Part shown: positions 1-64,000 of the stretch, one piece after another | How positions within the stretch are numbered: position 1 is the stretch's first letter | Layout: every line of letters begins with the position of its first letter | Assembly: GCA_963740355.1 (NCBI GenBank) | Contig: CAVUDW010000002.1 | Location: 1,472,001 to 1,536,000 of the forward strand | Direction: 5' to 3' | Length of the DNA: 64,000 nt | From: an uncultured Gemmatimonadaceae bacterium | Lineage (GTDB): Bacteria; Gemmatimonadota; Gemmatimonadetes; Gemmatimonadales; Gemmatimonadaceae | Program-made: the position numbers and the translations under genes | Notes under the pieces: generated by a model | Databases searched by the model: none | Seen by the model: only the letters and a program-made list of their open reading frames with translations | Told to the model about the DNA's origin: nothing

Positions 1-1240
1 TGGCTTCCACCTTGTCCATGTCGCTGGCCAGCGGCAGGATGTTGAACAGCGCGTCGAACAACGCGTTGCACACTTCCTGGATCAGGTACGTGGCACCGGA
101 GTAGCCCATGAACGGCGTGCCGGTGTGCCGACGGATGATCGCGCCAGGGAACGAGGCGGGGATGTACATCGCCCGCGCGCCCTGTTCCGCCATGTACATG
201 CGTTCGTTGTAGCTGCCGAACATGATCAGCGGCGGCGTGGTGCGAATCGCGTCACGCACTGCGGCGTTGTCTGGCTTCACGCCCGGCCGACGCGCGAACG
301 CGAAGGTGCAGGGGAGCCCCATCTCGGTCTCGAGAAAGTGCCGCACACCGCGTGAGTACGTCTCGTTCGCCACGATCGCGAAGCTGGCCGTTCCGAAAAA
401 GTCCTGCGTCACACTCCGCCAGAGATCCCACAGCGGCTTGATGGTGGTGTGCTTTTCCTTTTCGATGAACGGCTCCGGATCGAGGCCCAGCAATTCCCCG
501 AGCTTGCGGAGGAACTTGGTCGTCGAGTGAAGGCCGATCGGCGCCTGCAGGTACGGCTTGTCGAGCGACTCGCAGAGCATGCGACCGAACTCGCGGTACA
601 TGCAGATGTTCACGTCGCCATCGACCAGGCGGGGCACGTCGGCGAGGTGGCTGCCGAGTGGGAACACCATGTTGATGTCTGCCCCGATGCCCTCGACGAG
701 GCGGCGGATTTCCGCGAGGTCGGACCAGGTGTTGAAATAGCCGTACATCGGGCCGATGAGGTTCACACGCGGCTTCGCCCCTTCGGCGCGCTCCGTGCGC
801 TTCGGCATCACACCCTTCTTCAGGCCGTACTCGGTCCACAGCCAGTAGAGTGCGCGATCAGCGGCTTGCCACTGATCTTCGTCGATGGTGCGCGGCAGGA
901 AACGCACGATGTTCGTGCCTTCCGGCGTGACACCACCACCGATCATCTCGGCGATGCTGCCGGTGACGACGACCGCCGGCAATTCGGGATCGAGCGTCTT
1001 GTGTGCGCGGCGCATGGCGCCTTCGGTGCCGTGCTGCCCAAGCTCTTCTTCCGACAGGCCGGTGACGACTACCGGCAACTCATGCGGCGGGAGCGCATCG
1101 GTGTAATGCAGCACCGACGTGACCGGAAGATTTTCGCAGCCGACCGGACCGTCGATGACGACCTGCAGTCCCTTGATGGCGGTGAAGGCATACACAGCCC
1201 CCCAGTATCCACCAGCGCGATCATGATCGAGAACCAGCAT
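1..1240 (-). CDS. bchZ: chlorophyllide a reductase subunit Z (runs off the window start; 3' end not in window)
   Basis: ATG at 1240 overlaps the bchY stop. It reads [17 protein letters not shown]..., the typical BchZ N-terminus, and lies directly downstream of bchY. Not in the ORF track because there is no stop in the window. Confidence 0.93.
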
Positions 1241-2874
1241 CAGACCATCTCCTCCGCCTTGCGCTGCTTGGCCAGCTTCGCGAGATGACGACGATAGTGC
1301 TCGCGGAACTCGGGACGATCGACCGGGACCTCTTCCCACACGCCAGCGTTGTGACCTTCGCCGACGCCATCGAAGAACGCCTTCATCTCGTCGAAGCGAT
1401 GCTGGTTGCCAAGCGCCGCGTTCACGACCGTGGCCAGTGAGCCAGCGCCGGCGGGGCCCATCAACGGGCGCGCCGAGATCAGGTTGGTGAAGTAGAGCGA
1501 TGGAATCGCGAGCTCCTTCGCCTTCTGCACCACCGGTGTCGTGCCGATCGCGAGATCGGGCTTGAACTCATGCATCGCGGCCAGGTCCTGCTCGAGTGAG
1601 GCGCGGAATTGCACGTGCACACCCTTCGCCTCGAGCCATTCGCGATCCGCCGTGCTCCACTGTGTCTTGGGACAGGCACTCCCGACATAGCGTACATCGG
1701 CACCGCTCTCCACCAGCAGGCGCGCCACCAGCAGCTCGGACCCTTCGTAGCCGCTCATGGTGATACGGCCCTTGATCGGCTTCGCCGCCAGCGCGCCCTT
1801 GATCGCGGGCAACACGGCATTCTGTGCCGCGGCAATGCGATCGGCGCCGACACCCGCCGCTTCGCCGATGTTGCGCAGCCAATCGGCGGTGCCATCGTGA
1901 CCGACAGGAGCGGAACCGACGATCGTGCGACCAGCGTATTCGAATTCGCGGAAGGACGCGGTGTAGAACGGATGAATGGCGGCGACGACGGCGCAATCGA
2001 GCGCCGCATAGAGTTCACGCCACTCGCGCGTCGGCACCACGGGTCCCGCCGCCAAACCAAGCGGCGCGAGCATCATGCCGATGCCGACGGGATCAGCCGG
2101 GAACATCTCGCCGACCATCGTCACGGTCGGCTTCTCGCTGCGACCACCGCGCGGTGCAGCCACCGGACCCTGCTCGGCCTCCGTGCGTGCGTACCGCAGC
2201 ATCGCGCCGGAGAGCACATCCTTTGCTTCCGCATGCGTCGGCACGCCGAACCCTGGCACGTCGATACCGATGATGCGAACGCCGTTGATCTCCTTCGGCA
2301 GCAGCTGCAGCGGCACGCCGGAGGCGGTCGGCACACAGAGATTCGTGATCACGATCGCATCGTACAGCGCGGGATCGGCCATCTTGAACACCGCGTCGCG
2401 GATGTCCTCGAACAGCTGACCCGTGACGAGCGTCTCGGAATTGAACGGCACGTAGCCCACCGTGCGTCGCGCGCCGTAGAAATGGCTGGTGAACGTCAGG
2501 CCATAGACGCAGCACGCCGAACCGCTGAGGATCGTGGCGGTGCGGCGCATGCGAAGGCCGACGCGCAGCGAGCCGAAGGCGGGACACATCGACTGCGGCT
2601 GGTCATGCGGACCCTTCGGATAGTCCACCGCATACTGGTCGAGGATCGCACTCTTGCCGCTTGCCATCGCCGCCGCCTTCATCTGCTCGGCGCCGGAATG
2701 GCAGCCAGCGCCGTCCGTGGGCGGGGCAGTGATCACCGGCAGTGCGCTTCGCCCGCTGCCCGCACCGAGATCGAGCCCGGTGGGCAACTGGTTGTCGTTG
2801 GCCATCGGGGCGAGGGCGGCATCGTCGTAGCCCGCCTCGCGTGATGGAGTGTTGATCATCTCATCGGCCGACAT
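1240..2874 (-). CDS. bchY: chlorophyllide a reductase subunit Y
   Basis: Motifs [41 protein letters not shown]; lies between bchX and bchZ. Start taken at ATG 2874 (MSADEM); the track ORF extends to 2943. Confidence 0.93.
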
Positions 2875-2885
2875 GTGACCCTGCC

Positions 2886-3905
2886 TCAGACAGTATCGTA
2901 GACGACTTCGAGCGTCGCCTTGTTGGACTCTTCGCGGCCGCACATGTCGAGGAAGCTCGCGGGCTCCAGCACGACGTTGCGACCGACGGTGTCCGCGGAG
3001 AACAGGTTGAGCAGCTCGTCCTGCGAGAGCGGATGCGGGCGCACCGGCGGCGCGTCAGCAACATTCTGCGCCAGCTCGGCAAAGAGGTCGCCCCAGTCGC
3101 CGCCAGGAATGCCGATGATCTCGTAGTTCGCGCTCTTCTTCCGGATGTCGTCGTTCGCCGGAATCTTGGCGAGGATCGGAATGCCGACCTTGTTCGCAAA
3201 GGCCTCGGCTTCACCGGTGCCGTCATCCTTGTTGATCACGACGCCCGCCACGCCCACGTTGCCACCGAGCTTGCGGAAGTATTCCACGGCCGAGCAGACG
3301 TTGTTGGCGACATACAGCGACTGGAGGTCGTTCGACGCCACCACGATCACTTTCTGGCACATGTCGCGGGCGATCGGCAGGCCGAAGCCACCGCACACAA
3401 CGTCGCCGAGGAAGTCGAGCAGGACGAAGTCGAAGCCCCATTCATGGAAGCCAAGCTTTTCCAGCGTCTCGAAGCCGTGGATGATGCCGCGACCGCCGCA
3501 GCCGCGTCCGACTTCCGGACCGCCGAGCTCCATCGCGAAGACCCCGTCGCGCTTGAAGCAGACGTCGCCGATGGCCACCGCTTCGCCAGCGAGCTTCTTC
3601 TTCGAGGACGTCTCGATGATGGTGGGGCAGGCCTTGCCGCCGAAGAGCAGCGATGTCGTATCGCTCTTCGGGTCGCAGCCGATGAGCAGCGTCTTCTTCC
3701 CTTGCTGCGCCATCATGTAGGAGAGGTTGGCGAGCGTGAAACTCTTGCCGATGCCGCCCTTGCCATAGATCGCGATGATCTGCGTTTCCTTGGTGATGGG
3801 GCGCTCCTCAACCGGCTCTGCGTCGGGGGCGTTGGCTTCATCGCGGAGTGCCTGGTGCATCGTCGCGAGCGCATCGTCCTGCGCAGGGGCCTGCTGTGTC
3901 GTCAT
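2886..3905 (-). CDS. bchX: chlorophyllide a reductase iron protein subunit X
   Basis: NifH/BchL-like motifs YGKGGIGKS, GCDPKSD, GRGCGGRG, DVVCGGF in bchC-X-Y-Z order. ATG 3905 overlaps the bchC stop. Confidence 0.95.
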   Translation of the reverse strand: MTTQQAPAQDDALATMHQALRDEANAPDAEPVEERPITKETQIIAIYGKGGIGKSFTLANLSYMMAQQGKKTLLIGCDPKSDTTSLLFGGKACPTIIETSSKKKLAGEAVAIGDVCFKRDGVFAMELGGPEVGRGCGGRGIIHGFETLEKLGFHEWGFDFVLLDFLGDVVCGGFGLPIARDMCQKVIVVASNDLQSLYVANNVCSAVEYFRKLGGNVGVAGVVINKDDGTGEAEAFANKVGIPILAKIPANDDIRKKSANYEIIGIPGGDWGDLFAELAQNVADAPPVRPHPLSQDELLNLFSADTVGRNVVLEPASFLDMCGREESNKATLEVVYDTV

Positions 3906-4846
3906 GCTGGGTGACTCCAGTTGAGGATCATCTTGACACACGTCGGATCACCAAACGCGGTGGCATACGCCGCGGCGGCATCGGTCGCGGGTACGCGATG
4001 GGTGATGATGTCGTCCAGCGACAGTCGTCCGTCGATGACCATCGCCGTGACATCGGCGAGGTCGGTCGGCGAGAATTCTGCCGCGATCTTGAGCTGCATC
4101 GCACGCATGAAGGCGAGCGGGAAGCCGAACTTCACGGGCTCGTGATAAAAGCCGCCGAGCACGATCTCGCCATTGCGCGCGAGGCGCGGGATGAGCGAGT
4201 CGAGAATGTCGTTGGCGCCGCTCAATTCGAGGATCGAGCGGTAGTCGCGCCGCGGATCATGATCCGGGTGCACGACGTCGTAGCCGGCTGCACCACTGAT
4301 GCGCGCCGGATTGATCTCCCACACGGTCGGGGCGGCACCGCCGAGCGCGAGCACCAGGCGCGCGGCGAGCCGCGCCAGTGATCCATGCCCGACGATGAGT
4401 TCGGGCAGCGCGCCGTTGCTGTGTGTGCGAAGCGCATGGAGTGCCGTTGCCGCCAGCGACAGCAGCACACCGCGATCGCCAAGCCCACGCGGAATGACAT
4501 GGGTCTTGTCGCCGGCGACGACCAGCTTTTCAGCGGCACCACCAAACAGTCCGCGCGTGGCACCGAAGCATCGCGCACCGGCGACGAAGACTTCGTCGCC
4601 GACGGTGCGCTGTGACAGCGGACCGGCCTGTGCGATGACGCCGACACTTTCGTAACCAGGAACCAGCGGATAGCCGAGGCCCGGGAAAGGCGGCATGGTG
4701 CCGGTGTAGAGCAAGCGCTCGGTGCCGGTGCTGATACCTGTGTGTCGCACGTGGATCAGGACGTCGGCGTCTCCCGGTTCATCGAGCGGCAACGCGCGCA
4801 ACGCGAGCGTTCTCGGTTCGTCGAACACGACAGCAAGAGAGTTCAC
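3902..4846 (-). CDS. bchC: 2-desacetyl-2-hydroxyethyl bacteriochlorophyllide a dehydrogenase
   Basis: GISTGTERLL..G.MPPFPG.GYPLVPGYE and GGFY...F..AFMR motifs; first gene of bchCXYZ. Confidence 0.93.
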   Translation of the reverse strand: MNSLAVVFDEPRTLALRALPLDEPGDADVLIHVRHTGISTGTERLLYTGTMPPFPGLGYPLVPGYESVGVIAQAGPLSQRTVGDEVFVAGARCFGATRGLFGGAAEKLVVAGDKTHVIPRGLGDRGVLLSLAATALHALRTHSNGALPELIVGHGSLARLAARLVLALGGAAPTVWEINPARISGAAGYDVVHPDHDPRRDYRSILELSGANDILDSLIPRLARNGEIVLGGFYHEPVKFGFPLAFMRAMQLKIAAEFSPTDLADVTAMVIDGRLSLDDIITHRVPATDAAAAYATAFGDPTCVKMILNWSHPA

Positions 4847-4887
4847 CGTGCAGCTCCATCCAGCGGGGTGGGACCAAGGGGTACAAG

Positions 4888-4931
4888 TGTCAACCTACCC
4901 GTACAACAGGAACCGTCAATAAAGGTTGACG
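4888..4931. promoter_or_regulatory. paired PpsR/CrtJ-type boxes in the bchC promoter
   Basis: TGT-caacctacccgt-ACA at 4888-4905 is an exact TGT-N12-ACA. After an 8-bp gap comes the variant palindrome CGTCAA-taaagg-TTGACG at 4914-4931. Both contain TTGAC(A/G) -35-like hexamers on the - strand. Confidence 0.75.
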
Positions 4932-5036
4932 GTTTTTTCCTGACACGACTCGGGGCTGCATTTCTGCCTCTTTCGGCGCCCAATTCTGCACGGCGATCCC
5001 GTCGCAAACGGAACCACCGGGTCGAACTTTTGACGG

Positions 5037-6242
5037 TTACGCCTGTGCCGCAATGATGCCGGTGTGGACGGGATAACGCGTCGGGACGATGCGGGTCCGC
5101 GAGAAGCCGGCGGCGCGCAGCAACGCCTGGTGCTGCGCAATCGTGCGTGCGCGGCCACGACCCATCGCAAAGAGGTAGAGCCCGAAGTAGGCGTCGCCCA
5201 CTCGTTCGGCACCGCGGATGCCCGAGAACGGCTCGACCACCAATAGGGTCCCCCCCGGTTCGAGCGCCTCGCGGGCGCTCCGCAGGACGGTCAGGGCGAC
5301 TTCATCCCCGTGGTCGAGGAGCACCCGAACCAGTGTGATCAGGTCGGCCCCGGCGGGGAGCTTGTCCGTCTGGAAGTTGCCGGCGTGCACCGCGGTGCGG
5401 TTCGCGAGGCCATCGGCTTCCAGCTTGGCGCGGGCATGGACGGCGACGGCGGGCAGGTCGAAGAGCATCAGGTCGAGCGAGGGGGCGTGCTCTCCCATCA
5501 GCGTGAGGAAGGCGCCGATACCGCCGCCGACGTCCAGCAGCCGCCGGTGGTTCTTCACCGGATAGGCGTCAACGACCTCTTCCGCGAGCGGGGGGACCGT
5601 CGATGCCATGAGATCGCTGTACCGTGCGGCGGCCTCGGGATCGACGTCTTCGGGGCGTCCGGCCTCGCCATAGGGGAAGTAGGCGGCGATGGCGGTCTGG
5701 CTGCGGCGCGGATCGCGGAGCATGGCCACTGGGTCGAGCAGGTCCCGGTAGAGCAGCTGGTTGTGCTCGATCAGCTTCTCGAGGCCGGTGTTCGGTGCGA
5801 TGGAGGCTCCGTTCACCGTCAGACGCCACCGCCCGTCCTGGGTGGCCTCCAGCAGGTCGAGCGAGGCGGCCGCATGCACCAGTCGCTCCGTGCCCTCGAG
5901 GGGGAGCCCGACGGCGATCGCGATCTCCGCCATGCTGAGCGGGCCGTGCCGGAGCTTGCCGAACAGGTTGAGCTGAACCCCCGCGTACAGCACCTGCGAA
6001 TAGACGAAGCCGCTACAGAGGTCGAACAGCTCCCGGGCGTGTCGTCGAGCGATGAAGCGGGTGAGGAAGAACGAGCCAGCCCAGCGCTGGAAGCCCGGGG
6101 AGGCCGCCATCCGGTTCCGCCAGTCGGCGATGCGGTCGGTGAGTGAGAGGCGAGGGGCGCCGCTTTCGCTACGCTCTCGCACACCGGTTACCAGGGGCGG
6201 GGCGGCTGCGGCTACGGCCGACGGCTTCTGACGTTCAGACAT
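5037..6242 (-). CDS. crtF: carotenoid (hydroxyneurosporene-type) O-methyltransferase
   Basis: FQRWA..F..TR.IARR.A.ELFDLCSGFVYSQVL N-terminus, SAM motif LDVGGGIG, GDAYFGLYLFAMGRGR; lies upstream of bchC as in crtF-bchCXYZ. Start ATG 6242. Confidence 0.85.
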   Translation of the reverse strand: MSERQKPSAVAAAAPPLVTGVRERSESGAPRLSLTDRIADWRNRMAASPGFQRWAGSFFLTRFIARRHARELFDLCSGFVYSQVLYAGVQLNLFGKLRHGPLSMAEIAIAVGLPLEGTERLVHAAASLDLLEATQDGRWRLTVNGASIAPNTGLEKLIEHNQLLYRDLLDPVAMLRDPRRSQTAIAAYFPYGEAGRPEDVDPEAAARYSDLMASTVPPLAEEVVDAYPVKNHRRLLDVGGGIGAFLTLMGEHAPSLDLMLFDLPAVAVHARAKLEADGLANRTAVHAGNFQTDKLPAGADLITLVRVLLDHGDEVALTVLRSAREALEPGGTLLVVEPFSGIRGAERVGDAYFGLYLFAMGRGRARTIAQHQALLRAAGFSRTRIVPTRYPVHTGIIAAQA

Positions 6243-6318
6243 GAAAAGACGCTGGGTCCTGACGAAAAGAGGGGCACCGGGCGGCCACGCGGGAAATCCG
6301 GCGGCTGCGATGCTGCTC

Positions 6319-6361
6319 TGTGATGCAAGCCAAACACCTACTCTGTCAAGCTTGCTGGACA
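6319..6361. promoter_or_regulatory. paired PpsR/CrtJ boxes in the divergent crtF/bchI promoter region
   Basis: Two exact TGT-N12-ACA motifs 7 bp apart: TGTgatgcaagccaaACA (6319-6336) and TGTcaagcttgctggACA (6344-6361). Confidence 0.8.
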
Positions 6362-6420
6362 GTGTCGCTGGGGGCAGCTTCTCCTGAGAAGGCAGGACTT
6401 CACCGTTTTCAGAGGACCGC

Positions 6421-7458
6421 GTGCGCGCAGCTTTTCCGTTCAGTGCAATCGTAGGGCAGGAGCAGATGAAGCTGGCGCTCCTCATCGCGACGGTGGATCC
6501 GTCGGTAGGTGGCGTGCTCGTCCTTGGCGACCGCGGCACCGGCAAATCGACCGTGGTGCGCGCACTCCCCGCGCTGCTACCCAGCATGAAGGCCGTTGAA
6601 GGGTGTCGCTACGGCTGCGACCCGACGGCGAACGGCGCACGATGTGACGAGTGTCGCGAACGCGCGCTGCATGTGGCGCGCGGGAAGCTTCCGGTCACCG
6701 ACAAGCGGGTCCCGGTCGTGGACCTGCCACTTGGCGCCACCGAGGATCGTGTGGTCGGGGCCCTCGACATCGAGAAGGCGCTGCGCAACGGTGAGAAGGC
6801 CTTCGAGCCCGGGCTCCTCGCGCGCGCGCATCGCGGCTTCCTCTACGTCGACGAAGTGAACCTGCTCGAGGATCATCTGGTCGACCTGCTGCTCGACGTC
6901 GCCCAGACGGGCGAGAATGTGGTCGAGCGCGACGGTGTGAGTGTGCGGCACCCCGCACGCTTCGTCCTCGTGGGCAGTGGGAATCCGGAAGAAGGTGATC
7001 TTCGTCCGCAGCTGCTCGACCGGTTCGGCCTCAGTGTCGAGGTGCGCACCAGTGATGATGTCGCGAGTCGCGTCGAGGTGATTCGCCGTCGCGACGCCTA
7101 CGAGCGCGATTCGGCGGCGTTCCTCGAGACGTGGGAACCCGCCGATGCCGCGGTGCGCACGAAGATCCTCGCGGCGCGCAAGCGATTGCCGACGGTGCAG
7201 GTGCCTGACGCGGTGCTGCACAAGGCGGTGCAACTCTGCGTCGAGTTGGGCACCGATGGTGTGCGCGGCGAGCTCACGCTGCTGCGTGCCGCGCGAGCGG
7301 CTGCGGCACTCGACGGCGCGAAGACGGTGACCGATGCACACGTCAAGACCGTGGCGCCGATGGCGTTGCGGCATCGCTTGCGCCGGAACGTGCTCGATGA
7401 AGGAGGGAGCGGCACACGCGTCGCTCGCGCCATTTCGACCATCTACGGCGCCGACTGA
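6421..7458 (+). CDS. bchI: magnesium chelatase ATPase subunit I
   Basis: FPFSAIVGQE.MKLAL, Walker A GDRGTGKST, LYVDEVNLL, LRPQLLDRFG. Confidence 0.95.
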   Translation: MRAAFPFSAIVGQEQMKLALLIATVDPSVGGVLVLGDRGTGKSTVVRALPALLPSMKAVEGCRYGCDPTANGARCDECRERALHVARGKLPVTDKRVPVVDLPLGATEDRVVGALDIEKALRNGEKAFEPGLLARAHRGFLYVDEVNLLEDHLVDLLLDVAQTGENVVERDGVSVRHPARFVLVGSGNPEEGDLRPQLLDRFGLSVEVRTSDDVASRVEVIRRRDAYERDSAAFLETWEPADAAVRTKILAARKRLPTVQVPDAVLHKAVQLCVELGTDGVRGELTLLRAARAAAALDGAKTVTDAHVKTVAPMALRHRLRRNVLDEGGSGTRVARAISTIYGAD

Positions 7459-9242
7459 TGGCGACGGCGGTACCGGTGTCGACGCCGGCTGAAGACGTGA
7501 GTGCGGCGCGTGCGCGATCGGCCGCCGCGCTCTGCGTACTGGCCGTGGCCGCGCACCGCATTGGTGGCATCGTGCTGCGCGATTCGTCGGCCGGTGCGCA
7601 GCAGTGGATCGCCGCGCTGCGCCAGCGATTGCCTGCGAGTGTGCGGGTGGTGCGTCTACCGTCGTCGGCCACCGACGATCGTATCTTCGGTGGGCTCGAC
7701 CTGGCTGCGACGATCGCCACTGGATCACCGGTGGCCGAACGCGGTGTGGTGGCCGATGCCGACGGTGGCATGGTGATCATTCCGCTGATCGAGCGCATGC
7801 CGGTCGCAACGCAGGCGCGAATCGGTGCGGTGCTGGACACAGGTGTCGTTCAGGTGCTGCGCGACGGTGTGCGCGCCGAGTTCGATGCCGAGTTTGCGCT
7901 GATCGCGATTGACGAAAGTGAAGAGGATGTGTGGGGGGTGGCGGCGCCGTTGCGCGATCGCCTTGCGCTGGTGCTGGATGGTGATGTGCGCGTTGACGAG
8001 TCGATGCTGCCCGATGCCGCGGTGGTGGCAACCGCGCGTGCATTGGTTGCGCATGTGCAGGCGAGCGACGATGTGATGATCGGGATCGGCACGCTCTGCG
8101 TCGCGTTCGGCATTTCATCCGAGCGTGCGGCTCGGCAGGCGTTGTGGACGGCACGCGCGCTGGCCGCGTTGGATGGTCGGACAGAGATCGAGGAAGCGGA
8201 TGTCGCACTGTCGGCGCAGCTGGTGCTGGCACCGCGTGCGACGCGTGTTCCGACGCCTCCGCCCGATGAAAGTGAAGACGAGCAGGAAGCGCCGCCTGAG
8301 CCGACACCGCCCGAGGCGACATCGTCCGAAACGCCGCCCGATCAATCCGATGATCGTCCGATGGATGATCGTCTCGTTGAGGCGGTGACCGCGGCCATTC
8401 CGCCCGAGTTGCTCGCCGAGCTGCTGGCACGGGCGCAGAGGCCGAGTCAGGAGCAGGGCAAGGCTGGGGCCGAGAAGGAGAGTTGGACGCGTGGTCGGCA
8501 GGTGGCTGCGCGCCGCGGCAAGCCTGATGGTGTGCGTCGATTGCATGTGCTGGAGACGCTGCGTGCTGCGGCGCCGTGGCAGCGTGCCCGGGCGCGTGCC
8601 AGTGCGGCGCGCGACATCCCGGTGCGCTCACTGATCGTCGAGCGCGATGACTTCCGGATTCGCCGCTATGTGGAGCGAGCGGGAACGTCGGTGATCTTCG
8701 TGGTCGATGCGTCGGGATCGGCGGCCGCGCAGCGACTGGGCGAAGCGAAGGGCGCGGTCGAGGCGCTGTTGGCGGAGAGTTATGCGCGTCGCGACCGGGT
8801 GTCGCTGATTGCATTTCGCGGGACGACGGCCGAGGTGCTGCTGCCGCCGACTCGTGCACTGGCGCGCGCGCGCAAGCTGCTCGCATCGCTGCCAGGGGGT
8901 GGTGGCACACCGCTCGCCACGGCCATCGATGTGGCGATCACGTCGGGTATTGCGGCGCGTCGTGCGGGGACGCTGCCGGTGATCGTGTTCCTGACCGATG
9001 GTCGCGCCAACGTGGCGCGGGATGGCAAGGGCGGTCGTGTCGAGTCGATGCGTGATGCACTCGATGCGTCGGCGCAGTTTCGTCTGGCCAACCTGGCGGC
9101 GGTGCTGATCGATACCTCGCCGCGACCGGAACCGATGGCGCGCAAGATCGCGGACGCATTGGGTGCACGGTATGTACCGCTGCCGGTGGTCGATGCCCGC
9201 GCGATCGCTGGGGCTGTGGCCTTGGCGAAGGAAGTCGGATGA
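7458..9242 (+). CDS. bchD: magnesium chelatase subunit D
   Basis: Degenerate AAA N-terminal part, Pro/acidic linker (PPPDESEDEQEAPPEP), C-terminal vWA domain (FVVDASGS, GGGTPLA, LTDGRAN). Its start overlaps the bchI stop. Confidence 0.92.
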   Translation: MATAVPVSTPAEDVSAARARSAAALCVLAVAAHRIGGIVLRDSSAGAQQWIAALRQRLPASVRVVRLPSSATDDRIFGGLDLAATIATGSPVAERGVVADADGGMVIIPLIERMPVATQARIGAVLDTGVVQVLRDGVRAEFDAEFALIAIDESEEDVWGVAAPLRDRLALVLDGDVRVDESMLPDAAVVATARALVAHVQASDDVMIGIGTLCVAFGISSERAARQALWTARALAALDGRTEIEEADVALSAQLVLAPRATRVPTPPPDESEDEQEAPPEPTPPEATSSETPPDQSDDRPMDDRLVEAVTAAIPPELLAELLARAQRPSQEQGKAGAEKESWTRGRQVAARRGKPDGVRRLHVLETLRAAAPWQRARARASAARDIPVRSLIVERDDFRIRRYVERAGTSVIFVVDASGSAAAQRLGEAKGAVEALLAESYARRDRVSLIAFRGTTAEVLLPPTRALARARKLLASLPGGGGTPLATAIDVAITSGIAARRAGTLPVIVFLTDGRANVARDGKGGRVESMRDALDASAQFRLANLAAVLIDTSPRPEPMARKIADALGARYVPLPVVDARAIAGAVALAKEVG

Positions 9243-10096
9243 GCGCGCCGCGCGATGTCGCCGTGACATCAGCGGCTGCGGAGCACGCGTCTGCACCAAC
9301 ACGCGTGCGTGGTCCGTGGGCCAGCTGGTGGCACGATCACTGGAGTGCCGTCGGCAAGGGCACGCTGGCCGTGGTGGGATTCTGGTGGTTGGTGACGGGT
9401 GTGATCGTCGCGCTGCAGCGGAATGAATGGACGAAGCTGGCCGCCTGGATCATTTCGACGGCGGTTGCGATCTGGGCGACGTACGTGATTCACGAGCAGC
9501 GCGAGTTGCGCACGGCACCGGCGGCGCGGCGCACCTTCCTCGCGTCGACGGCGATCTGGATGTGGATCAACGTCGGCCTCTATGGTGGCTGGATCGTTGG
9601 GCCGGGCCACATTGCGAGTGTCGCCGGCGAGGCGACGCTCTTGCGCGCGACCGAGGCGATCGTGTCACTGCTCTGGCACGAGTTGTTGTGTGTGCTGGTG
9701 CTGTTCGTGAGTTGGCTGCACGTGCGGAAATCACCCAACCGGCTCGCATTCGTTGCCTTGGCGACGTATTGGGCGGTGTTGCAGGTGGCGAAGCTGAACA
9801 TCTTTTTTGGCGTCGCGAATCCCGGGGCGCGCTTCCTGCCGCCCCATCTGCAGTTCCTGCTCTCGTATTACGGGCCGCCGGAAAACACCGGGTGGTTGCC
9901 GGTTTCCTTTTTTAGTGCGGTCGGCGTCGCGCTGATTTTCTGGTGGCGCGGCTGGCAGGCGAAGGATGCGTTTCTCCGGCAGAGTCGCGCATTGCTGGCG
10001 ATGCTGATCGCCCTTGCGGCGCTGGAGTACCTGCTGCTGGCCGTGCACAGCGATGCGCCGTTGTGGGAAGTGTTCCTGAAGGCGCGCGGGTTTTAG
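9239..10096 (+). CDS. puhE: putative photosynthetic complex assembly membrane protein (PuhE/DUF3623-like)
   Basis: Multi-TM protein with FWWLVTGVIV and AKLNIFFGV.N....FLP.HL..L.SY, motifs I recognise from PuhE-like proteins. Overlaps the bchD stop. Confidence 0.7.
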   Translation: MSAPRDVAVTSAAAEHASAPTRVRGPWASWWHDHWSAVGKGTLAVVGFWWLVTGVIVALQRNEWTKLAAWIISTAVAIWATYVIHEQRELRTAPAARRTFLASTAIWMWINVGLYGGWIVGPGHIASVAGEATLLRATEAIVSLLWHELLCVLVLFVSWLHVRKSPNRLAFVALATYWAVLQVAKLNIFFGVANPGARFLPPHLQFLLSYYGPPENTGWLPVSFFSAVGVALIFWWRGWQAKDAFLRQSRALLAMLIALAALEYLLLAVHSDAPLWEVFLKARGF

Positions 10097-10121
10097 TCGC
10101 GCCGGGGACTGCCGGGGCGCT

Positions 10122-10338
10122 GTACAGCGCAAACGGCGCTCAAGTAGCGCAGGAGCATGGGGTTAGCCTCCGATCAAGGGGTCGGAGATCTTGATCGGGG
10201 ATGTTTGACGCCAAATCGATCAAGGGGTCAGAGATGTTGATCGGGGAAATTTGACGTCAAACCGTTGCGGTGGATGGTGTTAGCCTCCGATCAAGGGGTC
10301 AGAGATCTTGATCCGATGATGGGGCAGAAATCCTGCTC
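10122..10338 (+). repeat. repeat array A of the 25-bp hairpin family (3 clear copies, 1 degenerate)
   Basis: Cores GATCAAGGGGTC(A/G)GAGAT(C/G)TTGATC at 10172, 10218 and 10289; degenerate copy at 10315-10338; leading GTAC at 10122. Confidence 0.92.
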
Positions 10339-10344
10339 CCAAGC

Positions 10345-11076
10345 CTACGCGCCGCGCTTCGCCCAGCGATACATGTAGGTCGGTTTGCGCCGACCGCCAA
10401 TACGGTGATCGGGCAGTCGCTCGACGAGCCCGAGTTCGAGCATTCGCTTCTGGAAATTACGCCGGTCGAGTGTGCGGCCCAGCACAGTCTCGTGGAGCTT
10501 CTGTAGTTCGGGCATCGTGAATGATGCGGGCAGCAGATTCGCCTCGAGTGGCAGGTCGTCGATCTGGGACCGCACCGCCATGAGCGCGCGCGCCACCATC
10601 TCATCGTGATCGATGATGAGCGCCGGTCGCTCCGCGAGGTCCCACCACTCGACGGATCGGGTCCAGGCATTCGGTGCGACCGTCGCACGACTGGAGTCCA
10701 CCACCGCGACGTAGCCGACGGAGACGACACGACCCAGCACCCAATGGTCGTGCGGCGCGTCAACGCCCATCGCGCGCAGTGCATTGGCGACAACCGCCTC
10801 GCCTCGCGCTGGCCCACCGAAGGTGTGGAACTGGCGCAGCGCAGTGTCCGACAGCCCGGTCATCTCGCGCAGCACACGGGTCGCGGCGTCATCGATCGAT
10901 TCCTCGCGGCGCACGTAGCCCCCTGGGAGCGACCAGTCGCCGGTTCCCTGGGACTGCATCAGCAGGACCTTCAGTGCGCCGGCGTGGGCACCGAAGATCA
11001 CGCTGTTCACCGAGAGGTGCGGCAGGCAGTCCCGGTCCAGTTCGACAAGGAGGTTCGAGAAGTCGACGGCGCTCAT
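10345..11076 (-). CDS. NrtR-family (Nudix + winged helix) transcriptional regulator
   Basis: N-terminal Nudix-like domain (WSLPGGYV...ESIDDAATRVLREMTGL) and C-terminal FTMPELQKLHETVLG..LDRRNFQKRML wHTH. Confidence 0.88.
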   Translation of the reverse strand: MSAVDFSNLLVELDRDCLPHLSVNSVIFGAHAGALKVLLMQSQGTGDWSLPGGYVRREESIDDAATRVLREMTGLSDTALRQFHTFGGPARGEAVVANALRAMGVDAPHDHWVLGRVVSVGYVAVVDSSRATVAPNAWTRSVEWWDLAERPALIIDHDEMVARALMAVRSQIDDLPLEANLLPASFTMPELQKLHETVLGRTLDRRNFQKRMLELGLVERLPDHRIGGRRKPTYMYRWAKRGA

Positions 11077-11094
11077 GGTCAAACCATAGGTGAT

Positions 11095-11139
11095 GTGTAT
11101 TGACTACACAATAACCGCCGGCTAGTGTACCTCGTACAC
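11095..11139. promoter_or_regulatory. two putative NrtR-type operator palindromes
   Basis: GTGTA-ttgac-TACAC (11095-11109) and GTGTAC-ctc-GTACAC (11125-11139). Both fit GT-N7-AC and lie between the divergent regulator and glucosidase genes. Confidence 0.7.
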
Positions 11140-11186
11140 ATCCCGGCCGGTCTCGTGTTCGGCCTTCGCTTCCTTCCGGACGCCGC

Positions 11187-13634
11187 ATGCGCCGACGACT
11201 TGCACACGCCCTTCTGTTTGCCGGGTTCACCGGCACTGCGGCTCGCGCCGCGATTGCACAGACCGCGGTCCCCTCGCTCCCGCAACTCGGCCGTGCGCCG
11301 CTGCGCGCCGTCGTTGCCGCCCTCTCCGATTCCGAGAAGGTGCGTCTCGTCGTGGGACGCGGGCTGATTCTCCCCGAGGGCATGCCGACGAACATGCTGC
11401 CGCCGGGTATGCTGGGCGGCGCGCGCACCGCGGACGATCGCCCGCTGCGGCTGCCTGGATCGGCTGGTGAAACGCACACGGTGCGACGCTTCGGCATCCC
11501 GGCGATCACGCTGTCGGACGGGCCGGCCGGTGTGCGAATCGATCCGATCCGCACCGGTGCCAACGGCAAGCCGGACAGTTCACGGACGTTCTACGCCACG
11601 GCGTTCCCGGTCGGGACTCTGCTCGCGTCGTCGTGGGACACGGCGCTCGTGCGGCGCGTTGGTGTGTCGTTCGGCCAGGAAGCGCGCGACTACGGTGTCG
11701 ATGTGTTGCTGATGCCGGGCATGAACCTGCACCGCAATCCGCTTGGCGGCCGCAACTTCGAGTACTACTCGGAGGATCCGCTCGTGACTGGGCTGATGGC
11801 GTCGGCGATGGTCGAGGGGTTGCAGTCGGCGGGGGTCGGCGCGTCAGTCAAGCACTTCGTAGCGAATGAGCAGGAGTTCAATCGCATGCGGATCAACTCC
11901 GCAATCGGCGAACGCGCGTTCCGTGAGCTCTACCTGCGTCCGTTCCAGACCGTCGTTCGACGTGCGAAGCCATGGACGGTGATGTCGTCGTACAATCTCG
12001 TCAACGGTGTGCACACGGCCGAGAATCCGGAACTGCTGAATGACATCCTTCGTGGTGAATGGTCGTTCGGTGGGCTCGTGATGAGTGACTGGTTCGGTGG
12101 TGAAGATCCGGTCGCGATGGTGAATGCCGGGAACGACCTCGTGATGCCGGGCACTGGCGCACAGGAAACCGCATTGCGCGCTGCACTCGCGAGCGGCAAG
12201 CTGTCGCGCGCCGCACTCGACGCGAGTGTCACACGCGTGCTCGAGCTGGTGCTCCGCTCGAACACCTTCCGCAAGGTTGCTGCGTCTGAACGCCCGGATT
12301 TGCGTGCGCACGCCGCCGTCGCCCGACAGGCGGCAGCCGAGAGCATGGTGCTATTGCGTAATGAATCGATTGGCACCGGTGCGTCGGCGCGTCCCGCGTT
12401 GCCGCTCGCGTCCGGGCAAACGGTCGCAGCGTTCGGCAACACGTCGTACGACCCGATCGCCGGCGGCACGGGCAGCGGCAACGTGAATCGTGCATACACG
12501 ATCTCGGTGGTGCAGGGACTGGATGCGGCCAAGGCTCGCATCGATACCTCGCTCAGTGCCACCTATGCGCGCTATCTCGCAACGGCCCGCTTGAAGCTGC
12601 CGCCAACCGGTCAGATGAACTTCTTCGCGCCGCCACCAGCGATTCAGGAAATGCAGTTGGATGCGGCCGTCGTGACAGAGGCTGCGGCACGCGCCGATGT
12701 CGGCCTGATCACGCTTGGACGCATCGCCGGTGAAGGCGGCGATCGCAAGGTCGCCGATGACTTTGCGCTGAAGGCGTCCGAGCGTGCGCTGATCGAGCAG
12801 GTATCGACGGCATTCCACGCCAAGGGCAAGCGTGTGGTGGTGGTGCTGAACATTGGCGGCCCGATCGAGATGGCAAGCTGGCGTGGCCAGGTTGATGCGA
12901 TCCTGCTCGCGTATCAACCGGGGCAGGAGGGAGGTCACGCCATCGCCGACGTACTGCTCGGCGCGGTGAATCCATCCGGCAAACTCGCAACGTCGTTCCC
13001 GATGTCGTACGAAGACATCCCCTACGGCGCGGACTTTCCCGGCCGCGTTCGCGCTGGTGCAGCGGCACCGAGCAACCCGATGAGTGGCCAGGCGTCGGAC
13101 AACTCGTACAACGAAGGCGTGTTCGTCGGCTATCGGTACGCGAGTACGTTCGGCAAGGCGCCGGCGTATGCGTTCGGCTTTGGGTCGAGCTACACGACGT
13201 TCCGGACCGGCGGGCTGCAGGTCACCGGTACGCCGACCATCGCTGCTGGGTCCATGACAGTGAAGGTGACGGTGACGAACACCGGCACCGTCGCCGGCCG
13301 CGAAGTGGCGCAGCTGTACGTCACCGCGCCGCGTGGCGCACTCGACATGCCGGAGCGTGAGTTGCGGGCCTTCGCGAAGACCCGGCTCCTCGCACCTGGG
13401 GCTTCAGAGACGCTGACCTTCCGACTCTCGGCTGCCGACATCGCGTCCTTCGATCCGTCGGCCGCGGCGTGGGTTGCCGAGCCGGGCACGTACACGGTGC
13501 GTGTGGCGAATTCGTCGGCCGCTGAGGGCGTTCATGCGACGGTGGCTGTTGCGAACCGCGTCATCGTCGAGCGTACGCGACATCTGGTCGCGCCGACGGC
13601 GCCGATTGCCGAGTTGAAGGCGCCGACGCGGTGA
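11187..13634 (+). CDS. secreted GH3 beta-glucosidase/xylosidase with C-terminal Fn3-like domain
   Basis: Signal peptide; DGPAGVR, GRNFEYYSEDP, KHFVANEQE, nucleophile motif VMSDW, VNPSGKL, EVAQLY. Confidence 0.92.
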   Translation: MRRRLAHALLFAGFTGTAARAAIAQTAVPSLPQLGRAPLRAVVAALSDSEKVRLVVGRGLILPEGMPTNMLPPGMLGGARTADDRPLRLPGSAGETHTVRRFGIPAITLSDGPAGVRIDPIRTGANGKPDSSRTFYATAFPVGTLLASSWDTALVRRVGVSFGQEARDYGVDVLLMPGMNLHRNPLGGRNFEYYSEDPLVTGLMASAMVEGLQSAGVGASVKHFVANEQEFNRMRINSAIGERAFRELYLRPFQTVVRRAKPWTVMSSYNLVNGVHTAENPELLNDILRGEWSFGGLVMSDWFGGEDPVAMVNAGNDLVMPGTGAQETALRAALASGKLSRAALDASVTRVLELVLRSNTFRKVAASERPDLRAHAAVARQAAAESMVLLRNESIGTGASARPALPLASGQTVAAFGNTSYDPIAGGTGSGNVNRAYTISVVQGLDAAKARIDTSLSATYARYLATARLKLPPTGQMNFFAPPPAIQEMQLDAAVVTEAAARADVGLITLGRIAGEGGDRKVADDFALKASERALIEQVSTAFHAKGKRVVVVLNIGGPIEMASWRGQVDAILLAYQPGQEGGHAIADVLLGAVNPSGKLATSFPMSYEDIPYGADFPGRVRAGAAAPSNPMSGQASDNSYNEGVFVGYRYASTFGKAPAYAFGFGSSYTTFRTGGLQVTGTPTIAAGSMTVKVTVTNTGTVAGREVAQLYVTAPRGALDMPERELRAFAKTRLLAPGASETLTFRLSAADIASFDPSAAAWVAEPGTYTVRVANSSAAEGVHATVAVANRVIVERTRHLVAPTAPIAELKAPTR

Positions 13635-13647
13635 TCGAGCGGTTGGT

Positions 13648-14009
13648 GTACGGCGCGAAGGACTGGTAAGTCGCTGGTGGAGATGGCGTTAGCCACCGAT
13701 CAAGGGGTCAGAGATCTTGGTCGGGGGATTCCGGCGGTAAGTCGTTGCGGCGCATCACGTTAGCCGCCGATCAAGGGGTCAGAGATCTTGGTCGGGGGAT
13801 TCCGGCGGTAAGTCGTTGCGGCGCCTCGCGTTAGCCACCGATCAAGGGGTCAGAGATCTTGGTCGATCAAGGGGTCAGAGATCTTGGTCGCGGGATTCCG
13901 GCGGTAAGTCGTTGCCGCGCCTCGCGTTAGCCACCGATCAAGGGGTCAGAGATCTTGCTCCGGCACCGAGCAAGATCTCTGACCCCTTGATCGCGCTGGC
14001 CCCGTGATC
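13648..14009 (+). repeat. repeat array B: five direct copies plus one inverted copy (transposase-free miniature element)
   Basis: Direct cores at 13698, 13769, 13840, 13865 and 13936; inverted core at 13968-13992; leading GTAC at 13648; degenerate half-copy ending at 14009. Confidence 0.93.
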
Positions 14010-14052
14010 GCTGCGCTCTTGCTCGGCAGACCACGACGCGCTTCCTCGCCCG

Positions 14053-15306
14053 CTACTCGTACCGCAACGCGTCCACCGGATCCAGCCGCGCCGCACGGTT
14101 GGCGGGAATGATGCCGAACAACACGCCGACGAAAATCGAGGACGTCACCGCCACGATCGTCAGCGTGACAGGAAAGCCGGTGGTGATCTCAAGCAACACC
14201 GTGGCGAGTTTGCCGAGCGCGCCGCCCAGCACGACACCGAGTATTCCACCAATGCCCGTCAACGTCGCGGCTTCGACCAGGAACTGCAGGCGGATGTCGC
14301 CGGTGGTGGCGCCGAGCGCCTTGCGCAGGCCGATCTCGCGCGTGCGATCGGTGACCGACACCATCATGATCGCCATCACGCCGATGCCCCCCACCAGCAA
14401 CGCGACGCTCGACAGCACGATCAACACGAGGAAGAAGACGCTGGTGAGGCTGTTGAAGGTGTCGAGCACCTGATCCTGCGTCACGAGGTCGAAGGTGTTC
14501 TTGTCGCGCGGCCGCAATTTGCGTCCTGCGCGCAGCGTCACCGTCACGTTCGCCTGCGCGTCACTCACTGCGACGCCGGGCTTCGGCTTGACGGGAATCC
14601 AGAGGCCGTTGGTTCGATCGATCTGGAAGCCCTTGTCGAGCGTGCGATAGGGGAGAATCGCACCGATCTCCGAGCCCGGCGGCGAGAAGATATTCCCCGG
14701 CTGCACATACACACCGATCACACGGTATGGTCGGCCACCGACTTTCACCAACTTGCCGATCGGCTCGAGACGCGCGAAGACCTTTTCCGCGATGGCATCA
14801 CGGAGCACTACCACGGGATCACCGCCCACGACTTCGGCGTGTGTGAACCATCGACCGGAGGCGAGCTCACCGCCCTGAATCTCCGTGAAGCCTTCATCGG
14901 CGCCGAAGATCGCGACTGTCTGCGTGCGTGATCCTTCGTACTCCACACGCGCCAGAGTCTGGCCCCACAGTGATGCGTAGGCAATACCTGGCAGTGCACG
15001 AATGCGCTGCGCCTCGACATCGGTGAGGTCGGGCCGAATGCGGATGTATTTCGGCAGGCGATCCGGGTTCACGGGCGTCTGCGAAAACACCTTCAGTACG
15101 TAGAACGTGGTCGGGCCAGCGATCTCGATGGTGCGCACGATCTGATCGCGGATGCCTTGCACGAGGCTCGCCATCGTCATCACGGTCGAGACACCGATAA
15201 CCACACCAAGAATGGTCAGCGCCGAGCGCAGCTTGCTGGCGCGAATGGCGGCAAGCGCGATCGCGACGTTCTGCCCGAGTTGCGAAACTGCGCGCGCCGT
15301 TGCCAT
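14053..15306 (-). CDS. MacB/FtsX-type ABC transporter permease
   Basis: LRSALTILGVVIGV, GGIGVMAIMMVSVTDRTREIGLRKALGA, PANRAARLDPVDALRYE. Confidence 0.92.
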   Translation of the reverse strand: MATARAVSQLGQNVAIALAAIRASKLRSALTILGVVIGVSTVMTMASLVQGIRDQIVRTIEIAGPTTFYVLKVFSQTPVNPDRLPKYIRIRPDLTDVEAQRIRALPGIAYASLWGQTLARVEYEGSRTQTVAIFGADEGFTEIQGGELASGRWFTHAEVVGGDPVVVLRDAIAEKVFARLEPIGKLVKVGGRPYRVIGVYVQPGNIFSPPGSEIGAILPYRTLDKGFQIDRTNGLWIPVKPKPGVAVSDAQANVTVTLRAGRKLRPRDKNTFDLVTQDQVLDTFNSLTSVFFLVLIVLSSVALLVGGIGVMAIMMVSVTDRTREIGLRKALGATTGDIRLQFLVEAATLTGIGGILGVVLGGALGKLATVLLEITTGFPVTLTIVAVTSSIFVGVLFGIIPANRAARLDPVDALRYE

Positions 15307-15309
15307 CGG

Positions 15310-16551
15310 CTATTCCGACCGCAACGCGTCGATCGGATCGAGGCGTGCAGCGCGCGCGGCGGGATAGACGCCGAAGAGCACGCCCACGCCCGCACCGAGT
15401 GCGATCGCGACCGTTATCGACCACGGCGTCACCCGTGCCGGGAGCGGAGAGAGGGTGGCCACCAGCCAGGCCAACAACGCACCCAAGGCGAGGCCGAGTA
15501 TGCCGCCGAGGGCGGAGACGAACACCGACTCGGCGAGGAACTGGCGCTGGATGTCGCTGCGCGAGGCGCCAACCGCCATGCGAATCCCGATCTCGCGCGT
15601 GCGCTCCGTGACCGACATCAACATGATGTTCATGATCACCACGCCACCCACCACGATGCCGATGGCAACGACGGCGGGGATGATCGAGAAGAGTGTCTTG
15701 GTCAGCTTCTTCCAGAAGTCGACCAGTGCGTCCGCAGTCTCGATCGTGAAGTCGTCAGGCTCGCCGGGCCGCAGCCGGTGCGCCAGCCGCATCGCCTCCT
15801 GCGCGCGATTCATCACGCTCTTCATTGCCGCCGGATCGCTGACCTTGACGCTGATGGTCGTCGTCAGCCGTCGACCGTAGATCGACTCGAAGGCTGGAAT
15901 CGGCATCAGCACGAAGCCGTCGAAGCTTTGGCCGAGCACGCGGCCCTTCGGCGCCACCACGCCCGCGATCGTGAAGAGTTCGCCGCGAATCCGGATGCTC
16001 TGCCCGATCGGATCGACACCTTCGAAGAGATTCTTCGCGATGTCGTTGCCCACGACCACGACATGGCGCCGCTCGCGGATGTCGAGGTCCGTGAGTGGTG
16101 ATCCCGCCTCGAACACGTAGTCCTGCACGCGCTGGAAATCCGGCGTCACGCCGAAGATCATGGCGCTGCCGACGGCACGGTCACGCCAGGTGATGTCGGC
16201 CAACGGGGTGGGGTAGCCGGACTGCAGGCTGATGGCCGCCGCGTCGGGAAGCGCCTCCTCGATCACGCTGGCGTCGAGCTGCGAAATCAGCGGACGTTTC
16301 CGGATCTTCAGCAGCATCTCGTCGTCCACCAGGCCCAGCGAAATCGGGCCGCGGCGAACCTGGAACACATCCTTCCCGATCATCGAGCCGGCGACCTGCT
16401 CGCTGACGTAGACGTTCATGCCGTTGATGATCGCGATCACTGCGACCAGGAAGGCCACCGAGACCATGATGCCGAGCAGCGTGAAGAAGGCGCGAAACTT
16501 GTTGGCGCGAAGCTGCGTGAAGGCGGTCAGGAAAACGTCATTGAGGCGCAC
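15310..16551 (-). CDS. MacB/FtsX-type ABC transporter permease
   Basis: FRAFFTLLGI, IMNIMLMSVTERTREIGIRMAVGA, YPAARAARLDPIDALRSE. Start at GTG 16551 is inferred. Confidence 0.9.
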   Translation of the reverse strand: MRLNDVFLTAFTQLRANKFRAFFTLLGIMVSVAFLVAVIAIINGMNVYVSEQVAGSMIGKDVFQVRRGPISLGLVDDEMLLKIRKRPLISQLDASVIEEALPDAAAISLQSGYPTPLADITWRDRAVGSAMIFGVTPDFQRVQDYVFEAGSPLTDLDIRERRHVVVVGNDIAKNLFEGVDPIGQSIRIRGELFTIAGVVAPKGRVLGQSFDGFVLMPIPAFESIYGRRLTTTISVKVSDPAAMKSVMNRAQEAMRLAHRLRPGEPDDFTIETADALVDFWKKLTKTLFSIIPAVVAIGIVVGGVVIMNIMLMSVTERTREIGIRMAVGASRSDIQRQFLAESVFVSALGGILGLALGALLAWLVATLSPLPARVTPWSITVAIALGAGVGVLFGVYPAARAARLDPIDALRSE

Positions 16552-16660
16552 CCTGCAATCATAACCCGCGCGGCGGGGACGGCTGAAACAGCCGGCTGCG
16601 ACACTCGTAGAATGGGTTGCTCGCAGAGGACCATGCACTCACCGTCGCCTGCCAACCGCC

Positions 16661-17707
16661 ATGTTTTCAGTCCGTTCGGCTGTCACCTCTCTCCTGGGCG
16701 CCGCCCTCTGCGCTGCAGCGCCCGTGGCACTGCAGGCCCAGCGCGAGGAGCCACCCGCGTCCGGCGATCGCCCGACACGCGCACCGATTTCCATCGGCAA
16801 CTACCCGGACGTCGCGGGGCTGCGGCTCAACTTTCGTGACCGGAATCTGGAGCAGGTGCGTGGCATCAACGCCACCATCTGGCAGCCGTATGAGCCGGCC
16901 ACCGGCATCGTCCGCGGCCTGTCACTCGGGTTGCCGCTGACGGGCGCTGGTCGGGTCGATGGGCTGGCCATCGGCGTGCTCGGTGCCTCGGCCTACGGCA
17001 AGATCCGCGGCATTGCGCTCGGCGGAATCGGCGTCGGATCGGGTGGCGGGATGCGTGGGCTGTCGATCGGCGGCATCGGTGTCGGCTCGGGCGGTGACCT
17101 GGATGGAATCACGCTCGGAGGGATTGGAGCGGGTGGCGGTGGGAATGCGCGCGGCCTGATCGCGGGTGGCATAGGCGCCGGCGTTGGCGGCAGCATGCAC
17201 GGCATTGCGATCGGCGGCATCGGTGTCGGCGCAGGTGGCGGCGTGCGCGGACTCGCCATCGGCGGCATCGGCGTCGGCACGAGCGGCAAGTTGTCGGGCA
17301 TCGCGATCTCCGGAATCGGCACGGGTGCTGGTGGCGACATCACTGGCCTGACCATCAGCGGCATCGGTACCGGCACCGGGGCGACGATGCGCGGCATCGG
17401 CATCGCAGGCGTCGGGTTGGGAGCGCCGCGGTTAGTCGGTGGCTTTCTCGCCCCGATGGTGGGTTCACTGAATGCCCACGCAATCGTGATCGCACCGATC
17501 TTCTTCAAGATCGAGAAGGGCGGCAGCTTCCGCGGTGGCGCTCTGAGCGCGGTGAACGACGTGCGCGGCACACAGCGTGGTCTGACGATCGGCATCGTCA
17601 ACTATGCGCGCACGCTGCACGGCCTCCAGCTCGGCGTGATCAACATCATCGCCGACCAGAAGTCACACTCGGTATTGCCGATCGCGAATTGGGGCAGCGG
17701 GCGATAG
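16661..17707 (+). CDS. exported Gly-rich repeat protein (probable beta-solenoid; resembles LA_2272-like surface repeat proteins)
   Basis: Signal peptide, about ten 16-aa repeats of the G(I/L)xIGGIGxGxGGxxx type, and a C-terminal GLTIGIVNYA..LHGLQLGVINI...LPIANW. Confidence 0.75.
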   Translation: MFSVRSAVTSLLGAALCAAAPVALQAQREEPPASGDRPTRAPISIGNYPDVAGLRLNFRDRNLEQVRGINATIWQPYEPATGIVRGLSLGLPLTGAGRVDGLAIGVLGASAYGKIRGIALGGIGVGSGGGMRGLSIGGIGVGSGGDLDGITLGGIGAGGGGNARGLIAGGIGAGVGGSMHGIAIGGIGVGAGGGVRGLAIGGIGVGTSGKLSGIAISGIGTGAGGDITGLTISGIGTGTGATMRGIGIAGVGLGAPRLVGGFLAPMVGSLNAHAIVIAPIFFKIEKGGSFRGGALSAVNDVRGTQRGLTIGIVNYARTLHGLQLGVINIIADQKSHSVLPIANWGSGR

Positions 17708-17715
17708 CCTGACTT

Positions 17716-18111
17716 CTACTCGGCGTCTGCAGCCGCTGCTTTCGGGGTCGCCTGGCGCAAACTCCGTCGCAGGTACCAGGCACTCGCTGCCGCGATTGCA
17801 ATGAGGAGCGCCGCGCCGGTGCGCAGACCATCGCGGGCTGCAGGTTCGAGTTCCAGCAACGGGCCGAGCGCGATGATCATCGCCGCAGCGACCGCGCCCC
17901 AGATGCCAATCGCCCACGAGGTCCATTCGGCGCGCTGCCAGATGCCGATCACCGCGGCGAGCGACAATCCGCCGACCGCGAACTGCCAGTACATCAACGC
18001 GGCCGGCGCTTCCGCGGGGTGACGCAGGATCCTGAGCGCCTCGTTGAGCGCGTTGCCGCCGACGCAGGTGAACATCACGATCAGGAGCCAGTGGCCAATC
18101 GGTCGCCGCAT
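17716..18111 (-). CDS. small hypothetical membrane protein (about 4 TM)
   Basis: Four hydrophobic segments; GAGGA-like RBS upstream; fills the gap between neighbouring genes. Confidence 0.7.
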   Translation of the reverse strand: MRRPIGHWLLIVMFTCVGGNALNEALRILRHPAEAPAALMYWQFAVGGLSLAAVIGIWQRAEWTSWAIGIWGAVAAAMIIALGPLLELEPAARDGLRTGAALLIAIAAASAWYLRRSLRQATPKAAAADAE

Positions 18112-18157
18112 CGGGTGTTCCTCGCGGATGTGAAACGCAGCTTACGGCCGGAAACAG

Positions 18158-18195
18158 AAACGCCGGTCCGCTCGAGGAAGCAGACCGGCGTTTTT
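18158..18195 (-). terminator. probable intrinsic terminator after the exporter operon (possibly bidirectional)
   Basis: Inverted repeat AAACGCCGGTC...GACCGGCGTTT with T-rich tails, just downstream of the permease stop at 18207. Confidence 0.65.
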
Positions 18196-18206
18196 GTGCA
18201 TGGAGA

Positions 18207-19457
18207 CTACTCGTAGCGGAGCGCGACCACAGGATCGAGCCGCGCGGCCCTGAACGCTGGGATGATGCCGAACAGCACCCCGGTGAAGATGCTGCCGCCG
18301 ATCGCCGCCACCACCGAGATCAGCGGAATCTCCGCCGGGATCGGGAAGTTGCTTCGCACGACGAAGGCAACCAGTGCCCCAAGTCCGAGGCCAATCGCAC
18401 CGCCAATGCCAGTCAGCGTCGCCGCCTCGACCAGGAACTGCCAAAGGATCAGGCCCGCCGTCGCACCGAGCGCTTTTCGCACACCGATTTCCCGTGTACG
18501 CTCGGTGACGCTGATCATCATGATCGCGATCACGCCCACGCCACCCACCAGCAGGCCAACCGCCGAGAGTGAGAGCATGACGATGAAGAAGGTGCCGACG
18601 ATCTTGTTGTAGGTCTCGAGGATCTTGTCCTGCGTGATGATCGCGAAGTTGTTGTCGACGCCGGGACGGAGGCGGCGCTTGGCGCGCAGTGCCGCCGTGA
18701 CGTCATCGATTGCCTGGTCGCGGCTCACGCCGTCGCGGGGACGCACCGAGATGTTGATCCACCACGGCCGCGCGTTGAGCGCGGTGATCGAGGCCTGCAT
18801 CGGCATGTAGACGTTGGCGTCGTTGTCATTACCGAGCGGGTTGATCGGCTTGTCGTACAGGCCGATCACCTCGAAGGGCACGTCGCCGATCTGGATCTGC
18901 TTGCCGATCGGATCGCTGTCACCGAAGAGCTTCTCCCGCAACGCCTTGTTCAGCACCGCCACGCGCGACCCCGCGTTATTCTCCGCATCGGTCCACGAGC
19001 GGCCTGCGACGATGGTGCCACCGTCGATCATCAGCCAGTCGGTGCTGAACGCCTGCACCTGCACCGATGACAGGAAGTTGCCCCGGTACCGTGCGCTGGC
19101 GCCGGTGTTGATCTGCGTGATCACGGCCCGCACGGAGGGGAGCGAGCGGAACGTCGCTGCATCACTCACGTTCAGGCGCGGATTGCGGCGCCACTTGCAG
19201 GTGTCGTCGCTTCCGTCGCAGGCCTCGAAGCTGATCGGTGCCCGGGACACGAAGAAGGTGTTCGGACCGGCAGCCGAGATGTCCTTGGTCACGGCGTTGT
19301 TGATGCCCGTGATCATTGCACCGATCGCAACGACCACGAACACACCAACGGAAACGCCGAGGATCGTGAGGCCGGCACGCACCTTGTTGGCACGGATCGA
19401 CTCGAGTGCGATGCCGACACCCTCGACCGTGCCGCTGATTGTCGTCTTCACTGACAT
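18207..19457 (-). CDS. MacB/FtsX-type ABC transporter permease
   Basis: VRAGLTILGVSVGV, SVTERTREIGVRKALGA, RAARLDPVVALRYE. Start ATG 19457. Confidence 0.92.
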   Translation of the reverse strand: MSVKTTISGTVEGVGIALESIRANKVRAGLTILGVSVGVFVVVAIGAMITGINNAVTKDISAAGPNTFFVSRAPISFEACDGSDDTCKWRRNPRLNVSDAATFRSLPSVRAVITQINTGASARYRGNFLSSVQVQAFSTDWLMIDGGTIVAGRSWTDAENNAGSRVAVLNKALREKLFGDSDPIGKQIQIGDVPFEVIGLYDKPINPLGNDNDANVYMPMQASITALNARPWWINISVRPRDGVSRDQAIDDVTAALRAKRRLRPGVDNNFAIITQDKILETYNKIVGTFFIVMLSLSAVGLLVGGVGVIAIMMISVTERTREIGVRKALGATAGLILWQFLVEAATLTGIGGAIGLGLGALVAFVVRSNFPIPAEIPLISVVAAIGGSIFTGVLFGIIPAFRAARLDPVVALRYE

Positions 19458-19461
19458 GTGA

Positions 19462-20706
19462 TCACTCCGAGCGGAGGGCGACGACCGGGTCGAGCCGGCT
19501 GGCGCGTGAGGCGGGGTAGACGCCGGCGATGATTCCGACGCCAGCACCAACGAGCACCGCAAGGATGACGGACCAGAGCGCAATCGCGGCCGGCAGCGGT
19601 GTCAGGCTGGAGATGATCTTTGCCAGCAGCGCACCCAGACCCACACCGACGGCGGCGCCAAGGATCGAGAGCGTGGTGGATTCGACGAGGAACTGCGCCA
19701 TGATGTCGCGACGCCGGGCACCGAGCGACTTTCGCACCCCGATCTCACGGGTACGCTCGGCCACCGCCACGAGCATGATGTTCATGATCACGATCGCGCC
19801 CACGATCAGCCCGATCGCTGGCAACACCACACCGGCCAGCACCAGGTACTGCTTGATCTTGGCGAAGAACGAGAGTGCTGATGCCGACGTCTCGAGGACG
19901 AAGTTGTCCTTCTGGCCGGGCCGCAGCTTGCGAATGGAGCGCATCGCGGCCTGCACGTCCTGCATCGTGGCGTTCATCACCTGCTCATTCGGACTCTTGA
20001 CCATCACCGCGTCGATCACGCCCTTCTGGCGGTTCGTCAACCGGCGCAGCGGCGAGGTGTATGGTGCAATCGCGAACTTGTCGAAGGAGATGCCGAGGGC
20101 GCTGCCCTGTGATTCCGCGACACCGATGATGGTGTAGGGGAGGTTGCCGAGGCGCAGCTCCTTGCCGATCGCGTCGGTGTTCGGGAAGAAGTGTTCCTTC
20201 ACGTCCTTTCCGATCACGACCACCAACGAACCCATGGCATCTTCCTGCGGCGAGAAGATCCGCCCCGATGCCACACCCATCTTCTTGATCTCGAAGTAGT
20301 TGCGGGTCGTGTTGTAGATCTGGACACTCTTCGGACGACCGGTCACCGTCGTGGCCGTCGTGTTGTCCTGGCTCATCGGGGCCCACAGGATGCCTTCCGG
20401 CAATGCGGCCGTGATGAGCGGCACATCGGAGTCCATCAGGCGCGGGCGACGCTGATACTCGCGCCACTGCTCCTCGGTGGTGTTGCCGATGTTCACGTTC
20501 GGGCGCGAGCGGACTTCGAAGGTGTTGACCGCGAGGATCTTGCCGACGAGGTCATCCTCCATGTACCGACTCATCCCCTCGACGATCGCGACCACGGCGA
20601 TGAGGAAGGTGACGCCGATGCAGACGCCCAGCATCGTGAAGAAGCTCTTCAGCTTCTGCGTGCGGATCGTCTGCAGCGCGAGCAGGACGGCCTCGAAAAG
20701 CGGCAT
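19462..20706 (-). CDS. MacB/FtsX-type ABC transporter permease
   Basis: LKSFFTMLGV, IMNIMLVAVAERTREIGVRKSLGA, RASRLDPVVALRSE. Confidence 0.92.
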   Translation of the reverse strand: MPLFEAVLLALQTIRTQKLKSFFTMLGVCIGVTFLIAVVAIVEGMSRYMEDDLVGKILAVNTFEVRSRPNVNIGNTTEEQWREYQRRPRLMDSDVPLITAALPEGILWAPMSQDNTTATTVTGRPKSVQIYNTTRNYFEIKKMGVASGRIFSPQEDAMGSLVVVIGKDVKEHFFPNTDAIGKELRLGNLPYTIIGVAESQGSALGISFDKFAIAPYTSPLRRLTNRQKGVIDAVMVKSPNEQVMNATMQDVQAAMRSIRKLRPGQKDNFVLETSASALSFFAKIKQYLVLAGVVLPAIGLIVGAIVIMNIMLVAVAERTREIGVRKSLGARRRDIMAQFLVESTTLSILGAAVGVGLGALLAKIISSLTPLPAAIALWSVILAVLVGAGVGIIAGVYPASRASRLDPVVALRSE

Positions 20707-20708
20707 CG

Positions 20709-21509
20709 CTAGTGTCCCTGGCCCATGCGGCTGCGGAAGACTTCTCCGCTGTCATCGCTGGCGATGACACCATCACGCAACACGACAACGCGGCGTGCAT
20801 GCGCCGCGATGTCGGGTTCGTGCGTCACCATGATCACCGTTTGGCCCTGTGCCGCGAGGCTTTCAAAGACGCGCATGATTTCTTCCGAGGTCTGCGAATC
20901 GAGGTTACCCGTCGGTTCGTCGGCCAGGAGGATCGAGGGTTCGTTCACGAGGGCACGGGCGATCGCGACACGCTGACGCTGGCCGCCCGAGAGTTCGTTC
21001 GGCTTGTGCGACATACGCTCGGCCAGCTGCACGCGCTCCAGGGCCTGCGCCGCACGCTTCTTCCGCTCGCCGCTGGAAATGCCGGCATACACCAGCGGCA
21101 GCTCCACATTCTGGAGTGCGCTGGCACGCGGCAGCAGGTTGAATGTCTGGAACACGAACCCGATCTCCTTGTTGCGGACGTGCGCGAGCGCATCATCCGT
21201 CATCTTCGAGACCTGTTGTCCGTTGAGCCAATACTCACCGCTGCTCGGTGTGTCGAGGCAGCCGATCAGGTTCATCAGCGTCGACTTGCCCGAGCCTGAC
21301 GGGCCCATGATGGCGACGTATTCATTGCGACGCACGGCGAGGTCGACGCCACGCAGCGCGCGCACGATTTCGCCGCCCATCTCGTACTGGCGGGTGATGC
21401 CACGGGTGACGATGACCCAGTCCTTCTCCGGCGCGGCTCCCTGCGCCGAGGAGACGGCGCGGCGTTCCCCGGTGACGGTCAGCCCCTCGGGCGCAGATGG
21501 TGAACTCAC
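20709..21509 (-). CDS. ABC transporter ATP-binding protein (MacB/LolD type)
   Basis: Walker [10 protein letters not shown], signature LSGGQRQR, Walker [12 protein letters not shown]. Confidence 0.95.
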
Positions 21510-22795
21510 GCCTTCTTCTCCTTCTTGCCCTTGGTGGTGTCCGCCACTTCTTCCTTCACGATGGCGCCTTCATGCAACTCGCGGATTGCCTGGTACGTGC
21601 CAGAGACGATGCGGTCACCTGCCTTCAGGCCACCCAGCACCTCGAAGTAGCGGTCGCCGGCGATACCGACCTTCACGGGGCGGAAGCTGACGGTGTTGCC
21701 GGTGTTCACCACGAACACGCCTTCCACGTCGCGCTTGCCAACCTGCTTGCCGGCGGCCTTTCGGCCGGCCGGTGCCTGAGCCGTGTCGCCATTCACGATC
21801 GCCGAGTCTTCGCGCACGGTGAGCGCGATGATCGGGATCGAGAGCACCTTGGTGCGCACGTCCGTGATCACCTTCGCGGTGGCGGAGAAGTCAGGGCGCG
21901 TCTCGTTCGGCGCATTGACCAGCTGCACGACGACTTCATAGTCGACGGCCTGATCTGACGCCTGTGTGGTGGCCGCCGCCTTCACCGAGCTGTTGGCGAT
22001 GCGCACCACGCGACCCACGAAGGTGGTGTCGGGGAAGGCATCGATCTGCACCACGGCCGAGTCGCCGAGCTTGATGCGCGACACGTCGGTTTCGTCGACC
22101 TTGATCTTCGTCTCGAGGATCGAGAGATCGGAGATCGTCAGCAGCGTGGCGGCATCCTTGTTGAGCGTGCCCTGAATGGCGGTTTCACCATTCTCGACGT
22201 TCAGGCGCGTCACGCGACCGGACATCGGCGCGAGGATCGTGGTGCGGCTAAGCGCGAAACGGGAGTCACGCACGGCTGCTTCCGACTGCTCGACGCTGAA
22301 CTTCGCGGCATCGGACAGCGCCTGGTTCACCTCAACCTGCGTGCGGAGCTGCTCCAGCTGTTCATCGGACAGCAGGGTCGGCGTGGCCTTCTTGATCTCG
22401 GCCGACCGATCGTAGTTGCGCTTGGCCTGGATGAAGTTGGCGCTGGCCTGTGCGAACTGCGCCTTGGCCGAGGCCAACGCGGCCTGCGAGCGCTGCAACG
22501 CGGCTTCGTACTGCTGCGGATCGATCTGCAGCAGGAACTGTCCCTTGGTGACCAGGTCGCCTTCCTTCACCGACAGGCGAATGATCTTGCCCGTGATGTC
22601 CGCGCTGACGTCCACCTTGGTGCGGGGGCGCACCTGACCGCTGGCCGTGACGCTGGCCACCAGGTCACGTGCTTCGACCGCCTCGATCTTGACCGTGGCC
22701 GCCTTGTTGTTGCCCTTCTGCTTGGCCACATACGCTGCAGCACCCAGTGCCGCGATGACCGCGACTGCGATCCCGATCTTTACGCCTTTCGTCAT
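21506..22795 (-). CDS. efflux periplasmic adaptor (MacA-like membrane fusion protein)
   Basis: N-terminal TM anchor, lipoyl half-motifs (V.EGD.V.KGQ.L..ID; I.APMSG.V) and a coiled-coil hairpin. Confidence 0.92.
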
Positions 22796-22813
22796 GTGAT
22801 TCTCGTAGGTGGG

Positions 22814-24289
22814 TCAGCGCAGGCGACGGCCGACAGCTAGCTCAAGCGCGGCGAATGCCCGGTGGAAATCGTACACAGCGGTAATACGGTCGTTCTCGGC
22901 ACGCGCAAACACCGCGCGTGCATCCGCGACGTCGAGGAACGTCGCCTGTCCAACACGATAGCGGGTCTCGGCGAGGAGGAGTGCTTCGCGAGCCAGCTTC
23001 CCGTTGGCTTCCTGGATGGCGACGGTCTGCTGCGCGGCATCGAGGTTGAGATAGGCGGTGCGCACGGCCTGCTGCGCAGCCAGTTCCTGCTGACGGACGG
23101 CCTGCTTTGCGTTGTCGCGAGCGACTGCAGCCTCGGCGACACGCTGCTCACGCTGCCAGCCGTTGAAGATCGGCAGCGTGAATTGCGCATTCACGTTGTA
23201 CGGATTGCGCGTGTAGCTGAACGGGAACGCGTTGTTGGAAGCGCGCGCGGCCGAGATTTCTGCCGGCGTGAGTGCGATCGCGGCGCAGGTCGTGGGATCG
23301 AATGGCTGCCCCACGATCTGGAGCACGCTGCCGCGCTGGTAGCAGCCGCTCTGCTTGCTCGCGAGCGCCTGCGTGACGGGGAAGTTGTTGTCGGTGTACG
23401 AGTTCGTGAATCCGCCATACCCGGCCGAGAGCGAGAACTGCGGCAGGTATGCGGCCTTCGCGATGCGCTGGTTGACGGCTGCGGCATCTTCGCGGCCGCG
23501 GCGCGCGATGACGTTCGGGTTGGCGCGCTTCGACAACTCGATCAGGTCCGCGAGGCTGGTGCCGACGGGAGCGACCGCAAACGTGCTCGTGAGGGCGACG
23601 TCGGTGGCTGGCGGGCTGACGCCAAGATTCTCGAACAGGCGGAGCTTCTCGATTGCCAACGTATTGCGGGCCTGAATCACCTGCACGCGCTGCTGCCCGA
23701 GGGCGACTTCCGCGCGTTGCACATCGAGCGTGGTGGCGCTGCCGGCGGCGAGCTTGGCCTTCGCCAGGTCCACCTGCAGGCGGTTGCTCTCGAGCAGCGT
23801 GTCCTGCAGGATGGCGCGGGCCTGTGCTTGCAGCGCGATCACATACTGCTGTGTGACGGTGCTGCGCAGTTGCTGGGATGCGGCATCCGCTTCCGCCTCG
23901 GTCGCGCGCTCGGCGAGCTTCGACGCGCGCGGCTGCAGCAGCACATCGAGACCGTAGGTGAGCGAGGCATTGAGGCTGGCGCTGGAGCCGATCGTGTTCG
24001 CGTTGGCACCGAAGCCGACGCCGTTGAACACCTGCTGACGCCCTTCGCGCCAGGAGAAGCCCGCGGACGAACCGACGTTCGGAAGCAACTGTCCGTACGC
24101 GCTGCGTGTCGCAGCTGCAGCGGTACGGCGCGCGTTCAGTGATTGCCGGAGCTGGGGATTGTTCGCCAGAGCGAGCTCCACCGCCTGCTCGACGCTGAGC
24201 GCCGAGGGCGCTGGCGTGCCCTGCGCACCAGCCACAAGAGGGAAGAGCAGCGCGGCGGCGAGGCCACGAGACAGAGCGTTCATCGGCAT
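22814..24289 (-). CDS. TolC-family outer membrane efflux protein
   Basis: Signal peptide, LS.EQAVELALANNP, LPQFSLSA, FTLPIFNG, RYRVG.ATFLDV; first gene of the exporter operon. Confidence 0.9.
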   Translation of the reverse strand: MPMNALSRGLAAALLFPLVAGAQGTPAPSALSVEQAVELALANNPQLRQSLNARRTAAAATRSAYGQLLPNVGSSAGFSWREGRQQVFNGVGFGANANTIGSSASLNASLTYGLDVLLQPRASKLAERATEAEADAASQQLRSTVTQQYVIALQAQARAILQDTLLESNRLQVDLAKAKLAAGSATTLDVQRAEVALGQQRVQVIQARNTLAIEKLRLFENLGVSPPATDVALTSTFAVAPVGTSLADLIELSKRANPNVIARRGREDAAAVNQRIAKAAYLPQFSLSAGYGGFTNSYTDNNFPVTQALASKQSGCYQRGSVLQIVGQPFDPTTCAAIALTPAEISAARASNNAFPFSYTRNPYNVNAQFTLPIFNGWQREQRVAEAAVARDNAKQAVRQQELAAQQAVRTAYLNLDAAQQTVAIQEANGKLAREALLLAETRYRVGQATFLDVADARAVFARAENDRITAVYDFHRAFAALELAVGRRLR

Positions 24290-24375
24290 TGGCAAGGTAG
24301 GAGTGATCGGACTGAGCCAGCGTACGGGCTCGGTCGGGGTACGGTTTCAGGGCACCGGTGCGTTGGGCCAGCTGG

Positions 24376-25098
24376 CTAGGTCGGGGGATCGTCCCGGAGG
24401 ATGCGATTCCTGCCACTCCAGGTCACCCGGAGCAGGCGGCCTTTGGTGTCGCGCCACCAGATGAGCGGCACCGACAGCCCCGTCACCGTCACCGGGGTGC
24501 CCGTGACCACCACCTCGGCGACCGACAGTTCCACTGGTGCGCCAAGCATCAGGGCCCCAGTGGAGAGGGTGCCGCGGCGGACGTCGAGAAACGCCATCGA
24601 CGCGGCGCCCCGCTGGGAGAGGGCGGCCAGCAGCACGAACGGGACGATCGCCGCAGTGTCAAGAATTGCAACATCCCGCTGGGCGAGAAATTCCCGCACC
24701 ATTCGCCGCGATGGCGTGACCCGTTCCAGCGTGATGCGACCGCCGGCACTCGTGACTTGCACCCGATCGATCACCTTGCCAGCGCTGTCCCGCGATTCCG
24801 CCACGTAGCGACGCAGGCCATACACCGAGTCGGTGCGGAGCTCGGCGGTGACGCGGAGCCCCCGACGCACCACGATGCCGCTGGCGAGCAGTTCGAGATC
24901 GCTCCCCGTGCGAACCTGCCGGAATCGCATCGAGCCGCGGGCCACCATCGTCGAGTCGAGTTGGACCGTGATCGACAGGGCATCCAGCAGGGGAGTGGGC
25001 TGCGCGGCTTGGCCGCCTGCACGCTGACTTCCGGCAAAAAGCACGGCGAAGCAGAGGGCCCAGGTGGTCGCACGAGGTGTATGGAGGAAACGCGTCAC
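24376..25098 (-). CDS. hypothetical exported protein
   Basis: Signal-peptide-like N-terminus and beta-rich body; fills the gap upstream of tolC. Confidence 0.6.
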   Translation of the reverse strand: MTRFLHTPRATTWALCFAVLFAGSQRAGGQAAQPTPLLDALSITVQLDSTMVARGSMRFRQVRTGSDLELLASGIVVRRGLRVTAELRTDSVYGLRRYVAESRDSAGKVIDRVQVTSAGGRITLERVTPSRRMVREFLAQRDVAILDTAAIVPFVLLAALSQRGAASMAFLDVRRGTLSTGALMLGAPVELSVAEVVVTGTPVTVTGLSVPLIWWRDTKGRLLRVTWSGRNRILRDDPPT

Positions 25099-25137
25099 CC
25101 TGTAAACTGACCTGTCTCAGCCGTTGCGCGCGACATT

Positions 25138-28100
25138 TTGTCGCCGATTCCCGCTTTCGCTCCCCGTCCACTGCCCTCGATCACGTCGCCCGAGCCGCTT
25201 CTGACCCCGCGTCGCCGCTGGTTGTTTCCCGCTGCGGTCGGTGTGGTCTGCGCTGCGCTCTGGCTCCGATCACCGTCCATCCCGTGGCTGATCGCGGTCG
25301 CCGCCACGGTGGTGGTCACGGCGCTGATGGGGCAGTGGGCGCACCGTCGGCGATCGCCGCGAATCGTGGTGCTGCTCGGCATCCTGTTCGTGGCGACGGC
25401 CTCGTGGCAGCAGAACGAACTGCACCAGATCGACATCCACTTCGAGGACTGGACCGCCGCCGCCATTCGCCGCGGTGATGCCAGTGCGGCGCGTGCACTC
25501 CCGATTGCCGCGGCGCGGGTGCGACAGCTGGCCGAAAAGGCGCTCGATGCCCCCGCGTCCAGTGGGGCAGGCTTCCGGTACCTCGCGTCGCTCGACGGGA
25601 TCGATCCTCGCACGAGCGTCGTGCTCTATCGGAATGGGCTGCCCGTGTCGTGGGCCGGTGAGCCACGCGCGGTGCCTGAAGTGCTGCGCGGCGACATCGG
25701 CGTCGAGCGGCTGCGATTCTATCTCGTGTTGTATGCCGCCGAACGGCGCGGTGATGCGGTAGCGGTGGCAACGATGGTGCTCGACGCGGATCCGCCGGCG
25801 CGGCATCTGGTGAAGGGTCTCGGGGCTGATCTCGCGGAGCGCGCTGCCGTCGGTGCGATCGAGTTCGCGCCGCCAGGACCGGCGGATGAAGCGGGCTTCC
25901 GCCCCTGGCTTGTGGATGGCGAATCGCTCCTGCGGTATCGCGCGACTGCACCGACGCGTGGCAACGCGATCACCGGACAGCTCGAAACGGCGCGTGGACT
26001 TGGTGGAGCCGTGCTCGCCGTGTGGGCGTCTGGCCCTGATCGTGGTGGCATGGCGCCGCCGGCCATCACTGGCCGAGCAGCTTGGCGCGCTGGCTGCGGG
26101 CGCCGTGGTGGTTGGACTGGTGCCACTTGGCGCGCTGAGCAACGTGTCGTGGGTGTTCGATCCGAGCCTGTTCTTCGTGCGCGTCGGGAACGTGACGATC
26201 GCCGGCCTGGCGGCGCTGCTGCTGTCAGGATCATTGCTCGCACTGGCGGGACTTGCACTGCGACGGGCGCGACCCGAGTACCAGTCGCGACTCGTGCCGG
26301 GGCTGGTGCTGCTGGTGCTGGTCCCGCTTGGCCCGGTGTTGCTGCGTGCATTGGGCAACGGCATCACGCTCCCGGTCACCGGCACGCCGACGACGCTCTG
26401 GCTCGCGTGGCAGCTCGGCATCTTTCTCTTCGCGGTGGTGGTGCTGCTCGGTGGCGCGGCTGCTGGTCGCGCCTGGCTGCGTGACGATCGCGGCGTCGAT
26501 CCGATGGTCGGTCCGTCGCTGGCTGTGATTGCGGCAGCGCTGGCGCCGCGCCTCTGGCAGCCCGAGACGGCGTGGAACAACGCCTACACGCTGCTCTGGA
26601 TTGCAGTGATCGTCTTCACCGCGCTGTCCCGGCCGACGCGTGCGGTGCTGCTGCAGGTAGGTGCCGTGGCAGCGTTGGGCGCGACGGTGTTGACGTGGGG
26701 CGGTGTGATGCGCCGCACGGTGGAACTGGCGACGTTCGAGACGGGTCGTTTGACCGCGCCCGATGTCGATGCGTCGCAGTTGCTGGAACGATTCGCGTCG
26801 CAACTCGTGTCGCAGGCGTCGCCCCGTTCGCGCGCTGACCTGCTCGATCGCGTAGCCGCGAGTGACCTCGTCGCACGCTATCCGCTGACGGCCGCAACCT
26901 GGAAGCTGGATGGAACGTTGCTCGCGTCGCTTGATGTCTTCGGGCAGACGGAGCAACTCGATGTGCGGGAAGTGGTGGAGAGTGCGGTCCGCAGCGGCCG
27001 GCCGGCCACCAGCGACGTTGTTGGTTATCCTGGGATCTATCAGGTGCTGGCCGTGCCGTTCGCCGACAGCACCATCACGACGGTGATCGTCGAACCGCGC
27101 GCGCGATCGTTGGCGACACCCGCTGTCGCCGCGTTGCTGGGTTATTCGTCGCCGACTTCAGGCGCACCGCCCTATCGGTTCGAATTGGGCGAAGTGCAGG
27201 CGGATCGCAAGGAACACGACGGCATGCGCTGGACTCGCGAGCGTGGTGTTTTCGATGGCTCGCGTGTCGTGCCGACCGTGCTCGGACCACTGCAGGCCCA
27301 CGCGCGGATCGATGTGCCGGCTGGTTGGTCGCTGATTCAGCGCGGCACACTGCTCGTCGCCGCAGACCTGGCCTTGCTGTTCGCACTGTCGGCTGCAGCA
27401 GGCTTGACCCGAGCCGGTGCCTTGCGATGGTGGCGGCAGCGGCGTCGCTCCTTCCGCGGCAGCTATCGACTGCGGCTCACGGGCGTGTTGCTTGCCTTCT
27501 TCGTGGTGCCGCTCGGTGTGCTCACCGTCTGGAGCTTTCAGCGCCTGCGCATCGACGATGCGGAGAAGCGCGAGTTGTTGGTGCGTGAGTTCCTGCGCGC
27601 AGTGGATCGATCGGGTGAACGTCCCGAGCTGGAACAAGCGAGTCGCCGCATCGGTGTGCCGCTGCTCGGCTACTCGGTTGGTCGCCTGGTCGACGTGAGC
27701 GATGAACTCTTCGGCGCGCTGGCACCAGTGGGACTGTTCCTGCCACCGGATGTGGCGCAAACGCTGGCGCCCGGTGGTTCCCTCACTGCCACCAGCACCG
27801 TGCAGGTGGCCGGCACGAATGTGTTGCTCAGCTATCTCAGCACGCGTGGTTCGCGCGGCGAACGCATCGTGGTCGCGGCGCCTGCGGTGCTGGAAGAGGA
27901 AACATTCGACCAACGCCGTGAAGACCTGGTGATGTTGCTGCTCTTCGGTGCCTTGAGCGGTGTGTTGGCAGCGCTCTGGCTCTCGGGGCTCGCAGCGCGG
28001 CAGTTCGCGCGACCGATCGGCGCGCTGCGCGACGCGGCCGTGGCCGTGGCGGCGGGTGAACGTGCGCCGCGCCTCGACGAAGCGCCGCCGAGCGAGTTCG

Positions 28101-29188
28101 TGCCGGTGTTCAACGCCTTCCGCAGCATGGCAGATGACCTGCGCGCCAGTGAACGTGCACTCGATGCCGCACGGCGCCGCACCGATGCCGTGTTGCGCAC
28201 GGTGGCCTCCGGTGTGATTGCGCTCGATGCCGAGACACGTGTCGTGCTGGCCAATCCACGCGCCGAATCGCTGCTCGGCGGCAGTGTGCCGGCGGGGACG
28301 TTCCTGCAGATCGTGTCGCCGTCCCTGGCGCAGCGTGCGATTGCGTTCGCGGCCTCCGCAAAACGTGACGATGCGTTCGAGGAGACGTGGGGCGATGCCA
28401 CGGTGCAGGGACGATTCACGCGCCTCGATCTTGGTGGCGTGGTCGTGACGCTGGACGACGTGACGCAGTTGGCGCACGCCCAGCGCGTGCTGGCGTGGGG
28501 CGAGATGGCGCGACAGGTGGCGCACGAGATCAAGAATCCGCTGACGCCGATCCGGCTCGGTGTGCAGCACCTGCGTCGCGCACGTGACGATGGTCGCAAG
28601 GATTTCGACGCCATTCTCGATCGCAATGTCGGCACCATCCTGACGCAGATCGATCGCCTCGACGAGATCGCGCGTGCGTTCAGCCGCTACGGCACGTCGC
28701 CCGAGACCGCGCCGATTGCCGAGCCGACGGACGTGGTCGCCGTGGTACAGGAGGTGATGGACCTCGAACGCATGGCTGAAGGTGCCGTCTCGTGGGAACT
28801 GAGCGTTCCGCCTGACGGCGTCGCGACCGCAATGGCCCGTGGGCCGGAGCTGCGCGACGTGTTGCTCAATCTCCTCGAGAATGCGCGGCAGGCCGGTGCC
28901 ACCGTGGTGCGGGTGCAGGTGGAGCGCGACGCGAGTGCCGTGCGAATCGATGTCCGGGACAATGGCGGCGGTATTCCGTCGGCGGTCTTGTTCAAGGTCT
29001 TCGAGCCGCACTTCTCGACACGGACCAGTGGGAGTGGGCTCGGCCTGGCGATCAGTCGGCGTCTGGTGGACGGCTGGGGGGGCTCGCTGACGATCGAGCA
29101 GAGCGGGCCGGAGGGCACCGTGGTGGCGATGGTACTGCGACCCAGTGTGTCACTGCCGACACTATCTTCAGCAAATGACCGTTCCTGA
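25138..29188 (+). pseudogene. large multi-TM NtrY-like sensor histidine kinase, split by a single-base frameshift near 26029 (true lesion or sequencing error)
   Basis: The frame-1 ORF is protein-like up to ..GGAVLAVWA and the frame-2 ORF is protein-like from LALIVVAWRR. The C-terminus has HAMP, PAS-like, H-box (MARQVAHEIKNPLTPI), N-box, DNGGG and GSGLGL. Confidence 0.75.
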
Positions 29189-30938
29189 ACGCGCCTCGAT
29201 GCTGACGCCTGCCGGCGGTGTGCCACGCGTGCTGCCCACGCTGCCGCCACACCTGCAGCCGTGGGTCTTGCCGCCGGGCTGGCGATGGGGACGTGGCAGT
29301 GTGCGCAGCGCGGTGCGGCACTATCAGGAAGTGATCGACGCGCTGGGGCGTTCGCTCTCGCTCGTGACGGTCCCGGATGCGGCACATCGCCCATGGTTGG
29401 CCGCCGAGGCGCGCCAACTCGCGCATCAAAGCCATCCGGCCATCCCGACCACTTATCACTACTGGACCGACTCGCCCGAGGTGGCGCGCGGACCAGGCTA
29501 TCTGCGCCGCTGGATCGCGGGCGAAAGTGTCGAGGGACGGACCAAGCGCATCGGGCCGGATGATGCGCCCGGCATGCTCAACCTGTTGCGCACGGTCGGC
29601 ACGCTGCTCGTGTACTTGCACGACCAGAACCTGCCGCACGGTGCCATCGGCACGGGCAGCTGCTGGATCACGCCGACCGGCCGTCTCTGGCAGCTTGGCT
29701 GGGAGTGGGCGTTGCCGGAAGTGTTGCGGCCACCGGCCGTGGCACCACCGGAGTCGTTCATCCCCTACGCCCCTGAGTGGGTGAACGGTTGGCAGCCGAC
29801 GATGCTCAGCGATCAGTGGCAGCTGGCGGCGCTGGCATTCGCGATGATGAGCGGAGAGCGTCCGCCAAGTGACGAAGCACCACCACCGCTGGCGTTGGTG
29901 CGCCCCGATTGTCCCGCGAAGGTGGCGACGATCATCGATCGTGCGCTGTCTCGCGATCCCGGCGATCGACACGCCACGGTTGCCACGATGCTACGCGCCC
30001 TCGAACGAGTCGCCAGTGTCCGCACGAGTGTGATCGGCATCGAGCGCGTTGCGCCGACTGCGCGTCGGGCCGCGGACGAGGAAGAGGTGCGGCTGCGCTG
30101 GGCCACGGGTGACGACTACGAAGTGTTGGCGCGACTCGGTGCCGGCACGTTCGGCAGTGTGTGGCGCGTGCGCGACCTCTCGCTCGAACGCGAAGTGGCG
30201 ATGAAGGTGCTGCATCCGAGCGTGGCCGACGACGATGCCGCGGTGGCGCGTTTCCGGCGCGAGGCGAAGCTTGCGGCACAGCTCGCGCATCCGGCGATCG
30301 TGCCGATCTACGACTGGGAAACGCGCGACGGCATCTCGTGGTACACGATGGAACTCGCGGAAGGTGGTTCCGTCGCGAGCCTCGTGACGCGGGCCGGTGC
30401 GCAACCCGCCGTGGATATTGCGACGCAGGTCGATGGCATCCTCGATGCACTCGATGCGGCGCATGGCGTAGGCATCGTGCATCGCGACCTGAAGCCAGAG
30501 AACGTCCTCATCGATCGCAACGAGCGCTGGCGCCTGACGGACTTCGGCATCGCACACGGGCCCGGCAGTGCGGAGCGGCATCGCGGCACCGGTACGCCGG
30601 AATTCGCGGCGCCGGAGCAGATCATGGGCGAACCGCAGGGACCGAGTGTCGACCTGTTCGCACTTGGTGCGATCGTCGCATTCACCCTCACCGGACGACC
30701 GCCGTTCGGCAGTGGTGATGCGCGTGTGATCGTGGCGCGCCAGTTGAAAGGCGAGATGGATCTCGACGGCGTTCCTGCACCGCTGATCCCGTTCCTCGTG
30801 CGCGCACTCGCGCCGCAGGCGGAGACCCGTTTCGCCGATGCGGCAGAGATGCGCACCGCCTGGCACGCTGCACTCGACGAATTGCAGGACGAGGCTGAGC
30901 GTGGGCAGTGGTGGTGGCGCTGGCTGGGTGGGAACTAG
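29175..30938 (+). CDS. Ser/Thr protein kinase with an N-terminal degenerate (pseudo)kinase domain
   Basis: The C-terminal domain has LGAGTFG, VAMK, HRDLKPEN, DFG, GTPEFAAPE. The N-terminal domain keeps the fold landmarks (HPAIP, APE, SDQWQLA) but lacks the catalytic motifs. Start ATG 29175 overlaps the HK stop. Confidence 0.85.
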   Translation: MTVPERASMLTPAGGVPRVLPTLPPHLQPWVLPPGWRWGRGSVRSAVRHYQEVIDALGRSLSLVTVPDAAHRPWLAAEARQLAHQSHPAIPTTYHYWTDSPEVARGPGYLRRWIAGESVEGRTKRIGPDDAPGMLNLLRTVGTLLVYLHDQNLPHGAIGTGSCWITPTGRLWQLGWEWALPEVLRPPAVAPPESFIPYAPEWVNGWQPTMLSDQWQLAALAFAMMSGERPPSDEAPPPLALVRPDCPAKVATIIDRALSRDPGDRHATVATMLRALERVASVRTSVIGIERVAPTARRAADEEEVRLRWATGDDYEVLARLGAGTFGSVWRVRDLSLEREVAMKVLHPSVADDDAAVARFRREAKLAAQLAHPAIVPIYDWETRDGISWYTMELAEGGSVASLVTRAGAQPAVDIATQVDGILDALDAAHGVGIVHRDLKPENVLIDRNERWRLTDFGIAHGPGSAERHRGTGTPEFAAPEQIMGEPQGPSVDLFALGAIVAFTLTGRPPFGSGDARVIVARQLKGEMDLDGVPAPLIPFLVRALAPQAETRFADAAEMRTAWHAALDELQDEAERGQWWWRWLGGN

Positions 30939-30969
30939 CTGATCGCGCCTCAGCGTGCACCCGCCGCGA

Positions 30970-32343
30970 TCAGCGCGGCAGGCCCCGGACAGTCTTGATG
31001 TTCGCGAACGCTGACAGTCCGGCCGCTCCAAGCTCCCGGCCGTAGCCACTCGCCTTGATGCCGCCGAACGGCAACGCGGCATCGGAGACGACGGGCTGGT
31101 TGATCATGACGCTGCCCGCCTCGAATTCCGCCGCGCAGCGCGCTGCGACATCCGCATCGTTCGTCCAGACGCTCGAGCCGAGCCCGAAGCGTGTGCTGTT
31201 GGCGCGTACGATGGCGTCGTCGAGACTGTGGACGCGCCAGACACCGGCCACCGGGCCGAACAGCTCCTCGACCGCCATCGGCGAATCGTCGGGAATGTCG
31301 GTCACGATCGATGGTGGATACCACGCAGTGGGGCTGCCGGGATTGGTGCACCCGAGCTGCGCCACGGCGCCCGCATCGAGCGTCGCCTGCACCTGCGCAT
31401 GCAGGGCATCCCGTGCGGCAAGTGACACCAGCGGGCCGACGTCGGTATCGATCGCACGCGGATCGCTGACCTTGAGGGCTTGCATCGCGACGATGAATGC
31501 CGCCAGAAACGCATCGTAGACTGAGTCGTGGACGAGAAAGCGCTTGGCGGCGATGCACGACTGCCCGCTGTTGACGCAGCGTGCCAATGCTGCGGCCCGC
31601 GCCACGACGGGTATGTCCACATCGTGCCAGACGAGGAAGGGATCGCTTCCGCCGAGTTCGAGGACGCACGGCTTGAGCGCCGCACCAGCCGCTGCCGCGA
31701 CGGCAGCCCCCGCGCGTTCACTGCCTGTGATGGTGACGGCTGCGACGCGGGGATCCGCAATGATGCCCGCGGCCGCGTCCCGCGAGACGAGCAGCACCTC
31801 GAACAATCCGCCTGACAGCGGCGACTTGGCCAGCGCGTCACGCACGGCGTCCTCCAGCGCCAACGCACAGCCACTCACGTTTTCGGCGTGCTTGAGGACC
31901 ACGGTGTTGCCGAGCAGCAGTGCCGGGGCCAGCACGCGCACGACCTGCCAGTAGGGGAAATTCCATGGCATGATCGCGAATAACACGCCGATCGGGTCGT
32001 GACGGATCGTGTCGCCCGGCTTCGGGCCGGCGACCGGCTCGATAAGTGCAGCGTGGTCCGCGTACCATTCACAGCAGACGGCGCACTTTTCGACTTCGGC
32101 GCGTGCGGCCGTGATTGGCTTGCCCATTTCGAGCGTTGCCATGGTGGCGAGCGTATCGGCATGGTGACGGATCGCGGATGCGATCTGGCGCAGGACGTCG
32201 GCGCGTACAGCGGCCGGGGACTGGCGCCAAACCTTCTGCGCGGCATGCGCCCTCGTCAGGCGCTGGTTTGCCTCATCGGTCGAATGCTGCCGGTGTGTGG
32301 CAAGGGTGGCTCCGCCGTGCGGGTTGACGCTGGTAAGGGTCAC
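30970..32343 (-). CDS. aldehyde dehydrogenase, succinate-semialdehyde dehydrogenase (Sad/GabD1)-like
   Basis: IMPWNFPYWQ, LELGGSDP, NSGQSCIAAKR, EELFGPV, PFGGIKASGYGREL. Confidence 0.88.
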   Translation of the reverse strand: MTLTSVNPHGGATLATHRQHSTDEANQRLTRAHAAQKVWRQSPAAVRADVLRQIASAIRHHADTLATMATLEMGKPITAARAEVEKCAVCCEWYADHAALIEPVAGPKPGDTIRHDPIGVLFAIMPWNFPYWQVVRVLAPALLLGNTVVLKHAENVSGCALALEDAVRDALAKSPLSGGLFEVLLVSRDAAAGIIADPRVAAVTITGSERAGAAVAAAAGAALKPCVLELGGSDPFLVWHDVDIPVVARAAALARCVNSGQSCIAAKRFLVHDSVYDAFLAAFIVAMQALKVSDPRAIDTDVGPLVSLAARDALHAQVQATLDAGAVAQLGCTNPGSPTAWYPPSIVTDIPDDSPMAVEELFGPVAGVWRVHSLDDAIVRANSTRFGLGSSVWTNDADVAARCAAEFEAGSVMINQPVVSDAALPFGGIKASGYGRELGAAGLSAFANIKTVRGLPR

Positions 32344-32465
32344 GCAAAACACTCCCGAAGGTGAAAGGCGGCGCCACATCGATCGGCCCAGCCGAGCGAT
32401 CGCGCACCTCGATACTGAACTTGGGCCACGTCTGTCGGCATTGTGATACCCACTACTTCTTCATC

Positions 32466-33554
32466 ATGATTATTTCTGATAACTCGCCAGTCGTGCCCGC
32501 TTCGATCATCGCCGCCGCCGGCCAGGAATTGAGCACGCCGAAACCAACGGGAAAGTTCCGTGCGGCGGCGATCCTGATCGTACTTGGCTGCAGCATCGTG
32601 TGGGCGATGGTGCCGTTTGCGCCCGGCATCCTTGGTGCCGCCGTGTTCTATGTGCTGACGGTGAATGCGTACCGCTGGATGGTGGCGAGGAAGGTGCCGC
32701 GATCGCTGGCCGCGACCGCGATGCTGCTGGTCGTGCTGCTGCTGATTCTGGTGCCCGGTGGCGCACTGGTGACGGTGCTCATCGACGAGATCCCAACCGC
32801 CATTCGCGGCCTCGATACTGGGCCACTGGTGCGTGCGGTACAGCACCTGCGCATTGGACCGATCAACGTCGGCGAGCAGCTGGCGCGTGCCAGCGGCAGC
32901 ATCGGCGCCTGGGTTTCGCAGCAGGTGCTGGGCGCCGTGGGCGGTGCCGCGCGCGGGACGCTGAACCTCGTCATCGCATTGCTGGGCCTGTACTACCTGC
33001 TGCTGGCCGCCGAAGACGTCTGGCCGAAGATCAAGCGTTACCTGCCGTTCACCGACGACGACAGCGAAGACCTCCGCAACAAGTTCTACGAAGTGACGAT
33101 GGCCACGGTGCTCGGCGTCGTCGCGGTGGCTGTCGTACAGGGTGTGCTGGTCGGCGCAGCGTTTGCCGTGCTCCAGCTACCGAATCCGATCGTCTGGGGC
33201 ACCGTCACCGCGATTGCGTCCGTGCTGCCGTTGGTTGGATCGGCATTGGTCTGGCTGCCTGGCTCGATCGTCCTCTTCGCAACGGGCAACGTTGGGCAAG
33301 CGGCCGGTCTTGCAATTTTCGGCGGTGTGGTGGTGTCGAACATCGACAACGTGATGCGCCCTCTGGTCTCGAAGCGCGTGGGCAACCTGCATCCACTCAC
33401 CACGCTGCTCGGCGCCTTCGCCGGCATCGAATACATCGGATTGATCGGTGTGCTGCTTGGACCGCTCGCCATCACCTGGTTCTTCGAACTGATGATGATC
33501 TACGACAAGGAATACGGGTTGACGGATCGCTTCAACCTGTTGACCAAGTCGTGA
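32466..33554 (+). CDS. AI-2E family transporter
   Basis: Multi-TM protein with PLVGSALVWLP, IDNVMRP and G..G.LLGP motifs. Start ATG 32466 is inferred. Confidence 0.88.
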   Translation: MIISDNSPVVPASIIAAAGQELSTPKPTGKFRAAAILIVLGCSIVWAMVPFAPGILGAAVFYVLTVNAYRWMVARKVPRSLAATAMLLVVLLLILVPGGALVTVLIDEIPTAIRGLDTGPLVRAVQHLRIGPINVGEQLARASGSIGAWVSQQVLGAVGGAARGTLNLVIALLGLYYLLLAAEDVWPKIKRYLPFTDDDSEDLRNKFYEVTMATVLGVVAVAVVQGVLVGAAFAVLQLPNPIVWGTVTAIASVLPLVGSALVWLPGSIVLFATGNVGQAAGLAIFGGVVVSNIDNVMRPLVSKRVGNLHPLTTLLGAFAGIEYIGLIGVLLGPLAITWFFELMMIYDKEYGLTDRFNLLTKS

Positions 33555-33679
33555 TGCGCGGGTGGACACATCGGAGTGGAGTGCGCGACATGAGGCATAT
33601 GCCGGTGCCCGCGTGCAATGGATTGCAGTCGCACGAAAACGTATAGGCGCATCGCGCTCCCCCGGCGCACCTTGGCGCC

Positions 33680-35230
33680 GTGCTTGCCTCTCTCCGCTCC
33701 GCCGCCATACTCGGCATCGACGCCTGCTCGATCACCGTCGAGGTCAACGTCTCCCAAGGGCTGCCGCTCTGGACGATCGTTGGCCTCGCCGACAGCGTCG
33801 TCAAGGAGTCGAAGGAACGGGTCGTGGCCGCTCTCCGCGAATGCGGCTTCCGCATTCCATCCCAGCGTGTGCTGGCCGCACTCTCACCCGCCGATGTACG
33901 GAAGATCGGGAACGGCTACGATCTCCCCATCGCGCTCGGCTTTCTCGTCGCGACCGGCCAGCTCCCACCAGACGCCGTGGCCAACCTGGTCGCGATCGGT
34001 GAACTCGGCCTCGATGGCTCTCTCCGCGCAGTGCGAGGCGCACTCCCCGTCGCACGGATGCTGGCCAGTCGCGAGGATCGCGCAACACTGCTGGTGCCAC
34101 CAACGAACGTGAACGAAGCGGCGCTGGTGCAGGGCGTGCGCATCGCCACGGCCAGCTCATTGCGCCAACTCGTGGCGGCGCTGCAACGTGGCCCACTACC
34201 GACGGCCCTCGCGACGGTGACGCCGGAAGTGAACGCGCCGGAGATCCCTGATTTCGCCGATGTCGTCGGACAACCCGCGGCAAAACGCGCACTCCTGATC
34301 GCCGCTGCAGGGGGACACAACCTCGCGATGTCCGGCCCGCCCGGCACCGGCAAGACCATGCTCGCGCGCCGGATCCCAGGCATCATGCCGCCGCTCACCG
34401 ACCAACAGCTCCTCGACGTCGTCGCGGTGCACTCGGTCGCCGGGACACTCAGCGATGCCCAACTGCACGCGCGCATCGCGCCCTTCCGCGCGCCACACCA
34501 CACCGTCTCCATCGCCGGATTGATCGGGGGCGGCAGCGGACCGCGACCGGGAGAAGTCAGCCTCGCACACGGCGGTGTGCTGTTTCTCGACGAATTGCCC
34601 GAACTCCAGCCCGCCGCGCTCGAGGCCCTGCGCCAGCCACTCGAAGATCGAATGGTCACCATCGCGCGCGTAGCCGGATCCATCCGTTTCCCATCCGACG
34701 TGCTGCTGGTGGTGGCCATGAATCCCTGCCCGTGTGGATTCGCCGGGCACGCCACCATCACCTGCCAATGCGATGAACGCGCGCTCGCGCGCTACCGCCG
34801 CCGACTCTCCGGCCCACTCACCGATCGCATCGACCTCCACGTTCCCGTCGGCACCGTGCCGCTGGCCGATCTCGATACCACCCCGCGGCCCCCCGAATCC
34901 GCCGCGATTCGCGCGCAGGTCATCGCTGCCCGCGCCCGCCAGCTGGCCCGCTTCGAGAGCCTGAACGCCTCCGTCGCGCCCAGACGCCTCGCCTCGCAAG
35001 GCAACTTCCTCCCCGCGGCCCTCACCCTCCTTCGGGATGCCAGCGAGCGACTCGGCCTCTCGGCACGCGCCTGGCACCGCAGCTTGCGCGTGGCCCGGAC
35101 CATCGCCGACCTCGCCGATGTCGAGACCGTCGGTGCGGCCGCTGTCGCAGAGGCGCTCCGCTATCGACGGGTCTCGCCCGGGGCGTCCGAGCTCAGCAGC
35201 CCACGTCCGCCGACACTCCGGCCCGGCTGA
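33680..35230 (+). CDS. comM: ComM/YifB Mg-chelatase-like AAA+ ATPase
   Basis: IVGL.D..VKES.ERV, GELGLDG, GPPGTGKT, PFRAPHH, PGEVSLAHGGVLFLDE, AMNPCPCG. Confidence 0.92.
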   Translation: MLASLRSAAILGIDACSITVEVNVSQGLPLWTIVGLADSVVKESKERVVAALRECGFRIPSQRVLAALSPADVRKIGNGYDLPIALGFLVATGQLPPDAVANLVAIGELGLDGSLRAVRGALPVARMLASREDRATLLVPPTNVNEAALVQGVRIATASSLRQLVAALQRGPLPTALATVTPEVNAPEIPDFADVVGQPAAKRALLIAAAGGHNLAMSGPPGTGKTMLARRIPGIMPPLTDQQLLDVVAVHSVAGTLSDAQLHARIAPFRAPHHTVSIAGLIGGGSGPRPGEVSLAHGGVLFLDELPELQPAALEALRQPLEDRMVTIARVAGSIRFPSDVLLVVAMNPCPCGFAGHATITCQCDERALARYRRRLSGPLTDRIDLHVPVGTVPLADLDTTPRPPESAAIRAQVIAARARQLARFESLNASVAPRRLASQGNFLPAALTLLRDASERLGLSARAWHRSLRVARTIADLADVETVGAAAVAEALRYRRVSPGASELSSPRPPTLRPG

Positions 35231-35254
35231 GGCACAATCCGTGCTGTCTCCCTT

Positions 35255-38200
35255 ATGCTTCGCAACACGGACGCCAATCCGTCCGTTGTCCCGCCAATGG
35301 CGCTGCCTCGTCGCCACGTCGCCGCACGCCACGTCGCCCTCCGCCGCCACATGCCAGATTCGTCGACCCGCACGCCGCGACATTCGTCGGCCGATCCGTT
35401 GGGATCGGGCCCGGCGGAGCTGCGCGGCGGCGAGTTCGCGAATCCCGGCACCCGAGCCGCAGCGTACGCACCCGTGGGACCCGCACTGCGACGCATCGTC
35501 GATACACTCACCGCGCTCGGTGATGCCGTCATCGTCACGACGCTCGACGGCACCGTCGTGCTCTGGACGCCCGCCGCGATGAACGTGCTCGGCTGGTGCA
35601 GCGACGACGCGCTCGGCAAGTCGTTCATCGAGCTCCTGGACCCGACGCCGGCAGACGTCGACGCACCACGTGCGTCATCCTTCCTGACGGACACACACTG
35701 GCAGGGTGCCGCAGGCGTGCGCCACAGCGAGCGCGGACGGATGACCGTGCACCTGTCCATGGCGCAAGTCAGCCTCGATGATCCCGACGATCCGCGGCGC
35801 ACGGGCATGGTGTTGCGCGTTCGACCGTTCGCCGAACGACCACGACTCGCGGGGCCAGAGAGCCTGGACCCCTTGCTGCTCGAACGCGCCCTGGAACATG
35901 TCGAAGATGTCGTGATCATCACCGCGGGCCTGCCCACCGATCCGTCGTCAGCCCGCATCGTCTACGTCAATCAGTCGTTCGAACGCACGACCGGCTTTCG
36001 ACGGGATGAGGTGATCGGGCGGTCGCCGACACTGCTGCGTGGCCCCGACACCGATCGCGGCGCATCGGAACGCATCGACGCCGCCGTGCGCGATCGCCAG
36101 CGCGTCCGCGAGGAACTGCTCAACTACACCAAGCACGGCGAACCCCTCTGGCTCGATGTCGACATCATCCCCGTCGATGGACCGGGTGGCAACTACATGC
36201 AGTGGGTGGCCGTCGAACGCGACGTCACGTCACAGAAAGGGCAGGAGGTTGCTCTCCGCGCCCGCGAGGAGCGTCTGCGCCTTGCACTCAACGCCGTCTG
36301 GGATGGGCTCTGGGATTGGCATGTACCCACCGGCTACTGCTACTACGCGCCGCGCTGGTACTCGATGCTCGGGTTCGTGGAACATGCGCTCCCGCCGCAC
36401 ATCGACACCTTCCTCGATCTCCTCCACCCGCTCGACCTTCAGGCCTGTGAACAGGCGTTGCGCGACCATTTCGATGGGCGCACCGACACCTACGCGCTCG
36501 AGGTGCGGCTGCGCACCGCGGATAACGCGTGGCGATGGGTGTTGACGCGCGGCACCGTCGTCGAACGTGACCAGCACGGACGCCCCGTCCGCATGGTCGG
36601 CACACATACCGACATCGCGGAACGCAAGCAAGCCGAACTCGCCCTCCGCACCAGCGAGGACCGTTTTCGCACGCTCACGATGGCGTCGCCACTCGGCATT
36701 TTCCTCACCGATGCGGCTGGGGAATGCACGTTCGTGACGCCCCGGATGCTCGATCTCTGGGGAGCGCCCGTCGACGCCCTCCTCGGGCGAGGGTTCCTCG
36801 ACGCCGCACACCCCGACGACAGCGCGCGAGTGCACGCCGCCTGGCAGACTGCGGTGCGCGATGGCGGGGAACTCAGCATGGAATACCGCGTGCTGCGCCC
36901 TGATGGTGATGTGCGCTGGATCTGCGAGCGAACCGCTGCGCACCGCGACGGACCACTCGTGACCGGATTCGTCGGCACCGTCGAGGACATCACCGCGCAG
37001 AAGCTCGCAGCCGATGATCGGCGACGCCTCGAGGCGCAGATGCAGCATGCGCAAAAACTCGAAAGCCTCGGCGTGCTCGCCGGTGGGATCGCCCACGACT
37101 TCAACAACCTCCTCGTCGGCATCCTTGGCAACGCCAGCGTGGCCCGTGAGGATGTCGAACCCGGAACGCCCACCGAGGAAATTCTCGGTGACATCGAGAT
37201 GGCCGCGCGGCGCGCGGCCGAGCTGACCACGCAGCTCCTCGCCTACGCCGGGAAGGGGCGCTTCAACGTGCAGCCGCTCGATGTCTCGGCCGCCGTGCGG
37301 GAAACCTCGCTGCTGCTGCAGTCCGCAATCTCGAAGCGCGCGACACTGGTGATGCAGCTGGTGGACGATTTGCCGGCCATCGCCGCCGACGCCACGCAGG
37401 TGCGCCAAGTGATCATGAACCTGCTCACCAACGCCTCGGATGCGTTGGATGATCATCCCGGCGAGATCGCGCTCACCACCGGTCGCATGTTTGCCGACGG
37501 CGAATACCTCGCCGAGTGCCTCGCGGCGGACGGGGTCAGTCCAGGGGAGTTCGTCTTCGTGGAAGTCGCCGATACCGGTGTCGGCATGAATGCTGAGACG
37601 CTGGCGCGCATCTTCGACCCGTTCTTCACCACCAAGTTCACCGGACGGGGACTCGGCCTCGCTGCCACACTCGGCATCGTGCGCGGGCATCGCGGCGCGT
37701 TGCATGTGCGGAGCGCGCTGGGATCGGGCACCGTTTTCCGGGTCTTGTTTCCGGTCGCGGCGTCGCGTGAACCCACCAGTCGCACGCCGCGGTCGGTGGT
37801 CGCCATTCCGCGCTCCGGCACCATCCTGGTCGTGGATGACGAGGAAACCGTGCGTGGCGTCGCACGCCGCATGTTGGAGCGTCGCGGCTATGTCGTCCTC
37901 GAGGCCAGCGACGGTGACGACGGTCTTCGCGCGTTTGCCGAGCATGAGGCGAGCATCGTGGCCATCGTGCTCGATGTCACCATGCCGCGCGTCAGTGGAA
38001 CGGAAGTCCTGGCTGACCTGCGGCGCAGGGGAAAGCAGGTGCCGGTCGTCCTCGCGAGTGGCTATACCTCACAGTCGCTTGCCGCACCGATCGCTGGCGA
38101 ACCGGCACCGATCTTCGTTCAGAAGCCCTTCGTCACCGCTGAATTGCTGGCCGGCATTGATTCAGCGCTGGCACGCTACCTCGAGCAGTCACACCGCTGA
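35255..38200 (+). CDS. multi-PAS hybrid sensor histidine kinase/response regulator
   Basis: Four PAS/PAC domains, H-box AGGIAHDFNNLL, FDPFFTTK, GRGLGL, and a receiver domain (LVVDDE, LDVTMP). Start is uncertain and may be 35351. Confidence 0.92.
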   Translation: MLRNTDANPSVVPPMALPRRHVAARHVALRRHMPDSSTRTPRHSSADPLGSGPAELRGGEFANPGTRAAAYAPVGPALRRIVDTLTALGDAVIVTTLDGTVVLWTPAAMNVLGWCSDDALGKSFIELLDPTPADVDAPRASSFLTDTHWQGAAGVRHSERGRMTVHLSMAQVSLDDPDDPRRTGMVLRVRPFAERPRLAGPESLDPLLLERALEHVEDVVIITAGLPTDPSSARIVYVNQSFERTTGFRRDEVIGRSPTLLRGPDTDRGASERIDAAVRDRQRVREELLNYTKHGEPLWLDVDIIPVDGPGGNYMQWVAVERDVTSQKGQEVALRAREERLRLALNAVWDGLWDWHVPTGYCYYAPRWYSMLGFVEHALPPHIDTFLDLLHPLDLQACEQALRDHFDGRTDTYALEVRLRTADNAWRWVLTRGTVVERDQHGRPVRMVGTHTDIAERKQAELALRTSEDRFRTLTMASPLGIFLTDAAGECTFVTPRMLDLWGAPVDALLGRGFLDAAHPDDSARVHAAWQTAVRDGGELSMEYRVLRPDGDVRWICERTAAHRDGPLVTGFVGTVEDITAQKLAADDRRRLEAQMQHAQKLESLGVLAGGIAHDFNNLLVGILGNASVAREDVEPGTPTEEILGDIEMAARRAAELTTQLLAYAGKGRFNVQPLDVSAAVRETSLLLQSAISKRATLVMQLVDDLPAIAADATQVRQVIMNLLTNASDALDDHPGEIALTTGRMFADGEYLAECLAADGVSPGEFVFVEVADTGVGMNAETLARIFDPFFTTKFTGRGLGLAATLGIVRGHRGALHVRSALGSGTVFRVLFPVAASREPTSRTPRSVVAIPRSGTILVVDDEETVRGVARRMLERRGYVVLEASDGDDGLRAFAEHEASIVAIVLDVTMPRVSGTEVLADLRRRGKQVPVVLASGYTSQSLAAPIAGEPAPIFVQKPFVTAELLAGIDSALARYLEQSHR

Positions 38201-38231
38201 GTCCTGGCCGTCGCACGCAGGACGGCGTCGC

Positions 38232-38624
38232 TCAGTTCCTCGTGTTGGCCGTGATCGGCTCGAGCAGCTTCGCGATGGAATCGAGCAGGATGTTTTCGTC
38301 GATGATCGGCTTGGCCACGTAACTGTCGAAGCCGGCCTGCAGAAACTTCTCGCGGTCGCCGCTCATGGCGTGCGCGGTGAGGGCGACGATCGGCAGCTGC
38401 CGCAGTCGCGGATCGGCACGGATCTCTCGCGCCACTGCCAGGCCGTCCATCTCGGGAAGCGAGATGTCGAGCAGGACGAGGTCCGGCGGTGATTCGCGGA
38501 GCCCGTTCAGCGCTTCGATGCCGGTGGCGTATTCGGTGATGTCGTACAGGTCCTCGAGCAGCGCCTGGACCAGCAGACGGTTGTCCGCGTTGTCCTCGAC
38601 CACGGCGATTCGTTTACGCGTCAT
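38232..38624 (-). CDS. single-domain response regulator (DivK-like)
   Basis: VVEDN, LLDISLPEMDG, ALTAHAM, KP. Confidence 0.92.
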   Translation of the reverse strand: MTRKRIAVVEDNADNRLLVQALLEDLYDITEYATGIEALNGLRESPPDLVLLDISLPEMDGLAVAREIRADPRLRQLPIVALTAHAMSGDREKFLQAGFDSYVAKPIIDENILLDSIAKLLEPITANTRN

Positions 38625-38852
38625 GCCTGCGACTCCTTCGGATGGTGCGCGACGAGGTCGCGGCCGAGCGGCGCTCCGGGCGTCTTCTGCTGGAAGCGCG
38701 ACGGTGCGAGTAACGGGATACCGGCGAGTATCGTCGTCTCTGTGGGGTACATGAAGCCGGTGAGGCTCCCCACGGCCCTCCGGGCGACTAACCTTGCCCC
38801 GAGGCGTCTGCGGGCGCCGCCCCCGAATTCCCGATTCCCGGAGTCGTCCGTC

Positions 38853-39554
38853 GTGTTTGGTTGCTTCCGTCGCCTGATCAGCCTCGTCATCCTCGCCGTC
38901 GTCGGCGTCGGCCTGTACCTCACCCGGGACGCTTGGTTGCCCACGGTCCGGAAGGCGATCGGTTCGACGAGTGGCGCTGCACCCGCTGCTTCTGGCGCGG
39001 ATTCGACCGCGCGAGCGAAAGCCGACACCGGGTGGGCGGCGCTGTCCTATCCGGCCAAGGAGAAGGGCCGTCGCTCTGCGGCACGCCTCCAGCAGTCGAA
39101 GGGCCCTGCCTACGTCACCGTCTCGGCCGAGGAGTTCGCCGCCGCCTTCCTCGATTCATTGTCGGCCCAGCTGCCAGCGAGTACGGAGAGTCTCGTCGTG
39201 CGGGCGCAGGGCAACGAATTCCAGGTGCGCGCGTCGCTCAAGCTCGGTGACCTCGGTGGTCGGGCCGTACTCGGACCGCTGGCGTCGATGGTCGGTGAAC
39301 GCGAACGGGTGACGCTCGGTGGAACCCTCGAACCGACGTCCGTGGCGGGGGTAGCGCAGTTCAAGCTGACTCGCGTTCGGGTCGGCGACTTTGCAGTGCC
39401 CAGTCCCGTCGTGCCGCGACTCGTGAAGGCGCTCAAGCGCGGCACGGGTGCCGTGGGCGTCGAGGCCAGCGCACTGCCCATTCGCCTGCCGGCCGGCGTC
39501 GGTGACGTCCGTGTCTCGCAGGGCAAAGTCACGCTTTACCGTGCCACCCCGTGA
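38853..39554 (+). CDS. hypothetical membrane-anchored protein
   Basis: GCFRRLISLVILAVVGVGLYL N-terminal anchor; its stop overlaps the next start. Start at GTG 38853 is inferred. Confidence 0.65.
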   Translation: MFGCFRRLISLVILAVVGVGLYLTRDAWLPTVRKAIGSTSGAAPAASGADSTARAKADTGWAALSYPAKEKGRRSAARLQQSKGPAYVTVSAEEFAAAFLDSLSAQLPASTESLVVRAQGNEFQVRASLKLGDLGGRAVLGPLASMVGERERVTLGGTLEPTSVAGVAQFKLTRVRVGDFAVPSPVVPRLVKALKRGTGAVGVEASALPIRLPAGVGDVRVSQGKVTLYRATP

Positions 39555-40927
39555 ACCGACGCATTCTCGTCATCGATGATGAAGCCCCGATCCGCTCTGC
39601 ACTCAGCCAACTGCTCGAGTACGAGGGGTACGAAGTCCGCACCGTCGCCAATGGCGCCGATGGCCTGACGGAGTACGACAAGTTCCGGCCGCATCTGGTG
39701 TTCAGCGATGTGAAGATGGCCGGCATGGATGGCCTCGATGTGTTGCGTGCGCTGAAGGTGAAGGACTCGCGTGCGCTGGTGGTCATGATCAGCGGTCACG
39801 CGACCCTCGCCACCGCCGTCGAAGCCACGCAGGCCGGCGCGTACGACGTGATGGAGAAGCCGCTCGACACCGACCGGATCCTCGTGCTCCTGCGCAACGC
39901 GCTGCGACACCTGGATCTCGAGGAGGAGAACGCCACCCTGCTCGAGCAGCTCGATGCGCGTCGCGAAATCGTGGGGCAGAGTCACGCCATCGTCTCGCTG
40001 ATGGAGCGCATCGACAAGGTCGCAGGCACACCGGCACGGGTGCTGATCACCGGCGAGAACGGCACCGGCAAGGAGCTCGTCGCACGCGCGGTGCACCGCG
40101 GATCGACGCGCGCCAAGAAGCCGTTCATCGAGGTGAACTGCGCCGCGATCCCAGGAGAGTTGATCGAGAGCGAACTGTTCGGCCACATGCGCGGGTCGTT
40201 CACCGGCGCGATTTCCGACCGGCCCGGCAAGTTCGAGCAAGCCGATGGCGGCACGCTCTTCCTCGATGAAATCGGCGACATGTCGCTGGCGGCGCAGGCC
40301 AAGGTGCTTCGCGTGCTGCAGGACGGCGTCGTCACGCGCATCGGCGGCAACAAGCCGGTGCAGGTGGACGTGCGCGTGCTCGCCGCCACGAACAAGGAAC
40401 TGGAGCACGAAATCGCCGAAGGACGATTCCGTGAGGACCTGTTCTATCGGTTGAACGTGGTGCCGATCAGTGTGCCGCCACTCCGCGAACGGCGCGAGGA
40501 CATTCCGCTGCTGATCGCGTTCTTCGTGCAGCAGATGGCCCAGCGGGATGGCATCGCCCCGCGACGCTTCGCCGTCGATGCCGTGCAGGCGCTCACGGAA
40601 CTCGACTGGAGCGGCAACGTGCGCGAGTTGCGCAATACCGTCGAACGGCTGCTGATCCTCGCGGGCGGTGACGGCATCACCGTGGCCGACGTGCATCGCC
40701 TCGTCGGGCGCCCCAGTGCCGACACCGCTGGACTCGGTGCACTGATGCAGTGCAAGAGCTTCGAGGATTTCAAGCTCGCCGCGGAGGAAGCCTTCCTGCG
40801 CGTGAAGTTGCGCGAGCATGACTGGAACGTGAGCGAGACCGCGCGTGCGCTCGATATGCCACGATCGAACCTGTACAAGAAGATCGAACGGTACGGCCTG
40901 GTGCGGGCCGGCATGGCCGCCACCTGA
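39551..40927 (+). CDS. NtrC/NtrX-family sigma54-type response regulator
   Basis: Receiver, Walker A GENGTGKE, ESELFGH..GSFTGA (GAFTGA variant), LFLDEIG, GNVREL, Fis-type HTH. Confidence 0.93.
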   Translation: MNRRILVIDDEAPIRSALSQLLEYEGYEVRTVANGADGLTEYDKFRPHLVFSDVKMAGMDGLDVLRALKVKDSRALVVMISGHATLATAVEATQAGAYDVMEKPLDTDRILVLLRNALRHLDLEEENATLLEQLDARREIVGQSHAIVSLMERIDKVAGTPARVLITGENGTGKELVARAVHRGSTRAKKPFIEVNCAAIPGELIESELFGHMRGSFTGAISDRPGKFEQADGGTLFLDEIGDMSLAAQAKVLRVLQDGVVTRIGGNKPVQVDVRVLAATNKELEHEIAEGRFREDLFYRLNVVPISVPPLRERREDIPLLIAFFVQQMAQRDGIAPRRFAVDAVQALTELDWSGNVRELRNTVERLLILAGGDGITVADVHRLVGRPSADTAGLGALMQCKSFEDFKLAAEEAFLRVKLREHDWNVSETARALDMPRSNLYKKIERYGLVRAGMAAT

Positions 40928-41646
40928 TGTCACGCGTCAATCGTTTCGGTCAGCCGATCGGGGATGCGGTGCTCAACTGGAAGCCGCCCATCGCACCACC
41001 GCGTGACGTCATCCACGGACAGCGCTGCGATCTCGAGCCCCTCGATCTCGAGAAACATGGTGACGCGCTCTTCGAGGCGAATGAACGCGGCGATGGCAGC
41101 AACTGGACGTATCTCTTCAACGAGCCGCCGACCTCGCGTGACGCGTACCTCGAGTACATGCGCAGCACCTTTCTCGGCGACGATCCACTCTGCTTCGCGA
41201 TCATCGATGCGGCGAGTGCGCAGGCGGTCGGCGTGGCGAGCTACATGCGGATCACACCCGCGGCTGGCTCGATCGAAGTCGGGCACATCAATTTCTCGCC
41301 CGCGTTGCAGCGTACGCCGATCGCCACCGAGGCGATGTACCTGATGATGAAGACGGTCTTCGATCTCGGCTATCGGCGATATGAGTGGAAGTGCGATTCG
41401 CTGAACGCGCCGTCGCGAGCGGCGGCACAACGCCTGGGGTTTTCGTTCGAGGGCGTCTTCCGGAACGCGCTGGTCTACAAGGGGCGCAATCGCGACACGG
41501 CGTGGTATTCGATTACCAATAGCGAGTGGCCGGCGATTCGGGGCGCCTTCGAGCAGTGGCTGGCACCGGAGAACTTCGATGCGCATGGGTCGCAGCGCGT
41601 CCAGCTCAGGTGGCTGACCTCCAAGCTCCTGCGCGCGGTTGGCTAG
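40927..41646 (+). CDS. RimJ/RimL-type GNAT acetyltransferase
   Basis: GSIEVGHI, LGYRRYEWKCDSLN.PS..AA.RLGF.FEG.FR, GRNRDTAWYSI. Confidence 0.88.
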   Translation: MSRVNRFGQPIGDAVLNWKPPIAPPRDVIHGQRCDLEPLDLEKHGDALFEANERGDGSNWTYLFNEPPTSRDAYLEYMRSTFLGDDPLCFAIIDAASAQAVGVASYMRITPAAGSIEVGHINFSPALQRTPIATEAMYLMMKTVFDLGYRRYEWKCDSLNAPSRAAAQRLGFSFEGVFRNALVYKGRNRDTAWYSITNSEWPAIRGAFEQWLAPENFDAHGSQRVQLRWLTSKLLRAVG

Positions 41647-41705
41647 ATTTCAGGACTCCGCGCCAACGGGACAGCTCCGGGGCGCCTCCCCCTCCTGTTC
41701 GCCTC

Positions 41706-43190
41706 ATGACTGACTTCAAGAACTACATCGCGGGCCAGTGGGTTGCCCCCTCGACGGGCGCCTGGTTCGAGAATCGCAATCCCGCCGATACCAGCGACCT
41801 CATCGGGCGCTTTCCGCGCTCCGGCGCGGACGATGTGAACCGGGCTGTCGCCAGCGCCGCAAAGGGCTTCGCCGCCTGGAAGGCGGTGCCGGCTCCCGCG
41901 CGCGGCGACGTGCTCCGCCGGGTGGGCGACCTGTTGACCGGGCGGAAGGAAGAGCTGGCCGACATCATGACCCGCGAGATGGGCAAGCCGCTGGCTGAGA
42001 CGCGGGGCGACGTGCAGGAAGGCATCGACACCGCGTATTACGCCGGCACGATGGGGCGGCAGCTTTTCGGCAAGACCGTGCCCAGTGAGTTGAACAACAA
42101 GTGGGCCATGAGCTTCCGGCGCCCGATCGGCGTCTGTGGCCTGGTGACGCCGTTCAACTTCCCGCTCGCCATCCCGACCTGGAAGAGTTTCCCCGCGCTG
42201 TTGTGCGGCAACTCGGTCATTTTCAAGCCTGCCGAGGACGTGCCGCAGACCGTGGCCGTGTTGGTGGAGATTCTGCTCGAGGCCGGGGTGCATCCGGAAG
42301 CGGTGCAGCTCGTGCACGGGCTTGGCGAGGAAGTCGGCGCGGCGCTGGTCTCGCACCCCGACGTCCCCGTGATCTCCTTCACCGGCTCGACCGCCACCGG
42401 TTCGCTCATTGGCGAGACGTGCGGGCGGATGCACAAGCGTTTGTCGCTCGAGATGGGCGGCAAGAACGCGCAGATCGTACTCGATGACGCCAATCTGGAC
42501 CTCGCACTGGAGGGCGTCCTGTGGGGTGCGTTCGGCACCACCGGGCAGCGCTGCACCGCCACCTCGCGACTGATCCTGCAGGCCGGGATTCACGATCGGT
42601 TTCTCGATCGACTGGTTGCGGCGGCCTCGAAGCTCAAGCTCGGTGACGGCCGCAAGGCGGGCACCGACGTCGGTCCGGTGATCCACGCCGAGTCGCTGGC
42701 GAACGTCGAGAAGTACGTCGAAATCGGCAGCAAGGCAGGCAATTCCCTGGCGACCGGAGGCCAGCGCGCCACCGGCGGGGACCTCGACAAGGGCTTCTTC
42801 TTCCAGCCCACGATCTTCGCCGGCGTCAGGCAGGGCGATCGCCTGGAGCAGGAGGAGATCTTCGGCCCCGTGCTGAGCGTGCTCAAGGTGGCGGATGCGG
42901 ACGAAGCCTTCCGGGTCAACAATGGCGTGAAGTACGGCCTCTCCTCGTCGCTCTACACGAGCGACGTGAACCTTGCCTTCCGCGCGCTGAACGAGTTGGA
43001 CAACGGCATCACCTATGTGAACGCCCCGACCATCGGCGCCGAGGCGCACATGCCGTTCGGTGGTGTGAAGCAGACCGGTAACGGTCATCGCGAAGGCGGG
43101 TGGGAAGTGTATGATTTCTACTCGGAGACCAAGGTCGGCTACATCGATTACTCCGGCCGCCTCCAGCGCGCACAGATCGACAACTACTGA
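41706..43190 (+). CDS. aldehyde dehydrogenase family protein
   Basis: TPFNFP, FTGS, LEMGGKN, GQRCTA, EEIFGPV, PFGG.K.TG. Start ATG 41706. Confidence 0.92.
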   Translation: MTDFKNYIAGQWVAPSTGAWFENRNPADTSDLIGRFPRSGADDVNRAVASAAKGFAAWKAVPAPARGDVLRRVGDLLTGRKEELADIMTREMGKPLAETRGDVQEGIDTAYYAGTMGRQLFGKTVPSELNNKWAMSFRRPIGVCGLVTPFNFPLAIPTWKSFPALLCGNSVIFKPAEDVPQTVAVLVEILLEAGVHPEAVQLVHGLGEEVGAALVSHPDVPVISFTGSTATGSLIGETCGRMHKRLSLEMGGKNAQIVLDDANLDLALEGVLWGAFGTTGQRCTATSRLILQAGIHDRFLDRLVAAASKLKLGDGRKAGTDVGPVIHAESLANVEKYVEIGSKAGNSLATGGQRATGGDLDKGFFFQPTIFAGVRQGDRLEQEEIFGPVLSVLKVADADEAFRVNNGVKYGLSSSLYTSDVNLAFRALNELDNGITYVNAPTIGAEAHMPFGGVKQTGNGHREGGWEVYDFYSETKVGYIDYSGRLQRAQIDNY

Positions 43191-43426
43191 GGCAGTCGCG
43201 CAGGGCGGTGCAGGATTTTGCGCTGCCCTGCGATACTCGGGTGTGTGGGCCGGCGAACGGTTGCGTATCCTCCGCCTGTCTCTCGTCATCGGGGCGAGGG
43301 CTCCGGACGCCTTGCGGCAGATTGCTGCTCGCGCTTGCTTTTTTTCAGGGTGTGCAGGCGAATGCGCGAACTGTTCGCGCCGTCTCCGCATCGTCACCAT
43401 CGCTGGACCAACGTCCGTCGGCCGTC

Positions 43427-44197
43427 ATGGATCTGTCCAATCCAAGTCAGGCACCGCAGCGCGCGATCTCCGAGACGGAGCGTCGCGACGCATTGCGCAG
43501 GGTGAACCGCCGCGGCCTCGCCTGGCTGTGGGAATGGGCGAAGTCGTTCACGATGACCGTGCTCGTCATCATCGTCGTCCGCACCTTCCTCATCGACATC
43601 TTCCGGATCCCGAGCAGCAGCATGGAAGGCACGCTGCTGGTTGGCGACATCCTCTTCGTGAACAAGCTGGCCTACGGTGCCGAGGTGCCGCTGACCGCCA
43701 AGCGGCTGCCACCGATGAAGGCGCCGGCCCGCGGTGAAGTGATCGTGTTCAAGTGGCCGCTCGACCATGCGAAGCCGTTCGTGAAGCGTCTTGTCGGCCT
43801 CCCCGGCGACACGATTGCCATGCGACAGGGGCACCTGCAGGTCAACGGCGTGATGCAGAGCGAGCAGTTCACGCGCCGCATGCCCGGCGTCGCGGAACCG
43901 ATGGCGATGGAGTTCGACTGGCTGCGGCGCGCACTGCTGCCGGCGGCGCACGCGTCACCCGGTGCGCATCCCACGCGCAATACGTGGGGGCCGCTCGTCG
44001 TGCCGGCGCACAGCTTCTTCGTGCTCGGCGACAACCGCGACAATTCGAGCGACAGCCGCTACTGGGGCTTCGTGCCGGATTCGCTGCTGCTCGGACAACC
44101 CTTGTTGGTGTACTACAGCGTAGTGCCGGATTCGGTGGCGCCAGGCTCGTGGCTCTCCCGCGTTCGATGGCATCGCATCGGGGAATGGGTGCGATGA
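43427..44197 (+). CDS. lepB: signal peptidase I
   Basis: IPSSSMEGTL..GD, FVKRLVGLPGD, GDNRDNSSDSRYWGFVP. Confidence 0.92.
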   Translation: MDLSNPSQAPQRAISETERRDALRRVNRRGLAWLWEWAKSFTMTVLVIIVVRTFLIDIFRIPSSSMEGTLLVGDILFVNKLAYGAEVPLTAKRLPPMKAPARGEVIVFKWPLDHAKPFVKRLVGLPGDTIAMRQGHLQVNGVMQSEQFTRRMPGVAEPMAMEFDWLRRALLPAAHASPGAHPTRNTWGPLVVPAHSFFVLGDNRDNSSDSRYWGFVPDSLLLGQPLLVYYSVVPDSVAPGSWLSRVRWHRIGEWVR

Positions 44198-44294
44198 CCG
44201 TGCTGCGCGCAGCATGACGTTGTGAACGACTCGCGTTCGCGTGCAGCCTCCTGTCACGCGCCGCGCCTCCCCGCCGCTGGAAGGAGCTCGTCGC

Positions 44295-45158
44295 ATGTCG
44301 GTGTCGTCCCGTCGGTCCAAGCTTGCGTCGGATGAAGGGTCGCTCGATCAGTACCTGAAGGACATCAGCCGCTATCCGCTGATCAATCGCGAGAAGGAGG
44401 CAGAACTGGCGCGCGCCATCCGCGCGGGCGACCGCGAAGCCCTCGACACGCTGGTCCGTTCCAACCTGCGTTTCGTCGTCTCCGTGGCCAAGAAGTACCA
44501 GAATCAGGGCGTGTCACTCTCCGACCTGATCAACGAGGGCAACCTTGGCCTGATCCGCGCCGCGCAGAAGTTCGACGAGACGAAGGAGATCAAGTTCATC
44601 TCCTATGCCGTCTGGTGGATCCGCCAGGCCATCCTGCAGGCGCTTGCGGAACAGAGCCGCATCGTGCGGGTCCCGCTCAACCGCGCCGGCACGCTGCACC
44701 GCATCGGCAAGCGTGCCAGCGCCATGGTCCAGGAACTGGGCCGTGAAGCCACGCACGACGAGATCGCCAAGGACATGTCGATCTCGCTCGACGAAGTGTC
44801 CCTCACCATGGGCATCGCGCAGGGCCATGTCTCCCTCGACTCCCCCGTGACGCCGGGTGAGGACAATCGGCTCAGCGACTACCTCGCCGATACCGAGCAT
44901 CAGTCGCCCGAGGAGGAGATGTTCGAGAAGGCCATGACCGAGACGGTCGAGGGCGCGCTGCACCGGCTCAAGGAGCGCGAGGCGCGCATCCTGCGCATGT
45001 ACTTCGGGCTGGACGAAGTCGAGCCACTGACCCTCGAGGAGATCGGCTTGAAGCTGGGCATCACCCGCGAGCGTGTCCGACAGATCAAGGAGAAGGCGCT
45101 CAGTCGGCTGCGCCATGTCAGCAACTCGCGCGCGCTCGAAAGCTTTTACGTCTCCTGA
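44295..45158 (+). CDS. RpoD/RpoS-family sigma70 factor lacking region 1.1 (alternative sigma)
   Basis: Regions 1.2-4 present: YLKDI, NLRFVVSVAKKY, DLINEGNLGL, FISYAVWWIRQ, TLEEIG..TRERVRQI. GAAGGAG RBS before ATG 44295. Confidence 0.9.
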   Translation: MSVSSRRSKLASDEGSLDQYLKDISRYPLINREKEAELARAIRAGDREALDTLVRSNLRFVVSVAKKYQNQGVSLSDLINEGNLGLIRAAQKFDETKEIKFISYAVWWIRQAILQALAEQSRIVRVPLNRAGTLHRIGKRASAMVQELGREATHDEIAKDMSISLDEVSLTMGIAQGHVSLDSPVTPGEDNRLSDYLADTEHQSPEEEMFEKAMTETVEGALHRLKEREARILRMYFGLDEVEPLTLEEIGLKLGITRERVRQIKEKALSRLRHVSNSRALESFYVS

Positions 45159-45309
45159 CGGAAAAGCGGGGCGAGCCGGCGGTGGGGCGGTTCCAAAGCC
45201 CGATGTGGCAGCGCCGCCTGACCCGCCCGCCTCGCGCCCACGACTGACGTAACTTTCCCGGGTACGGCATTCCTCCGCCGCACCCGGACCACGTCAGAGG
45301 ATCGCACCC

Positions 45310-45810
45310 ATGGCTGATACAAATTCGTTCGACGTCACCACCGGCGTCGACCTGCAGGAAGTGGACAACGCCGTCAATCAGGCGCAGAAGGAGGCCGCCC
45401 AGCGCTACGACTTCAAGGGTGCACTGGTCGAGATCAACTTCAAGCGCGCCGAGTCGAAGATCGAGCTCAAGACCGACAGCGACATGCGCATGGAAGCATT
45501 GCTCGACATGCTCAATGCAAAACTCATCAAGCGCAACGTGCCGGTGAAGAATCTCGACATCGGGGAGGTGAAGCCCATGGGCGGTGACACCCTGATGCGA
45601 ACGATCGGCCTCAAGATGAACCTCGACGGCGACACGGCGAAGAAAGTCGCAGCCGCCATCAAGGCCGCCAAGTTCAAGAAGGTGCAGGCCGCCATCCAGG
45701 GCGAACAGGTGCGCGTGACATCACCCTCGCGCGATGACCTGCAGCAGGCCATCGCTCTGCTGCGAAAGGAAGACTTCGGCGTCGAGCTGCAGTTCGGGAA
45801 TTTCCGATGA
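45310..45810 (+). CDS. yajQ: YajQ family nucleotide/c-di-GMP-binding protein
   Basis: SFDV...DLQEVDNAVNQA.KE...RYDFKG, KVQAAIQGEQVRV...RDDLQ, LQFGNFR. Confidence 0.93.
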   Translation: MADTNSFDVTTGVDLQEVDNAVNQAQKEAAQRYDFKGALVEINFKRAESKIELKTDSDMRMEALLDMLNAKLIKRNVPVKNLDIGEVKPMGGDTLMRTIGLKMNLDGDTAKKVAAAIKAAKFKKVQAAIQGEQVRVTSPSRDDLQQAIALLRKEDFGVELQFGNFR

Positions 45811-46784
45811 GCCTCGTCGAGGCGCGTCGCGTCACCGCCGCCGGCATCGCGCGTGCCGCGCAGGGGATCAACCCGGTGTTCCTCAACACACCGGTGGTAC
45901 GACACGACGACCTCGATGCCTGGCTCGGTGCACAGGTCAGCTGCAAGGTGGAATCGCTGGGTCCACTGCGCTCGTTCAAGGGCCGCGGTGGCGACTGGTT
46001 CATCAAACAACGCGCTGCCACCGGTCCGGTCTGCGCGGCATCCGCAGGAAACTTCGGGCAGGCACTCGCCTTCGCTGCGCGCGACGCTGGTGTGCCATGT
46101 ACGATGTTCGCTTCAGTGCATGCCAGCCCGCTCAAGCTGGCTCGGATGCGCGCCCTCGGCGCAACGGTCTTTCAGGCCGGCGAGGATTTCGACGCCGCCA
46201 AGGATGAAGCGCGCAGCTATGCCCAGAAGCATGGGCTCGAGTTCGTCGAGGACGGTCAGGCGCTCGCCATCACCGAAGGGGCAGGTACCATCGCGGTCGA
46301 ACTCGCGAACGCCGTCACCCTCGATACGCTCCTGGTGCCACTCGGCAATGGTGCACTGCTCGCTGGTGTCGCGACCTGGATGCGTACCGTTGCGCCGACC
46401 ACACGGATCATCGGCGTCGTTGCTGAAGGCGCGCCGAGCATGATGCGCGCCTTGACTGGCGTACAAGTCGATCACACCACGCCCGTGAACACCATTGCCG
46501 ACGGCATTGCGGTGCGTGTTCCGGTGAAGGAAGCCATCGATGACTTGCGCGGCCTCACCGATGACTTCGTCGCCGTGGAAGAGGCCGCGATTCTTTCAGC
46601 GATGCGTGGTCTCGTGTCGCACATCGGTCTCGTCGTCGAGCCCGCCGGTGCCGTGGGAATCGCAGCCCTGCTCACAGCAGCGCACGGCACCTACGGAGAA
46701 CGTGTCGGGACGATTCTCTGTGGCGGCAACGTGACGACGGCGCAGATGGATGAGTGGAAGTTGCTCCGCACGGCGATCGGCTGA
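45807..46784 (+). CDS. PLP-dependent threonine/serine dehydratase family protein
   Basis: SFKGRG lysine motif, ASAGNFG, PLGNGALL, IADGI, VEPAGA, CGGN. Confidence 0.88.
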   Translation: MSLVEARRVTAAGIARAAQGINPVFLNTPVVRHDDLDAWLGAQVSCKVESLGPLRSFKGRGGDWFIKQRAATGPVCAASAGNFGQALAFAARDAGVPCTMFASVHASPLKLARMRALGATVFQAGEDFDAAKDEARSYAQKHGLEFVEDGQALAITEGAGTIAVELANAVTLDTLLVPLGNGALLAGVATWMRTVAPTTRIIGVVAEGAPSMMRALTGVQVDHTTPVNTIADGIAVRVPVKEAIDDLRGLTDDFVAVEEAAILSAMRGLVSHIGLVVEPAGAVGIAALLTAAHGTYGERVGTILCGGNVTTAQMDEWKLLRTAIG

Positions 46785-46834
46785 AGCCAACAACGTTCCA
46801 GCCGCGACCAGCACCTGCAGGTCGCGGATGGAAC

Positions 46835-47536
46835 TCAGGCTGCGTCGTGAAAGATGATCCCCGTCGCGAAGCGGTGACCGCTCCGGATCCGACTGACACC
46901 GTGCCGCAAGTTGACGCGGTACGCCCCCCGCGTTCCCGTCACCGGACGATGGTGCACCGCGAAGATTGCGGCATCACCTCGCCGCAATGGCACCACCTCG
47001 GCGCGCGACTGCATCCGGGGACGCTGCTCCGTCAGCACGAACTCGCCACCTTCGAAGTCCTGTCCGGGCTCCGAGAGCAGGAACACTACCTGAAAGGGAA
47101 AGACGTGTTCGCCGTACAGGTCCTGGTGCAGCGCATTGAAGTCCTCCGCGCCGTATTTCAGTAGCAAGGGCGTCGGCTTCACCTGGCCGGCGGTGTGGCA
47201 ACGTGCCAGGAACGCGTCGTGGTGCTCAGGAAACGCCACGTCGATGTTCATGGCATTGTTCCACCGCGTCGCGATTGGAGCCAGTCGCAGATAGAGCGCC
47301 TGTCGCAGCGTTGCGATCGTGTCGGGAAGGGGATAGTCGAAGTATTGATACTCTCCTCGGCCAAATCCATGGCGCTGCATCACGACACGACTGCGAAAGT
47401 GCGACGGCTCGTCGTACATCCGCGCCAGCGCGTCGCACTCCCCGGCGGTCAGCATTCCGGGCAGCATCGCCCAGCCATGGGCGTCAAGATGTGCCGCGAT
47501 CTCGGCCCACCGATACCGATCGAGCGGCGCGCTCAC
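46835..47536 (-). CDS. 2OG-Fe(II) oxygenase (DUF2086-like)
   Basis: HGFGRGEY.YF, LHQDLYGE..FP.Q, EQRPRMQSR, RHGVS. The GTG start overlaps the ada stop. Confidence 0.85.
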   Translation of the reverse strand: MSAPLDRYRWAEIAAHLDAHGWAMLPGMLTAGECDALARMYDEPSHFRSRVVMQRHGFGRGEYQYFDYPLPDTIATLRQALYLRLAPIATRWNNAMNIDVAFPEHHDAFLARCHTAGQVKPTPLLLKYGAEDFNALHQDLYGEHVFPFQVVFLLSEPGQDFEGGEFVLTEQRPRMQSRAEVVPLRRGDAAIFAVHHRPVTGTRGAYRVNLRHGVSRIRSGHRFATGIIFHDAA

Positions 47537-48609
47537 CGGGCACCTTCGCGTTCCAGCAGCGCCGCCTTGCGCTCGATTCCCCAGCGGTATCCCGACAACC
47601 CGCCGCTGGCCCTCACCACGCGATGGCAGGGGATCACAACCGCGATTTCGTTCGCCGCACAGGCGCTCGCAACAGCGCGCACCGCGCTCGGCTGTCCGAT
47701 GGCTTCCGCGATCTCGGTGTAGCTGCGTGTCTCTCCTGGCGCGATCGACGTCAGTGCACGCCACACCCGCTCCTGAAATGCGCTGCCTCGAATGTCGAGT
47801 GGCAGGTCGAGCGCATCGCGTGGCGATTCCACGAAGCCAACGACCTTCGAGACGACCGCCGCGAACGCCGGATCATCGCCCACCAGTGTCGCGGCGCTGA
47901 ATCGCGTCTCGAGCGCCCGCACCAGCAGCTCCGGATCATCGCCGAGGGCAATGGAGCAGATCCCCTTCTCAGTCGCGGCCACGAGAATTGCACCGAGCGA
48001 TGACTGCCCGACGGCGAACCGCACCGTTTCTCCCTCACCGCCACGCCGCGCCTGCGCGGGCGACATCCCCAGCCGTTGAGTGGCGCGCTCGTAGAAGCGA
48101 CTTGGCGAGGAGTACCCCGCGCCGACAATCGCTTCCGAGACTGTGCGTGTGTTACCGAGCGATTCGCGAAGCATTCGTGCACGGGCCCCAGCCGCATACC
48201 CACGCGGTGTAAGACCGGTCGCCTTGCGGAAGATCCGGTGCAGGTGGAACGGGGAGAAGCCGGCGCGATCAGCCAGTATTTGCAACGTCGGGACCGATCC
48301 ATCCTTCGCCAGCGTGTCGTCGATCAGTCGGCAGACCGCGGTCACGACTTCGGCATGCAAGTCGGAGTCGAGCAGATCGGGTCGGCAACGCTTGCAGGGA
48401 CGGAATCCAGCCAGCGTGGCGGCTTCGATCGAATCGTGAAAGGAAACGTTCTCGCGCTTGGCAAGCCGTGCACCACACGACGGCTTGCAGAACACACCCG
48501 TGGTGCGCACCGCGTAATACCACTGCCCATCCTGCGACCGGTCACGCGCCGATATCGCGGCGTACCGCTCGTCGATGAGCGGAAGTGAGGTCGTGGGGTC
48601 AGTGGTCAT
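47533..48609 (-). CDS. ada: bifunctional Ada regulator / O6-methylguanine-DNA methyltransferase
   Basis: Zn site TTGVFCKPSC...GFRPCKRC, AraC HTH, active site IPCHRV. Start may be 48609 or 48642. Confidence 0.93.
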   Translation of the reverse strand: MTTDPTTSLPLIDERYAAISARDRSQDGQWYYAVRTTGVFCKPSCGARLAKRENVSFHDSIEAATLAGFRPCKRCRPDLLDSDLHAEVVTAVCRLIDDTLAKDGSVPTLQILADRAGFSPFHLHRIFRKATGLTPRGYAAGARARMLRESLGNTRTVSEAIVGAGYSSPSRFYERATQRLGMSPAQARRGGEGETVRFAVGQSSLGAILVAATEKGICSIALGDDPELLVRALETRFSAATLVGDDPAFAAVVSKVVGFVESPRDALDLPLDIRGSAFQERVWRALTSIAPGETRSYTEIAEAIGQPSAVRAVASACAANEIAVVIPCHRVVRASGGLSGYRWGIERKAALLEREGAR

Positions 48610-48753
48610 GCTGGTTCCGGGATACAGACCGATGGCCGTCATGTCGAGCTCCTGTGCCAGAGAGTAGGCTGATGCCGAATGATCGGCCAGCGGCTCCTGA
48701 CACACACTCCGGTGCTTGCGCTTGAATTTCAGCCCGCGTCGCCGTGCCTCTGG

Positions 48754-49713
48754 TCACGCGTCCGGTGGGGCGGCACGGAGGTTGATCCGCCAGAGGTGAC
48801 GCTGCGTACCGACGGCACCGAAGCGTTCCTCGGTCGCCGCACTCACGTGTCGGAACCCGGCCGCGAACGTGATGAAGCGTGCCGACTTCATCGGATCCCA
48901 CAACTCGAGCTCCACCGCATCGTATCCGGCCCGCCGTGCAAAGTCGATCGACTCGGCAAGCAGCCGACGGCCGATGCCGATTCCGCGCGCCTGCGACTCG
49001 ACGTGCAGCATCCTCACGCGCGCGACCTGGTCACCGGCCTTGTGCACCAGCACGGATCCAATCACGACGCCGTCACGTTCGGCGATCCAGCTGCAGTCTG
49101 TGGTCGAATCGAACTGCTCCGCGAAGTTCGTTGCCGTACGGAGCAGCATCGCCTCATAGGCTGCGTTGTACTCGAACTCTTCCAGCGCCGATGCAATCGT
49201 CCGCTGCGTGATGTAACTGATGTCACCCGCGCGATGCGGGCGAAGCAGCCACGGCGCTGGATCGCGCGCCGGCACCTCGCTGCTGAAGGCGCCCTCGATT
49301 CGCTCCATCGCATCGAGCAACGGCGCATGAATGAAGGTCGGCAAGGTGCGAACGAGCGACGCGTATCTGGCGGTCGTGATCGCCTCGAGCGTCGTCACTT
49401 CCGCACGGCCGGCGGCGGTGAGCGAGAGCGGCTGTTGCCGGCTGTCGGCTGAGTCGGCCGACTTCGACACCACGCCCGTCGTTTCGAGTCGCCGGATCAC
49501 TCGGCTCAGGTACCCGGCATCGAGCCCCAGCGAGCGGCTCAGCGCGGTCACCGTCCGCTGTTCGTATTGGGCCAGCTCGCCCAGCACCCGCACCTCGGTC
49601 GCCGAGTACGAGCTGCCAGCCGGCCCCGCCTCGAGCGATCCGAGCCGTTGGGAGAAGAATCGGGAGAAGCGCCGGAGGGCGGCGATCTTCTGATCCAGCG
49701 GGAGCGTGCTCAT
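48754..49713 (-). CDS. MarR-HTH / GNAT fusion regulator
   Basis: LRRFSRFF, LGLDAGYLSR, DSRQ..LSLT..G, then GNAT (CSWIAE, ARGIGIGRRL). The real start is ATG 49713, not the track start at 51045. Confidence 0.87.
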   Translation of the reverse strand: MSTLPLDQKIAALRRFSRFFSQRLGSLEAGPAGSSYSATEVRVLGELAQYEQRTVTALSRSLGLDAGYLSRVIRRLETTGVVSKSADSADSRQQPLSLTAAGRAEVTTLEAITTARYASLVRTLPTFIHAPLLDAMERIEGAFSSEVPARDPAPWLLRPHRAGDISYITQRTIASALEEFEYNAAYEAMLLRTATNFAEQFDSTTDCSWIAERDGVVIGSVLVHKAGDQVARVRMLHVESQARGIGIGRRLLAESIDFARRAGYDAVELELWDPMKSARFITFAAGFRHVSAATEERFGAVGTQRHLWRINLRAAPPDA

Positions 49714-49833
49714 ACGTATCCGGGAAGGCGAGAAATCCTTGCTGCAGGCACGGGAATATATGCCTCGGGCACGATTCGCGTTCCCGCGACGGCTTTCGCT
49801 TCTCCGGGCCCCCGGGTCCGGTAAGTTCAGCGC

Positions 49834-51231
49834 ATGAAAATCGGCTTCATCACGCTGGGCTGCGACAAGAACACCGTCGACACCGAACGCTATCTGGCAC
49901 AGCTCGCCGCGTATGGCGGCGAGCACACCGACGACCTGGCTGAGGCCGAGGTGATCGTCGTCAATACCTGTGGGTTCATCGACGCCGCGAAGAAGGAGTC
50001 GATCGACGCCATTCTCGAGGCTGCCCGCCACAAGGTGGATGGCGCCTGTCAGGCCGTAGTCGCACTCGGCTGCATGGTCCAGCGCCATAAGGATGAGCTC
50101 GCTGAGTCGATTCCGGAGGTCGACCTGTTCCTTGGCACCACCGATGTCGACCAGCTCATTCCGCAGCTGCAGCTGCGCGGCTTGGTGGATGCGGCGCCGA
50201 TGATCCATCCCGGCGAGCGGATGTTCGGTGGCGGCGAGACACCACACGTGCGGTATCTCAAGGTCAGTGAAGGGTGCGATCACGGCTGCGCGTTCTGCGC
50301 CATTCCACTGATGCGCGGCAAGCATCGCAGCTTCGCACTCGAGGATGTGATACGCGAGGCGCAGTTGCTCGAATTGCAGGGTGCTCGCGAGGTGAACCTC
50401 GTGGCGCAGGATCTTGCGCACTACGGGCGTGATCGTCGCGACGGTACAGCGTTGCCGGAGTTGCTGGAAGCGCTGCTGCGAGAGACCGACATCCCGTGGT
50501 TCCGCAATCTCTATCTCTACAACGCCGGCATCACACCGCGTTTCCTCGAGGTCGTGGCGAACAATCCGAGGATCCTGCCGTATCTCGACATGCCGGTACA
50601 GCATGGCAGCGACTCGGTATTGACCCGGATGCGTCGCCCGGAGCGTCGCAAGACCATCGTCGAGAAGGTGGCGAGATTCCGTGATGCGGTGCCGGATCTC
50701 ACCATTCGCACCACCGTGATCGTCGGCTTTCCCGGCGAGACGCACGAAGATTTCGAGATCCTGCTCGAATTCCTGGAAGAGATGCAGTTCGATCGTGTCG
50801 GGGCTTTCACCTACAGCGCGCAGGATGGCACGGCCGCCGCGGCGATGGTGGATGATGTGCCGGATGAAGTGAAGCATGAGCGGCTCGACATGCTTCAGCG
50901 CATGCAGGCAGGGATCACGGCGGAGCGATATGAGCGTCATATTGGTCGCACTGTGCAAGTGCTGATCGATCGTGCCGGGAGCGACGACGAGTTGGCAGTG
51001 GCGCGGGCACCGTGGCAGGCTGACGACATCGACGGCGTGACGCATCTCGACACCGATGCGCCGGTCGGGTCGCTGGTCGAGGCCACGATCACGGATGTAG
51101 TCGACGACTATGACTTCGAGGCCACCGCCTCTGGCATCATCCTGCTGCCGCCGGCGCTGGTTCAGCGCGAGCGGGCGGCGCGAGTCCTGCCGTTGGTGGC
51201 TTCTTCCTCGATCGGGAGCTTTGGACGATGA
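49834..51231 (+). CDS. rimO: ribosomal protein S12 methylthiotransferase
   Basis: TLGCDKNTVD, NTCGFID.AKKES, radical SAM EGCDHGCAFC, TRAM-like C-terminus with DIDG. Confidence 0.93.
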   Translation: MKIGFITLGCDKNTVDTERYLAQLAAYGGEHTDDLAEAEVIVVNTCGFIDAAKKESIDAILEAARHKVDGACQAVVALGCMVQRHKDELAESIPEVDLFLGTTDVDQLIPQLQLRGLVDAAPMIHPGERMFGGGETPHVRYLKVSEGCDHGCAFCAIPLMRGKHRSFALEDVIREAQLLELQGAREVNLVAQDLAHYGRDRRDGTALPELLEALLRETDIPWFRNLYLYNAGITPRFLEVVANNPRILPYLDMPVQHGSDSVLTRMRRPERRKTIVEKVARFRDAVPDLTIRTTVIVGFPGETHEDFEILLEFLEEMQFDRVGAFTYSAQDGTAAAAMVDDVPDEVKHERLDMLQRMQAGITAERYERHIGRTVQVLIDRAGSDDELAVARAPWQADDIDGVTHLDTDAPVGSLVEATITDVVDDYDFEATASGIILLPPALVQRERAARVLPLVASSSIGSFGR

Positions 51232-52517
51232 CGGGTGTGGTGACGACGGAATCGCAGGCGATCATGGCGCGTGCGCGTCAGCTCTTTCCTGGTGGCGTGA
51301 ATTCGCCCGTGCGTGCGTTCGGTGGAGTCGGTGGCGAACCGTTCGTGGTGCAGCGTGGCGAGGGGCCGTACATCTGGGATGTCGACGGCAATCGCTACAC
51401 CGACTTCGTGTTGAGCTGGGGGCCGCTGGTGCTGGGCCATGCCGCGCCGGTGGTGCTGGATGCGCTCCATGAAGTGATGCAGCGCGGTACCAGCTTCGGC
51501 ATTCCGACCGGACTCGAAGTGCAGTTGGCGGAGCTCATCACGCAGCGCATGCCGCACATCGAGATGCTGCGCTTCACCAGCAGCGGCACCGAGGCGGCGA
51601 TGAGCATCGCACGTGTCGCGCGTGCGGCCACGGGTCGTGATGCGATCCTCAAGTTCGACGGCTGTTATCACGGCCACGCCGACTCGTTCCTCGTGAAGGC
51701 TGGTTCTGGGGTCGCGACGCTCAACCTGCCCAATTCACCGGGGGTGCCTGCGGCGCTGGCGGCGCTGACCTACACGGCGCCGTTCAATGACCTCGACGCG
51801 GTGCGCGCGGTGGCGAAGCAGGTGCCGTTGGCGGCCATCCTGCTCGAGCCGATCATTGGCAATGCCGGCTTCATCGAGCCGCTGCCTGGTTTTCTCGAAG
51901 GCCTGCGGCAGATCGCCGATGAAACCGGGGCGCTGCTGGTGTTCGACGAGGTGATGACCGGTTTCCGCATCGCGTGGGGTGGCGCCGTCGAACGATTCGG
52001 CGTCACGCCCGACCTGACGGCGTTCGGCAAGGTGATTGGCGGCGGGCTCCCGGTGGCGGCCTATGGTGGCCGACGTGAGTTGATGCAGCAGGTGGCGCCG
52101 AGTGGCTCGGTCTATCAGGCCGGTACGCTCAGTGGCAATCCACTGGCCATGGCCGGTGGATTGGCGACGCTCAAGTCGCTGACACCCGAGTTGCACACGA
52201 TCATCACCAACCGGACCGGTGTGCTGGTGCAGGGGCTGCGCGACATCATGGCACGCGAAGGTGTGCCGTTCCACGCGTCGCACGCAGGATCGATGTGGGG
52301 CTTCTTCTTCCATCCGGGCCCGGTCACGAACTTTGCGGAAGCGCGCACCAGTGATGTGCCGCTCTTCAACAAGTTCTTCCACGCCGCGCGTGAGCGTGGC
52401 GTGTACCTCGCGCCGTCGGCGTTCGAGGCAGCCTTCATGAGCGCGGCGCACGGCGACGATGTCGTTGCCGACACGCTCGAACGGCTTTCCGATGCGATCC
52501 GCGCTGCGAAAGCGTAG
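51228..52517 (+). CDS. hemL: glutamate-1-semialdehyde 2,1-aminomutase
   Basis: PGGVNSPVRAF, SGTEA, GCYHGH.D, FDEVMTGFR, GKVIGGGLP, YQAGTLSGNP. Confidence 0.96.
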   Translation: MTGVVTTESQAIMARARQLFPGGVNSPVRAFGGVGGEPFVVQRGEGPYIWDVDGNRYTDFVLSWGPLVLGHAAPVVLDALHEVMQRGTSFGIPTGLEVQLAELITQRMPHIEMLRFTSSGTEAAMSIARVARAATGRDAILKFDGCYHGHADSFLVKAGSGVATLNLPNSPGVPAALAALTYTAPFNDLDAVRAVAKQVPLAAILLEPIIGNAGFIEPLPGFLEGLRQIADETGALLVFDEVMTGFRIAWGGAVERFGVTPDLTAFGKVIGGGLPVAAYGGRRELMQQVAPSGSVYQAGTLSGNPLAMAGGLATLKSLTPELHTIITNRTGVLVQGLRDIMAREGVPFHASHAGSMWGFFFHPGPVTNFAEARTSDVPLFNKFFHAARERGVYLAPSAFEAAFMSAAHGDDVVADTLERLSDAIRAAKA

Positions 52518-53643
52518 CCACGGGCTGCTGTTCGCATCGCTCGCCTGCCTGGCGGGCGCCCCATCGCACGCGCTCCTCGCGCAGGAGCGGGTGCAGGCGC
52601 GTGTGCCCGAGCGTGCCACGGAGCGCGTCGACAGCGTGATCGAGTCCGGCCGGAATAGGGCGACCGTTGGCACGCACCTTGGCGACAAGACCATCCGCGT
52701 GCTCCTCGGACGGACGGCGCCGGGCGCGATGTCGAGCCGGAATGCCATCGGCATCGTGGAGTGGAACGGCCGACGCTATCGCGGTGAGGTCGACTTCGTC
52801 CCGGATGGTGGCACGGTGGCGGTGATCAACCGCCTCGATCTCGAGGAGTACCTGCGCGGCGTGCTGCCGGGTGAGATCGGCTCGCGTGATCCGCGCGATC
52901 GTGCCGCGCTGCAGGCGCAGGCAGTGGCGGCGCGTTCGTACGCCGCGGCGCGCATGGGCGAGCGTCGGCCGCTCTATGACGTCACCTCCACGGTTTCGGA
53001 TCAGGTGTACGGCGGCGTGACCGTGGAGCGACCCGAGACCGACGACGCGGTGCGCGCCACGCGCGGGCTGGTGCTCACCTGGGGTGATCGGATCATCACG
53101 GCACCGTATCACTCACATGGCGGCGCGATGACGGCCGGCGTCGATGAGGTGTTCTGGAAGCGTGGTGCCGAGCCGTACCTGCGTCCGGTAGACGACCACA
53201 CGTTGTCGGGTGGCTGCTTCTGTGACGCGAGCGGGAGCCGAGGGTGGGAGCGACGCTTCAGCACGGTGGACATCAACCGGCTGCTGGCGCAGTACGGCTC
53301 GGATGCCGGCGTAGCGACCGCGGGCGACGTGCGAGCGGTTCGCGTCGCGGCCCGGGGGCCATCGGGACGGGTGACGGCACTCGAGATCGAGACCAGCACC
53401 GGCCGCGTCACCTTGCGGGGCAATGACATTCGATCGGTCCTGCGCACCGACGGCGCGATCCTGCCCAGCACGAACTTCTCCCTCGAGTCGCTCGGCACCA
53501 CGATCGTGCTGCGGGGCGTTGGCAATGGGCATGGGGTTGGCATGTCGCAGTGGGGGGCGATTGGGCGTGCGAGGGCAGGGCAGGATGCCCGGTCGATTCT
53601 CGCCGCGTATTATCCCGGGACACGATTGTCGCCGCTGATGTAG
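52492..53643 (+). CDS. SpoIID/LytB-domain peptidoglycan lytic transglycosylase
   Basis: LEEYLRGVLP.E, ALQAQAVAARSY, DQVY.G, GNGHGVGMSQWGA, IL..YYPG. Start uncertain. Confidence 0.88.
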   Translation: MRSALRKRSHGLLFASLACLAGAPSHALLAQERVQARVPERATERVDSVIESGRNRATVGTHLGDKTIRVLLGRTAPGAMSSRNAIGIVEWNGRRYRGEVDFVPDGGTVAVINRLDLEEYLRGVLPGEIGSRDPRDRAALQAQAVAARSYAAARMGERRPLYDVTSTVSDQVYGGVTVERPETDDAVRATRGLVLTWGDRIITAPYHSHGGAMTAGVDEVFWKRGAEPYLRPVDDHTLSGGCFCDASGSRGWERRFSTVDINRLLAQYGSDAGVATAGDVRAVRVAARGPSGRVTALEIETSTGRVTLRGNDIRSVLRTDGAILPSTNFSLESLGTTIVLRGVGNGHGVGMSQWGAIGRARAGQDARSILAAYYPGTRLSPLM

Positions 53644-53796
53644 TCCGAACCTGGCCTGCCAGCGGGTGGGCGTGCGTCGCCAGCGTCATGGCGTGTCCGC
53701 GTTGCAGATTGTCCGAGTTGCAGGTCGCATGTTGCTGCCGGTCGTTCTGCGCCCCCGCGAGGGAGGCGCCATCGCTTTCCGCCCTCCTTGTACCGC

Positions 53797-54804
53797 ATGT
53801 CCAAGCCAGCCCTCCGGATCGGTGTCATTGGCGCCGGCGCCATTGCCCAACTCGCCCACCTGCCCGTGCTCTCGAAGATGCGCGGCGTGCAGTTGGTCGC
53901 ACTCTGTGACAATGACGGCGCCAAGGTGCGTGCGCTGGCCGATCGCTTCAGCGTGCCCGACACCTTCACCGACATCGAGGAGCTGCTCGAGTTCGAGGAG
54001 ATCGATGCGGTCCTGATCTCGACGCCGAACCATCTCCATGAGCCACACGTGCTGAGCGCCCTCAAGGCCAAGCGGCACGTGCTCTGCGAACGCCCGCTGG
54101 CCCTCACGACCAAGGGCGTGGAGCGGATCATCGCGGCGGCGGAGAAGCACGAGATGAAGGTGTTGGTCGGCCACAACCATCGGTTCCGCACCGAGGTCCA
54201 GAATCTCGAGAGCTTCATCCACGGTGGTGAGCTTGGCCGCCTGATCGGCATCCGTGCTGGCGCGTACAAGACGCGTCGAGGCGATGCAGGCTGGCGTTCG
54301 CGTCGCGCGGAAGCGGGCGGCGGCATCTTTCTCGACCAGGGCGTGCCGCTGCTCGATCTCGCCTGCTGGCTCGCCGACTTCCCCGATCCGGTGCGTGTCA
54401 CGGCCAGCATGGAACGTGGCAGCGGTGTGCGTTCGGTCGAGGATGCGATGTTCGTCCACGTGCAGTACGCATCAGGGCTGAGTGTCGCGATCGACACCGC
54501 ATGGGGCTACGTGGGTGAGGAGGATCGCTGGTGGTTCGAGGTGCTGGCCTCGAAGGGCACCGCGCGCCTGGCGCCACTGCGCGTGGTGAAGGACCTCAAC
54601 GGTCGCGCGGTGGATGTGTCGCCCACCGGCGCCGCGCAACGAGACAGCGCGTTCATCCAGAGTTATCGCGCCGAGCTGGCACACTTTGCCGCCGTGCTGA
54701 ATGGCGATGTCGCATATGAGCCGCCGGTGGACCAGATCGTCGTGCAGCGCCTCGTCGAGGCGATCTACCGCAGCGCCGAAGAGGGGAAGGAAGTCCGGCT
54801 GTGA
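53797..54804 (+). CDS. Gfo/Idh/MocA family oxidoreductase
   Basis: GVIGAGAIA, TPNHLH, HVLCERP, GGGIFLDQG. Confidence 0.9.
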   Translation: MSKPALRIGVIGAGAIAQLAHLPVLSKMRGVQLVALCDNDGAKVRALADRFSVPDTFTDIEELLEFEEIDAVLISTPNHLHEPHVLSALKAKRHVLCERPLALTTKGVERIIAAAEKHEMKVLVGHNHRFRTEVQNLESFIHGGELGRLIGIRAGAYKTRRGDAGWRSRRAEAGGGIFLDQGVPLLDLACWLADFPDPVRVTASMERGSGVRSVEDAMFVHVQYASGLSVAIDTAWGYVGEEDRWWFEVLASKGTARLAPLRVVKDLNGRAVDVSPTGAAQRDSAFIQSYRAELAHFAAVLNGDVAYEPPVDQIVVQRLVEAIYRSAEEGKEVRL

Positions 54805-56054
54805 CGCGGCTCGCAGGCGTGATGCGTGCCGTGCGACGCGTCGCGCTGCGGGCGAGCCTCGTGCTGTGCGCGGCGCTCGTGACGCTGGCCCGACCGCTGT
54901 CGGCGCAGCGCGAGATCGACTGGTCGACGAAACCCGTCTACCTCATGACGATGGGGCAGGGCGACGAGGTGTTCGAGAAGTTCGGGCACAATGCGATCGT
55001 GGTGTGGGACGATGCCGCGGGCCAGCCCCTCGTCTACAACTGGGGCATGTTCGACTTCGAACAGCCGAACTTCATCGGGCGCTTCCTCACCGGTGATACG
55101 AAGTACTGGATGCAGCCATTCTCGCTGATGCAGACGCTGCGCCTCTACCAGCAGCTGAATCGCAGCGTCAGCTTGCAGGAGCTGCAGCTGACCCCGTCGC
55201 AGAAGACTCGGTTGGTCGCGATGCTGGCCGAGAATGCGAAGGAAGAGAACAAGTATTATCGGTACGACTATTACCTCGACAATTGCAGCACACGAGCACG
55301 TGACGCCATCGATGCGGTGACCGGCGGCGCGCTCAAGCGTGCGATGCAGGCGCAGCCGGGGCAGGGGAGCTACCGGTGGCACACCCGTCGATTGCTGGCC
55401 TACAGCGCGCCGCTCTACTTCGGCAGCGAGCTCGTACTCGGCGTCGACGCCGATGCGCCGCTCACCGGTTGGGACGAGGCGTTCCTGCCGCAGTCGCTCT
55501 CGGAGTCGGTGAAGCGGATCGAGTTGCCGGCGGCGGAGGGCCTGCCCGCGCGGTTGTTGGCGGGACCGGTGGATACGCTCTTCCGCGCCGATCGCGGACC
55601 TGAGCCCGGCGGCGTCGACTGGCGGGTCGCGCTGGCGGCGCTGGTTGGTGTGGTGATTGGTGTCGTCTTGACTGGAATGATCCGCGTCGGGCGTGTCGCC
55701 GCGGCGACGGCGATGGCGGCGTGGAGTCTCGTGATCACACTGTTCGGCAGTGGAATGCTGCTTGCATGGTTCGCCACCAAGCACGTCTTCATGGCCAACA
55801 ATCCCAGTGTCGCGCTGGTGAACCCGGCGTGGCTGCTTGGCCTGGTTGCGGCGGTGATGGTGCTGCGTGGTGGGGTGCCGAAGGGGGTACGCAGTGCACT
55901 GCGCTGGTTGCTGGTGATCGCCGTCATCGGCATGGCTGGCGCCGTGCTGCTTGGCCACGCTGGAAGTGCGCTCGAGATTGCAGCGCTGGTGCTGCCCGCG
56001 CATGCTGCCGTCGTCTACGCTGCCGATCGATATCGACTGCGAACCCCTGACTGA
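54801..56054 (+). CDS. DUF4105 (Lnb-like) domain membrane protein
   Basis: FGHNAI, YNWGMFDF, YRYDYYLDNCSTR, FLP, then about 4 C-terminal TM helices. Confidence 0.8.
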   Translation: MTRLAGVMRAVRRVALRASLVLCAALVTLARPLSAQREIDWSTKPVYLMTMGQGDEVFEKFGHNAIVVWDDAAGQPLVYNWGMFDFEQPNFIGRFLTGDTKYWMQPFSLMQTLRLYQQLNRSVSLQELQLTPSQKTRLVAMLAENAKEENKYYRYDYYLDNCSTRARDAIDAVTGGALKRAMQAQPGQGSYRWHTRRLLAYSAPLYFGSELVLGVDADAPLTGWDEAFLPQSLSESVKRIELPAAEGLPARLLAGPVDTLFRADRGPEPGGVDWRVALAALVGVVIGVVLTGMIRVGRVAAATAMAAWSLVITLFGSGMLLAWFATKHVFMANNPSVALVNPAWLLGLVAAVMVLRGGVPKGVRSALRWLLVIAVIGMAGAVLLGHAGSALEIAALVLPAHAAVVYAADRYRLRTPD

Positions 56055-56055
56055 C

Positions 56056-57987
56056 GTGGTCACACACTACATCGTGCGGCTGGACCCGCTCGAGCTCGTG
56101 TTCAACACGAGGCCGATCACGGCCCTCCTCGGCTACACCGCCGACGAGTACGGCACGATGACGCTCGAGACGGTGAACCGCCTCATACATCCCGATGACG
56201 TACCCGCGCTGCAGGCGCACATCTCACGACTTCACCTGCTGGCGGATGGTGAAGTCGCGTTATTGCGGCACCGGATGCGCAATGCGGCCGGCGGCTGGGG
56301 GTGGATCGAAGTCCGCGACTCGGTCTTCACACGCACGGCCAGCGGCACGCCGGAACAGGTGATCGGGACGGCGCGTGAAGTCACCGCGCAGATGCGAACG
56401 GCGGAGGCGCTGGAGTCGAGTGAGGCCCGTCACCGCTTGTTGGTGGAAACCATGCTGCAGGGGGTGGTCCACCACGGCGCCGATGGGAGCATCATCGCGT
56501 TGAATCCCGCTGCGGAGCGCATCCTCGGCCGACCCCGCGATGACTTCATCGGCAGCGATCCATCACGCGAGGAGCAGCACACCATTCGTGAGGACGGTTC
56601 GGCGTTTCCTGGAGCGGAGCACCCATCGAGTGTGGCGCTTCGTACTGGTGCACCGATCCATGGCGTCGTCATGGGCGTCTACAACTGGGATCGGCGCGAG
56701 TATCGCTGGTTGAGCGTCGATGCGGTGCCACTGCGTCGTCCCGGAGAGTCGGTGCCGTACGAGGTCTACACCGTCTTCGAGGACATCACGGATCGCCTGC
56801 GGGCCGAAAAGGCGTTGCGCGACGCACACACGCGGAAGGATCATTTCATCGCCACGCTGGCGCATGAACTGCGGAATCCGCTGGCGCCGATTCGTCATGC
56901 CGTGGCCGTGCAGCAGCGTCGCGCAGCTGCCGCCGGTGATCCGGAACTGGCCTGGTCGCAGGCGATCATCGACCGACAGGTCGGACACATGTCGCGGTTG
57001 CTCGACGACCTGCTGGACGCGTCGCGGATCGCGAGCGGCAAGCTCGAACTGCGGCGCGAACTGGTCGGGTTGAACGCCGTCATCGCACAGTCGATCGAGA
57101 CGGCGCGACCGCAGATCGACGCGTTGCGGCATGCGCTGTCGGTGTCCTTGCCGACACCGGACGTTTACGTTGACGGCGACCCGATTCGTCTCGCACAGGT
57201 GTTCTCGAACCTGCTCACGAATGCTGCCAAGTACTCCGAGGCTGGTGGCAGCATCGCGGTGACAGCGAGTCGTGACGGGGACGGCGTGGCCGTCACCGTG
57301 CGCGATACTGGCATCGGCATCGATGCGGCGAACCTGACGCGAGTGTTCGAGATGTTCGGCCAGATCGATGCCGCGATCGATCGTTCGCAGGGCGGGCTCG
57401 GCATCGGACTCTCGCTGGCACAGGCGCTGGTGACGCTACACGGCGGCCGCATCACCGTGCAGAGCGACGGTCTGGGAAAAGGCACGTCATTCACGGTATT
57501 CCTCCCCACCTCTCCTGACGCAGCAATGCCAGACGAACAGTCGTCCACGCCGGAGCTTGCAGATCCTGTCACCCCGCGCCGGTTGCTGGTGGTGGATGAC
57601 AACCGTGACGGCTGTGATGCGCTCGCGACCCTGCTCGGCATGATGGGGTTCGAAGTGGCTACCGCCTATGACGGGCTGGAGGCCGTGGAGCGCGCCGTGG
57701 ACGGCACGCCGGACGTGGTGCTGATGGATGTTGGCCTGCCGCGCCTGAACGGCTACGAGGCCTGTACGGCGATCCGCGCCACCGTGGGTGGTGAGCGTAT
57801 CGTGATGCTGGCGGTGACCGGCTGGGGCGCGGCTGCCGACCTGCGCAACGCGACGCAAGCAGGGTTCGATGCCCACCTGGTGAAGCCGATCGACATGCAG
57901 TGGCTTGGCCAGCTGCTGCCGTTGCCGCGGTCGGAAGTGCAGCGGCTGGAGACGATCCGGCGGTTGCGGCTGGGGTACGAGGCGTGA
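56056..57987 (+). CDS. PAS-domain hybrid histidine kinase/response regulator
   Basis: Two PAS domains, LAHELRNPL, RL.QVFSNLL.NAAKY, GGLGIGL, receiver LVVDDN. Start at GTG 56056 is inferred. Confidence 0.9.
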   Translation: MVTHYIVRLDPLELVFNTRPITALLGYTADEYGTMTLETVNRLIHPDDVPALQAHISRLHLLADGEVALLRHRMRNAAGGWGWIEVRDSVFTRTASGTPEQVIGTAREVTAQMRTAEALESSEARHRLLVETMLQGVVHHGADGSIIALNPAAERILGRPRDDFIGSDPSREEQHTIREDGSAFPGAEHPSSVALRTGAPIHGVVMGVYNWDRREYRWLSVDAVPLRRPGESVPYEVYTVFEDITDRLRAEKALRDAHTRKDHFIATLAHELRNPLAPIRHAVAVQQRRAAAAGDPELAWSQAIIDRQVGHMSRLLDDLLDASRIASGKLELRRELVGLNAVIAQSIETARPQIDALRHALSVSLPTPDVYVDGDPIRLAQVFSNLLTNAAKYSEAGGSIAVTASRDGDGVAVTVRDTGIGIDAANLTRVFEMFGQIDAAIDRSQGGLGIGLSLAQALVTLHGGRITVQSDGLGKGTSFTVFLPTSPDAAMPDEQSSTPELADPVTPRRLLVVDDNRDGCDALATLLGMMGFEVATAYDGLEAVERAVDGTPDVVLMDVGLPRLNGYEACTAIRATVGGERIVMLAVTGWGAAADLRNATQAGFDAHLVKPIDMQWLGQLLPLPRSEVQRLETIRRLRLGYEA

Positions 57988-57996
57988 TGGGTGGGC

Positions 57997-58238
57997 GTAC
58001 ACGGGAATACCGGCGTAAGTCGTTGCACGGCCTGCGGTTAGGCGCCGATCAAGGGGTCGGAGATCTTGATCGATCAAGGGGTCAGAGATCTTGATCGGGA
58101 AAGTCTGGAGCTAAACACTTGCTCCGTAATGAGTTAGGCTCAGATCAAGGGGTCAGAGATCTTGATCGGGCGATTATGAAGCTAAATCGTTGCCCCTCTT
58201 CGCTTTAGGCTCAGATCAAGGGGTCAGAGATCTTGGTC
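57997..58238 (+). repeat. repeat array C (4 hairpin cores)
   Basis: Cores at 58047, 58072, 58143 and 58214 (spacings 25, 71, 71); leading GTAC at 57997. Confidence 0.93.
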
Positions 58239-58267
58239 GGCCGAATCGCGAGGAGTCGCGCATCGCA

Positions 58268-58978
58268 TTAGCGATGGTCGTTTTGCCAGCCCACACCCCT
58301 GCGATCGCCGCCGTGCTGCTGTGGCGTCACCCGGCGCTTCAACTGCGCCTCCAGCCGACGGAGCGCGCGGCTTTCACCCACTGCTGCACATCCGAGGCTC
58401 GCGGCGCGAATCGCCTCAATTTCTCGCCTTGGTGCATCCGCGCTGCAAAAGGCTCGATACGCAGCTTGTCGCGCGTCCGGCGTCATGCCGAGGGCATTGT
58501 ATGCACCGTGCGAGGTCAGGAGTTCGTCACAGCCCCCGTGTGCCAGGTGTCTGTGGCTCGACCACTCGTACTCCACCGCGTGGCGCACGATTCCAGCGCG
58601 AACGGGATTGAGGTCGATGTACCTACAGCACGCCAGAAAGTACCGATCGCTACCCACGATCATTGAGTGGAAGCGGCCGTCCCACAGAGTCCCGCTTCTG
58701 CGGTGCCGAGTATTCCAGTGTCGCACGAATCGACTGCCAACACGCTGCATGAGTCGCGAGGGACCGAGTGGATGCGACGCCGTAAGCAGAAGATGAATGT
58801 GGTTTGACATCAGCGCATACGCGTGCACGGCGCACGATGTGCTCCTGCTGGCGTGCATCAGGATTTCGCGGAAGTGCGCAAAATCCATTTCGTCGTGGAA
58901 CTTGAGCTCGCGATTGTGGCAGCGCTGAGTCAGGTGGATTGGAAAGCCTGGTGCAATGAGTCTTGGCATGCGCGCCAT
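58268..58978 (-). CDS. REP-associated-type tyrosine transposase (RAYT/TnpA-REP, Y1 HUH family)
   Basis: MARMPR...H.TQR..NR, AYALMSNHIHLL (HUH), G.LWDGRF.S, catalytic RYIDLNPVRAG, Y.WSS, plus a C-terminal extension. No tnpB nearby. Confidence 0.9.
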   Translation of the reverse strand: MARMPRLIAPGFPIHLTQRCHNRELKFHDEMDFAHFREILMHASRSTSCAVHAYALMSNHIHLLLTASHPLGPSRLMQRVGSRFVRHWNTRHRRSGTLWDGRFHSMIVGSDRYFLACCRYIDLNPVRAGIVRHAVEYEWSSHRHLAHGGCDELLTSHGAYNALGMTPDARQAAYRAFCSADAPRREIEAIRAASLGCAAVGESRALRRLEAQLKRRVTPQQHGGDRRGVGWQNDHR

Positions 58979-59204
58979 TTGCGCCTCGGTGCGTGAGCCG
59001 ACAGCTCGGTGGGAAACGCGTAAGGATGCCGCAGCCTCAAGCGCCGCAGACGGCGTGTGAACGACGCGATTCTATCGCTTGGCGCTTCTCAACACCGCAC
59101 CTGATTCGCGCATCGATCATCGCGTGCACGCCGGCGTATCATTCCTTCAGCCGTTTCGCGGTGGCGCAGCAGCAAAGGAGCACTGATCTGAGCGAGACTG
59201 AGCC

Positions 59205-59387
59205 GATCAAGATCTCTGACCCCTTGATCGAGACGTAAGGCTCGTACTACGAAGGCTTTAGCCCGCGAACTCGCCGATCAAGATCTCTGACCCCTTGATC
59301 GAGACGTAAGGCTCGTACTACTAAGGCTTTAGCCCGCGAACTCGCCGATCAAGATCTCTGACCCCTTGATCGGCTTTCACCTTGATC
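59205..59387 (-). repeat. repeat array D (3 inverted hairpin cores plus an outer half-copy)
   Basis: GATCAAGATCTCTGACCCCTTGATC at 59205, 59276 and 59347 (71-bp period); CTTGATC half-copy at 59381-59387. Confidence 0.93.
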
Positions 59388-59491
59388 GGATGCAGCCGCC
59401 TGCGCCAAAAACAACGCGCCCCGACCAGTCTCCTGATCGGGGCGCGTCGTCATCCGCGCATCGCAGCGCGTCACATCAAACGTTCATCGCA

Positions 59492-59908
59492 CTATCGACA
59501 GATCCACGGCGTCGCGTTTTCGCGCGCGGTGCTCCGGCGCGCACTCGTCTCGTCGATGGCAGTGAACGTCACCTCGAGAAACCCGTCGTCCTGACTCTGC
59601 GATGTGCACTGCATTTCCTTGCGGACACTGAAGGCGCCGTTCGCATCGGCCTTGATCGGGCCGAACGCAATCGCCTGGCTGGTGTTCGGCGGCGGCGACC
59701 CGGTGAGCTTCACCGGTCCGTTCGGCGTGAAGTTCGAACCCGTGATGGTGATCACGGGACCCGTCGCCTGACGCTGGATGCTCACGCTCAGCTTCAGCGG
59801 CGGTGTGGCCTGCGCATGGACCGCCATCGGCAGCGCAGCAAGGGCCAGCCCGAACAGGACAGTTGCCCCGATCGAGGACCAAGTGCGACGAGCCTGGTGG
59901 ACACGCAT
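59492..59908 (-). CDS. small exported hypothetical protein (Ig-like beta-rich)
   Basis: CAGGAG RBS, ATG 59908, signal peptide ending in VHA-Q, motifs ITITGSNFTPNGPV and ADANGAF, two Cys. Confidence 0.72.
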   Translation of the reverse strand: MRVHQARRTWSSIGATVLFGLALAALPMAVHAQATPPLKLSVSIQRQATGPVITITGSNFTPNGPVKLTGSPPPNTSQAIAFGPIKADANGAFSVRKEMQCTSQSQDDGFLEVTFTAIDETSARRSTARENATPWICR

Positions 59909-60113
59909 GAACGACTCCTGAAAAAGGGGTACCTGCAATCGAGGACGATTGCCGGCTGTCGAACGACACACCCACGACGACACACGTACATCGTATCGCG
60001 TGTAGGTGCAATTCGACACTGTAATATACACCGGTTCCGCGCTTGAGTTCACTGCGCCAAGTGGTTTGTTTCCTTGCACTTATGCCACTGCTCCGACCGC
60101 TGGTCAGGCTCCG

Positions 60114-61178
60114 ATGAGCCTGCGAGATCGCCTCGACGACGCCGTAGCCCGCGCTGCCGTGGTGGAGCAGGAGCTGCTGGACCCCCGGACGGTCAAAGAT
60201 CCACGGCTTCTCGCCACCCTCGGCAAGGAGCACCAGCGCCTCCAGGACGTCGTGCGCCTGGCCGCCGAAGTGCGCCAGATCGAGCGCGAACTGGTAGAAT
60301 CGCGCGAAATGGCGAACGGCGACGACCCCGATTTCGCCACCGAGGCGCAGGCGGAGGTCGTACGGCTGGAAGAGCGCCTGGAACAACTCGACCGCGATCT
60401 CTATCCGCTGCTGGTGCCGCGCGATCCGCTCGACGATCGGCCCGCAATCATCGAAATCCGCGCCGGTACCGGCGGCGATGAAGCGGCGCTCTTCGCGGCC
60501 GATCTCTGGCGCATGTACGAACGCTTCTTCGCCCGTCAGGGATGGCGCATCGAAGTGATGTCGATGTCCGACGGCACCCTCGGTGGCATCAAGGAAGTCA
60601 TCGCACGTGTCGACGGCAGTGGCGCCTTCGGCACGATGCGCTGGGAGTCCGGCGTGCACCGCGTGCAGCGCGTACCGGCCACCGAAACCCAGGGGCGCAT
60701 CCATACCTCCGCCGCCACGGTGGCCGTGCTGCCGGAAGCGGAAGAAGTCGACGTCACGATCGAGGACAAGGATCTCCGCATCGATGTCTTCCGCTCGTCA
60801 GGGCCTGGTGGACAGAGCGTCAACACCACCGACTCGGCCGTGCGGATCACGCATATCCCCAGCGGGATCGTCGTCAGCCAGCAAGACCAGAAGTCGCAGC
60901 TGCAGAACAAGATCAAGGGGATGACGGTGCTCCGCTCCCGGTTGCTCGACCAGCGTCTCGCGAAGCTCGAGGCGGAACGCTCGCAGATGCGCAGCGCGCA
61001 GGTCGGCACCGGCGATCGCTCGGCCAAGATCCGCACCTACAACTATCCGCAGGATCGCATCACCGATCATCGGATCGGATTGTCTTTGCATGGCATGCAG
61101 TCGGTGATGGATGGCAACATCGGGCCGTTCATCGACGCACTGCAGGAGGCGGAAGTGAAGGAGCGGCTGGGTGGCTGA
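60114..61178 (+). CDS. prfA: peptide chain release factor 1
   Basis: EIRAGTGGDEA, RVPATE (PxT motif of RF1), GPGGQSVN, KIRTYNYPQ. Start ATG 60114. Confidence 0.96.
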   Translation: MSLRDRLDDAVARAAVVEQELLDPRTVKDPRLLATLGKEHQRLQDVVRLAAEVRQIERELVESREMANGDDPDFATEAQAEVVRLEERLEQLDRDLYPLLVPRDPLDDRPAIIEIRAGTGGDEAALFAADLWRMYERFFARQGWRIEVMSMSDGTLGGIKEVIARVDGSGAFGTMRWESGVHRVQRVPATETQGRIHTSAATVAVLPEAEEVDVTIEDKDLRIDVFRSSGPGGQSVNTTDSAVRITHIPSGIVVSQQDQKSQLQNKIKGMTVLRSRLLDQRLAKLEAERSQMRSAQVGTGDRSAKIRTYNYPQDRITDHRIGLSLHGMQSVMDGNIGPFIDALQEAEVKERLGG

Positions 61179-62094
61179 CCTGTCGCGCCCGCGCACCGTG
61201 GCCGCATTGCGCGACGCGATCGCGGCGAAACTGGGCGGTGCGGTCGAGCATCCGATGGATGAAGCGCGTGACCTGCTGGCCGGCCTGCACGACGCGCCGC
61301 GGTCATGGTCGACGGTGCATGCGGCAGACGAGGTGATCGACCTGTTGGTCGACGCGGCCGACGATGCTGCCGACCGTCGCATCTCCGGTGCGCCGATGGC
61401 GTATGCGATCGGGCGAGCGGCGTTCCGCCACCTCTTCCTGCACGTCGACGAACGGGTCCTGATTCCGCGGCCCGAGACGGAGGAACTGGTCACCCTCGCG
61501 CTGGCCTGCATTGGCCCTGGCACGACCGTGGTGGACGTCGGCACAGGGTCCGGCGCCATTGCACTCTCGATCGCGCAGGAGAGTCAGGCGGCCCGCGTGA
61601 TCGGGATCGACATTTCGCCAAGTGCGATCGAGGTCGCGGAGATGAACGCGCGCGCGGTCCTTCGCCGCGAGTATGCCCGGACCGAGTTCCTCGTCGGGAA
61701 CCTGCTGGAGCCACTGGGCGGTGAGCGGGTGGATGTGGTGGTCTCCAACCCGCCGTACATCGCCACTGGTGAGCGGGATGCGCTCCCGGATGGGGTGCGC
61801 AACTGGGAACCGGCGCTGGCGCTCTACGGCGGCGCGGATGGCATGTCGGTGATCCGGGAGCTGGTCGGGCAGGCGGAGGCGACGCTGACGGCCGGTGGCA
61901 TGCTCCTGATGGAGATCGACGCTCGACGAGCCGATGAGGCGCTGGCCTGCGTCACCAGGCCGCAGTGGCGGGACAGCAGGATCGTCCCCGACGCGTTCGG
62001 TCGGGACCGCTTCGTGGTGGCTCGGCGGACCGAGGCAACGGTTCGGGCTGCTGCTGGGTCTGAGGTCGGCGCTGGCAGTAGCCAAGCGCAGTAA
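61171..62094 (+). CDS. prmC: release factor glutamine methyltransferase
   Basis: VLIPRPETEELV, DVGTGSGAI, VSNPPY; follows prfA. Confidence 0.95.
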   Translation: MADLSRPRTVAALRDAIAAKLGGAVEHPMDEARDLLAGLHDAPRSWSTVHAADEVIDLLVDAADDAADRRISGAPMAYAIGRAAFRHLFLHVDERVLIPRPETEELVTLALACIGPGTTVVDVGTGSGAIALSIAQESQAARVIGIDISPSAIEVAEMNARAVLRREYARTEFLVGNLLEPLGGERVDVVVSNPPYIATGERDALPDGVRNWEPALALYGGADGMSVIRELVGQAEATLTAGGMLLMEIDARRADEALACVTRPQWRDSRIVPDAFGRDRFVVARRTEATVRAAAGSEVGAGSSQAQ

Positions 62095-62151
62095 CTTCTG
62101 GCATGGCGTGGGCCGTTCGGGTCCCGCGAATCCCCTTTGCAGTGGACTGAC

Positions 62152-62505
62152 ATGCTCGAGGAGAAAGCCAAGGAACTGGGCCGGCAGATCGGCCAGTCGA
62201 CGGAATATCAGGCGCTCAAGCGCGCGAACGACCTGCTGACGGAAGATGGCGAGGCGTCGTCGGTGCTTCGTCGCCTGTCGCAACTGCGCAGCGAAGCACA
62301 GCAATTCATCGAACGTGGCGAAGATCCGCCGCAGGAGATGGAGCAGGAACTCGACACGCTGCTGCAGAAGGTCGAGCTGAATCCCGTGTACCAGCGGGCG
62401 ATCGTGGCGCAGACCAATTTCGACAAGCTGATGATGCGCGTGAACGAGTTCATCTCGGAAGGAATTCGCACTGGTGCCGTGAGCAAGATCATTACATTGT
62501 CATGA
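62152..62505 (+). CDS. YlbF/YmcA-like helical protein
   Basis: LEEKAKELGR.I.QS.EY..L..A pattern and NP...; all-helical, about 117 aa. Confidence 0.7.
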   Translation: MLEEKAKELGRQIGQSTEYQALKRANDLLTEDGEASSVLRRLSQLRSEAQQFIERGEDPPQEMEQELDTLLQKVELNPVYQRAIVAQTNFDKLMMRVNEFISEGIRTGAVSKIITLS

Positions 62506-63176
62506 CAACATCCGCGGCGCGTGGGCGATTGATCGTGCTCGAGGGGGGCGACGGCGTCGGCAAGACGACGCAGCTCCCGCTCGTCGCCGAGGCGCTGCGC
62601 GCTCGCGGGTTGGTGGTGCACACGATTCGTGAGCCCGGACAGACGCAGGTGGGTCTGCAGGTTCGTGAGTTGCTGCTCAACCCCGACTCGACCATCAGCC
62701 CCGCCACGGAAGCCTTGCTTTTCCTTTCTGCCCGAGCCCAGGTGGTGGCCGAAGTCATCCAGCCGGCGTTGTCGCGTGGTGAATGGGTGGTCGCCGATCG
62801 GTTCTTCGTGTCCACCTATGCCTACCAGATCGCTGGCCATGGACTGGATGACGCACAGGTCCGATCAGCGAATTCCCTCGCCACCGGCGGGTTGGTGCCT
62901 GACCTCACGTTGCTGTTGACGCTCTCTCCGGAAACGGCTGGTGCACGACGGGCCTCGCGCGGCCTCGCTGACCGCCTGGAGCGGTACGGACCGGCGTTCG
63001 ACGCGCGGGTTGCGGCGGCGTACGAGGCGTCGGTGACGTCGGCGTGGCAGGCTCGCCACCCGGAATGCGGTCCAATCGTGCCCGTGCGTGCAGACGGTGC
63101 GGTTGCCGAGACGACCGGGCGACTGATCGAGGCCATCGTGGAACACACGAGCCCGAGTGTGGTGCTTACAGCATGA
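62502..63176 (+). CDS. tmk: thymidylate kinase
   Basis: EGGDGVGKTTQ, REPG, E.LLF..AR.Q, DRF..ST.AYQ, PDLT. Confidence 0.94.
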   Translation: MTTSAARGRLIVLEGGDGVGKTTQLPLVAEALRARGLVVHTIREPGQTQVGLQVRELLLNPDSTISPATEALLFLSARAQVVAEVIQPALSRGEWVVADRFFVSTYAYQIAGHGLDDAQVRSANSLATGGLVPDLTLLLTLSPETAGARRASRGLADRLERYGPAFDARVAAAYEASVTSAWQARHPECGPIVPVRADGAVAETTGRLIEAIVEHTSPSVVLTA

Positions 63177-63246
63177 CATCGCAGCGCGTGGCACACCTTG
63201 CCTCGGCCGAGTTCCATCAGCCGGCCAAACGACGACAGGGAAGGGC

Positions 63247-64000
63247 ATGAGCAAGGGTCGAAGTCTTACCGTCGTTGCGGTCCTCGGCCTCGCCATGGCA
63301 TCTGGCGGGTGGCTGATGGGCCGCAGCCTGCATCGCGATGCGCCGGCCACGGTCGACGGTCGCAAGCTGTTCGCGCAGGTGTTGGAGACGGTGCAGAATC
63401 AATTCGTCGATTCCATCCCGATCGATTCATTGTGGCACGAGTCGATGCTCGGCATGGTGAACGAGTTGCACGATCCGCATTCGGTGTTCCTGGTGGCGGA
63501 TCGCCTGAAGCGCTTTCGTGAGCAGACGACCGGGCAGTACGCCGGACTCGGTCTGCGCATGGACGTCCGTGACGGATGGATCACCGTCATCGCGCCGCTG
63601 CCCGGCTCGCCGTCGGAGGCTGCCGGCCTGATGACCGGCGACCGCGTGGTGACGATCGATGGCATGGGCACCAAGGGACTGACGTCGGAAGAGGCCCTGG
63701 TGAAGTTGCGTGGCGCCGCTGGCTCGAAGGTCGTGCTCACGGTGGAGCGTCTGGGCGTGGAGGGTCGGTTGACGTACAACCTCACGCGTCAGGTGATTCA
63801 CGTGCGAGCGGTGCAGCGCGTGGCGATGTTGCCCACCAAGGTCGGCTATCTCGACGTGAGTGTGTTCAGTGACTCCACTGCCGACGAAGTGGCGGCGGGC
63901 GTCGACTCCCTGACGAAGCTGGGGATGGAGTCGCTGGTTCTCGACCTGCGCGGAAATCCCGGTGGACTGGTGCAGCAGGGTGCCGATGTGGCTGATCTCT
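63247..64000 (+). CDS. S41 carboxyl-terminal protease (CtpA-like); runs off the window end
   Basis: Read by hand from ATG 63247: MSKGRSLTVVAVLGL..., L.DPHS, GQYAGLG, PDZ (PGSPS..AGL..GD), LVLDLRGNPGG. Confidence 0.9.
   Translation, partial: MSKGRSLTVVAVLGLAMASGGWLMGRSLHRDAPATVDGRKLFAQVLETVQNQFVDSIPIDSLWHESMLGMVNELHDPHSVFLVADRLKRFREQTTGQYAGLGLRMDVRDGWITVIAPLPGSPSEAAGLMTGDRVVTIDGMGTKGLTSEEALVKLRGAAGSKVVLTVERLGVEGRLTYNLTRQVIHVRAVQRVAMLPTKVGYLDVSVFSDSTADEVAAGVDSLTKLGMESLVLDLRGNPGGLVQQGADVADL

Follow-up and report, generated by a model that had tools for sequence, protein, structure and literature searches.

To our knowledge, REPs that carry IHF sites have so far been an enterobacterial curiosity whose purpose is obscure, and we know of almost no cis-elements in the order Gemmatimonadales. 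Boccard and Prentki (1993) is said to be the reference for the IHF link of E. coli REP elements, while REP/RAYT systems and REPINs have reportedly been described by Nunvar (2010) and by Bertels and Rainey (2011). In one of the closest described cases, the E. coli BIME-1/RIB/RIP family, the linker of a REP pair holds an IHF site (according to the available part of PMC2817692), and GTAG and CGTC heads mark two large super-families of REPs (available part of PMC3733652). IHF sites themselves combine WATCAA with a TTR that follows after four bp, and their two AA steps, at which proline intercalates, are separated by nine bp (excerpt of PMC1874591), and T44 of the TTR lies 6 bp from the nearest kink (excerpt of PMC5829579). 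A limited literature collection yielded no paper joining Gemmatimonadetes with REP, REPIN or IHF, and no description of a palindromic site for homodimeric IHF.

We analysed a window of 64,000 nucleotides (the whole stretch of DNA under study) from a Gemmatimonadaceae genome, in which a 71-bp unit recurs. The unit would be a lineage-specific composite of two exactly abutting modules, a 25-nt hairpin (H) and a 46-nt linker (L). Overall, with a probability of roughly 0.6, we favour a composite REP unit in which a dyad within the linker (D) is bound by an IHF-like dimer and the module borders are made by a RAYT transposase.

Arrays of the 71-bp unit

H was found 16 times in the window at up to 3 mismatches, compared to no match in 100 shuffles. 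Array A (10122-10313, plus strand) lies between the convergent ORFs 9239-10096 (+) and 10345-11082 (-) and reads GTAC, L, H (start 10172), a 21-nt truncated linker, H (10218), L and H (10289). Array B (13648-13992, plus strand) also lies between convergent ORFs, 11187-13634 (+) and 14053-15306 (-), and reads GTAC, L, H, L, H, L, H, H, L, H, followed by a 7-nt spacer and an inverted H (13968-13992); its other hairpins start at 13698, 13769, 13840, 13865 and 13936. Array C (57997-58238, plus strand; GTAC, L, H, H, L, H, L, H, with hairpins at 58047, 58072, 58143 and 58214) is found 30 nt past the stop of the RAYT gene described below and is inverted relative to array D (59205-59371), which reads H, L, H, L, H in minus-strand orientation (59205, 59276 and 59347) and lies 226 nt upstream of the RAYT start. 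The hairpin starts and the 71-bp period named in a preliminary description of this DNA were all present, in agreement with the period-71 arrays reported by TRF (13687-13865, 58072-58244 and 59202-59372). The arrays are mostly direct (e.g. H-L-H-L-H) and not alternating, with inverted H pairs mainly at array ends; GTAC opens the leader in 11 arrays, and the joints between modules are exact.

Genome-wide, 207 copies of H were counted in 45 intergenic clusters (up to 4 mismatches), a count in which two palindromic sites are scored on both strands. Of the 138 spacings between same-strand neighbours, 70 measured 71 bp, 25 measured 25 bp and 8 measured 72 bp; the remainder were scattered. Since 71 bp and 25 bp dominate in this way, the linker-length distribution is sharply peaked and not the broad one that the preliminary description had named beforehand as evidence against a rigid unit. 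Because tandem duplication has left the copies inside an array nearly identical, a 71-bp period within a single array does not count as independent evidence; what counts is the agreement between arrays.

In the window, a 46-nt linker or leader carrying YAA-N19-TTA-N6 stands before 11 of the 16 hairpins, as claimed previously, and the YAA-N4-TTG said to be present in many of them was seen in 7 of these 11. Across the genome and without motif selection, NAA-N19-TTR is kept in 67 of the 71 linkers at 71-bp spacing and the strict YAA..TTA form in 51; the four exceptions to the relaxed form belong to a different linker class, all in one cluster. In 48 non-redundant linkers, A17, A18 and T38 were each conserved in 47 and T39 in all 48, while neighbouring positions were conserved at about 0.4-0.8. 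Equal conservation of YAA/TTA and their neighbours, which the preliminary description had named as evidence against its proposal, was not seen.

We also recorded orientation. H occurs 124 times on the leading-strand sequence and 83 times on the opposite one, and 26 of 40 arrays are co-oriented with the upstream gene; both biases are mild and are confounded with each other and with clustering. In public sequencing data (four runs with small shares, 0.05-0.10, none of them an RNA run), contigs on positions 13000-14700 gave no joints and none spanned array B. Relatives within the genus are about 80-84% identical in the gene flanking array B, and synteny across the array is lost in most of them.

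Hairpin H and the RAYT gene

The RAYT gene (58268-58978, minus strand) encodes a HUH/Y1 transposase of 236 aa with a PF01797 domain and with HIH and Y..NP motifs in its translation. Against PF01797 it scored 48.9 bits in one search and 47.2 bits (cut-off 23) in another, while its 79.7 bits on the NCBIfam equivalog NF047646 fall 0.3 bits below the cut-off of 80. The gene is flanked by the inverted arrays C (+) and D (-), and a second RAYT in the same genome has its own, different REP. Homologues were found with 50-52% identity in two Gemmatimonadaceae MAG genomes and with 34-38% identity in three gammaproteobacterial MAG genomes. Three of the six homologue loci examined carry H (+) on the left and H (-) on the right; a fourth has H on the left only and ends just after the gene, and the remaining two (L096 and L097) showed no H at up to 4 mismatches.

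H folds into a stem of 7-8 bp with a loop of 9-11 nt, and its outer stem pairs show compensatory change between lineages (GAT..ATC versus TTT..AAA). On a gene map made with a crude GC3 heuristic that covers 81% of the genome, 39 of the 45 H clusters are intergenic, six touch an ORF end and none lies within an ORF. H is thus a short imperfect palindrome that is extragenic and present in high copy number, as expected of a REP. The hairpin is flanked by ..TTAGCCTCC|GATC.. and lacks a GTAG or CGTC head beside the stem; such a head is not required for being a REP. We conclude that H is very probably the REP of the RAYT encoded at 58268-58978 (-). The preliminary view of a bipartite unit rather than a simple REP does too little justice to the hairpin, which qualifies as a REP in the strict sense and has a RAYT of its own encoded in the window.

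If the RAYT works like the RAYT and IS200/IS605 enzymes whose structures are solved, it would recognise H as a single-stranded hairpin. Because the H|H, H|L and GTAC|L joints are exact, we infer that the RAYT cuts and joins site-specifically at the module borders. Arrays would grow and shrink by L+H steps of 71 bp through recombination or slippage between identical H copies, and GTAC or GATC might conceivably serve as an insertion target.

Dyad D in the linker and in host DNA

The linker signature is part of a 25-bp palindromic dyad, TAA-N4-TTG-N5-CAA-N4-TTA, which occupies positions 16-40 of L and lies 6 bp from the foot of H; the YAA..TTA motif noted earlier is present but was drawn too narrowly. 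The pairing register i+j=56 is prominent in the linkers (0.475 paired versus 0.16-0.34 for most other registers), and the conserved triplets are separated by free N4 and N5 stretches. The 11 dyads of the window deviate from D by 1-5 mismatches. In array A, 5 of the 12 specified positions are mismatched in the leader (10141-10165) and three in the other dyad (10258-10282). The array B leader (13667-13691) has three mismatches, followed by one (13738-13762), two (13809-13833) and two (13905-13929). Array C is closer to D, with two mismatches in its leader (58016-58040), then one (58112-58136) and two (58183-58207). Both dyads of array D carry four mismatches (59236-59260 and 59307-59331), and in the first of these the outer TAA/TTA are intact while the inner triplets are gone. 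The inner right triplet of the linkers is mostly CAT or worse.

We examined the linker as a second hairpin, a candidate that was rejected: the observed pairing equals the expectation from column composition, and compensatory pairs noted by eye were not upheld. Minimum free energies did not exceed those of column shuffles in stability either (z = -0.6 for RNA, -1.4 for DNA), and an Rfam search at gathering thresholds gave no match. Direct-repeat hairpins separated by a 46-nt 'spacer', in arrays that often follow a gene and share its orientation (the 26 of 40 above), could suggest a structured RNA or a CRISPR-like array. This is barely credible, however, as the 'spacers' are homologous to each other, the folding and Rfam results speak against it and the cognate RAYT already accounts for the hairpin. 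Because the linker shows no covariation, a protein site fits it better than a fold does.

D was also found away from the hairpin. At up to one mismatch over the 12 specified positions, 29 sites lie near H and 23 stand alone, compared to 0-3 sites for 11 spacing controls; at up to two mismatches the numbers are 70 and 56, with 0-21 for the controls. Stand-alone TAA-N19-TTA occurs at 41 sites (versus 7 for N18 and 11 for N20), 35 of them outside the crude ORFs. Every one of the other 19 genus members contains exact D, as do 33 of the 41 genomes searched, with 70 sites in relatives versus 3 for the reversed control, and D is found across the order (Gemmatimonadales). Genus genomes without any copy of H (for example G004, G005 and G006) still carry it. 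One D, located between a DUF1499 gene and an LpoB-like gene, has been retained by all four relatives checked, although the central N5 differs from one to the next, and no regulator gene was found next to this site. D is therefore a host cis-element that stands alone in the intergenic DNA of this genome and of the whole order. There is also a hint of a sigma-54 link, resting on two sites: 2 of 24 strict sigma-54-like sites have a D (up to one mismatch) within 200 bp upstream, versus 17 of 2000 random intergenic windows.

The distance between D and the 5' end of H is 6 nt in 86 of 87 cases, while the hairpin on the other side of D lies at a variable distance (67 gaps of 15 nt, 11 of 16 nt and 6 of 19, 20, 26 or 38 nt). 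An alternative explanation of the conserved TAA/TTA (and TTAG) is that the RAYT itself uses them for recognition, as guides or for cleavage, much as E. coli REPs have a GTAG head and a CT cleavage site and IS608 has guide tetranucleotides. The fixed 6-nt distance, the GTAC at leader starts and the exact module joints would suit such signals, and short motifs close to a hairpin are used by HUH enzymes (available part of PMC3479197). However, D stands alone in the H-free genus genomes and at an orthologous site, and it is symmetrical where a single-strand guide need not be, which makes this explanation decidedly unlikely. A second alternative is that the pattern has no function and is the slowest-decaying remnant of one founder linker amplified with the hairpin. 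All L units do descend from one composite, which among the 20 genus members was seen in this genome only, and copies inside arrays are near-identical, but unconstrained positions have drifted down to about 40-60% consensus while 47-48 of 48 non-redundant linkers retain A17, A18, T38 and T39. Indels concentrate in the 15-nt spacer rather than in the gap of 6 nt, and D exists independently of the element, so that a functionless remnant appears highly improbable.

We thus return to D as a protein site. From its conservation pattern, D is probably a protein-binding dyad, most likely one bound by a sequence-specific DNA-bending dimer. The proposal that the linker is a second, spacing-constrained dyad resembling a protein site was upheld by the lack of covariation and of extra folding energy and by the occurrence of D free of H. 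The phasing of dyad and hairpin, which had also been proposed, is rigid within this lineage but differs in relatives: N6 here and 1 nt in the gammaproteobacterial loci, whereas one relative has D next to the other, 3' end of H. As the phase is not universal, it may reflect descent together with local constraint. Of the 19 other genus genomes searched, 18 yielded no fused D-N6-H unit, which makes the unit a young one compared with the REP family.

A candidate IHF-like binder and known systems

As far as the available parts of PMC1874591 and PMC5829579 allow comparison, D contains CAA-N4-TTR with AA/TT steps 9 bp apart: TT lies at positions 8-9, AA at 17-18 and TTA at 23-25, mirrored on the other side. 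In sequence, D corresponds to an IHF core made symmetrical, in which each AA step is followed by a TTR after 4 bp. It does not follow the full IHF consensus WATCAANNNNTTR, as WAT is absent from the linkers of this genome and positions 26-28 are G/C-rich.

The genome holds only two HU/IHF-family genes, one of them IHF-like, and no alpha/beta pair. The IHF-like gene (C2:2446755-2447108, single copy) is the best candidate for a binder of D. Its product scored 91.7 bits on the alpha model (cut-off 111), 91.0 on the beta model (cut-off 115) and 57 on HU; because it falls below both curated cut-offs and there is no alpha/beta pair, we call it IHF-like and not a member of the ihfA or ihfB families. 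It occurs once per genome in 41 of 41 relatives (79-99% identity) and carries I-E-V-R-G-F-G, aligned to I-E-I-R-G-F-G of the beta chain, in which Glu44 and Arg46 have a role in reading TTR. Its homodimer would read the symmetrical core at two AA/TT kinks 9 bp apart, with TTR 4 bp beyond each. Judged from these sequence features, the prediction that this protein binds D has about an even chance of being right; a Lys-tailed HU-like paralogue (C2:591882-592187) or an unrelated dimeric regulator could bind instead.

Gammaproteobacterial MAG loci with the same REP offer a comparison. There, 16 of 19 copies have a rigid linker with the conserved letters TCAA-N4-TTA, of which 11 show a perfect WATCAR-N4-TTR; ihfA and ihfB scored above cut-off in two of the three genomes, and symmetrical D was not above control in them. 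A tentative reading, which we hold to be possible but somewhat less than probable, is that in this REP/RAYT family, which is spread across phyla, the hairpin has become joined to the IHF site of its host more than once, with a site shape that mirrors the host protein: gammaproteobacteria with an alpha/beta heterodimer would have the asymmetric WATCAA-N4-TTA and the present Gemmatimonadaceae genome, from an order with a single IHF-like gene, the symmetrised D. The earlier suggestion of an IHF-like site is accordingly strengthened by the geometry of D, the single IHF-like gene and the canonical consensus in the gammaproteobacterial linkers, and weakened by the missing WAT of WATCAA.

It is also possible, though unlikely, that a different dimeric protein, such as a global regulator or another nucleoid protein, uses D as its operator and that the REP merely captured one such site. 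A palindrome with free N4 and N5 stretches and promoter-proximal stand-alone sites would suit many dimeric regulators, the WAT of the IHF consensus is missing from the linkers, and stand-alone D (up to one mismatch) is unevenly spread, with 16 sites on contig C2 and 5 on contig C3. Against this, the spacing of D is exactly that of IHF (9 bp between the AA steps and 4 bp from each step to its TTR), gammaproteobacterial relatives of this REP have the canonical IHF consensus at the equivalent place, and the conserved stand-alone site has no neighbouring regulator gene.

Under the favoured IHF-like reading, the product may be a row of bent nucleoprotein sites beside hairpins at gene ends. The element could conceivably benefit through hairpin extrusion or RAYT access, and the host through a topological or transcriptional barrier, as with E. 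coli BIMEs. If the reading of repeated fusion across phyla is right, D would be the first specific site predicted for recognition by a homodimeric IHF, and the 71-bp arrays would line up sharp bends induced by protein, with an extrudable hairpin 6 bp away from every bend. A pairing of REP and IHF site in an unrelated REP family and in two phyla would suggest that bending beside the hairpin matters to the element or its host, an argument that would be strengthened if the site shape follows the host's IHF type. D offers a concrete and cheap test case for DNA reading by a single-subunit IHF-like protein and is a candidate regulatory motif with about 50 or more stand-alone sites per genome.

Similar to E. 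coli BIME-1/RIB/RIP, the REPs described here are tied to a RAYT, have a fixed-length linker with an IHF-type motif and are located at gene 3' ends and between convergent genes. REP spacing is regular, as in BIMEs (71 bp and 25 bp, as counted above), but orientation does not alternate: the REPs are mostly direct and form long tandem arrays of 71-bp period, and the motif is a symmetrical 25-bp dyad without WAT in a Gemmatimonadaceae host with one IHF-like gene. REP/RAYT and REPIN systems share the single RAYT gene with inverted REPs, the hundreds of extragenic copies and the second RAYT with its own REP. Compared to these, the present family has no GTAG or CGTC head and is dominated by the direct tandem array instead of the inverted doublet, although inverted doublets of the H-type REP dominate in a relative. 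The HUH/Y1 enzyme, the presumed hairpin recognition, the short motifs at fixed distance, the exact ends and the strand bias of H (124 versus 83 on the leading-strand sequence) recall IS200/IS605 elements (IS608, ISDra2), from which the 71-bp units differ in having no transposase gene of their own. With the canonical IHF site WATCAANNNNTTR, D, as a predicted site, shares CAA-N4-TTR and AA steps 9 bp apart, but it is symmetrical in both halves and has neither WAT nor an A-tract. The theme of a REP or BIME with an IHF site is known, and the D-N6-H unit is a new variant of it.

Hairpin, linker and the REP-RAYT system

All four hairpin clusters named in the preliminary description (arrays A-D) were found in the window, where the constant 25-nt hairpin (H) matched 16 times with up to three mismatches, compared to none in 100 shuffles, at exactly the starts reported there. 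Tandem Repeats Finder returned period-71 arrays at 13687-13865, 58072-58244 and 59202-59372. Of the 16 hairpins, 11 follow a 46-nt linker (or leader) bearing YAA-N19-TTA-N6, and seven of these 11 carry YAA-N4-TTG. The window corresponds to C2:1472001-1536000 of a 5.45-Mb genome (G+C 65%). Genome-wide, H was present in 207 copies at up to four mismatches, grouped in 45 clusters, with sharply distributed same-strand neighbour spacings (n = 138; 71 bp in 70, 25 bp in 25 and 72 bp in 8). Without any motif selection, 67 of the 71 linkers at 71-bp spacing contained NAA-N19-TTR-N6, while the remaining four, of another linker class, came from a single cluster. Because copies within one array are recent duplicates, the weight rests on the agreement between arrays: among 48 non-redundant linkers, A17, A18 and T38 were retained in 47 and T39 in 48, and the adjoining positions were far less conserved. 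Overall, the period and linker pattern first described from the sequence were confirmed in the window and across the genome, with linker lengths that are anything but broad and YAA and TTA much better kept than their neighbours. A second linker class, unrelated to the 46-nt module (L), was seen at contig C2:1949040-1949560 and also at C3:1948733-1948930; it is 32 nt long, reaching 46 nt where part of the hairpin (14 nt) is duplicated, and is joined to a hairpin variant with a CATC start and GGAAAGA ahead of it.

The gene at 58268-58978 on the minus strand is a RAYT (Pfam Y1_Tnp, 47.2 bits, cut-off 23; NCBIfam REP_Tyr_transpos, 79.7 bits, cut-off 80). Array C (+) lies 30 nt past its stop and array D (-) 226 nt upstream of its start, and the gene is therefore flanked by inverted H copies, an arrangement that PMC2817692 gives as a RAYT hallmark. 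Homologues were 50-52% identical in two Gemmatimonadaceae MAG genomes and 34-38% identical in three gammaproteobacterial ones. At three of the six homologue loci examined, H (+) stood to the left and H (-) to the right of the gene; at locus L100, which stops just after the gene, H stood on the left only, and at L096 and L097 no H was found at up to four mismatches. On a crude, GC3-based gene map covering 81% of the genome, no H cluster fell inside an ORF, and 17 of the 45 lay in convergent-gene spacers, which make up 20% of all spacers. Since the RAYT is flanked by inverted H, as at three of the homologue loci, and no cluster falls inside an ORF of this map, H is a REP in the strict sense. Of the proposal that the unit is bipartite rather than a simple REP, the second site largely held (see below), but the hairpin itself is an ordinary REP with its RAYT. 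A second RAYT in the genome (C3:374781-375101; locus L002:1186-1860, minus strand; Y1_Tnp 32.7 bits) has its own, different palindrome on both sides, an inverted REP with the core CCGGTGACAGTGCAC, which also adjoins H copies in a relative (L054).

The dyad in the linker and its stand-alone copies

The linker pattern is a palindrome centred on position 28, and the 25-bp dyad TAA-N4-TTG-N5-CAA-N4-TTA (D) spans linker positions 16-40. Hardly any variation occurs in its outer triplets; of the inner ones, TTG on the left is retained at 0.76-0.91, and the triplet on the right is weaker, with the consensus CAT. The gap from D to the 5' end of H was 6 nt in 86 of 87 cases, whereas the gap to the preceding H varied (15 nt in 67, 16 nt in 11, longer in 6). 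As length variation is confined to the upstream gap, that spacer tolerates it and the interior of D and the D-H gap do not. The possibility that L is a conserved fold was rejected, since pairing in the best register equalled the column-composition expectation and folding energy was no better than that of column-shuffled linkers (z = -0.6 for RNA, -1.4 for DNA); a search of Rfam gave no match.

Scored over its 12 specified positions, D was also found away from the hairpin. At up to one mismatch the genome held 29 sites near H and 23 elsewhere, compared to 0-3 for 11 altered-spacing patterns, and at up to two mismatches 70 and 56, compared to 0-21. Stand-alone TAA-N19-TTA occurred 41 times (7 for N18, 11 for N20), 35 times outside crude ORFs, with the same TTG and CAA preference at the inner positions. 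Stand-alone D is unevenly placed, with 16 sites on C2 (seven within the first 190 kb) and five on C3. None of the 19 other genomes of the genus lacked exact D, and across the order sample, with the present genome counted, it occurred in 33 of 41 genomes, including some without any H copy; relatives held 70 exact sites versus 3 for the reversed control. One stand-alone site, at C2:2077329-2077353 (L091:2530-2554), lies between two divergent genes, one for a DUF1499 protein and the other for an LpoB-like lipoprotein. Its 20 flanking letters are identical in 11 relatives, and D recurred in the orthologous spacer of all four relatives fetched, with a different central N5 each time; it is a candidate regulatory site. 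Such a pattern is the signature of a predicted protein site with an uncontacted centre. Because D occurs without H, across relatives and with a variable centre, it is a host cis-element, of which L is a REP-borne copy. The second, spacing-constrained protein site suspected in the linker is thus largely borne out at the level of sequence and can be refined to D, given the retention of D, the fixed N6 and the H-free sites.

An IHF-like protein as candidate binder

An IHF site is described as WATCAA followed, four bp on in the 3' direction, by TTR, with prolines intercalating at two base steps (usually AA) spaced nine bp apart (PMC1874591), and T44 of TTR as lying 6 bp from the nearest kink (PMC5829579). 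In D, TT at 8-9 and AA at 17-18 are nine steps apart, and the middle T of TTA at 23-25 is 6 bp from the AA step, with the mirror image on the other side. In its geometry D is exactly a symmetrised IHF core, short of WAT only, which in a symmetrical site would fall within its free centre. The IHF site earlier read into the linker therefore stands for its core geometry (AA steps nine bp apart, TTR) and fails for the WAT of the full consensus.

Two HU/IHF-family genes are present in the genome, and the curated ihfA and ihfB models found no alpha/beta IHF pair in it. One product is IHF-like (L089; 91.7 bits on IHF alpha and 91.0 on beta, both below cut-off, and 57 on HU), with an acidic tail, and carries I-E-V-R-G-F-G at the place of I-E-I-R-G-F-G in the E. 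coli beta chain, a stretch whose Glu44 and Arg46 we take to read TTR. The other (C2:591882-592187; L090) is HU-like, and its long C-terminal tail is rich in lysine and alanine. All 41 relatives examined have one copy of the IHF-like protein, at 92-99% identity inside the genus and 79-88% across the order; this spread matches that of D, and a symmetrical site is what a homodimer of the protein would be expected to recognise. A weak hint in the same direction is that 2 of 24 strict sigma-54-like sites had D (up to one mismatch) within 200 bp upstream, compared to 17 of 2000 random intergenic windows. We regard this protein as a well-motivated candidate binder of D, with a probability of about one half.

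The H core is also present in Algicola and Alteromonadaceae MAGs, where the unit (L026-L080, L097-L099) consists of H, a rigid 32-nt linker and a truncated second hairpin. In these loci the same 19-nt REP core serves gammaproteobacterial RAYTs only 34-38% identical to that of the window, and a core common to such distant RAYTs across phyla points to an old family or horizontal transfer. In gammaproteobacterial MAG loci, 16 of 19 H copies were followed by the rigid-length linker and truncated second H; these linkers (n = 16) retained T-C-A-A and T-T-A at 0.88-1.0 around a free N4, 11 of them with a perfect WATCAR-N4-TTR. Both ihfA and ihfB scored above curated cut-offs in two of the three genomes, and symmetrical D was not enriched in any of the three (3 vs 5, 2 vs 4 and 0 vs 2 for the control). 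These linkers lend the IHF-like reading independent support: set against the arrays studied here, they show one REP family with the asymmetric IHF consensus in heterodimer hosts and a symmetrical core beside a single IHF-like gene.

Array growth and comparison with known systems

The arrays consist of the 25-nt H and the 46-nt L, two modules that meet exactly, typically as GTAC-L-H-L-H-L-H-H-L-H or H-L-H-L-H. They start with GTAC-L-H in 11 cases, another L leader in 4 and bare H in 29, and one array has a 75-76-bp period (GTAC+L+H). Four arrays are closed by a REPIN-like doublet, a 57-nt near-perfect palindrome of H, 7 nt and inverted H (window 13936-13992; C3:1791239, C3:1948701 and C3:2073269). 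Ten of the other 19 species in the genus also have the H core, at spacings unlike those here (inverted doublets 26 bp apart; direct copies at 28-34, 42 and 57 bp). Copies of the fused module (AA-N19-TTR, N6, hairpin) number 94 in the present genome. Eighteen of the 19 other genus genomes yielded none, and the sole match in the remaining one, G010, is not an L; we therefore infer that the D-N6-H composite is probably a lineage-specific invention. On the simplest account, H would have arrived 6 bp away from a D site of the host, or D at that distance from H, before the two were amplified together. Recombination or slippage between identical H copies would suffice for growth in 71-bp steps. Three features, namely the exact joints between H copies (25 cases with a 25-bp period), the constant GTAC at the left end of 11 arrays and the 75-76-bp array, nevertheless suggest that the HUH enzyme cuts and joins at module borders, much as the E. 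coli RAYT has been shown to cleave DNA and transfer strands (PMC3479197). The flanking gene in relatives was 80-84% identical with synteny lost, and public sequencing runs yielded no pieces spanning an array. By strand, 124 copies of H versus 83 are on the leading-strand sequence, and 26 of 40 arrays have an upstream gene that reads into them; the two biases are mild, and they are confounded. GC skew is positive almost throughout C2 and negative on C3, and this pair of 2.55-Mb contigs resembles the two replichores of a single chromosome.

Within the limited coverage of our literature search, no paper linked REP or REPIN topics to Gemmatimonadetes, and none dealt with a palindromic site for homodimeric IHF. 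The nearest known parallel is BIME-1 (RIB/RIP) of E. coli, in which IHF interacts with the stretch separating two REPs (PMC2817692). Both systems have a REP linked to a RAYT, a linker of fixed length bearing an IHF-type motif and a location at gene ends. However, the REPs described here are direct, not alternating, so the arrays fail the BIME definition on orientation, and they further differ from BIME-1 in their long tandem arrays, symmetrical dyad, lack of a GTAG head and host of another phylum.

Follow-up and report, generated by a model that had tools for sequence, protein, structure and literature searches.

In an uncultured, soil-type Gemmatimonadaceae bacterium, arrays of a short hairpin repeat flank a RAYT-type Y1/HUH gene in inverted orientation, and across the genus gene and repeat co-occur and co-vary. 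We think it probable that together they make up a RAYT/TnpA-REP system, and that its type is TIRYT ('TIRtron'), which corresponds to TnpAY1 subclass 2.1 or Bertels Group 1. Enzyme-plus-repeat systems of this sort have been described before, and the locus is a further example of it, in the Gemmatimonadaceae. What is unusual here is the copy number of about 200, the unusually large direct tandem arrays and the 71-nt composite unit. The known picture of RAYT-repeat systems is unchanged by the finding.

The DNA analysed, referred to below as the window, is a stretch of 64,000 nt (GCA_963740355.1, CAVUDW010000002.1:1,472,001-1,536,000, forward strand). Its source genome, G000, was compared with 19 congeners and with 21 genomes outside the genus. 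A preliminary description of the window had proposed a REPtron-like nuclease with its own repeat family and architecture. The first part of that proposal, that a REPtron-like Y1 nuclease has a repeat family of its own here, is supported by the single-copy RAYT, the genome-wide repeats and the arrangement at orthologues; the architecture is not novel, as it matches the published TIRYT/TIRtron.

The Y1 gene and its protein

The intact reading frame with HUH motif and catalytic tyrosine that had been read from the sequence holds up well. Pfam Y1_Tnp (PF01797) matches the protein with E 2.9e-12 (47.2 bits, the cutoff being 23), and H60, H62 and Y120 are invariant in an alignment of 36 homologues. 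The AF2 model has a pLDDT of 90.9, and its top PDB match by Foldseek (E 1.7e-8) is 4ER8, the structure of E. coli TnpA-REP bound to a REP hairpin; ISDra2 TnpA and IS608 TnpA are matched as well, the E values running from 1.7e-8 to 1e-4. The HUH motif, the catalytic Tyr and the IS200-like fold place the protein in the HUH-Y1 superfamily, and the Y---NP motif, here YIDLNP, and low intragenomic copy number place it in TnpAY1 class 2. Past the 165-aa 4ER8 core, the model has a confident helical C-terminal extension at residues ~142-213. Three features of the protein count against the preferred assignment: Pfam found no HTH family in the C-terminal part of any of the 36 homologues (E up to 1), there is a Cys where at least 90% of the 36 aligned homologues have Gly (G20), and the NCBIfam REP_Tyr_transpos score is 79.7 bits, 0.3 bits under the cutoff of 80.

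The source genome has one copy of the gene, to which tblastn added a single 37%-identical paralogue and no near-identical second copy. We considered and rejected an IS200/IS605 insertion sequence, a type marked by multiple near-identical copies, Y---Q and often tnpB; here there is a single copy with Y---N, and the cassette has a histidine-kinase gene on one side and the gene for a small secreted protein on the other.

Table 1. Positions of the gene, its flanking arrays and the satellite arrays in the window
Feature	Position	Strand	Details
RAYT-type Y1/HUH gene	58268..58978	-	intact ORF, 236 aa; HUH = H60-I-H62; Tyr120 in RYIDLNP
Gene-downstream array	58047..58238	+	four 25-mers at 58047, 58072, 58143, 58214; spacing 25, 71, 71 nt
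Leading 46-nt-type module, GGGAATACCGGCGTAAGTCGTTG...GGTTAGGCGCC	58003..58046	+	opens array; GTACAC just before
Gene-upstream array	59205..59371	-	three exact 25-mers at 59205, 59276, 59347; period 71 nt
Whole cassette (array, gene, array)	57988..59410	.	between histidine-kinase stop codon and terminator-like hairpin 59415-59447
Satellite array	10172..10313	+	three copies, intergenic gap
Satellite array	13698..13992	+	five '+' copies and one inverted '-' copy, 32 nt start to start

The repeat and its arrays

A search of the window with the 25-mer GATCAAGGGGTCAGAGATCTTGATC, allowing up to 3 mismatches, gave 16 matches where 0 are expected; 100 dinucleotide-preserving shuffles yielded none at all. 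The matches fall at three loci (10172-10313, 13698-13992 and 58047-59371), and the four '+' and three '-' copies that bracket the gene form an inverted arrangement; number, loci and orientation are all as the preliminary description had them. Every flanking copy contains GGGGTCAG. Read on the coding strand of the gene, the downstream copies are reverse complements, and the motif strand of the upstream array is the coding strand itself; the latter array (TRF period 71, 99% matches) ends 226 nt ahead of the ATG. The terminator-like hairpin beside the cassette is conserved. At least ten arrays open with a leading module like that of the gene-downstream array. The satellites, first placed about 45 kb away, sit 44-48 kb from the gene, and the larger of them ends in a REPIN-like doublet.

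As single-stranded DNA the 27-mer folds into an 8-bp stem and an 11-nt loop (-5.8 kcal/mol, z -3.3; 0/200 shuffles fold as well), which agrees with the stem of 7-9 bp and 11-nt loop proposed earlier. A logo of 198 copies has conserved flanks, C(-1) and G(+26), and an invariant part, CAAGGGGTC[A/G]GAGATCTTG. Canonical REPtrons (subclasses 2.2, 2.4, 2.5, 2.7 and 2.8) carry a 5' GT[AG]G at the hairpin foot. In the logo this tag is absent, with C at -1 and C or N further out, so that the 25-mer is not of the canonical type and the earlier remark on a missing GTAG-type foot is borne out. Where the conserved motif is placed may be read in two ways, as the sequence of the tandem arrays fits a loop as well as a foot that is single-stranded and adjoins a palindrome. 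Within the module, 5-9 nt upstream of the 25-mer, there is a weakly conserved GTTAG.

The genome as a whole has 198 copies, grouped into 45 clusters. Called ORFs make up ~85% of the genome, and 196 of the copies lie wholly outside them; one overlaps an ORF by at least 20 nt, and one partly. The repeat thus has the descriptive properties of a REP, being short (25-27 nt), palindromic, high-copy and extragenic. Most copies are repeated in direct tandem every 71 or 25 nt, the 71-nt composite unit consisting of a length-conserved 46-nt module and the 25-mer. A '+-' junction is present in only 18 of the 45 clusters, and the inverted doublet is therefore not the predominant unit, as it is in REPINs; among junctions, '+-' outnumbers '-+' by 19 to 2. 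Modules of one array share an identity of 0.89 and those of different arrays 0.51; for the 25-mer the corresponding values are 0.95 and 0.93.

Could the arrays be something altogether different? A 25-nt repeat alternating with 46 nt superficially resembles repeat and spacer, and one might think of a CRISPR-like array or of clustered small-RNA genes. This can hardly be correct, and we rejected the CRISPR-like reading: it is contradicted by 'spacers' that are ~89% identical within an array and have a common skeleton across arrays. The genome has 45 such arrays, and no cas-like gene adjoins the arrays examined. Over 57000-60000, Rfam gave only a sub-threshold malK-III match, inside the kinase gene, with the repeats matching no family, and RNAalifold found no consensus structure in 46 non-redundant modules, the seemingly compensatory stems noted by eye being inconsistent. 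A promoter and terminator scan gave nothing informative.

Gene and repeat in the genus and beyond

The orthologue is present in 11 of 19 congeners. In every one of the 12 genomes with an orthologue, one of two repeat variants is present in 34 copies or more, and 7 of the 8 congeners lacking it have at most 6. The scan of genome and relatives that had been suggested thus finds repeat abundance tracking the gene, except in G014 (96% complete), which has 114 copies and in which the RAYT search recovered no more than a 36%-identical paralogue, a point against the TIRYT reading. The repeat variant is genome-specific, each genome having its own form. Variant 1 gave no match in the 21 genomes outside the genus, and a 13-nt variant-2 pattern has 0-2 matches per genome there, which is the control level.

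Homologues lacking flanking repeats would have told against the preliminary description. Own-variant GGGG[AT]C[AG]GAG repeats adjoin the gene in 12 of 13 congener orthologue loci, L010 having none. Upstream, 10/12 of these loci have the motif on the coding strand and 0/12 on the opposite one; downstream, 9/11 have it on the opposite strand. A more distant set of 80 homologue loci, mostly from Proteobacteria, was searched with GGGG[AT][CG]A[CG]. Of 79 upstream regions, 51 have the motif on the coding strand; of 74 downstream regions, 51 have its reverse complement. Both are present at 35 loci, and the control orientations gave 8, 6 and 1. The GGGGWSAS motif, to which the preliminary description had pointed, is indeed in print (PMC3733652 and PMC6006769) and flanks the 80-locus set in the predicted orientation. 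The motif flanks homologues across Proteobacteria, and is therefore a hallmark of the clade rather than an architecture private to the source genome.

It is conceivable that the repeats serve the host, for instance through 3'-end RNA structure, termination or protein binding, and that recombination and slippage alone have spread and kept them, the Y1 protein being a bystander or having another role. The arrays do prefer the 3' ends of genes (gaps: 16 convergent, 22 tandem, 7 divergent), and in 16 of the 22 tandem gaps they point the same way as the genes beside them; array-specific modules and the many copies in G014 would also fit. We nevertheless regard this explanation as very improbable. 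It sits badly with the oriented gene-flanking layout at congener loci and at dozens of distant homologue loci, with repeat variants that change along with the gene, and with a 25-mer that is 93% identical between arrays whose modules have drifted to 51%. Moreover, two paralogues have two separate repeat families, that of the second RAYT being a 20-mer with 124 copies.

A further alternative is that the cassette is an IS-like transposon still moving as a unit, and that the dispersed arrays are MITE-like non-autonomous derivatives mobilised in trans. The comparison of filled and empty sites that had been called for bears on this. The cassette occupies the same syntenic site (histidine kinase to small protein/prfA) in G000, G017 and G009, and is missing there in G008, G010 and G014, which have a gap of ~120-170 nt; orthologues are found in other gene contexts at 10 further loci. 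Group 1 is described as comprising the most IS-like RAYTs, with 6.3% duplicates and some members on plasmids (PMC5581495). We consider a moving cassette unlikely, however. The gene is present once in the genome, and nothing near-identical to it was found there. Each of the three syntenic RAYTs has its nearest relatives in the other two (59% and 55% identity), which also fits vertical descent followed by loss, and the direction of the indel is not fixed without a species tree.

Relation to known systems and possible mechanism

The TIRYT/TIRtron reading draws most directly on Di Nocera et al. (2013; PMC3733652), who describe GGGGWSAS-bearing inverted repeats (TIRs) around RAYT-like tyrosine transposase genes, with no GTAG tag, many TIRs forming dimers or clusters and moderately abundant genomic families. 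Our comparison is with TIRs as described there. A gene flanked by inverted GGGGWSAS repeats is what we find at the locus and across homologue loci. The present repeats differ from the published ones, as described, in their high copy number (198), their mostly direct tandem arrays (25 and 71 nt) and the length-conserved 46-nt module. Gemmatimonadota are not named in the main text or four supplements of PMC3733652, two supplements of PMC6006769 have no Gemmatimonadetes entry either, and among the literature matches listed none, by title or abstract, is on RAYTs in Gemmatimonads.

By -LNP motif and length, subclass 2.1 is the closest fit among the 12 TnpAY1 subclasses, as compared by signature. 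Table 1 of Quentin et al. (2018; PMC6006769) gives this subclass, equated there with Bertels Group 1, a median of 238 aa and the motifs NHVH/NH[YF]H, W[EQ] and YIELNP/Y[IV]HLNP. The present protein resembles it in length (236 aa), the Y...LNP and NH.H motifs, low copy number and a C-terminal extension, although its NHIH, WD and YIDLNP are not letter-exact. The extension of subclass 2.1/Group 1 is described as an HTH-like domain (Bac_DnaA_C, HTH_23 or HTH_28), whereas Pfam detected none here. As judged from sequence, the repeat population contradicts those authors' statement that subclass 2.1 has no REP-like sequences. The commonest flanking 16-mer of Group 1 averages only 12 genome-wide occurrences according to Bertels et al. 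(2017; PMC5581495), against ~200 for the flanking repeat here.

The E. coli REPtron (TnpA-REP with REP/BIME) is alike in having a single-copy Y1 gene of the same fold between inverted extragenic palindromic repeats. Sequence identity to TnpA-REP is only 19% (E 0.023), there is no GTAG foot here, the arrays are direct where BIMEs alternate, and the conserved part is a loop motif rather than the stem. The Pseudomonas REPIN-RAYT system likewise has a vertically inherited single-copy RAYT, a cognate repeat population and some inverted doublets, but there the RAYT belongs to Group 3, and here direct tandem arrays dominate, not doublets (Bertels and Rainey 2011; PMC3116915).

Why might one more example matter? 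TIRYT/subclass 2.1 is reportedly the second largest TnpAY1 subclass, found in 14.9% of strains, and was reported without REP-like repeats (PMC6006769). The literature searched contains no biochemistry of any TIRYT or subclass 2.1 protein and no studied DNA substrate, which also weighs against the TIRYT reading. The genus offers a natural series: one gene, ~200 uniform copies, sister genomes with shifted variants, empty sites and orphan repeats. This series could define what the enzyme recognises and whether such enzymes maintain their own repeats.

By analogy with E. coli TnpA-REP and IS608/ISDra2, we infer that the enzyme cleaves and mobilises the repeats. It would bind the repeat as folded single-stranded DNA and read the invariant GGGG[AT]C[AG]GAG at or beside the stem, and Tyr120 would cut and rejoin one strand, seeding new copies and keeping the 25-mer uniform genome-wide. 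Arrays might then expand locally by duplication of units of module plus 25-mer, though plain slippage or unequal recombination could also account for their growth, with no role for the enzyme. IS608-type elements show a strong replication-strand bias. The absence of such a bias is a further point against the RAYT reading: copies are 63+/38- on C2 and 42+/55- on C3, and 26/41 by clusters, a weak bias confounded by gene orientation.

IS608 TnpA cuts beside its hairpin, and Rep-type HUH nickases nick inside the hairpin loop. Might the present enzyme act in the latter way, nicking the loop at the invariant GGGGTC^AGAG? Cut-and-rejoin between copies would then drive tandem growth of the composite units, homogenise the 25-mer genome-wide to the variant preferred by the genome's own RAYT, and cause genes that lie between arrays to be gained or lost. 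Taken as a whole, this proposal is decidedly doubtful. The hints toward it are weak. True partial copies of the unit, about ten and too few to name a cleavage site, break at positions 12-15, the short seeds used in breakpoint mapping having matched mostly background inside genes. Head-to-head fusions GATCAAGGGGTCAGACCCCTTGATC are seen, and the excess of '+-' over '-+' junctions is another such hint. The orthologous arrays of G000 and G017 carry genome-specific variants, and a 3.9-kb segment between two arrays is missing in three congeners.

A hairpin repeat family and its RAYT-type gene

The preliminary description placed an HUH transposase gene of the RAYT type between inverted arrays of a hairpin repeat at window positions 57997-59387. 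This layout is confirmed, with the sequence as stated: the window contains 16 matches to the 25-mer GATCAAGGGGTCAGAGATCTTGATC at three or fewer mismatches, as against none in 100 shuffles. Tandem Repeats Finder assigns the window arrays periods of 25 and 71 nt. As single-stranded DNA, the 27-mer forms a hairpin of -5.8 kcal/mol (stem 8 bp, loop 11 nt), and none of 200 shuffles folds as well.

Positions of the 25-mer arrays, the two RAYT-type genes and a neighboring hairpin (window coordinates unless a contig is named)
Feature	Position	Strand	Size	Remarks
25-mer array	10172-10313		3 copies	
25-mer array	13698-13992		6 copies	
25-mer array	58047-58238	+	4 copies	
RAYT-type gene	58268-58978	-	236 aa	intact ORF; SNHIHLL, RYIDLNPVRAG; between '+' and '-' repeat groups
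25-mer array	59205-59371	-	3 copies	
GC-rich terminator-like hairpin	59415-59447			CGCGCCCCGA...TCGGGGCGCG; after small secreted protein gene
RAYT-like paralogue	C3:374499-375140			outside window; NHAH, YVLLNP; 34-37% identical

The source genome (5.45 Mb in 5 contigs, 65% GC; the window is C2:1472001-1536000) holds 198 copies at three or fewer mismatches, 62 of them exact, grouped in 45 clusters on its two large contigs, with 71 and 25 nt the commonest spacings. The logo, C-GATCAAGGGGTC[A/G]GAGATCTTG[A/G]TC-G, is practically invariant in the loop and inner stem and lacks GT[AG]G at the hairpin foot. Position 23 is G in 48 copies, giving a G·T pair that is kept only on the strand as written. 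When ORFs were called by a crude GC3-based caller, which covered about 85% of the genome, one of the 198 copies shared 20 nt or more with an ORF and another overlapped one partly; the gaps that hold clusters are convergent (16), co-directional (22) or divergent (7). All this makes the 25-mer a repetitive, extragenic, palindromic family. The orientation of copies is only weakly related to replichore (63+/38- on C2, 42+/55- on C3).

The gene itself is present in one copy by whole-genome tblastn, along with one 37%-identical paralogue. Its product matches Pfam Y1_Tnp (E 2.9e-12) and falls just short of the 80-bit cutoff of the NCBIfam model REP_Tyr_transpos (79.7 bits), the IS200 model scoring far lower. 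H60, H62 and Y120 are invariant in 36 aligned homologues, and the protein has a Cys where at least 90% of these have Gly. The best structural match of an AlphaFold model (pLDDT 90.9) is 4ER8, the complex of E. coli TnpA-REP with a REP hairpin (E 1.7e-8, TM 0.77 on the target); ISDra2 and IS608 TnpA follow. By sequence only, the match to 4ER8 is marginal (E 0.023).

Array anatomy and a possible mechanism

Extragenic spread, local duplication of the unit and genome-wide uniformity of the 25-mer are established. The 71-nt period is the sum of the 25-mer and a module of exactly 46 nt, and accounts for 67 of 105 same-strand spacers. Module identity is 0.89 inside one array, 0.51 across arrays and 0.27 for shuffled partners, and that of the 25-mer is 0.95 inside one array and 0.93 across arrays. 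At window 58003-58238 and in all 71-nt arrays, the module keeps its exact length and the skeleton GGggaaTTc.gGgc.TAAg.c.TTG....gcA..G.gTTAg.c.CC while the remainder drifts. RNAalifold found no consensus fold for the module; its TAAg.c.TTG part may loosely resemble an IHF-type site such as those of E. coli BIME linkers.

At least 10 arrays start with a module beginning GTACA, and some finish with an inverted copy. In the orientation strings of the 45 clusters the strand switches as '+-' at 19 junctions and as '-+' at 2, and the polarity around the RAYT gene is likewise '+-'. Array edges also show rare head-to-head fusions, GATCAAGGGGTCAGACCCCTTGATC, and about 10 partial copies broken at positions 12-15 of the unit, too few for naming a cut site. 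The fusion, found at C3:1111656-1111941 and C3:1572256-1572804 with GGGG paired with CCCC, resembles the palindromic form adjoining proteobacterial homologues. In tandem copies the half-stems of adjacent 25-mers are able to pair with one another, which leaves the motif either as a loop or single-stranded beside a palindrome; the variant of congener G017 clearly favors the latter fold.

By analogy with E. coli TnpA-REP and IS608/ISDra2, the enzyme would bind the folded single strand of the repeat, and Tyr120 would mediate cutting and rejoining at the invariant motif or close to it. Such cutting and rejoining would seed and homogenise copies.

The gene and its repeat among relatives

Does the repeat accompany the gene in related genomes? 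Linkage of gene and repeat, an orientation rule and co-variation of the two are established. The nearest named homologues are in Gemmatimonadaceae MAGs. Of 40 related genomes searched, 19 are congeners, and 11 of these have an orthologue (46-59% identity, E <=1e-60). The other 21, from outside the genus, have none; in G020, which is one of them, the search gave a paralogue-type match at 32% identity. Thirteen orthologue loci, 12 of them with upstream sequence, were scanned for the motif GGGG[AT]C[AG]G[AG]G. Upstream it lies on the coding strand at 10 of 12 loci and on the other strand at none; downstream, within 600 nt, it is on the opposite strand at 9 of 11. At single congener loci, the downstream copies are 650-700 nt off (L002), absent (L012), or absent along with those upstream (L010).

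The repeat itself varies between genomes: it is CAAGGGGTCAGAGCACTTG in G017 and CAAGGGGACGGAGATCTTG in G009, and G012 has 23-nt tandem units around GGGGACGGAG plus a short palindrome, e.g. CATGGGGACGGAGTTCGTGAGCT, to which units in G005, G018 and G019 are related. Copies of CAWGGGGWCRGAGNNCTTG number 185 in the source genome, 127 in G017, 114 in G014, 101 in G008, 97 in G007, 84 in G010, 68 in G015, 53 in G018, 40 in G009 and 34 in G002, with at most 7 in the remaining congeners and none in any of the 21 non-congeners; its reversed control is absent from every genome. GGGGACGGAGTTC is found 114 times in G012, 62 in G005, 59 in G019, 34 in G017 and 24 in G018. Thus each of the 12 genomes that have the gene holds 34 or more copies of a variant, and seven of the eight congeners that lack it hold no more than 6; the counts are descriptive, because the genomes are kin and many are fragmented. 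The exception is G014 (96% complete), with 114 copies, a 36% paralogue only, no orthologue found and an empty syntenic site; either its repeat population is orphaned or its assembly has a gap. A few copies of other congeners' dominant variants, GGGGACGGAGTTC... and TTCAAGGGGTCAGAGTCCTTGAA, occur in the source genome at C2:315179-315275 and C2:361180-361215 (GGGGACGGAGTTC has 10 copies in that genome), perhaps as relics or as minor subfamilies.

The gene occupies the same site in G017, G009 and the source genome, with a hybrid histidine kinase on one side and, on the other, a small secreted protein and then prfA. Identities in G017 and G009, respectively, are 92% and 74% for the small protein, 88% and 80% for prfA, and 59% and 55% for the RAYT protein. 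In G008, G010 and G014 the kinase adjoins the small protein across about 120-170 nt that hold neither RAYT gene nor motif. The terminator-like hairpin is kept in all five and marks the right edge of the cassette (array, gene, array; window 57988-59410). Filled in three genomes and empty in three, the cassette is thus an indel. Inside the kinase gene, window 57224-57315 (-) matches Rfam malK-III at 27.5 bits, well below the gathering score of 50, most likely by chance.

Between the other two arrays lies a 3.9-kb segment (window 10100-14050) with an 815-aa ORF (11187-13634) and a smaller one. It is present in G017 and absent in G009, G010 and G008, where the outer genes are 41-233 nt apart with no motif copies between them; the arrays on either side possibly mark a place of recombination or of an indel. 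G017 also has an array at the site orthologous to that of the six-copy array, which separates the 815-aa gene from the gene that follows; the G017 array (C126:1-100 / C61:16-88) is made of that genome's own variant and interrupted by contig ends. Here and at the RAYT locus, orthologous arrays thus bear genome-specific variants.

A known class, and a second system

The preliminary reading of a REPtron-like nuclease/repeat system is supported, and the GGGGWSAS motif that it named is in print: in Di Nocera et al. (2013; PMC3733652), RAYT-like genes with terminal inverted repeats sharing GGGGWSAS are TIRYTs, or TIRtrons, whose repeats form dimers, clusters and moderately abundant families. Quentin et al. 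(2018; PMC6006769) assign 20 of 26 TIRYTs to TnpAY1 subclass 2.1 (Bertels Group 1; median 238 aa, YIELNP/Y[IV]HLNP, C-terminal HTH-like domain) and report no REP-like sequences for it by automatic or manual search. In Bertels et al. (2017; PMC5581495), the commonest flanking 16-mer occurs on average 12, 57 and 140 times in Groups 1, 2 and 3. Among the matches listed, the term TIRYT was traced to PMC3733652 and PMC6006769, and no link between RAYTs and Gemmatimonadetes was found.

We examined GGGG[AT][CG]A[CG], the class hallmark, at 80 loci that carry a homologue in named genomes, most of them of beta- and gammaproteobacteria. Upstream of the gene, 51 of 79 loci have it on the coding strand, nearly always as GGGGTCAG or GGGGACAG; 51 of 74 have its complement downstream, and 35 have both. 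Control orientations gave 8, 6 and 1. At several loci a near-perfect palindrome, e.g. TTAATTGGGGTCAGACCCCAATTAA, has the motif as its 5' half. The system of the source genome is a new member of this known class, the TIRYT/TIRtrons, and probably of the subclass 2.1 RAYTs. It stands out by the number of its copies, by direct tandem arrays in which the composite unit measures 71 nt, and by its host phylum; as a probable member of subclass 2.1, it contradicts the statement in PMC6006769 that this subclass has no REP.

The paralogue is bracketed by two inverted pairs of a different repeat, the 20-mer CCGGTGACAGTGCACTCATT, which is absent from the window and has 124 copies genome-wide (control 0), often as inverted doublets 27 nt apart. 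Two paralogues, each with a private repeat family, are the expected RAYT pattern.
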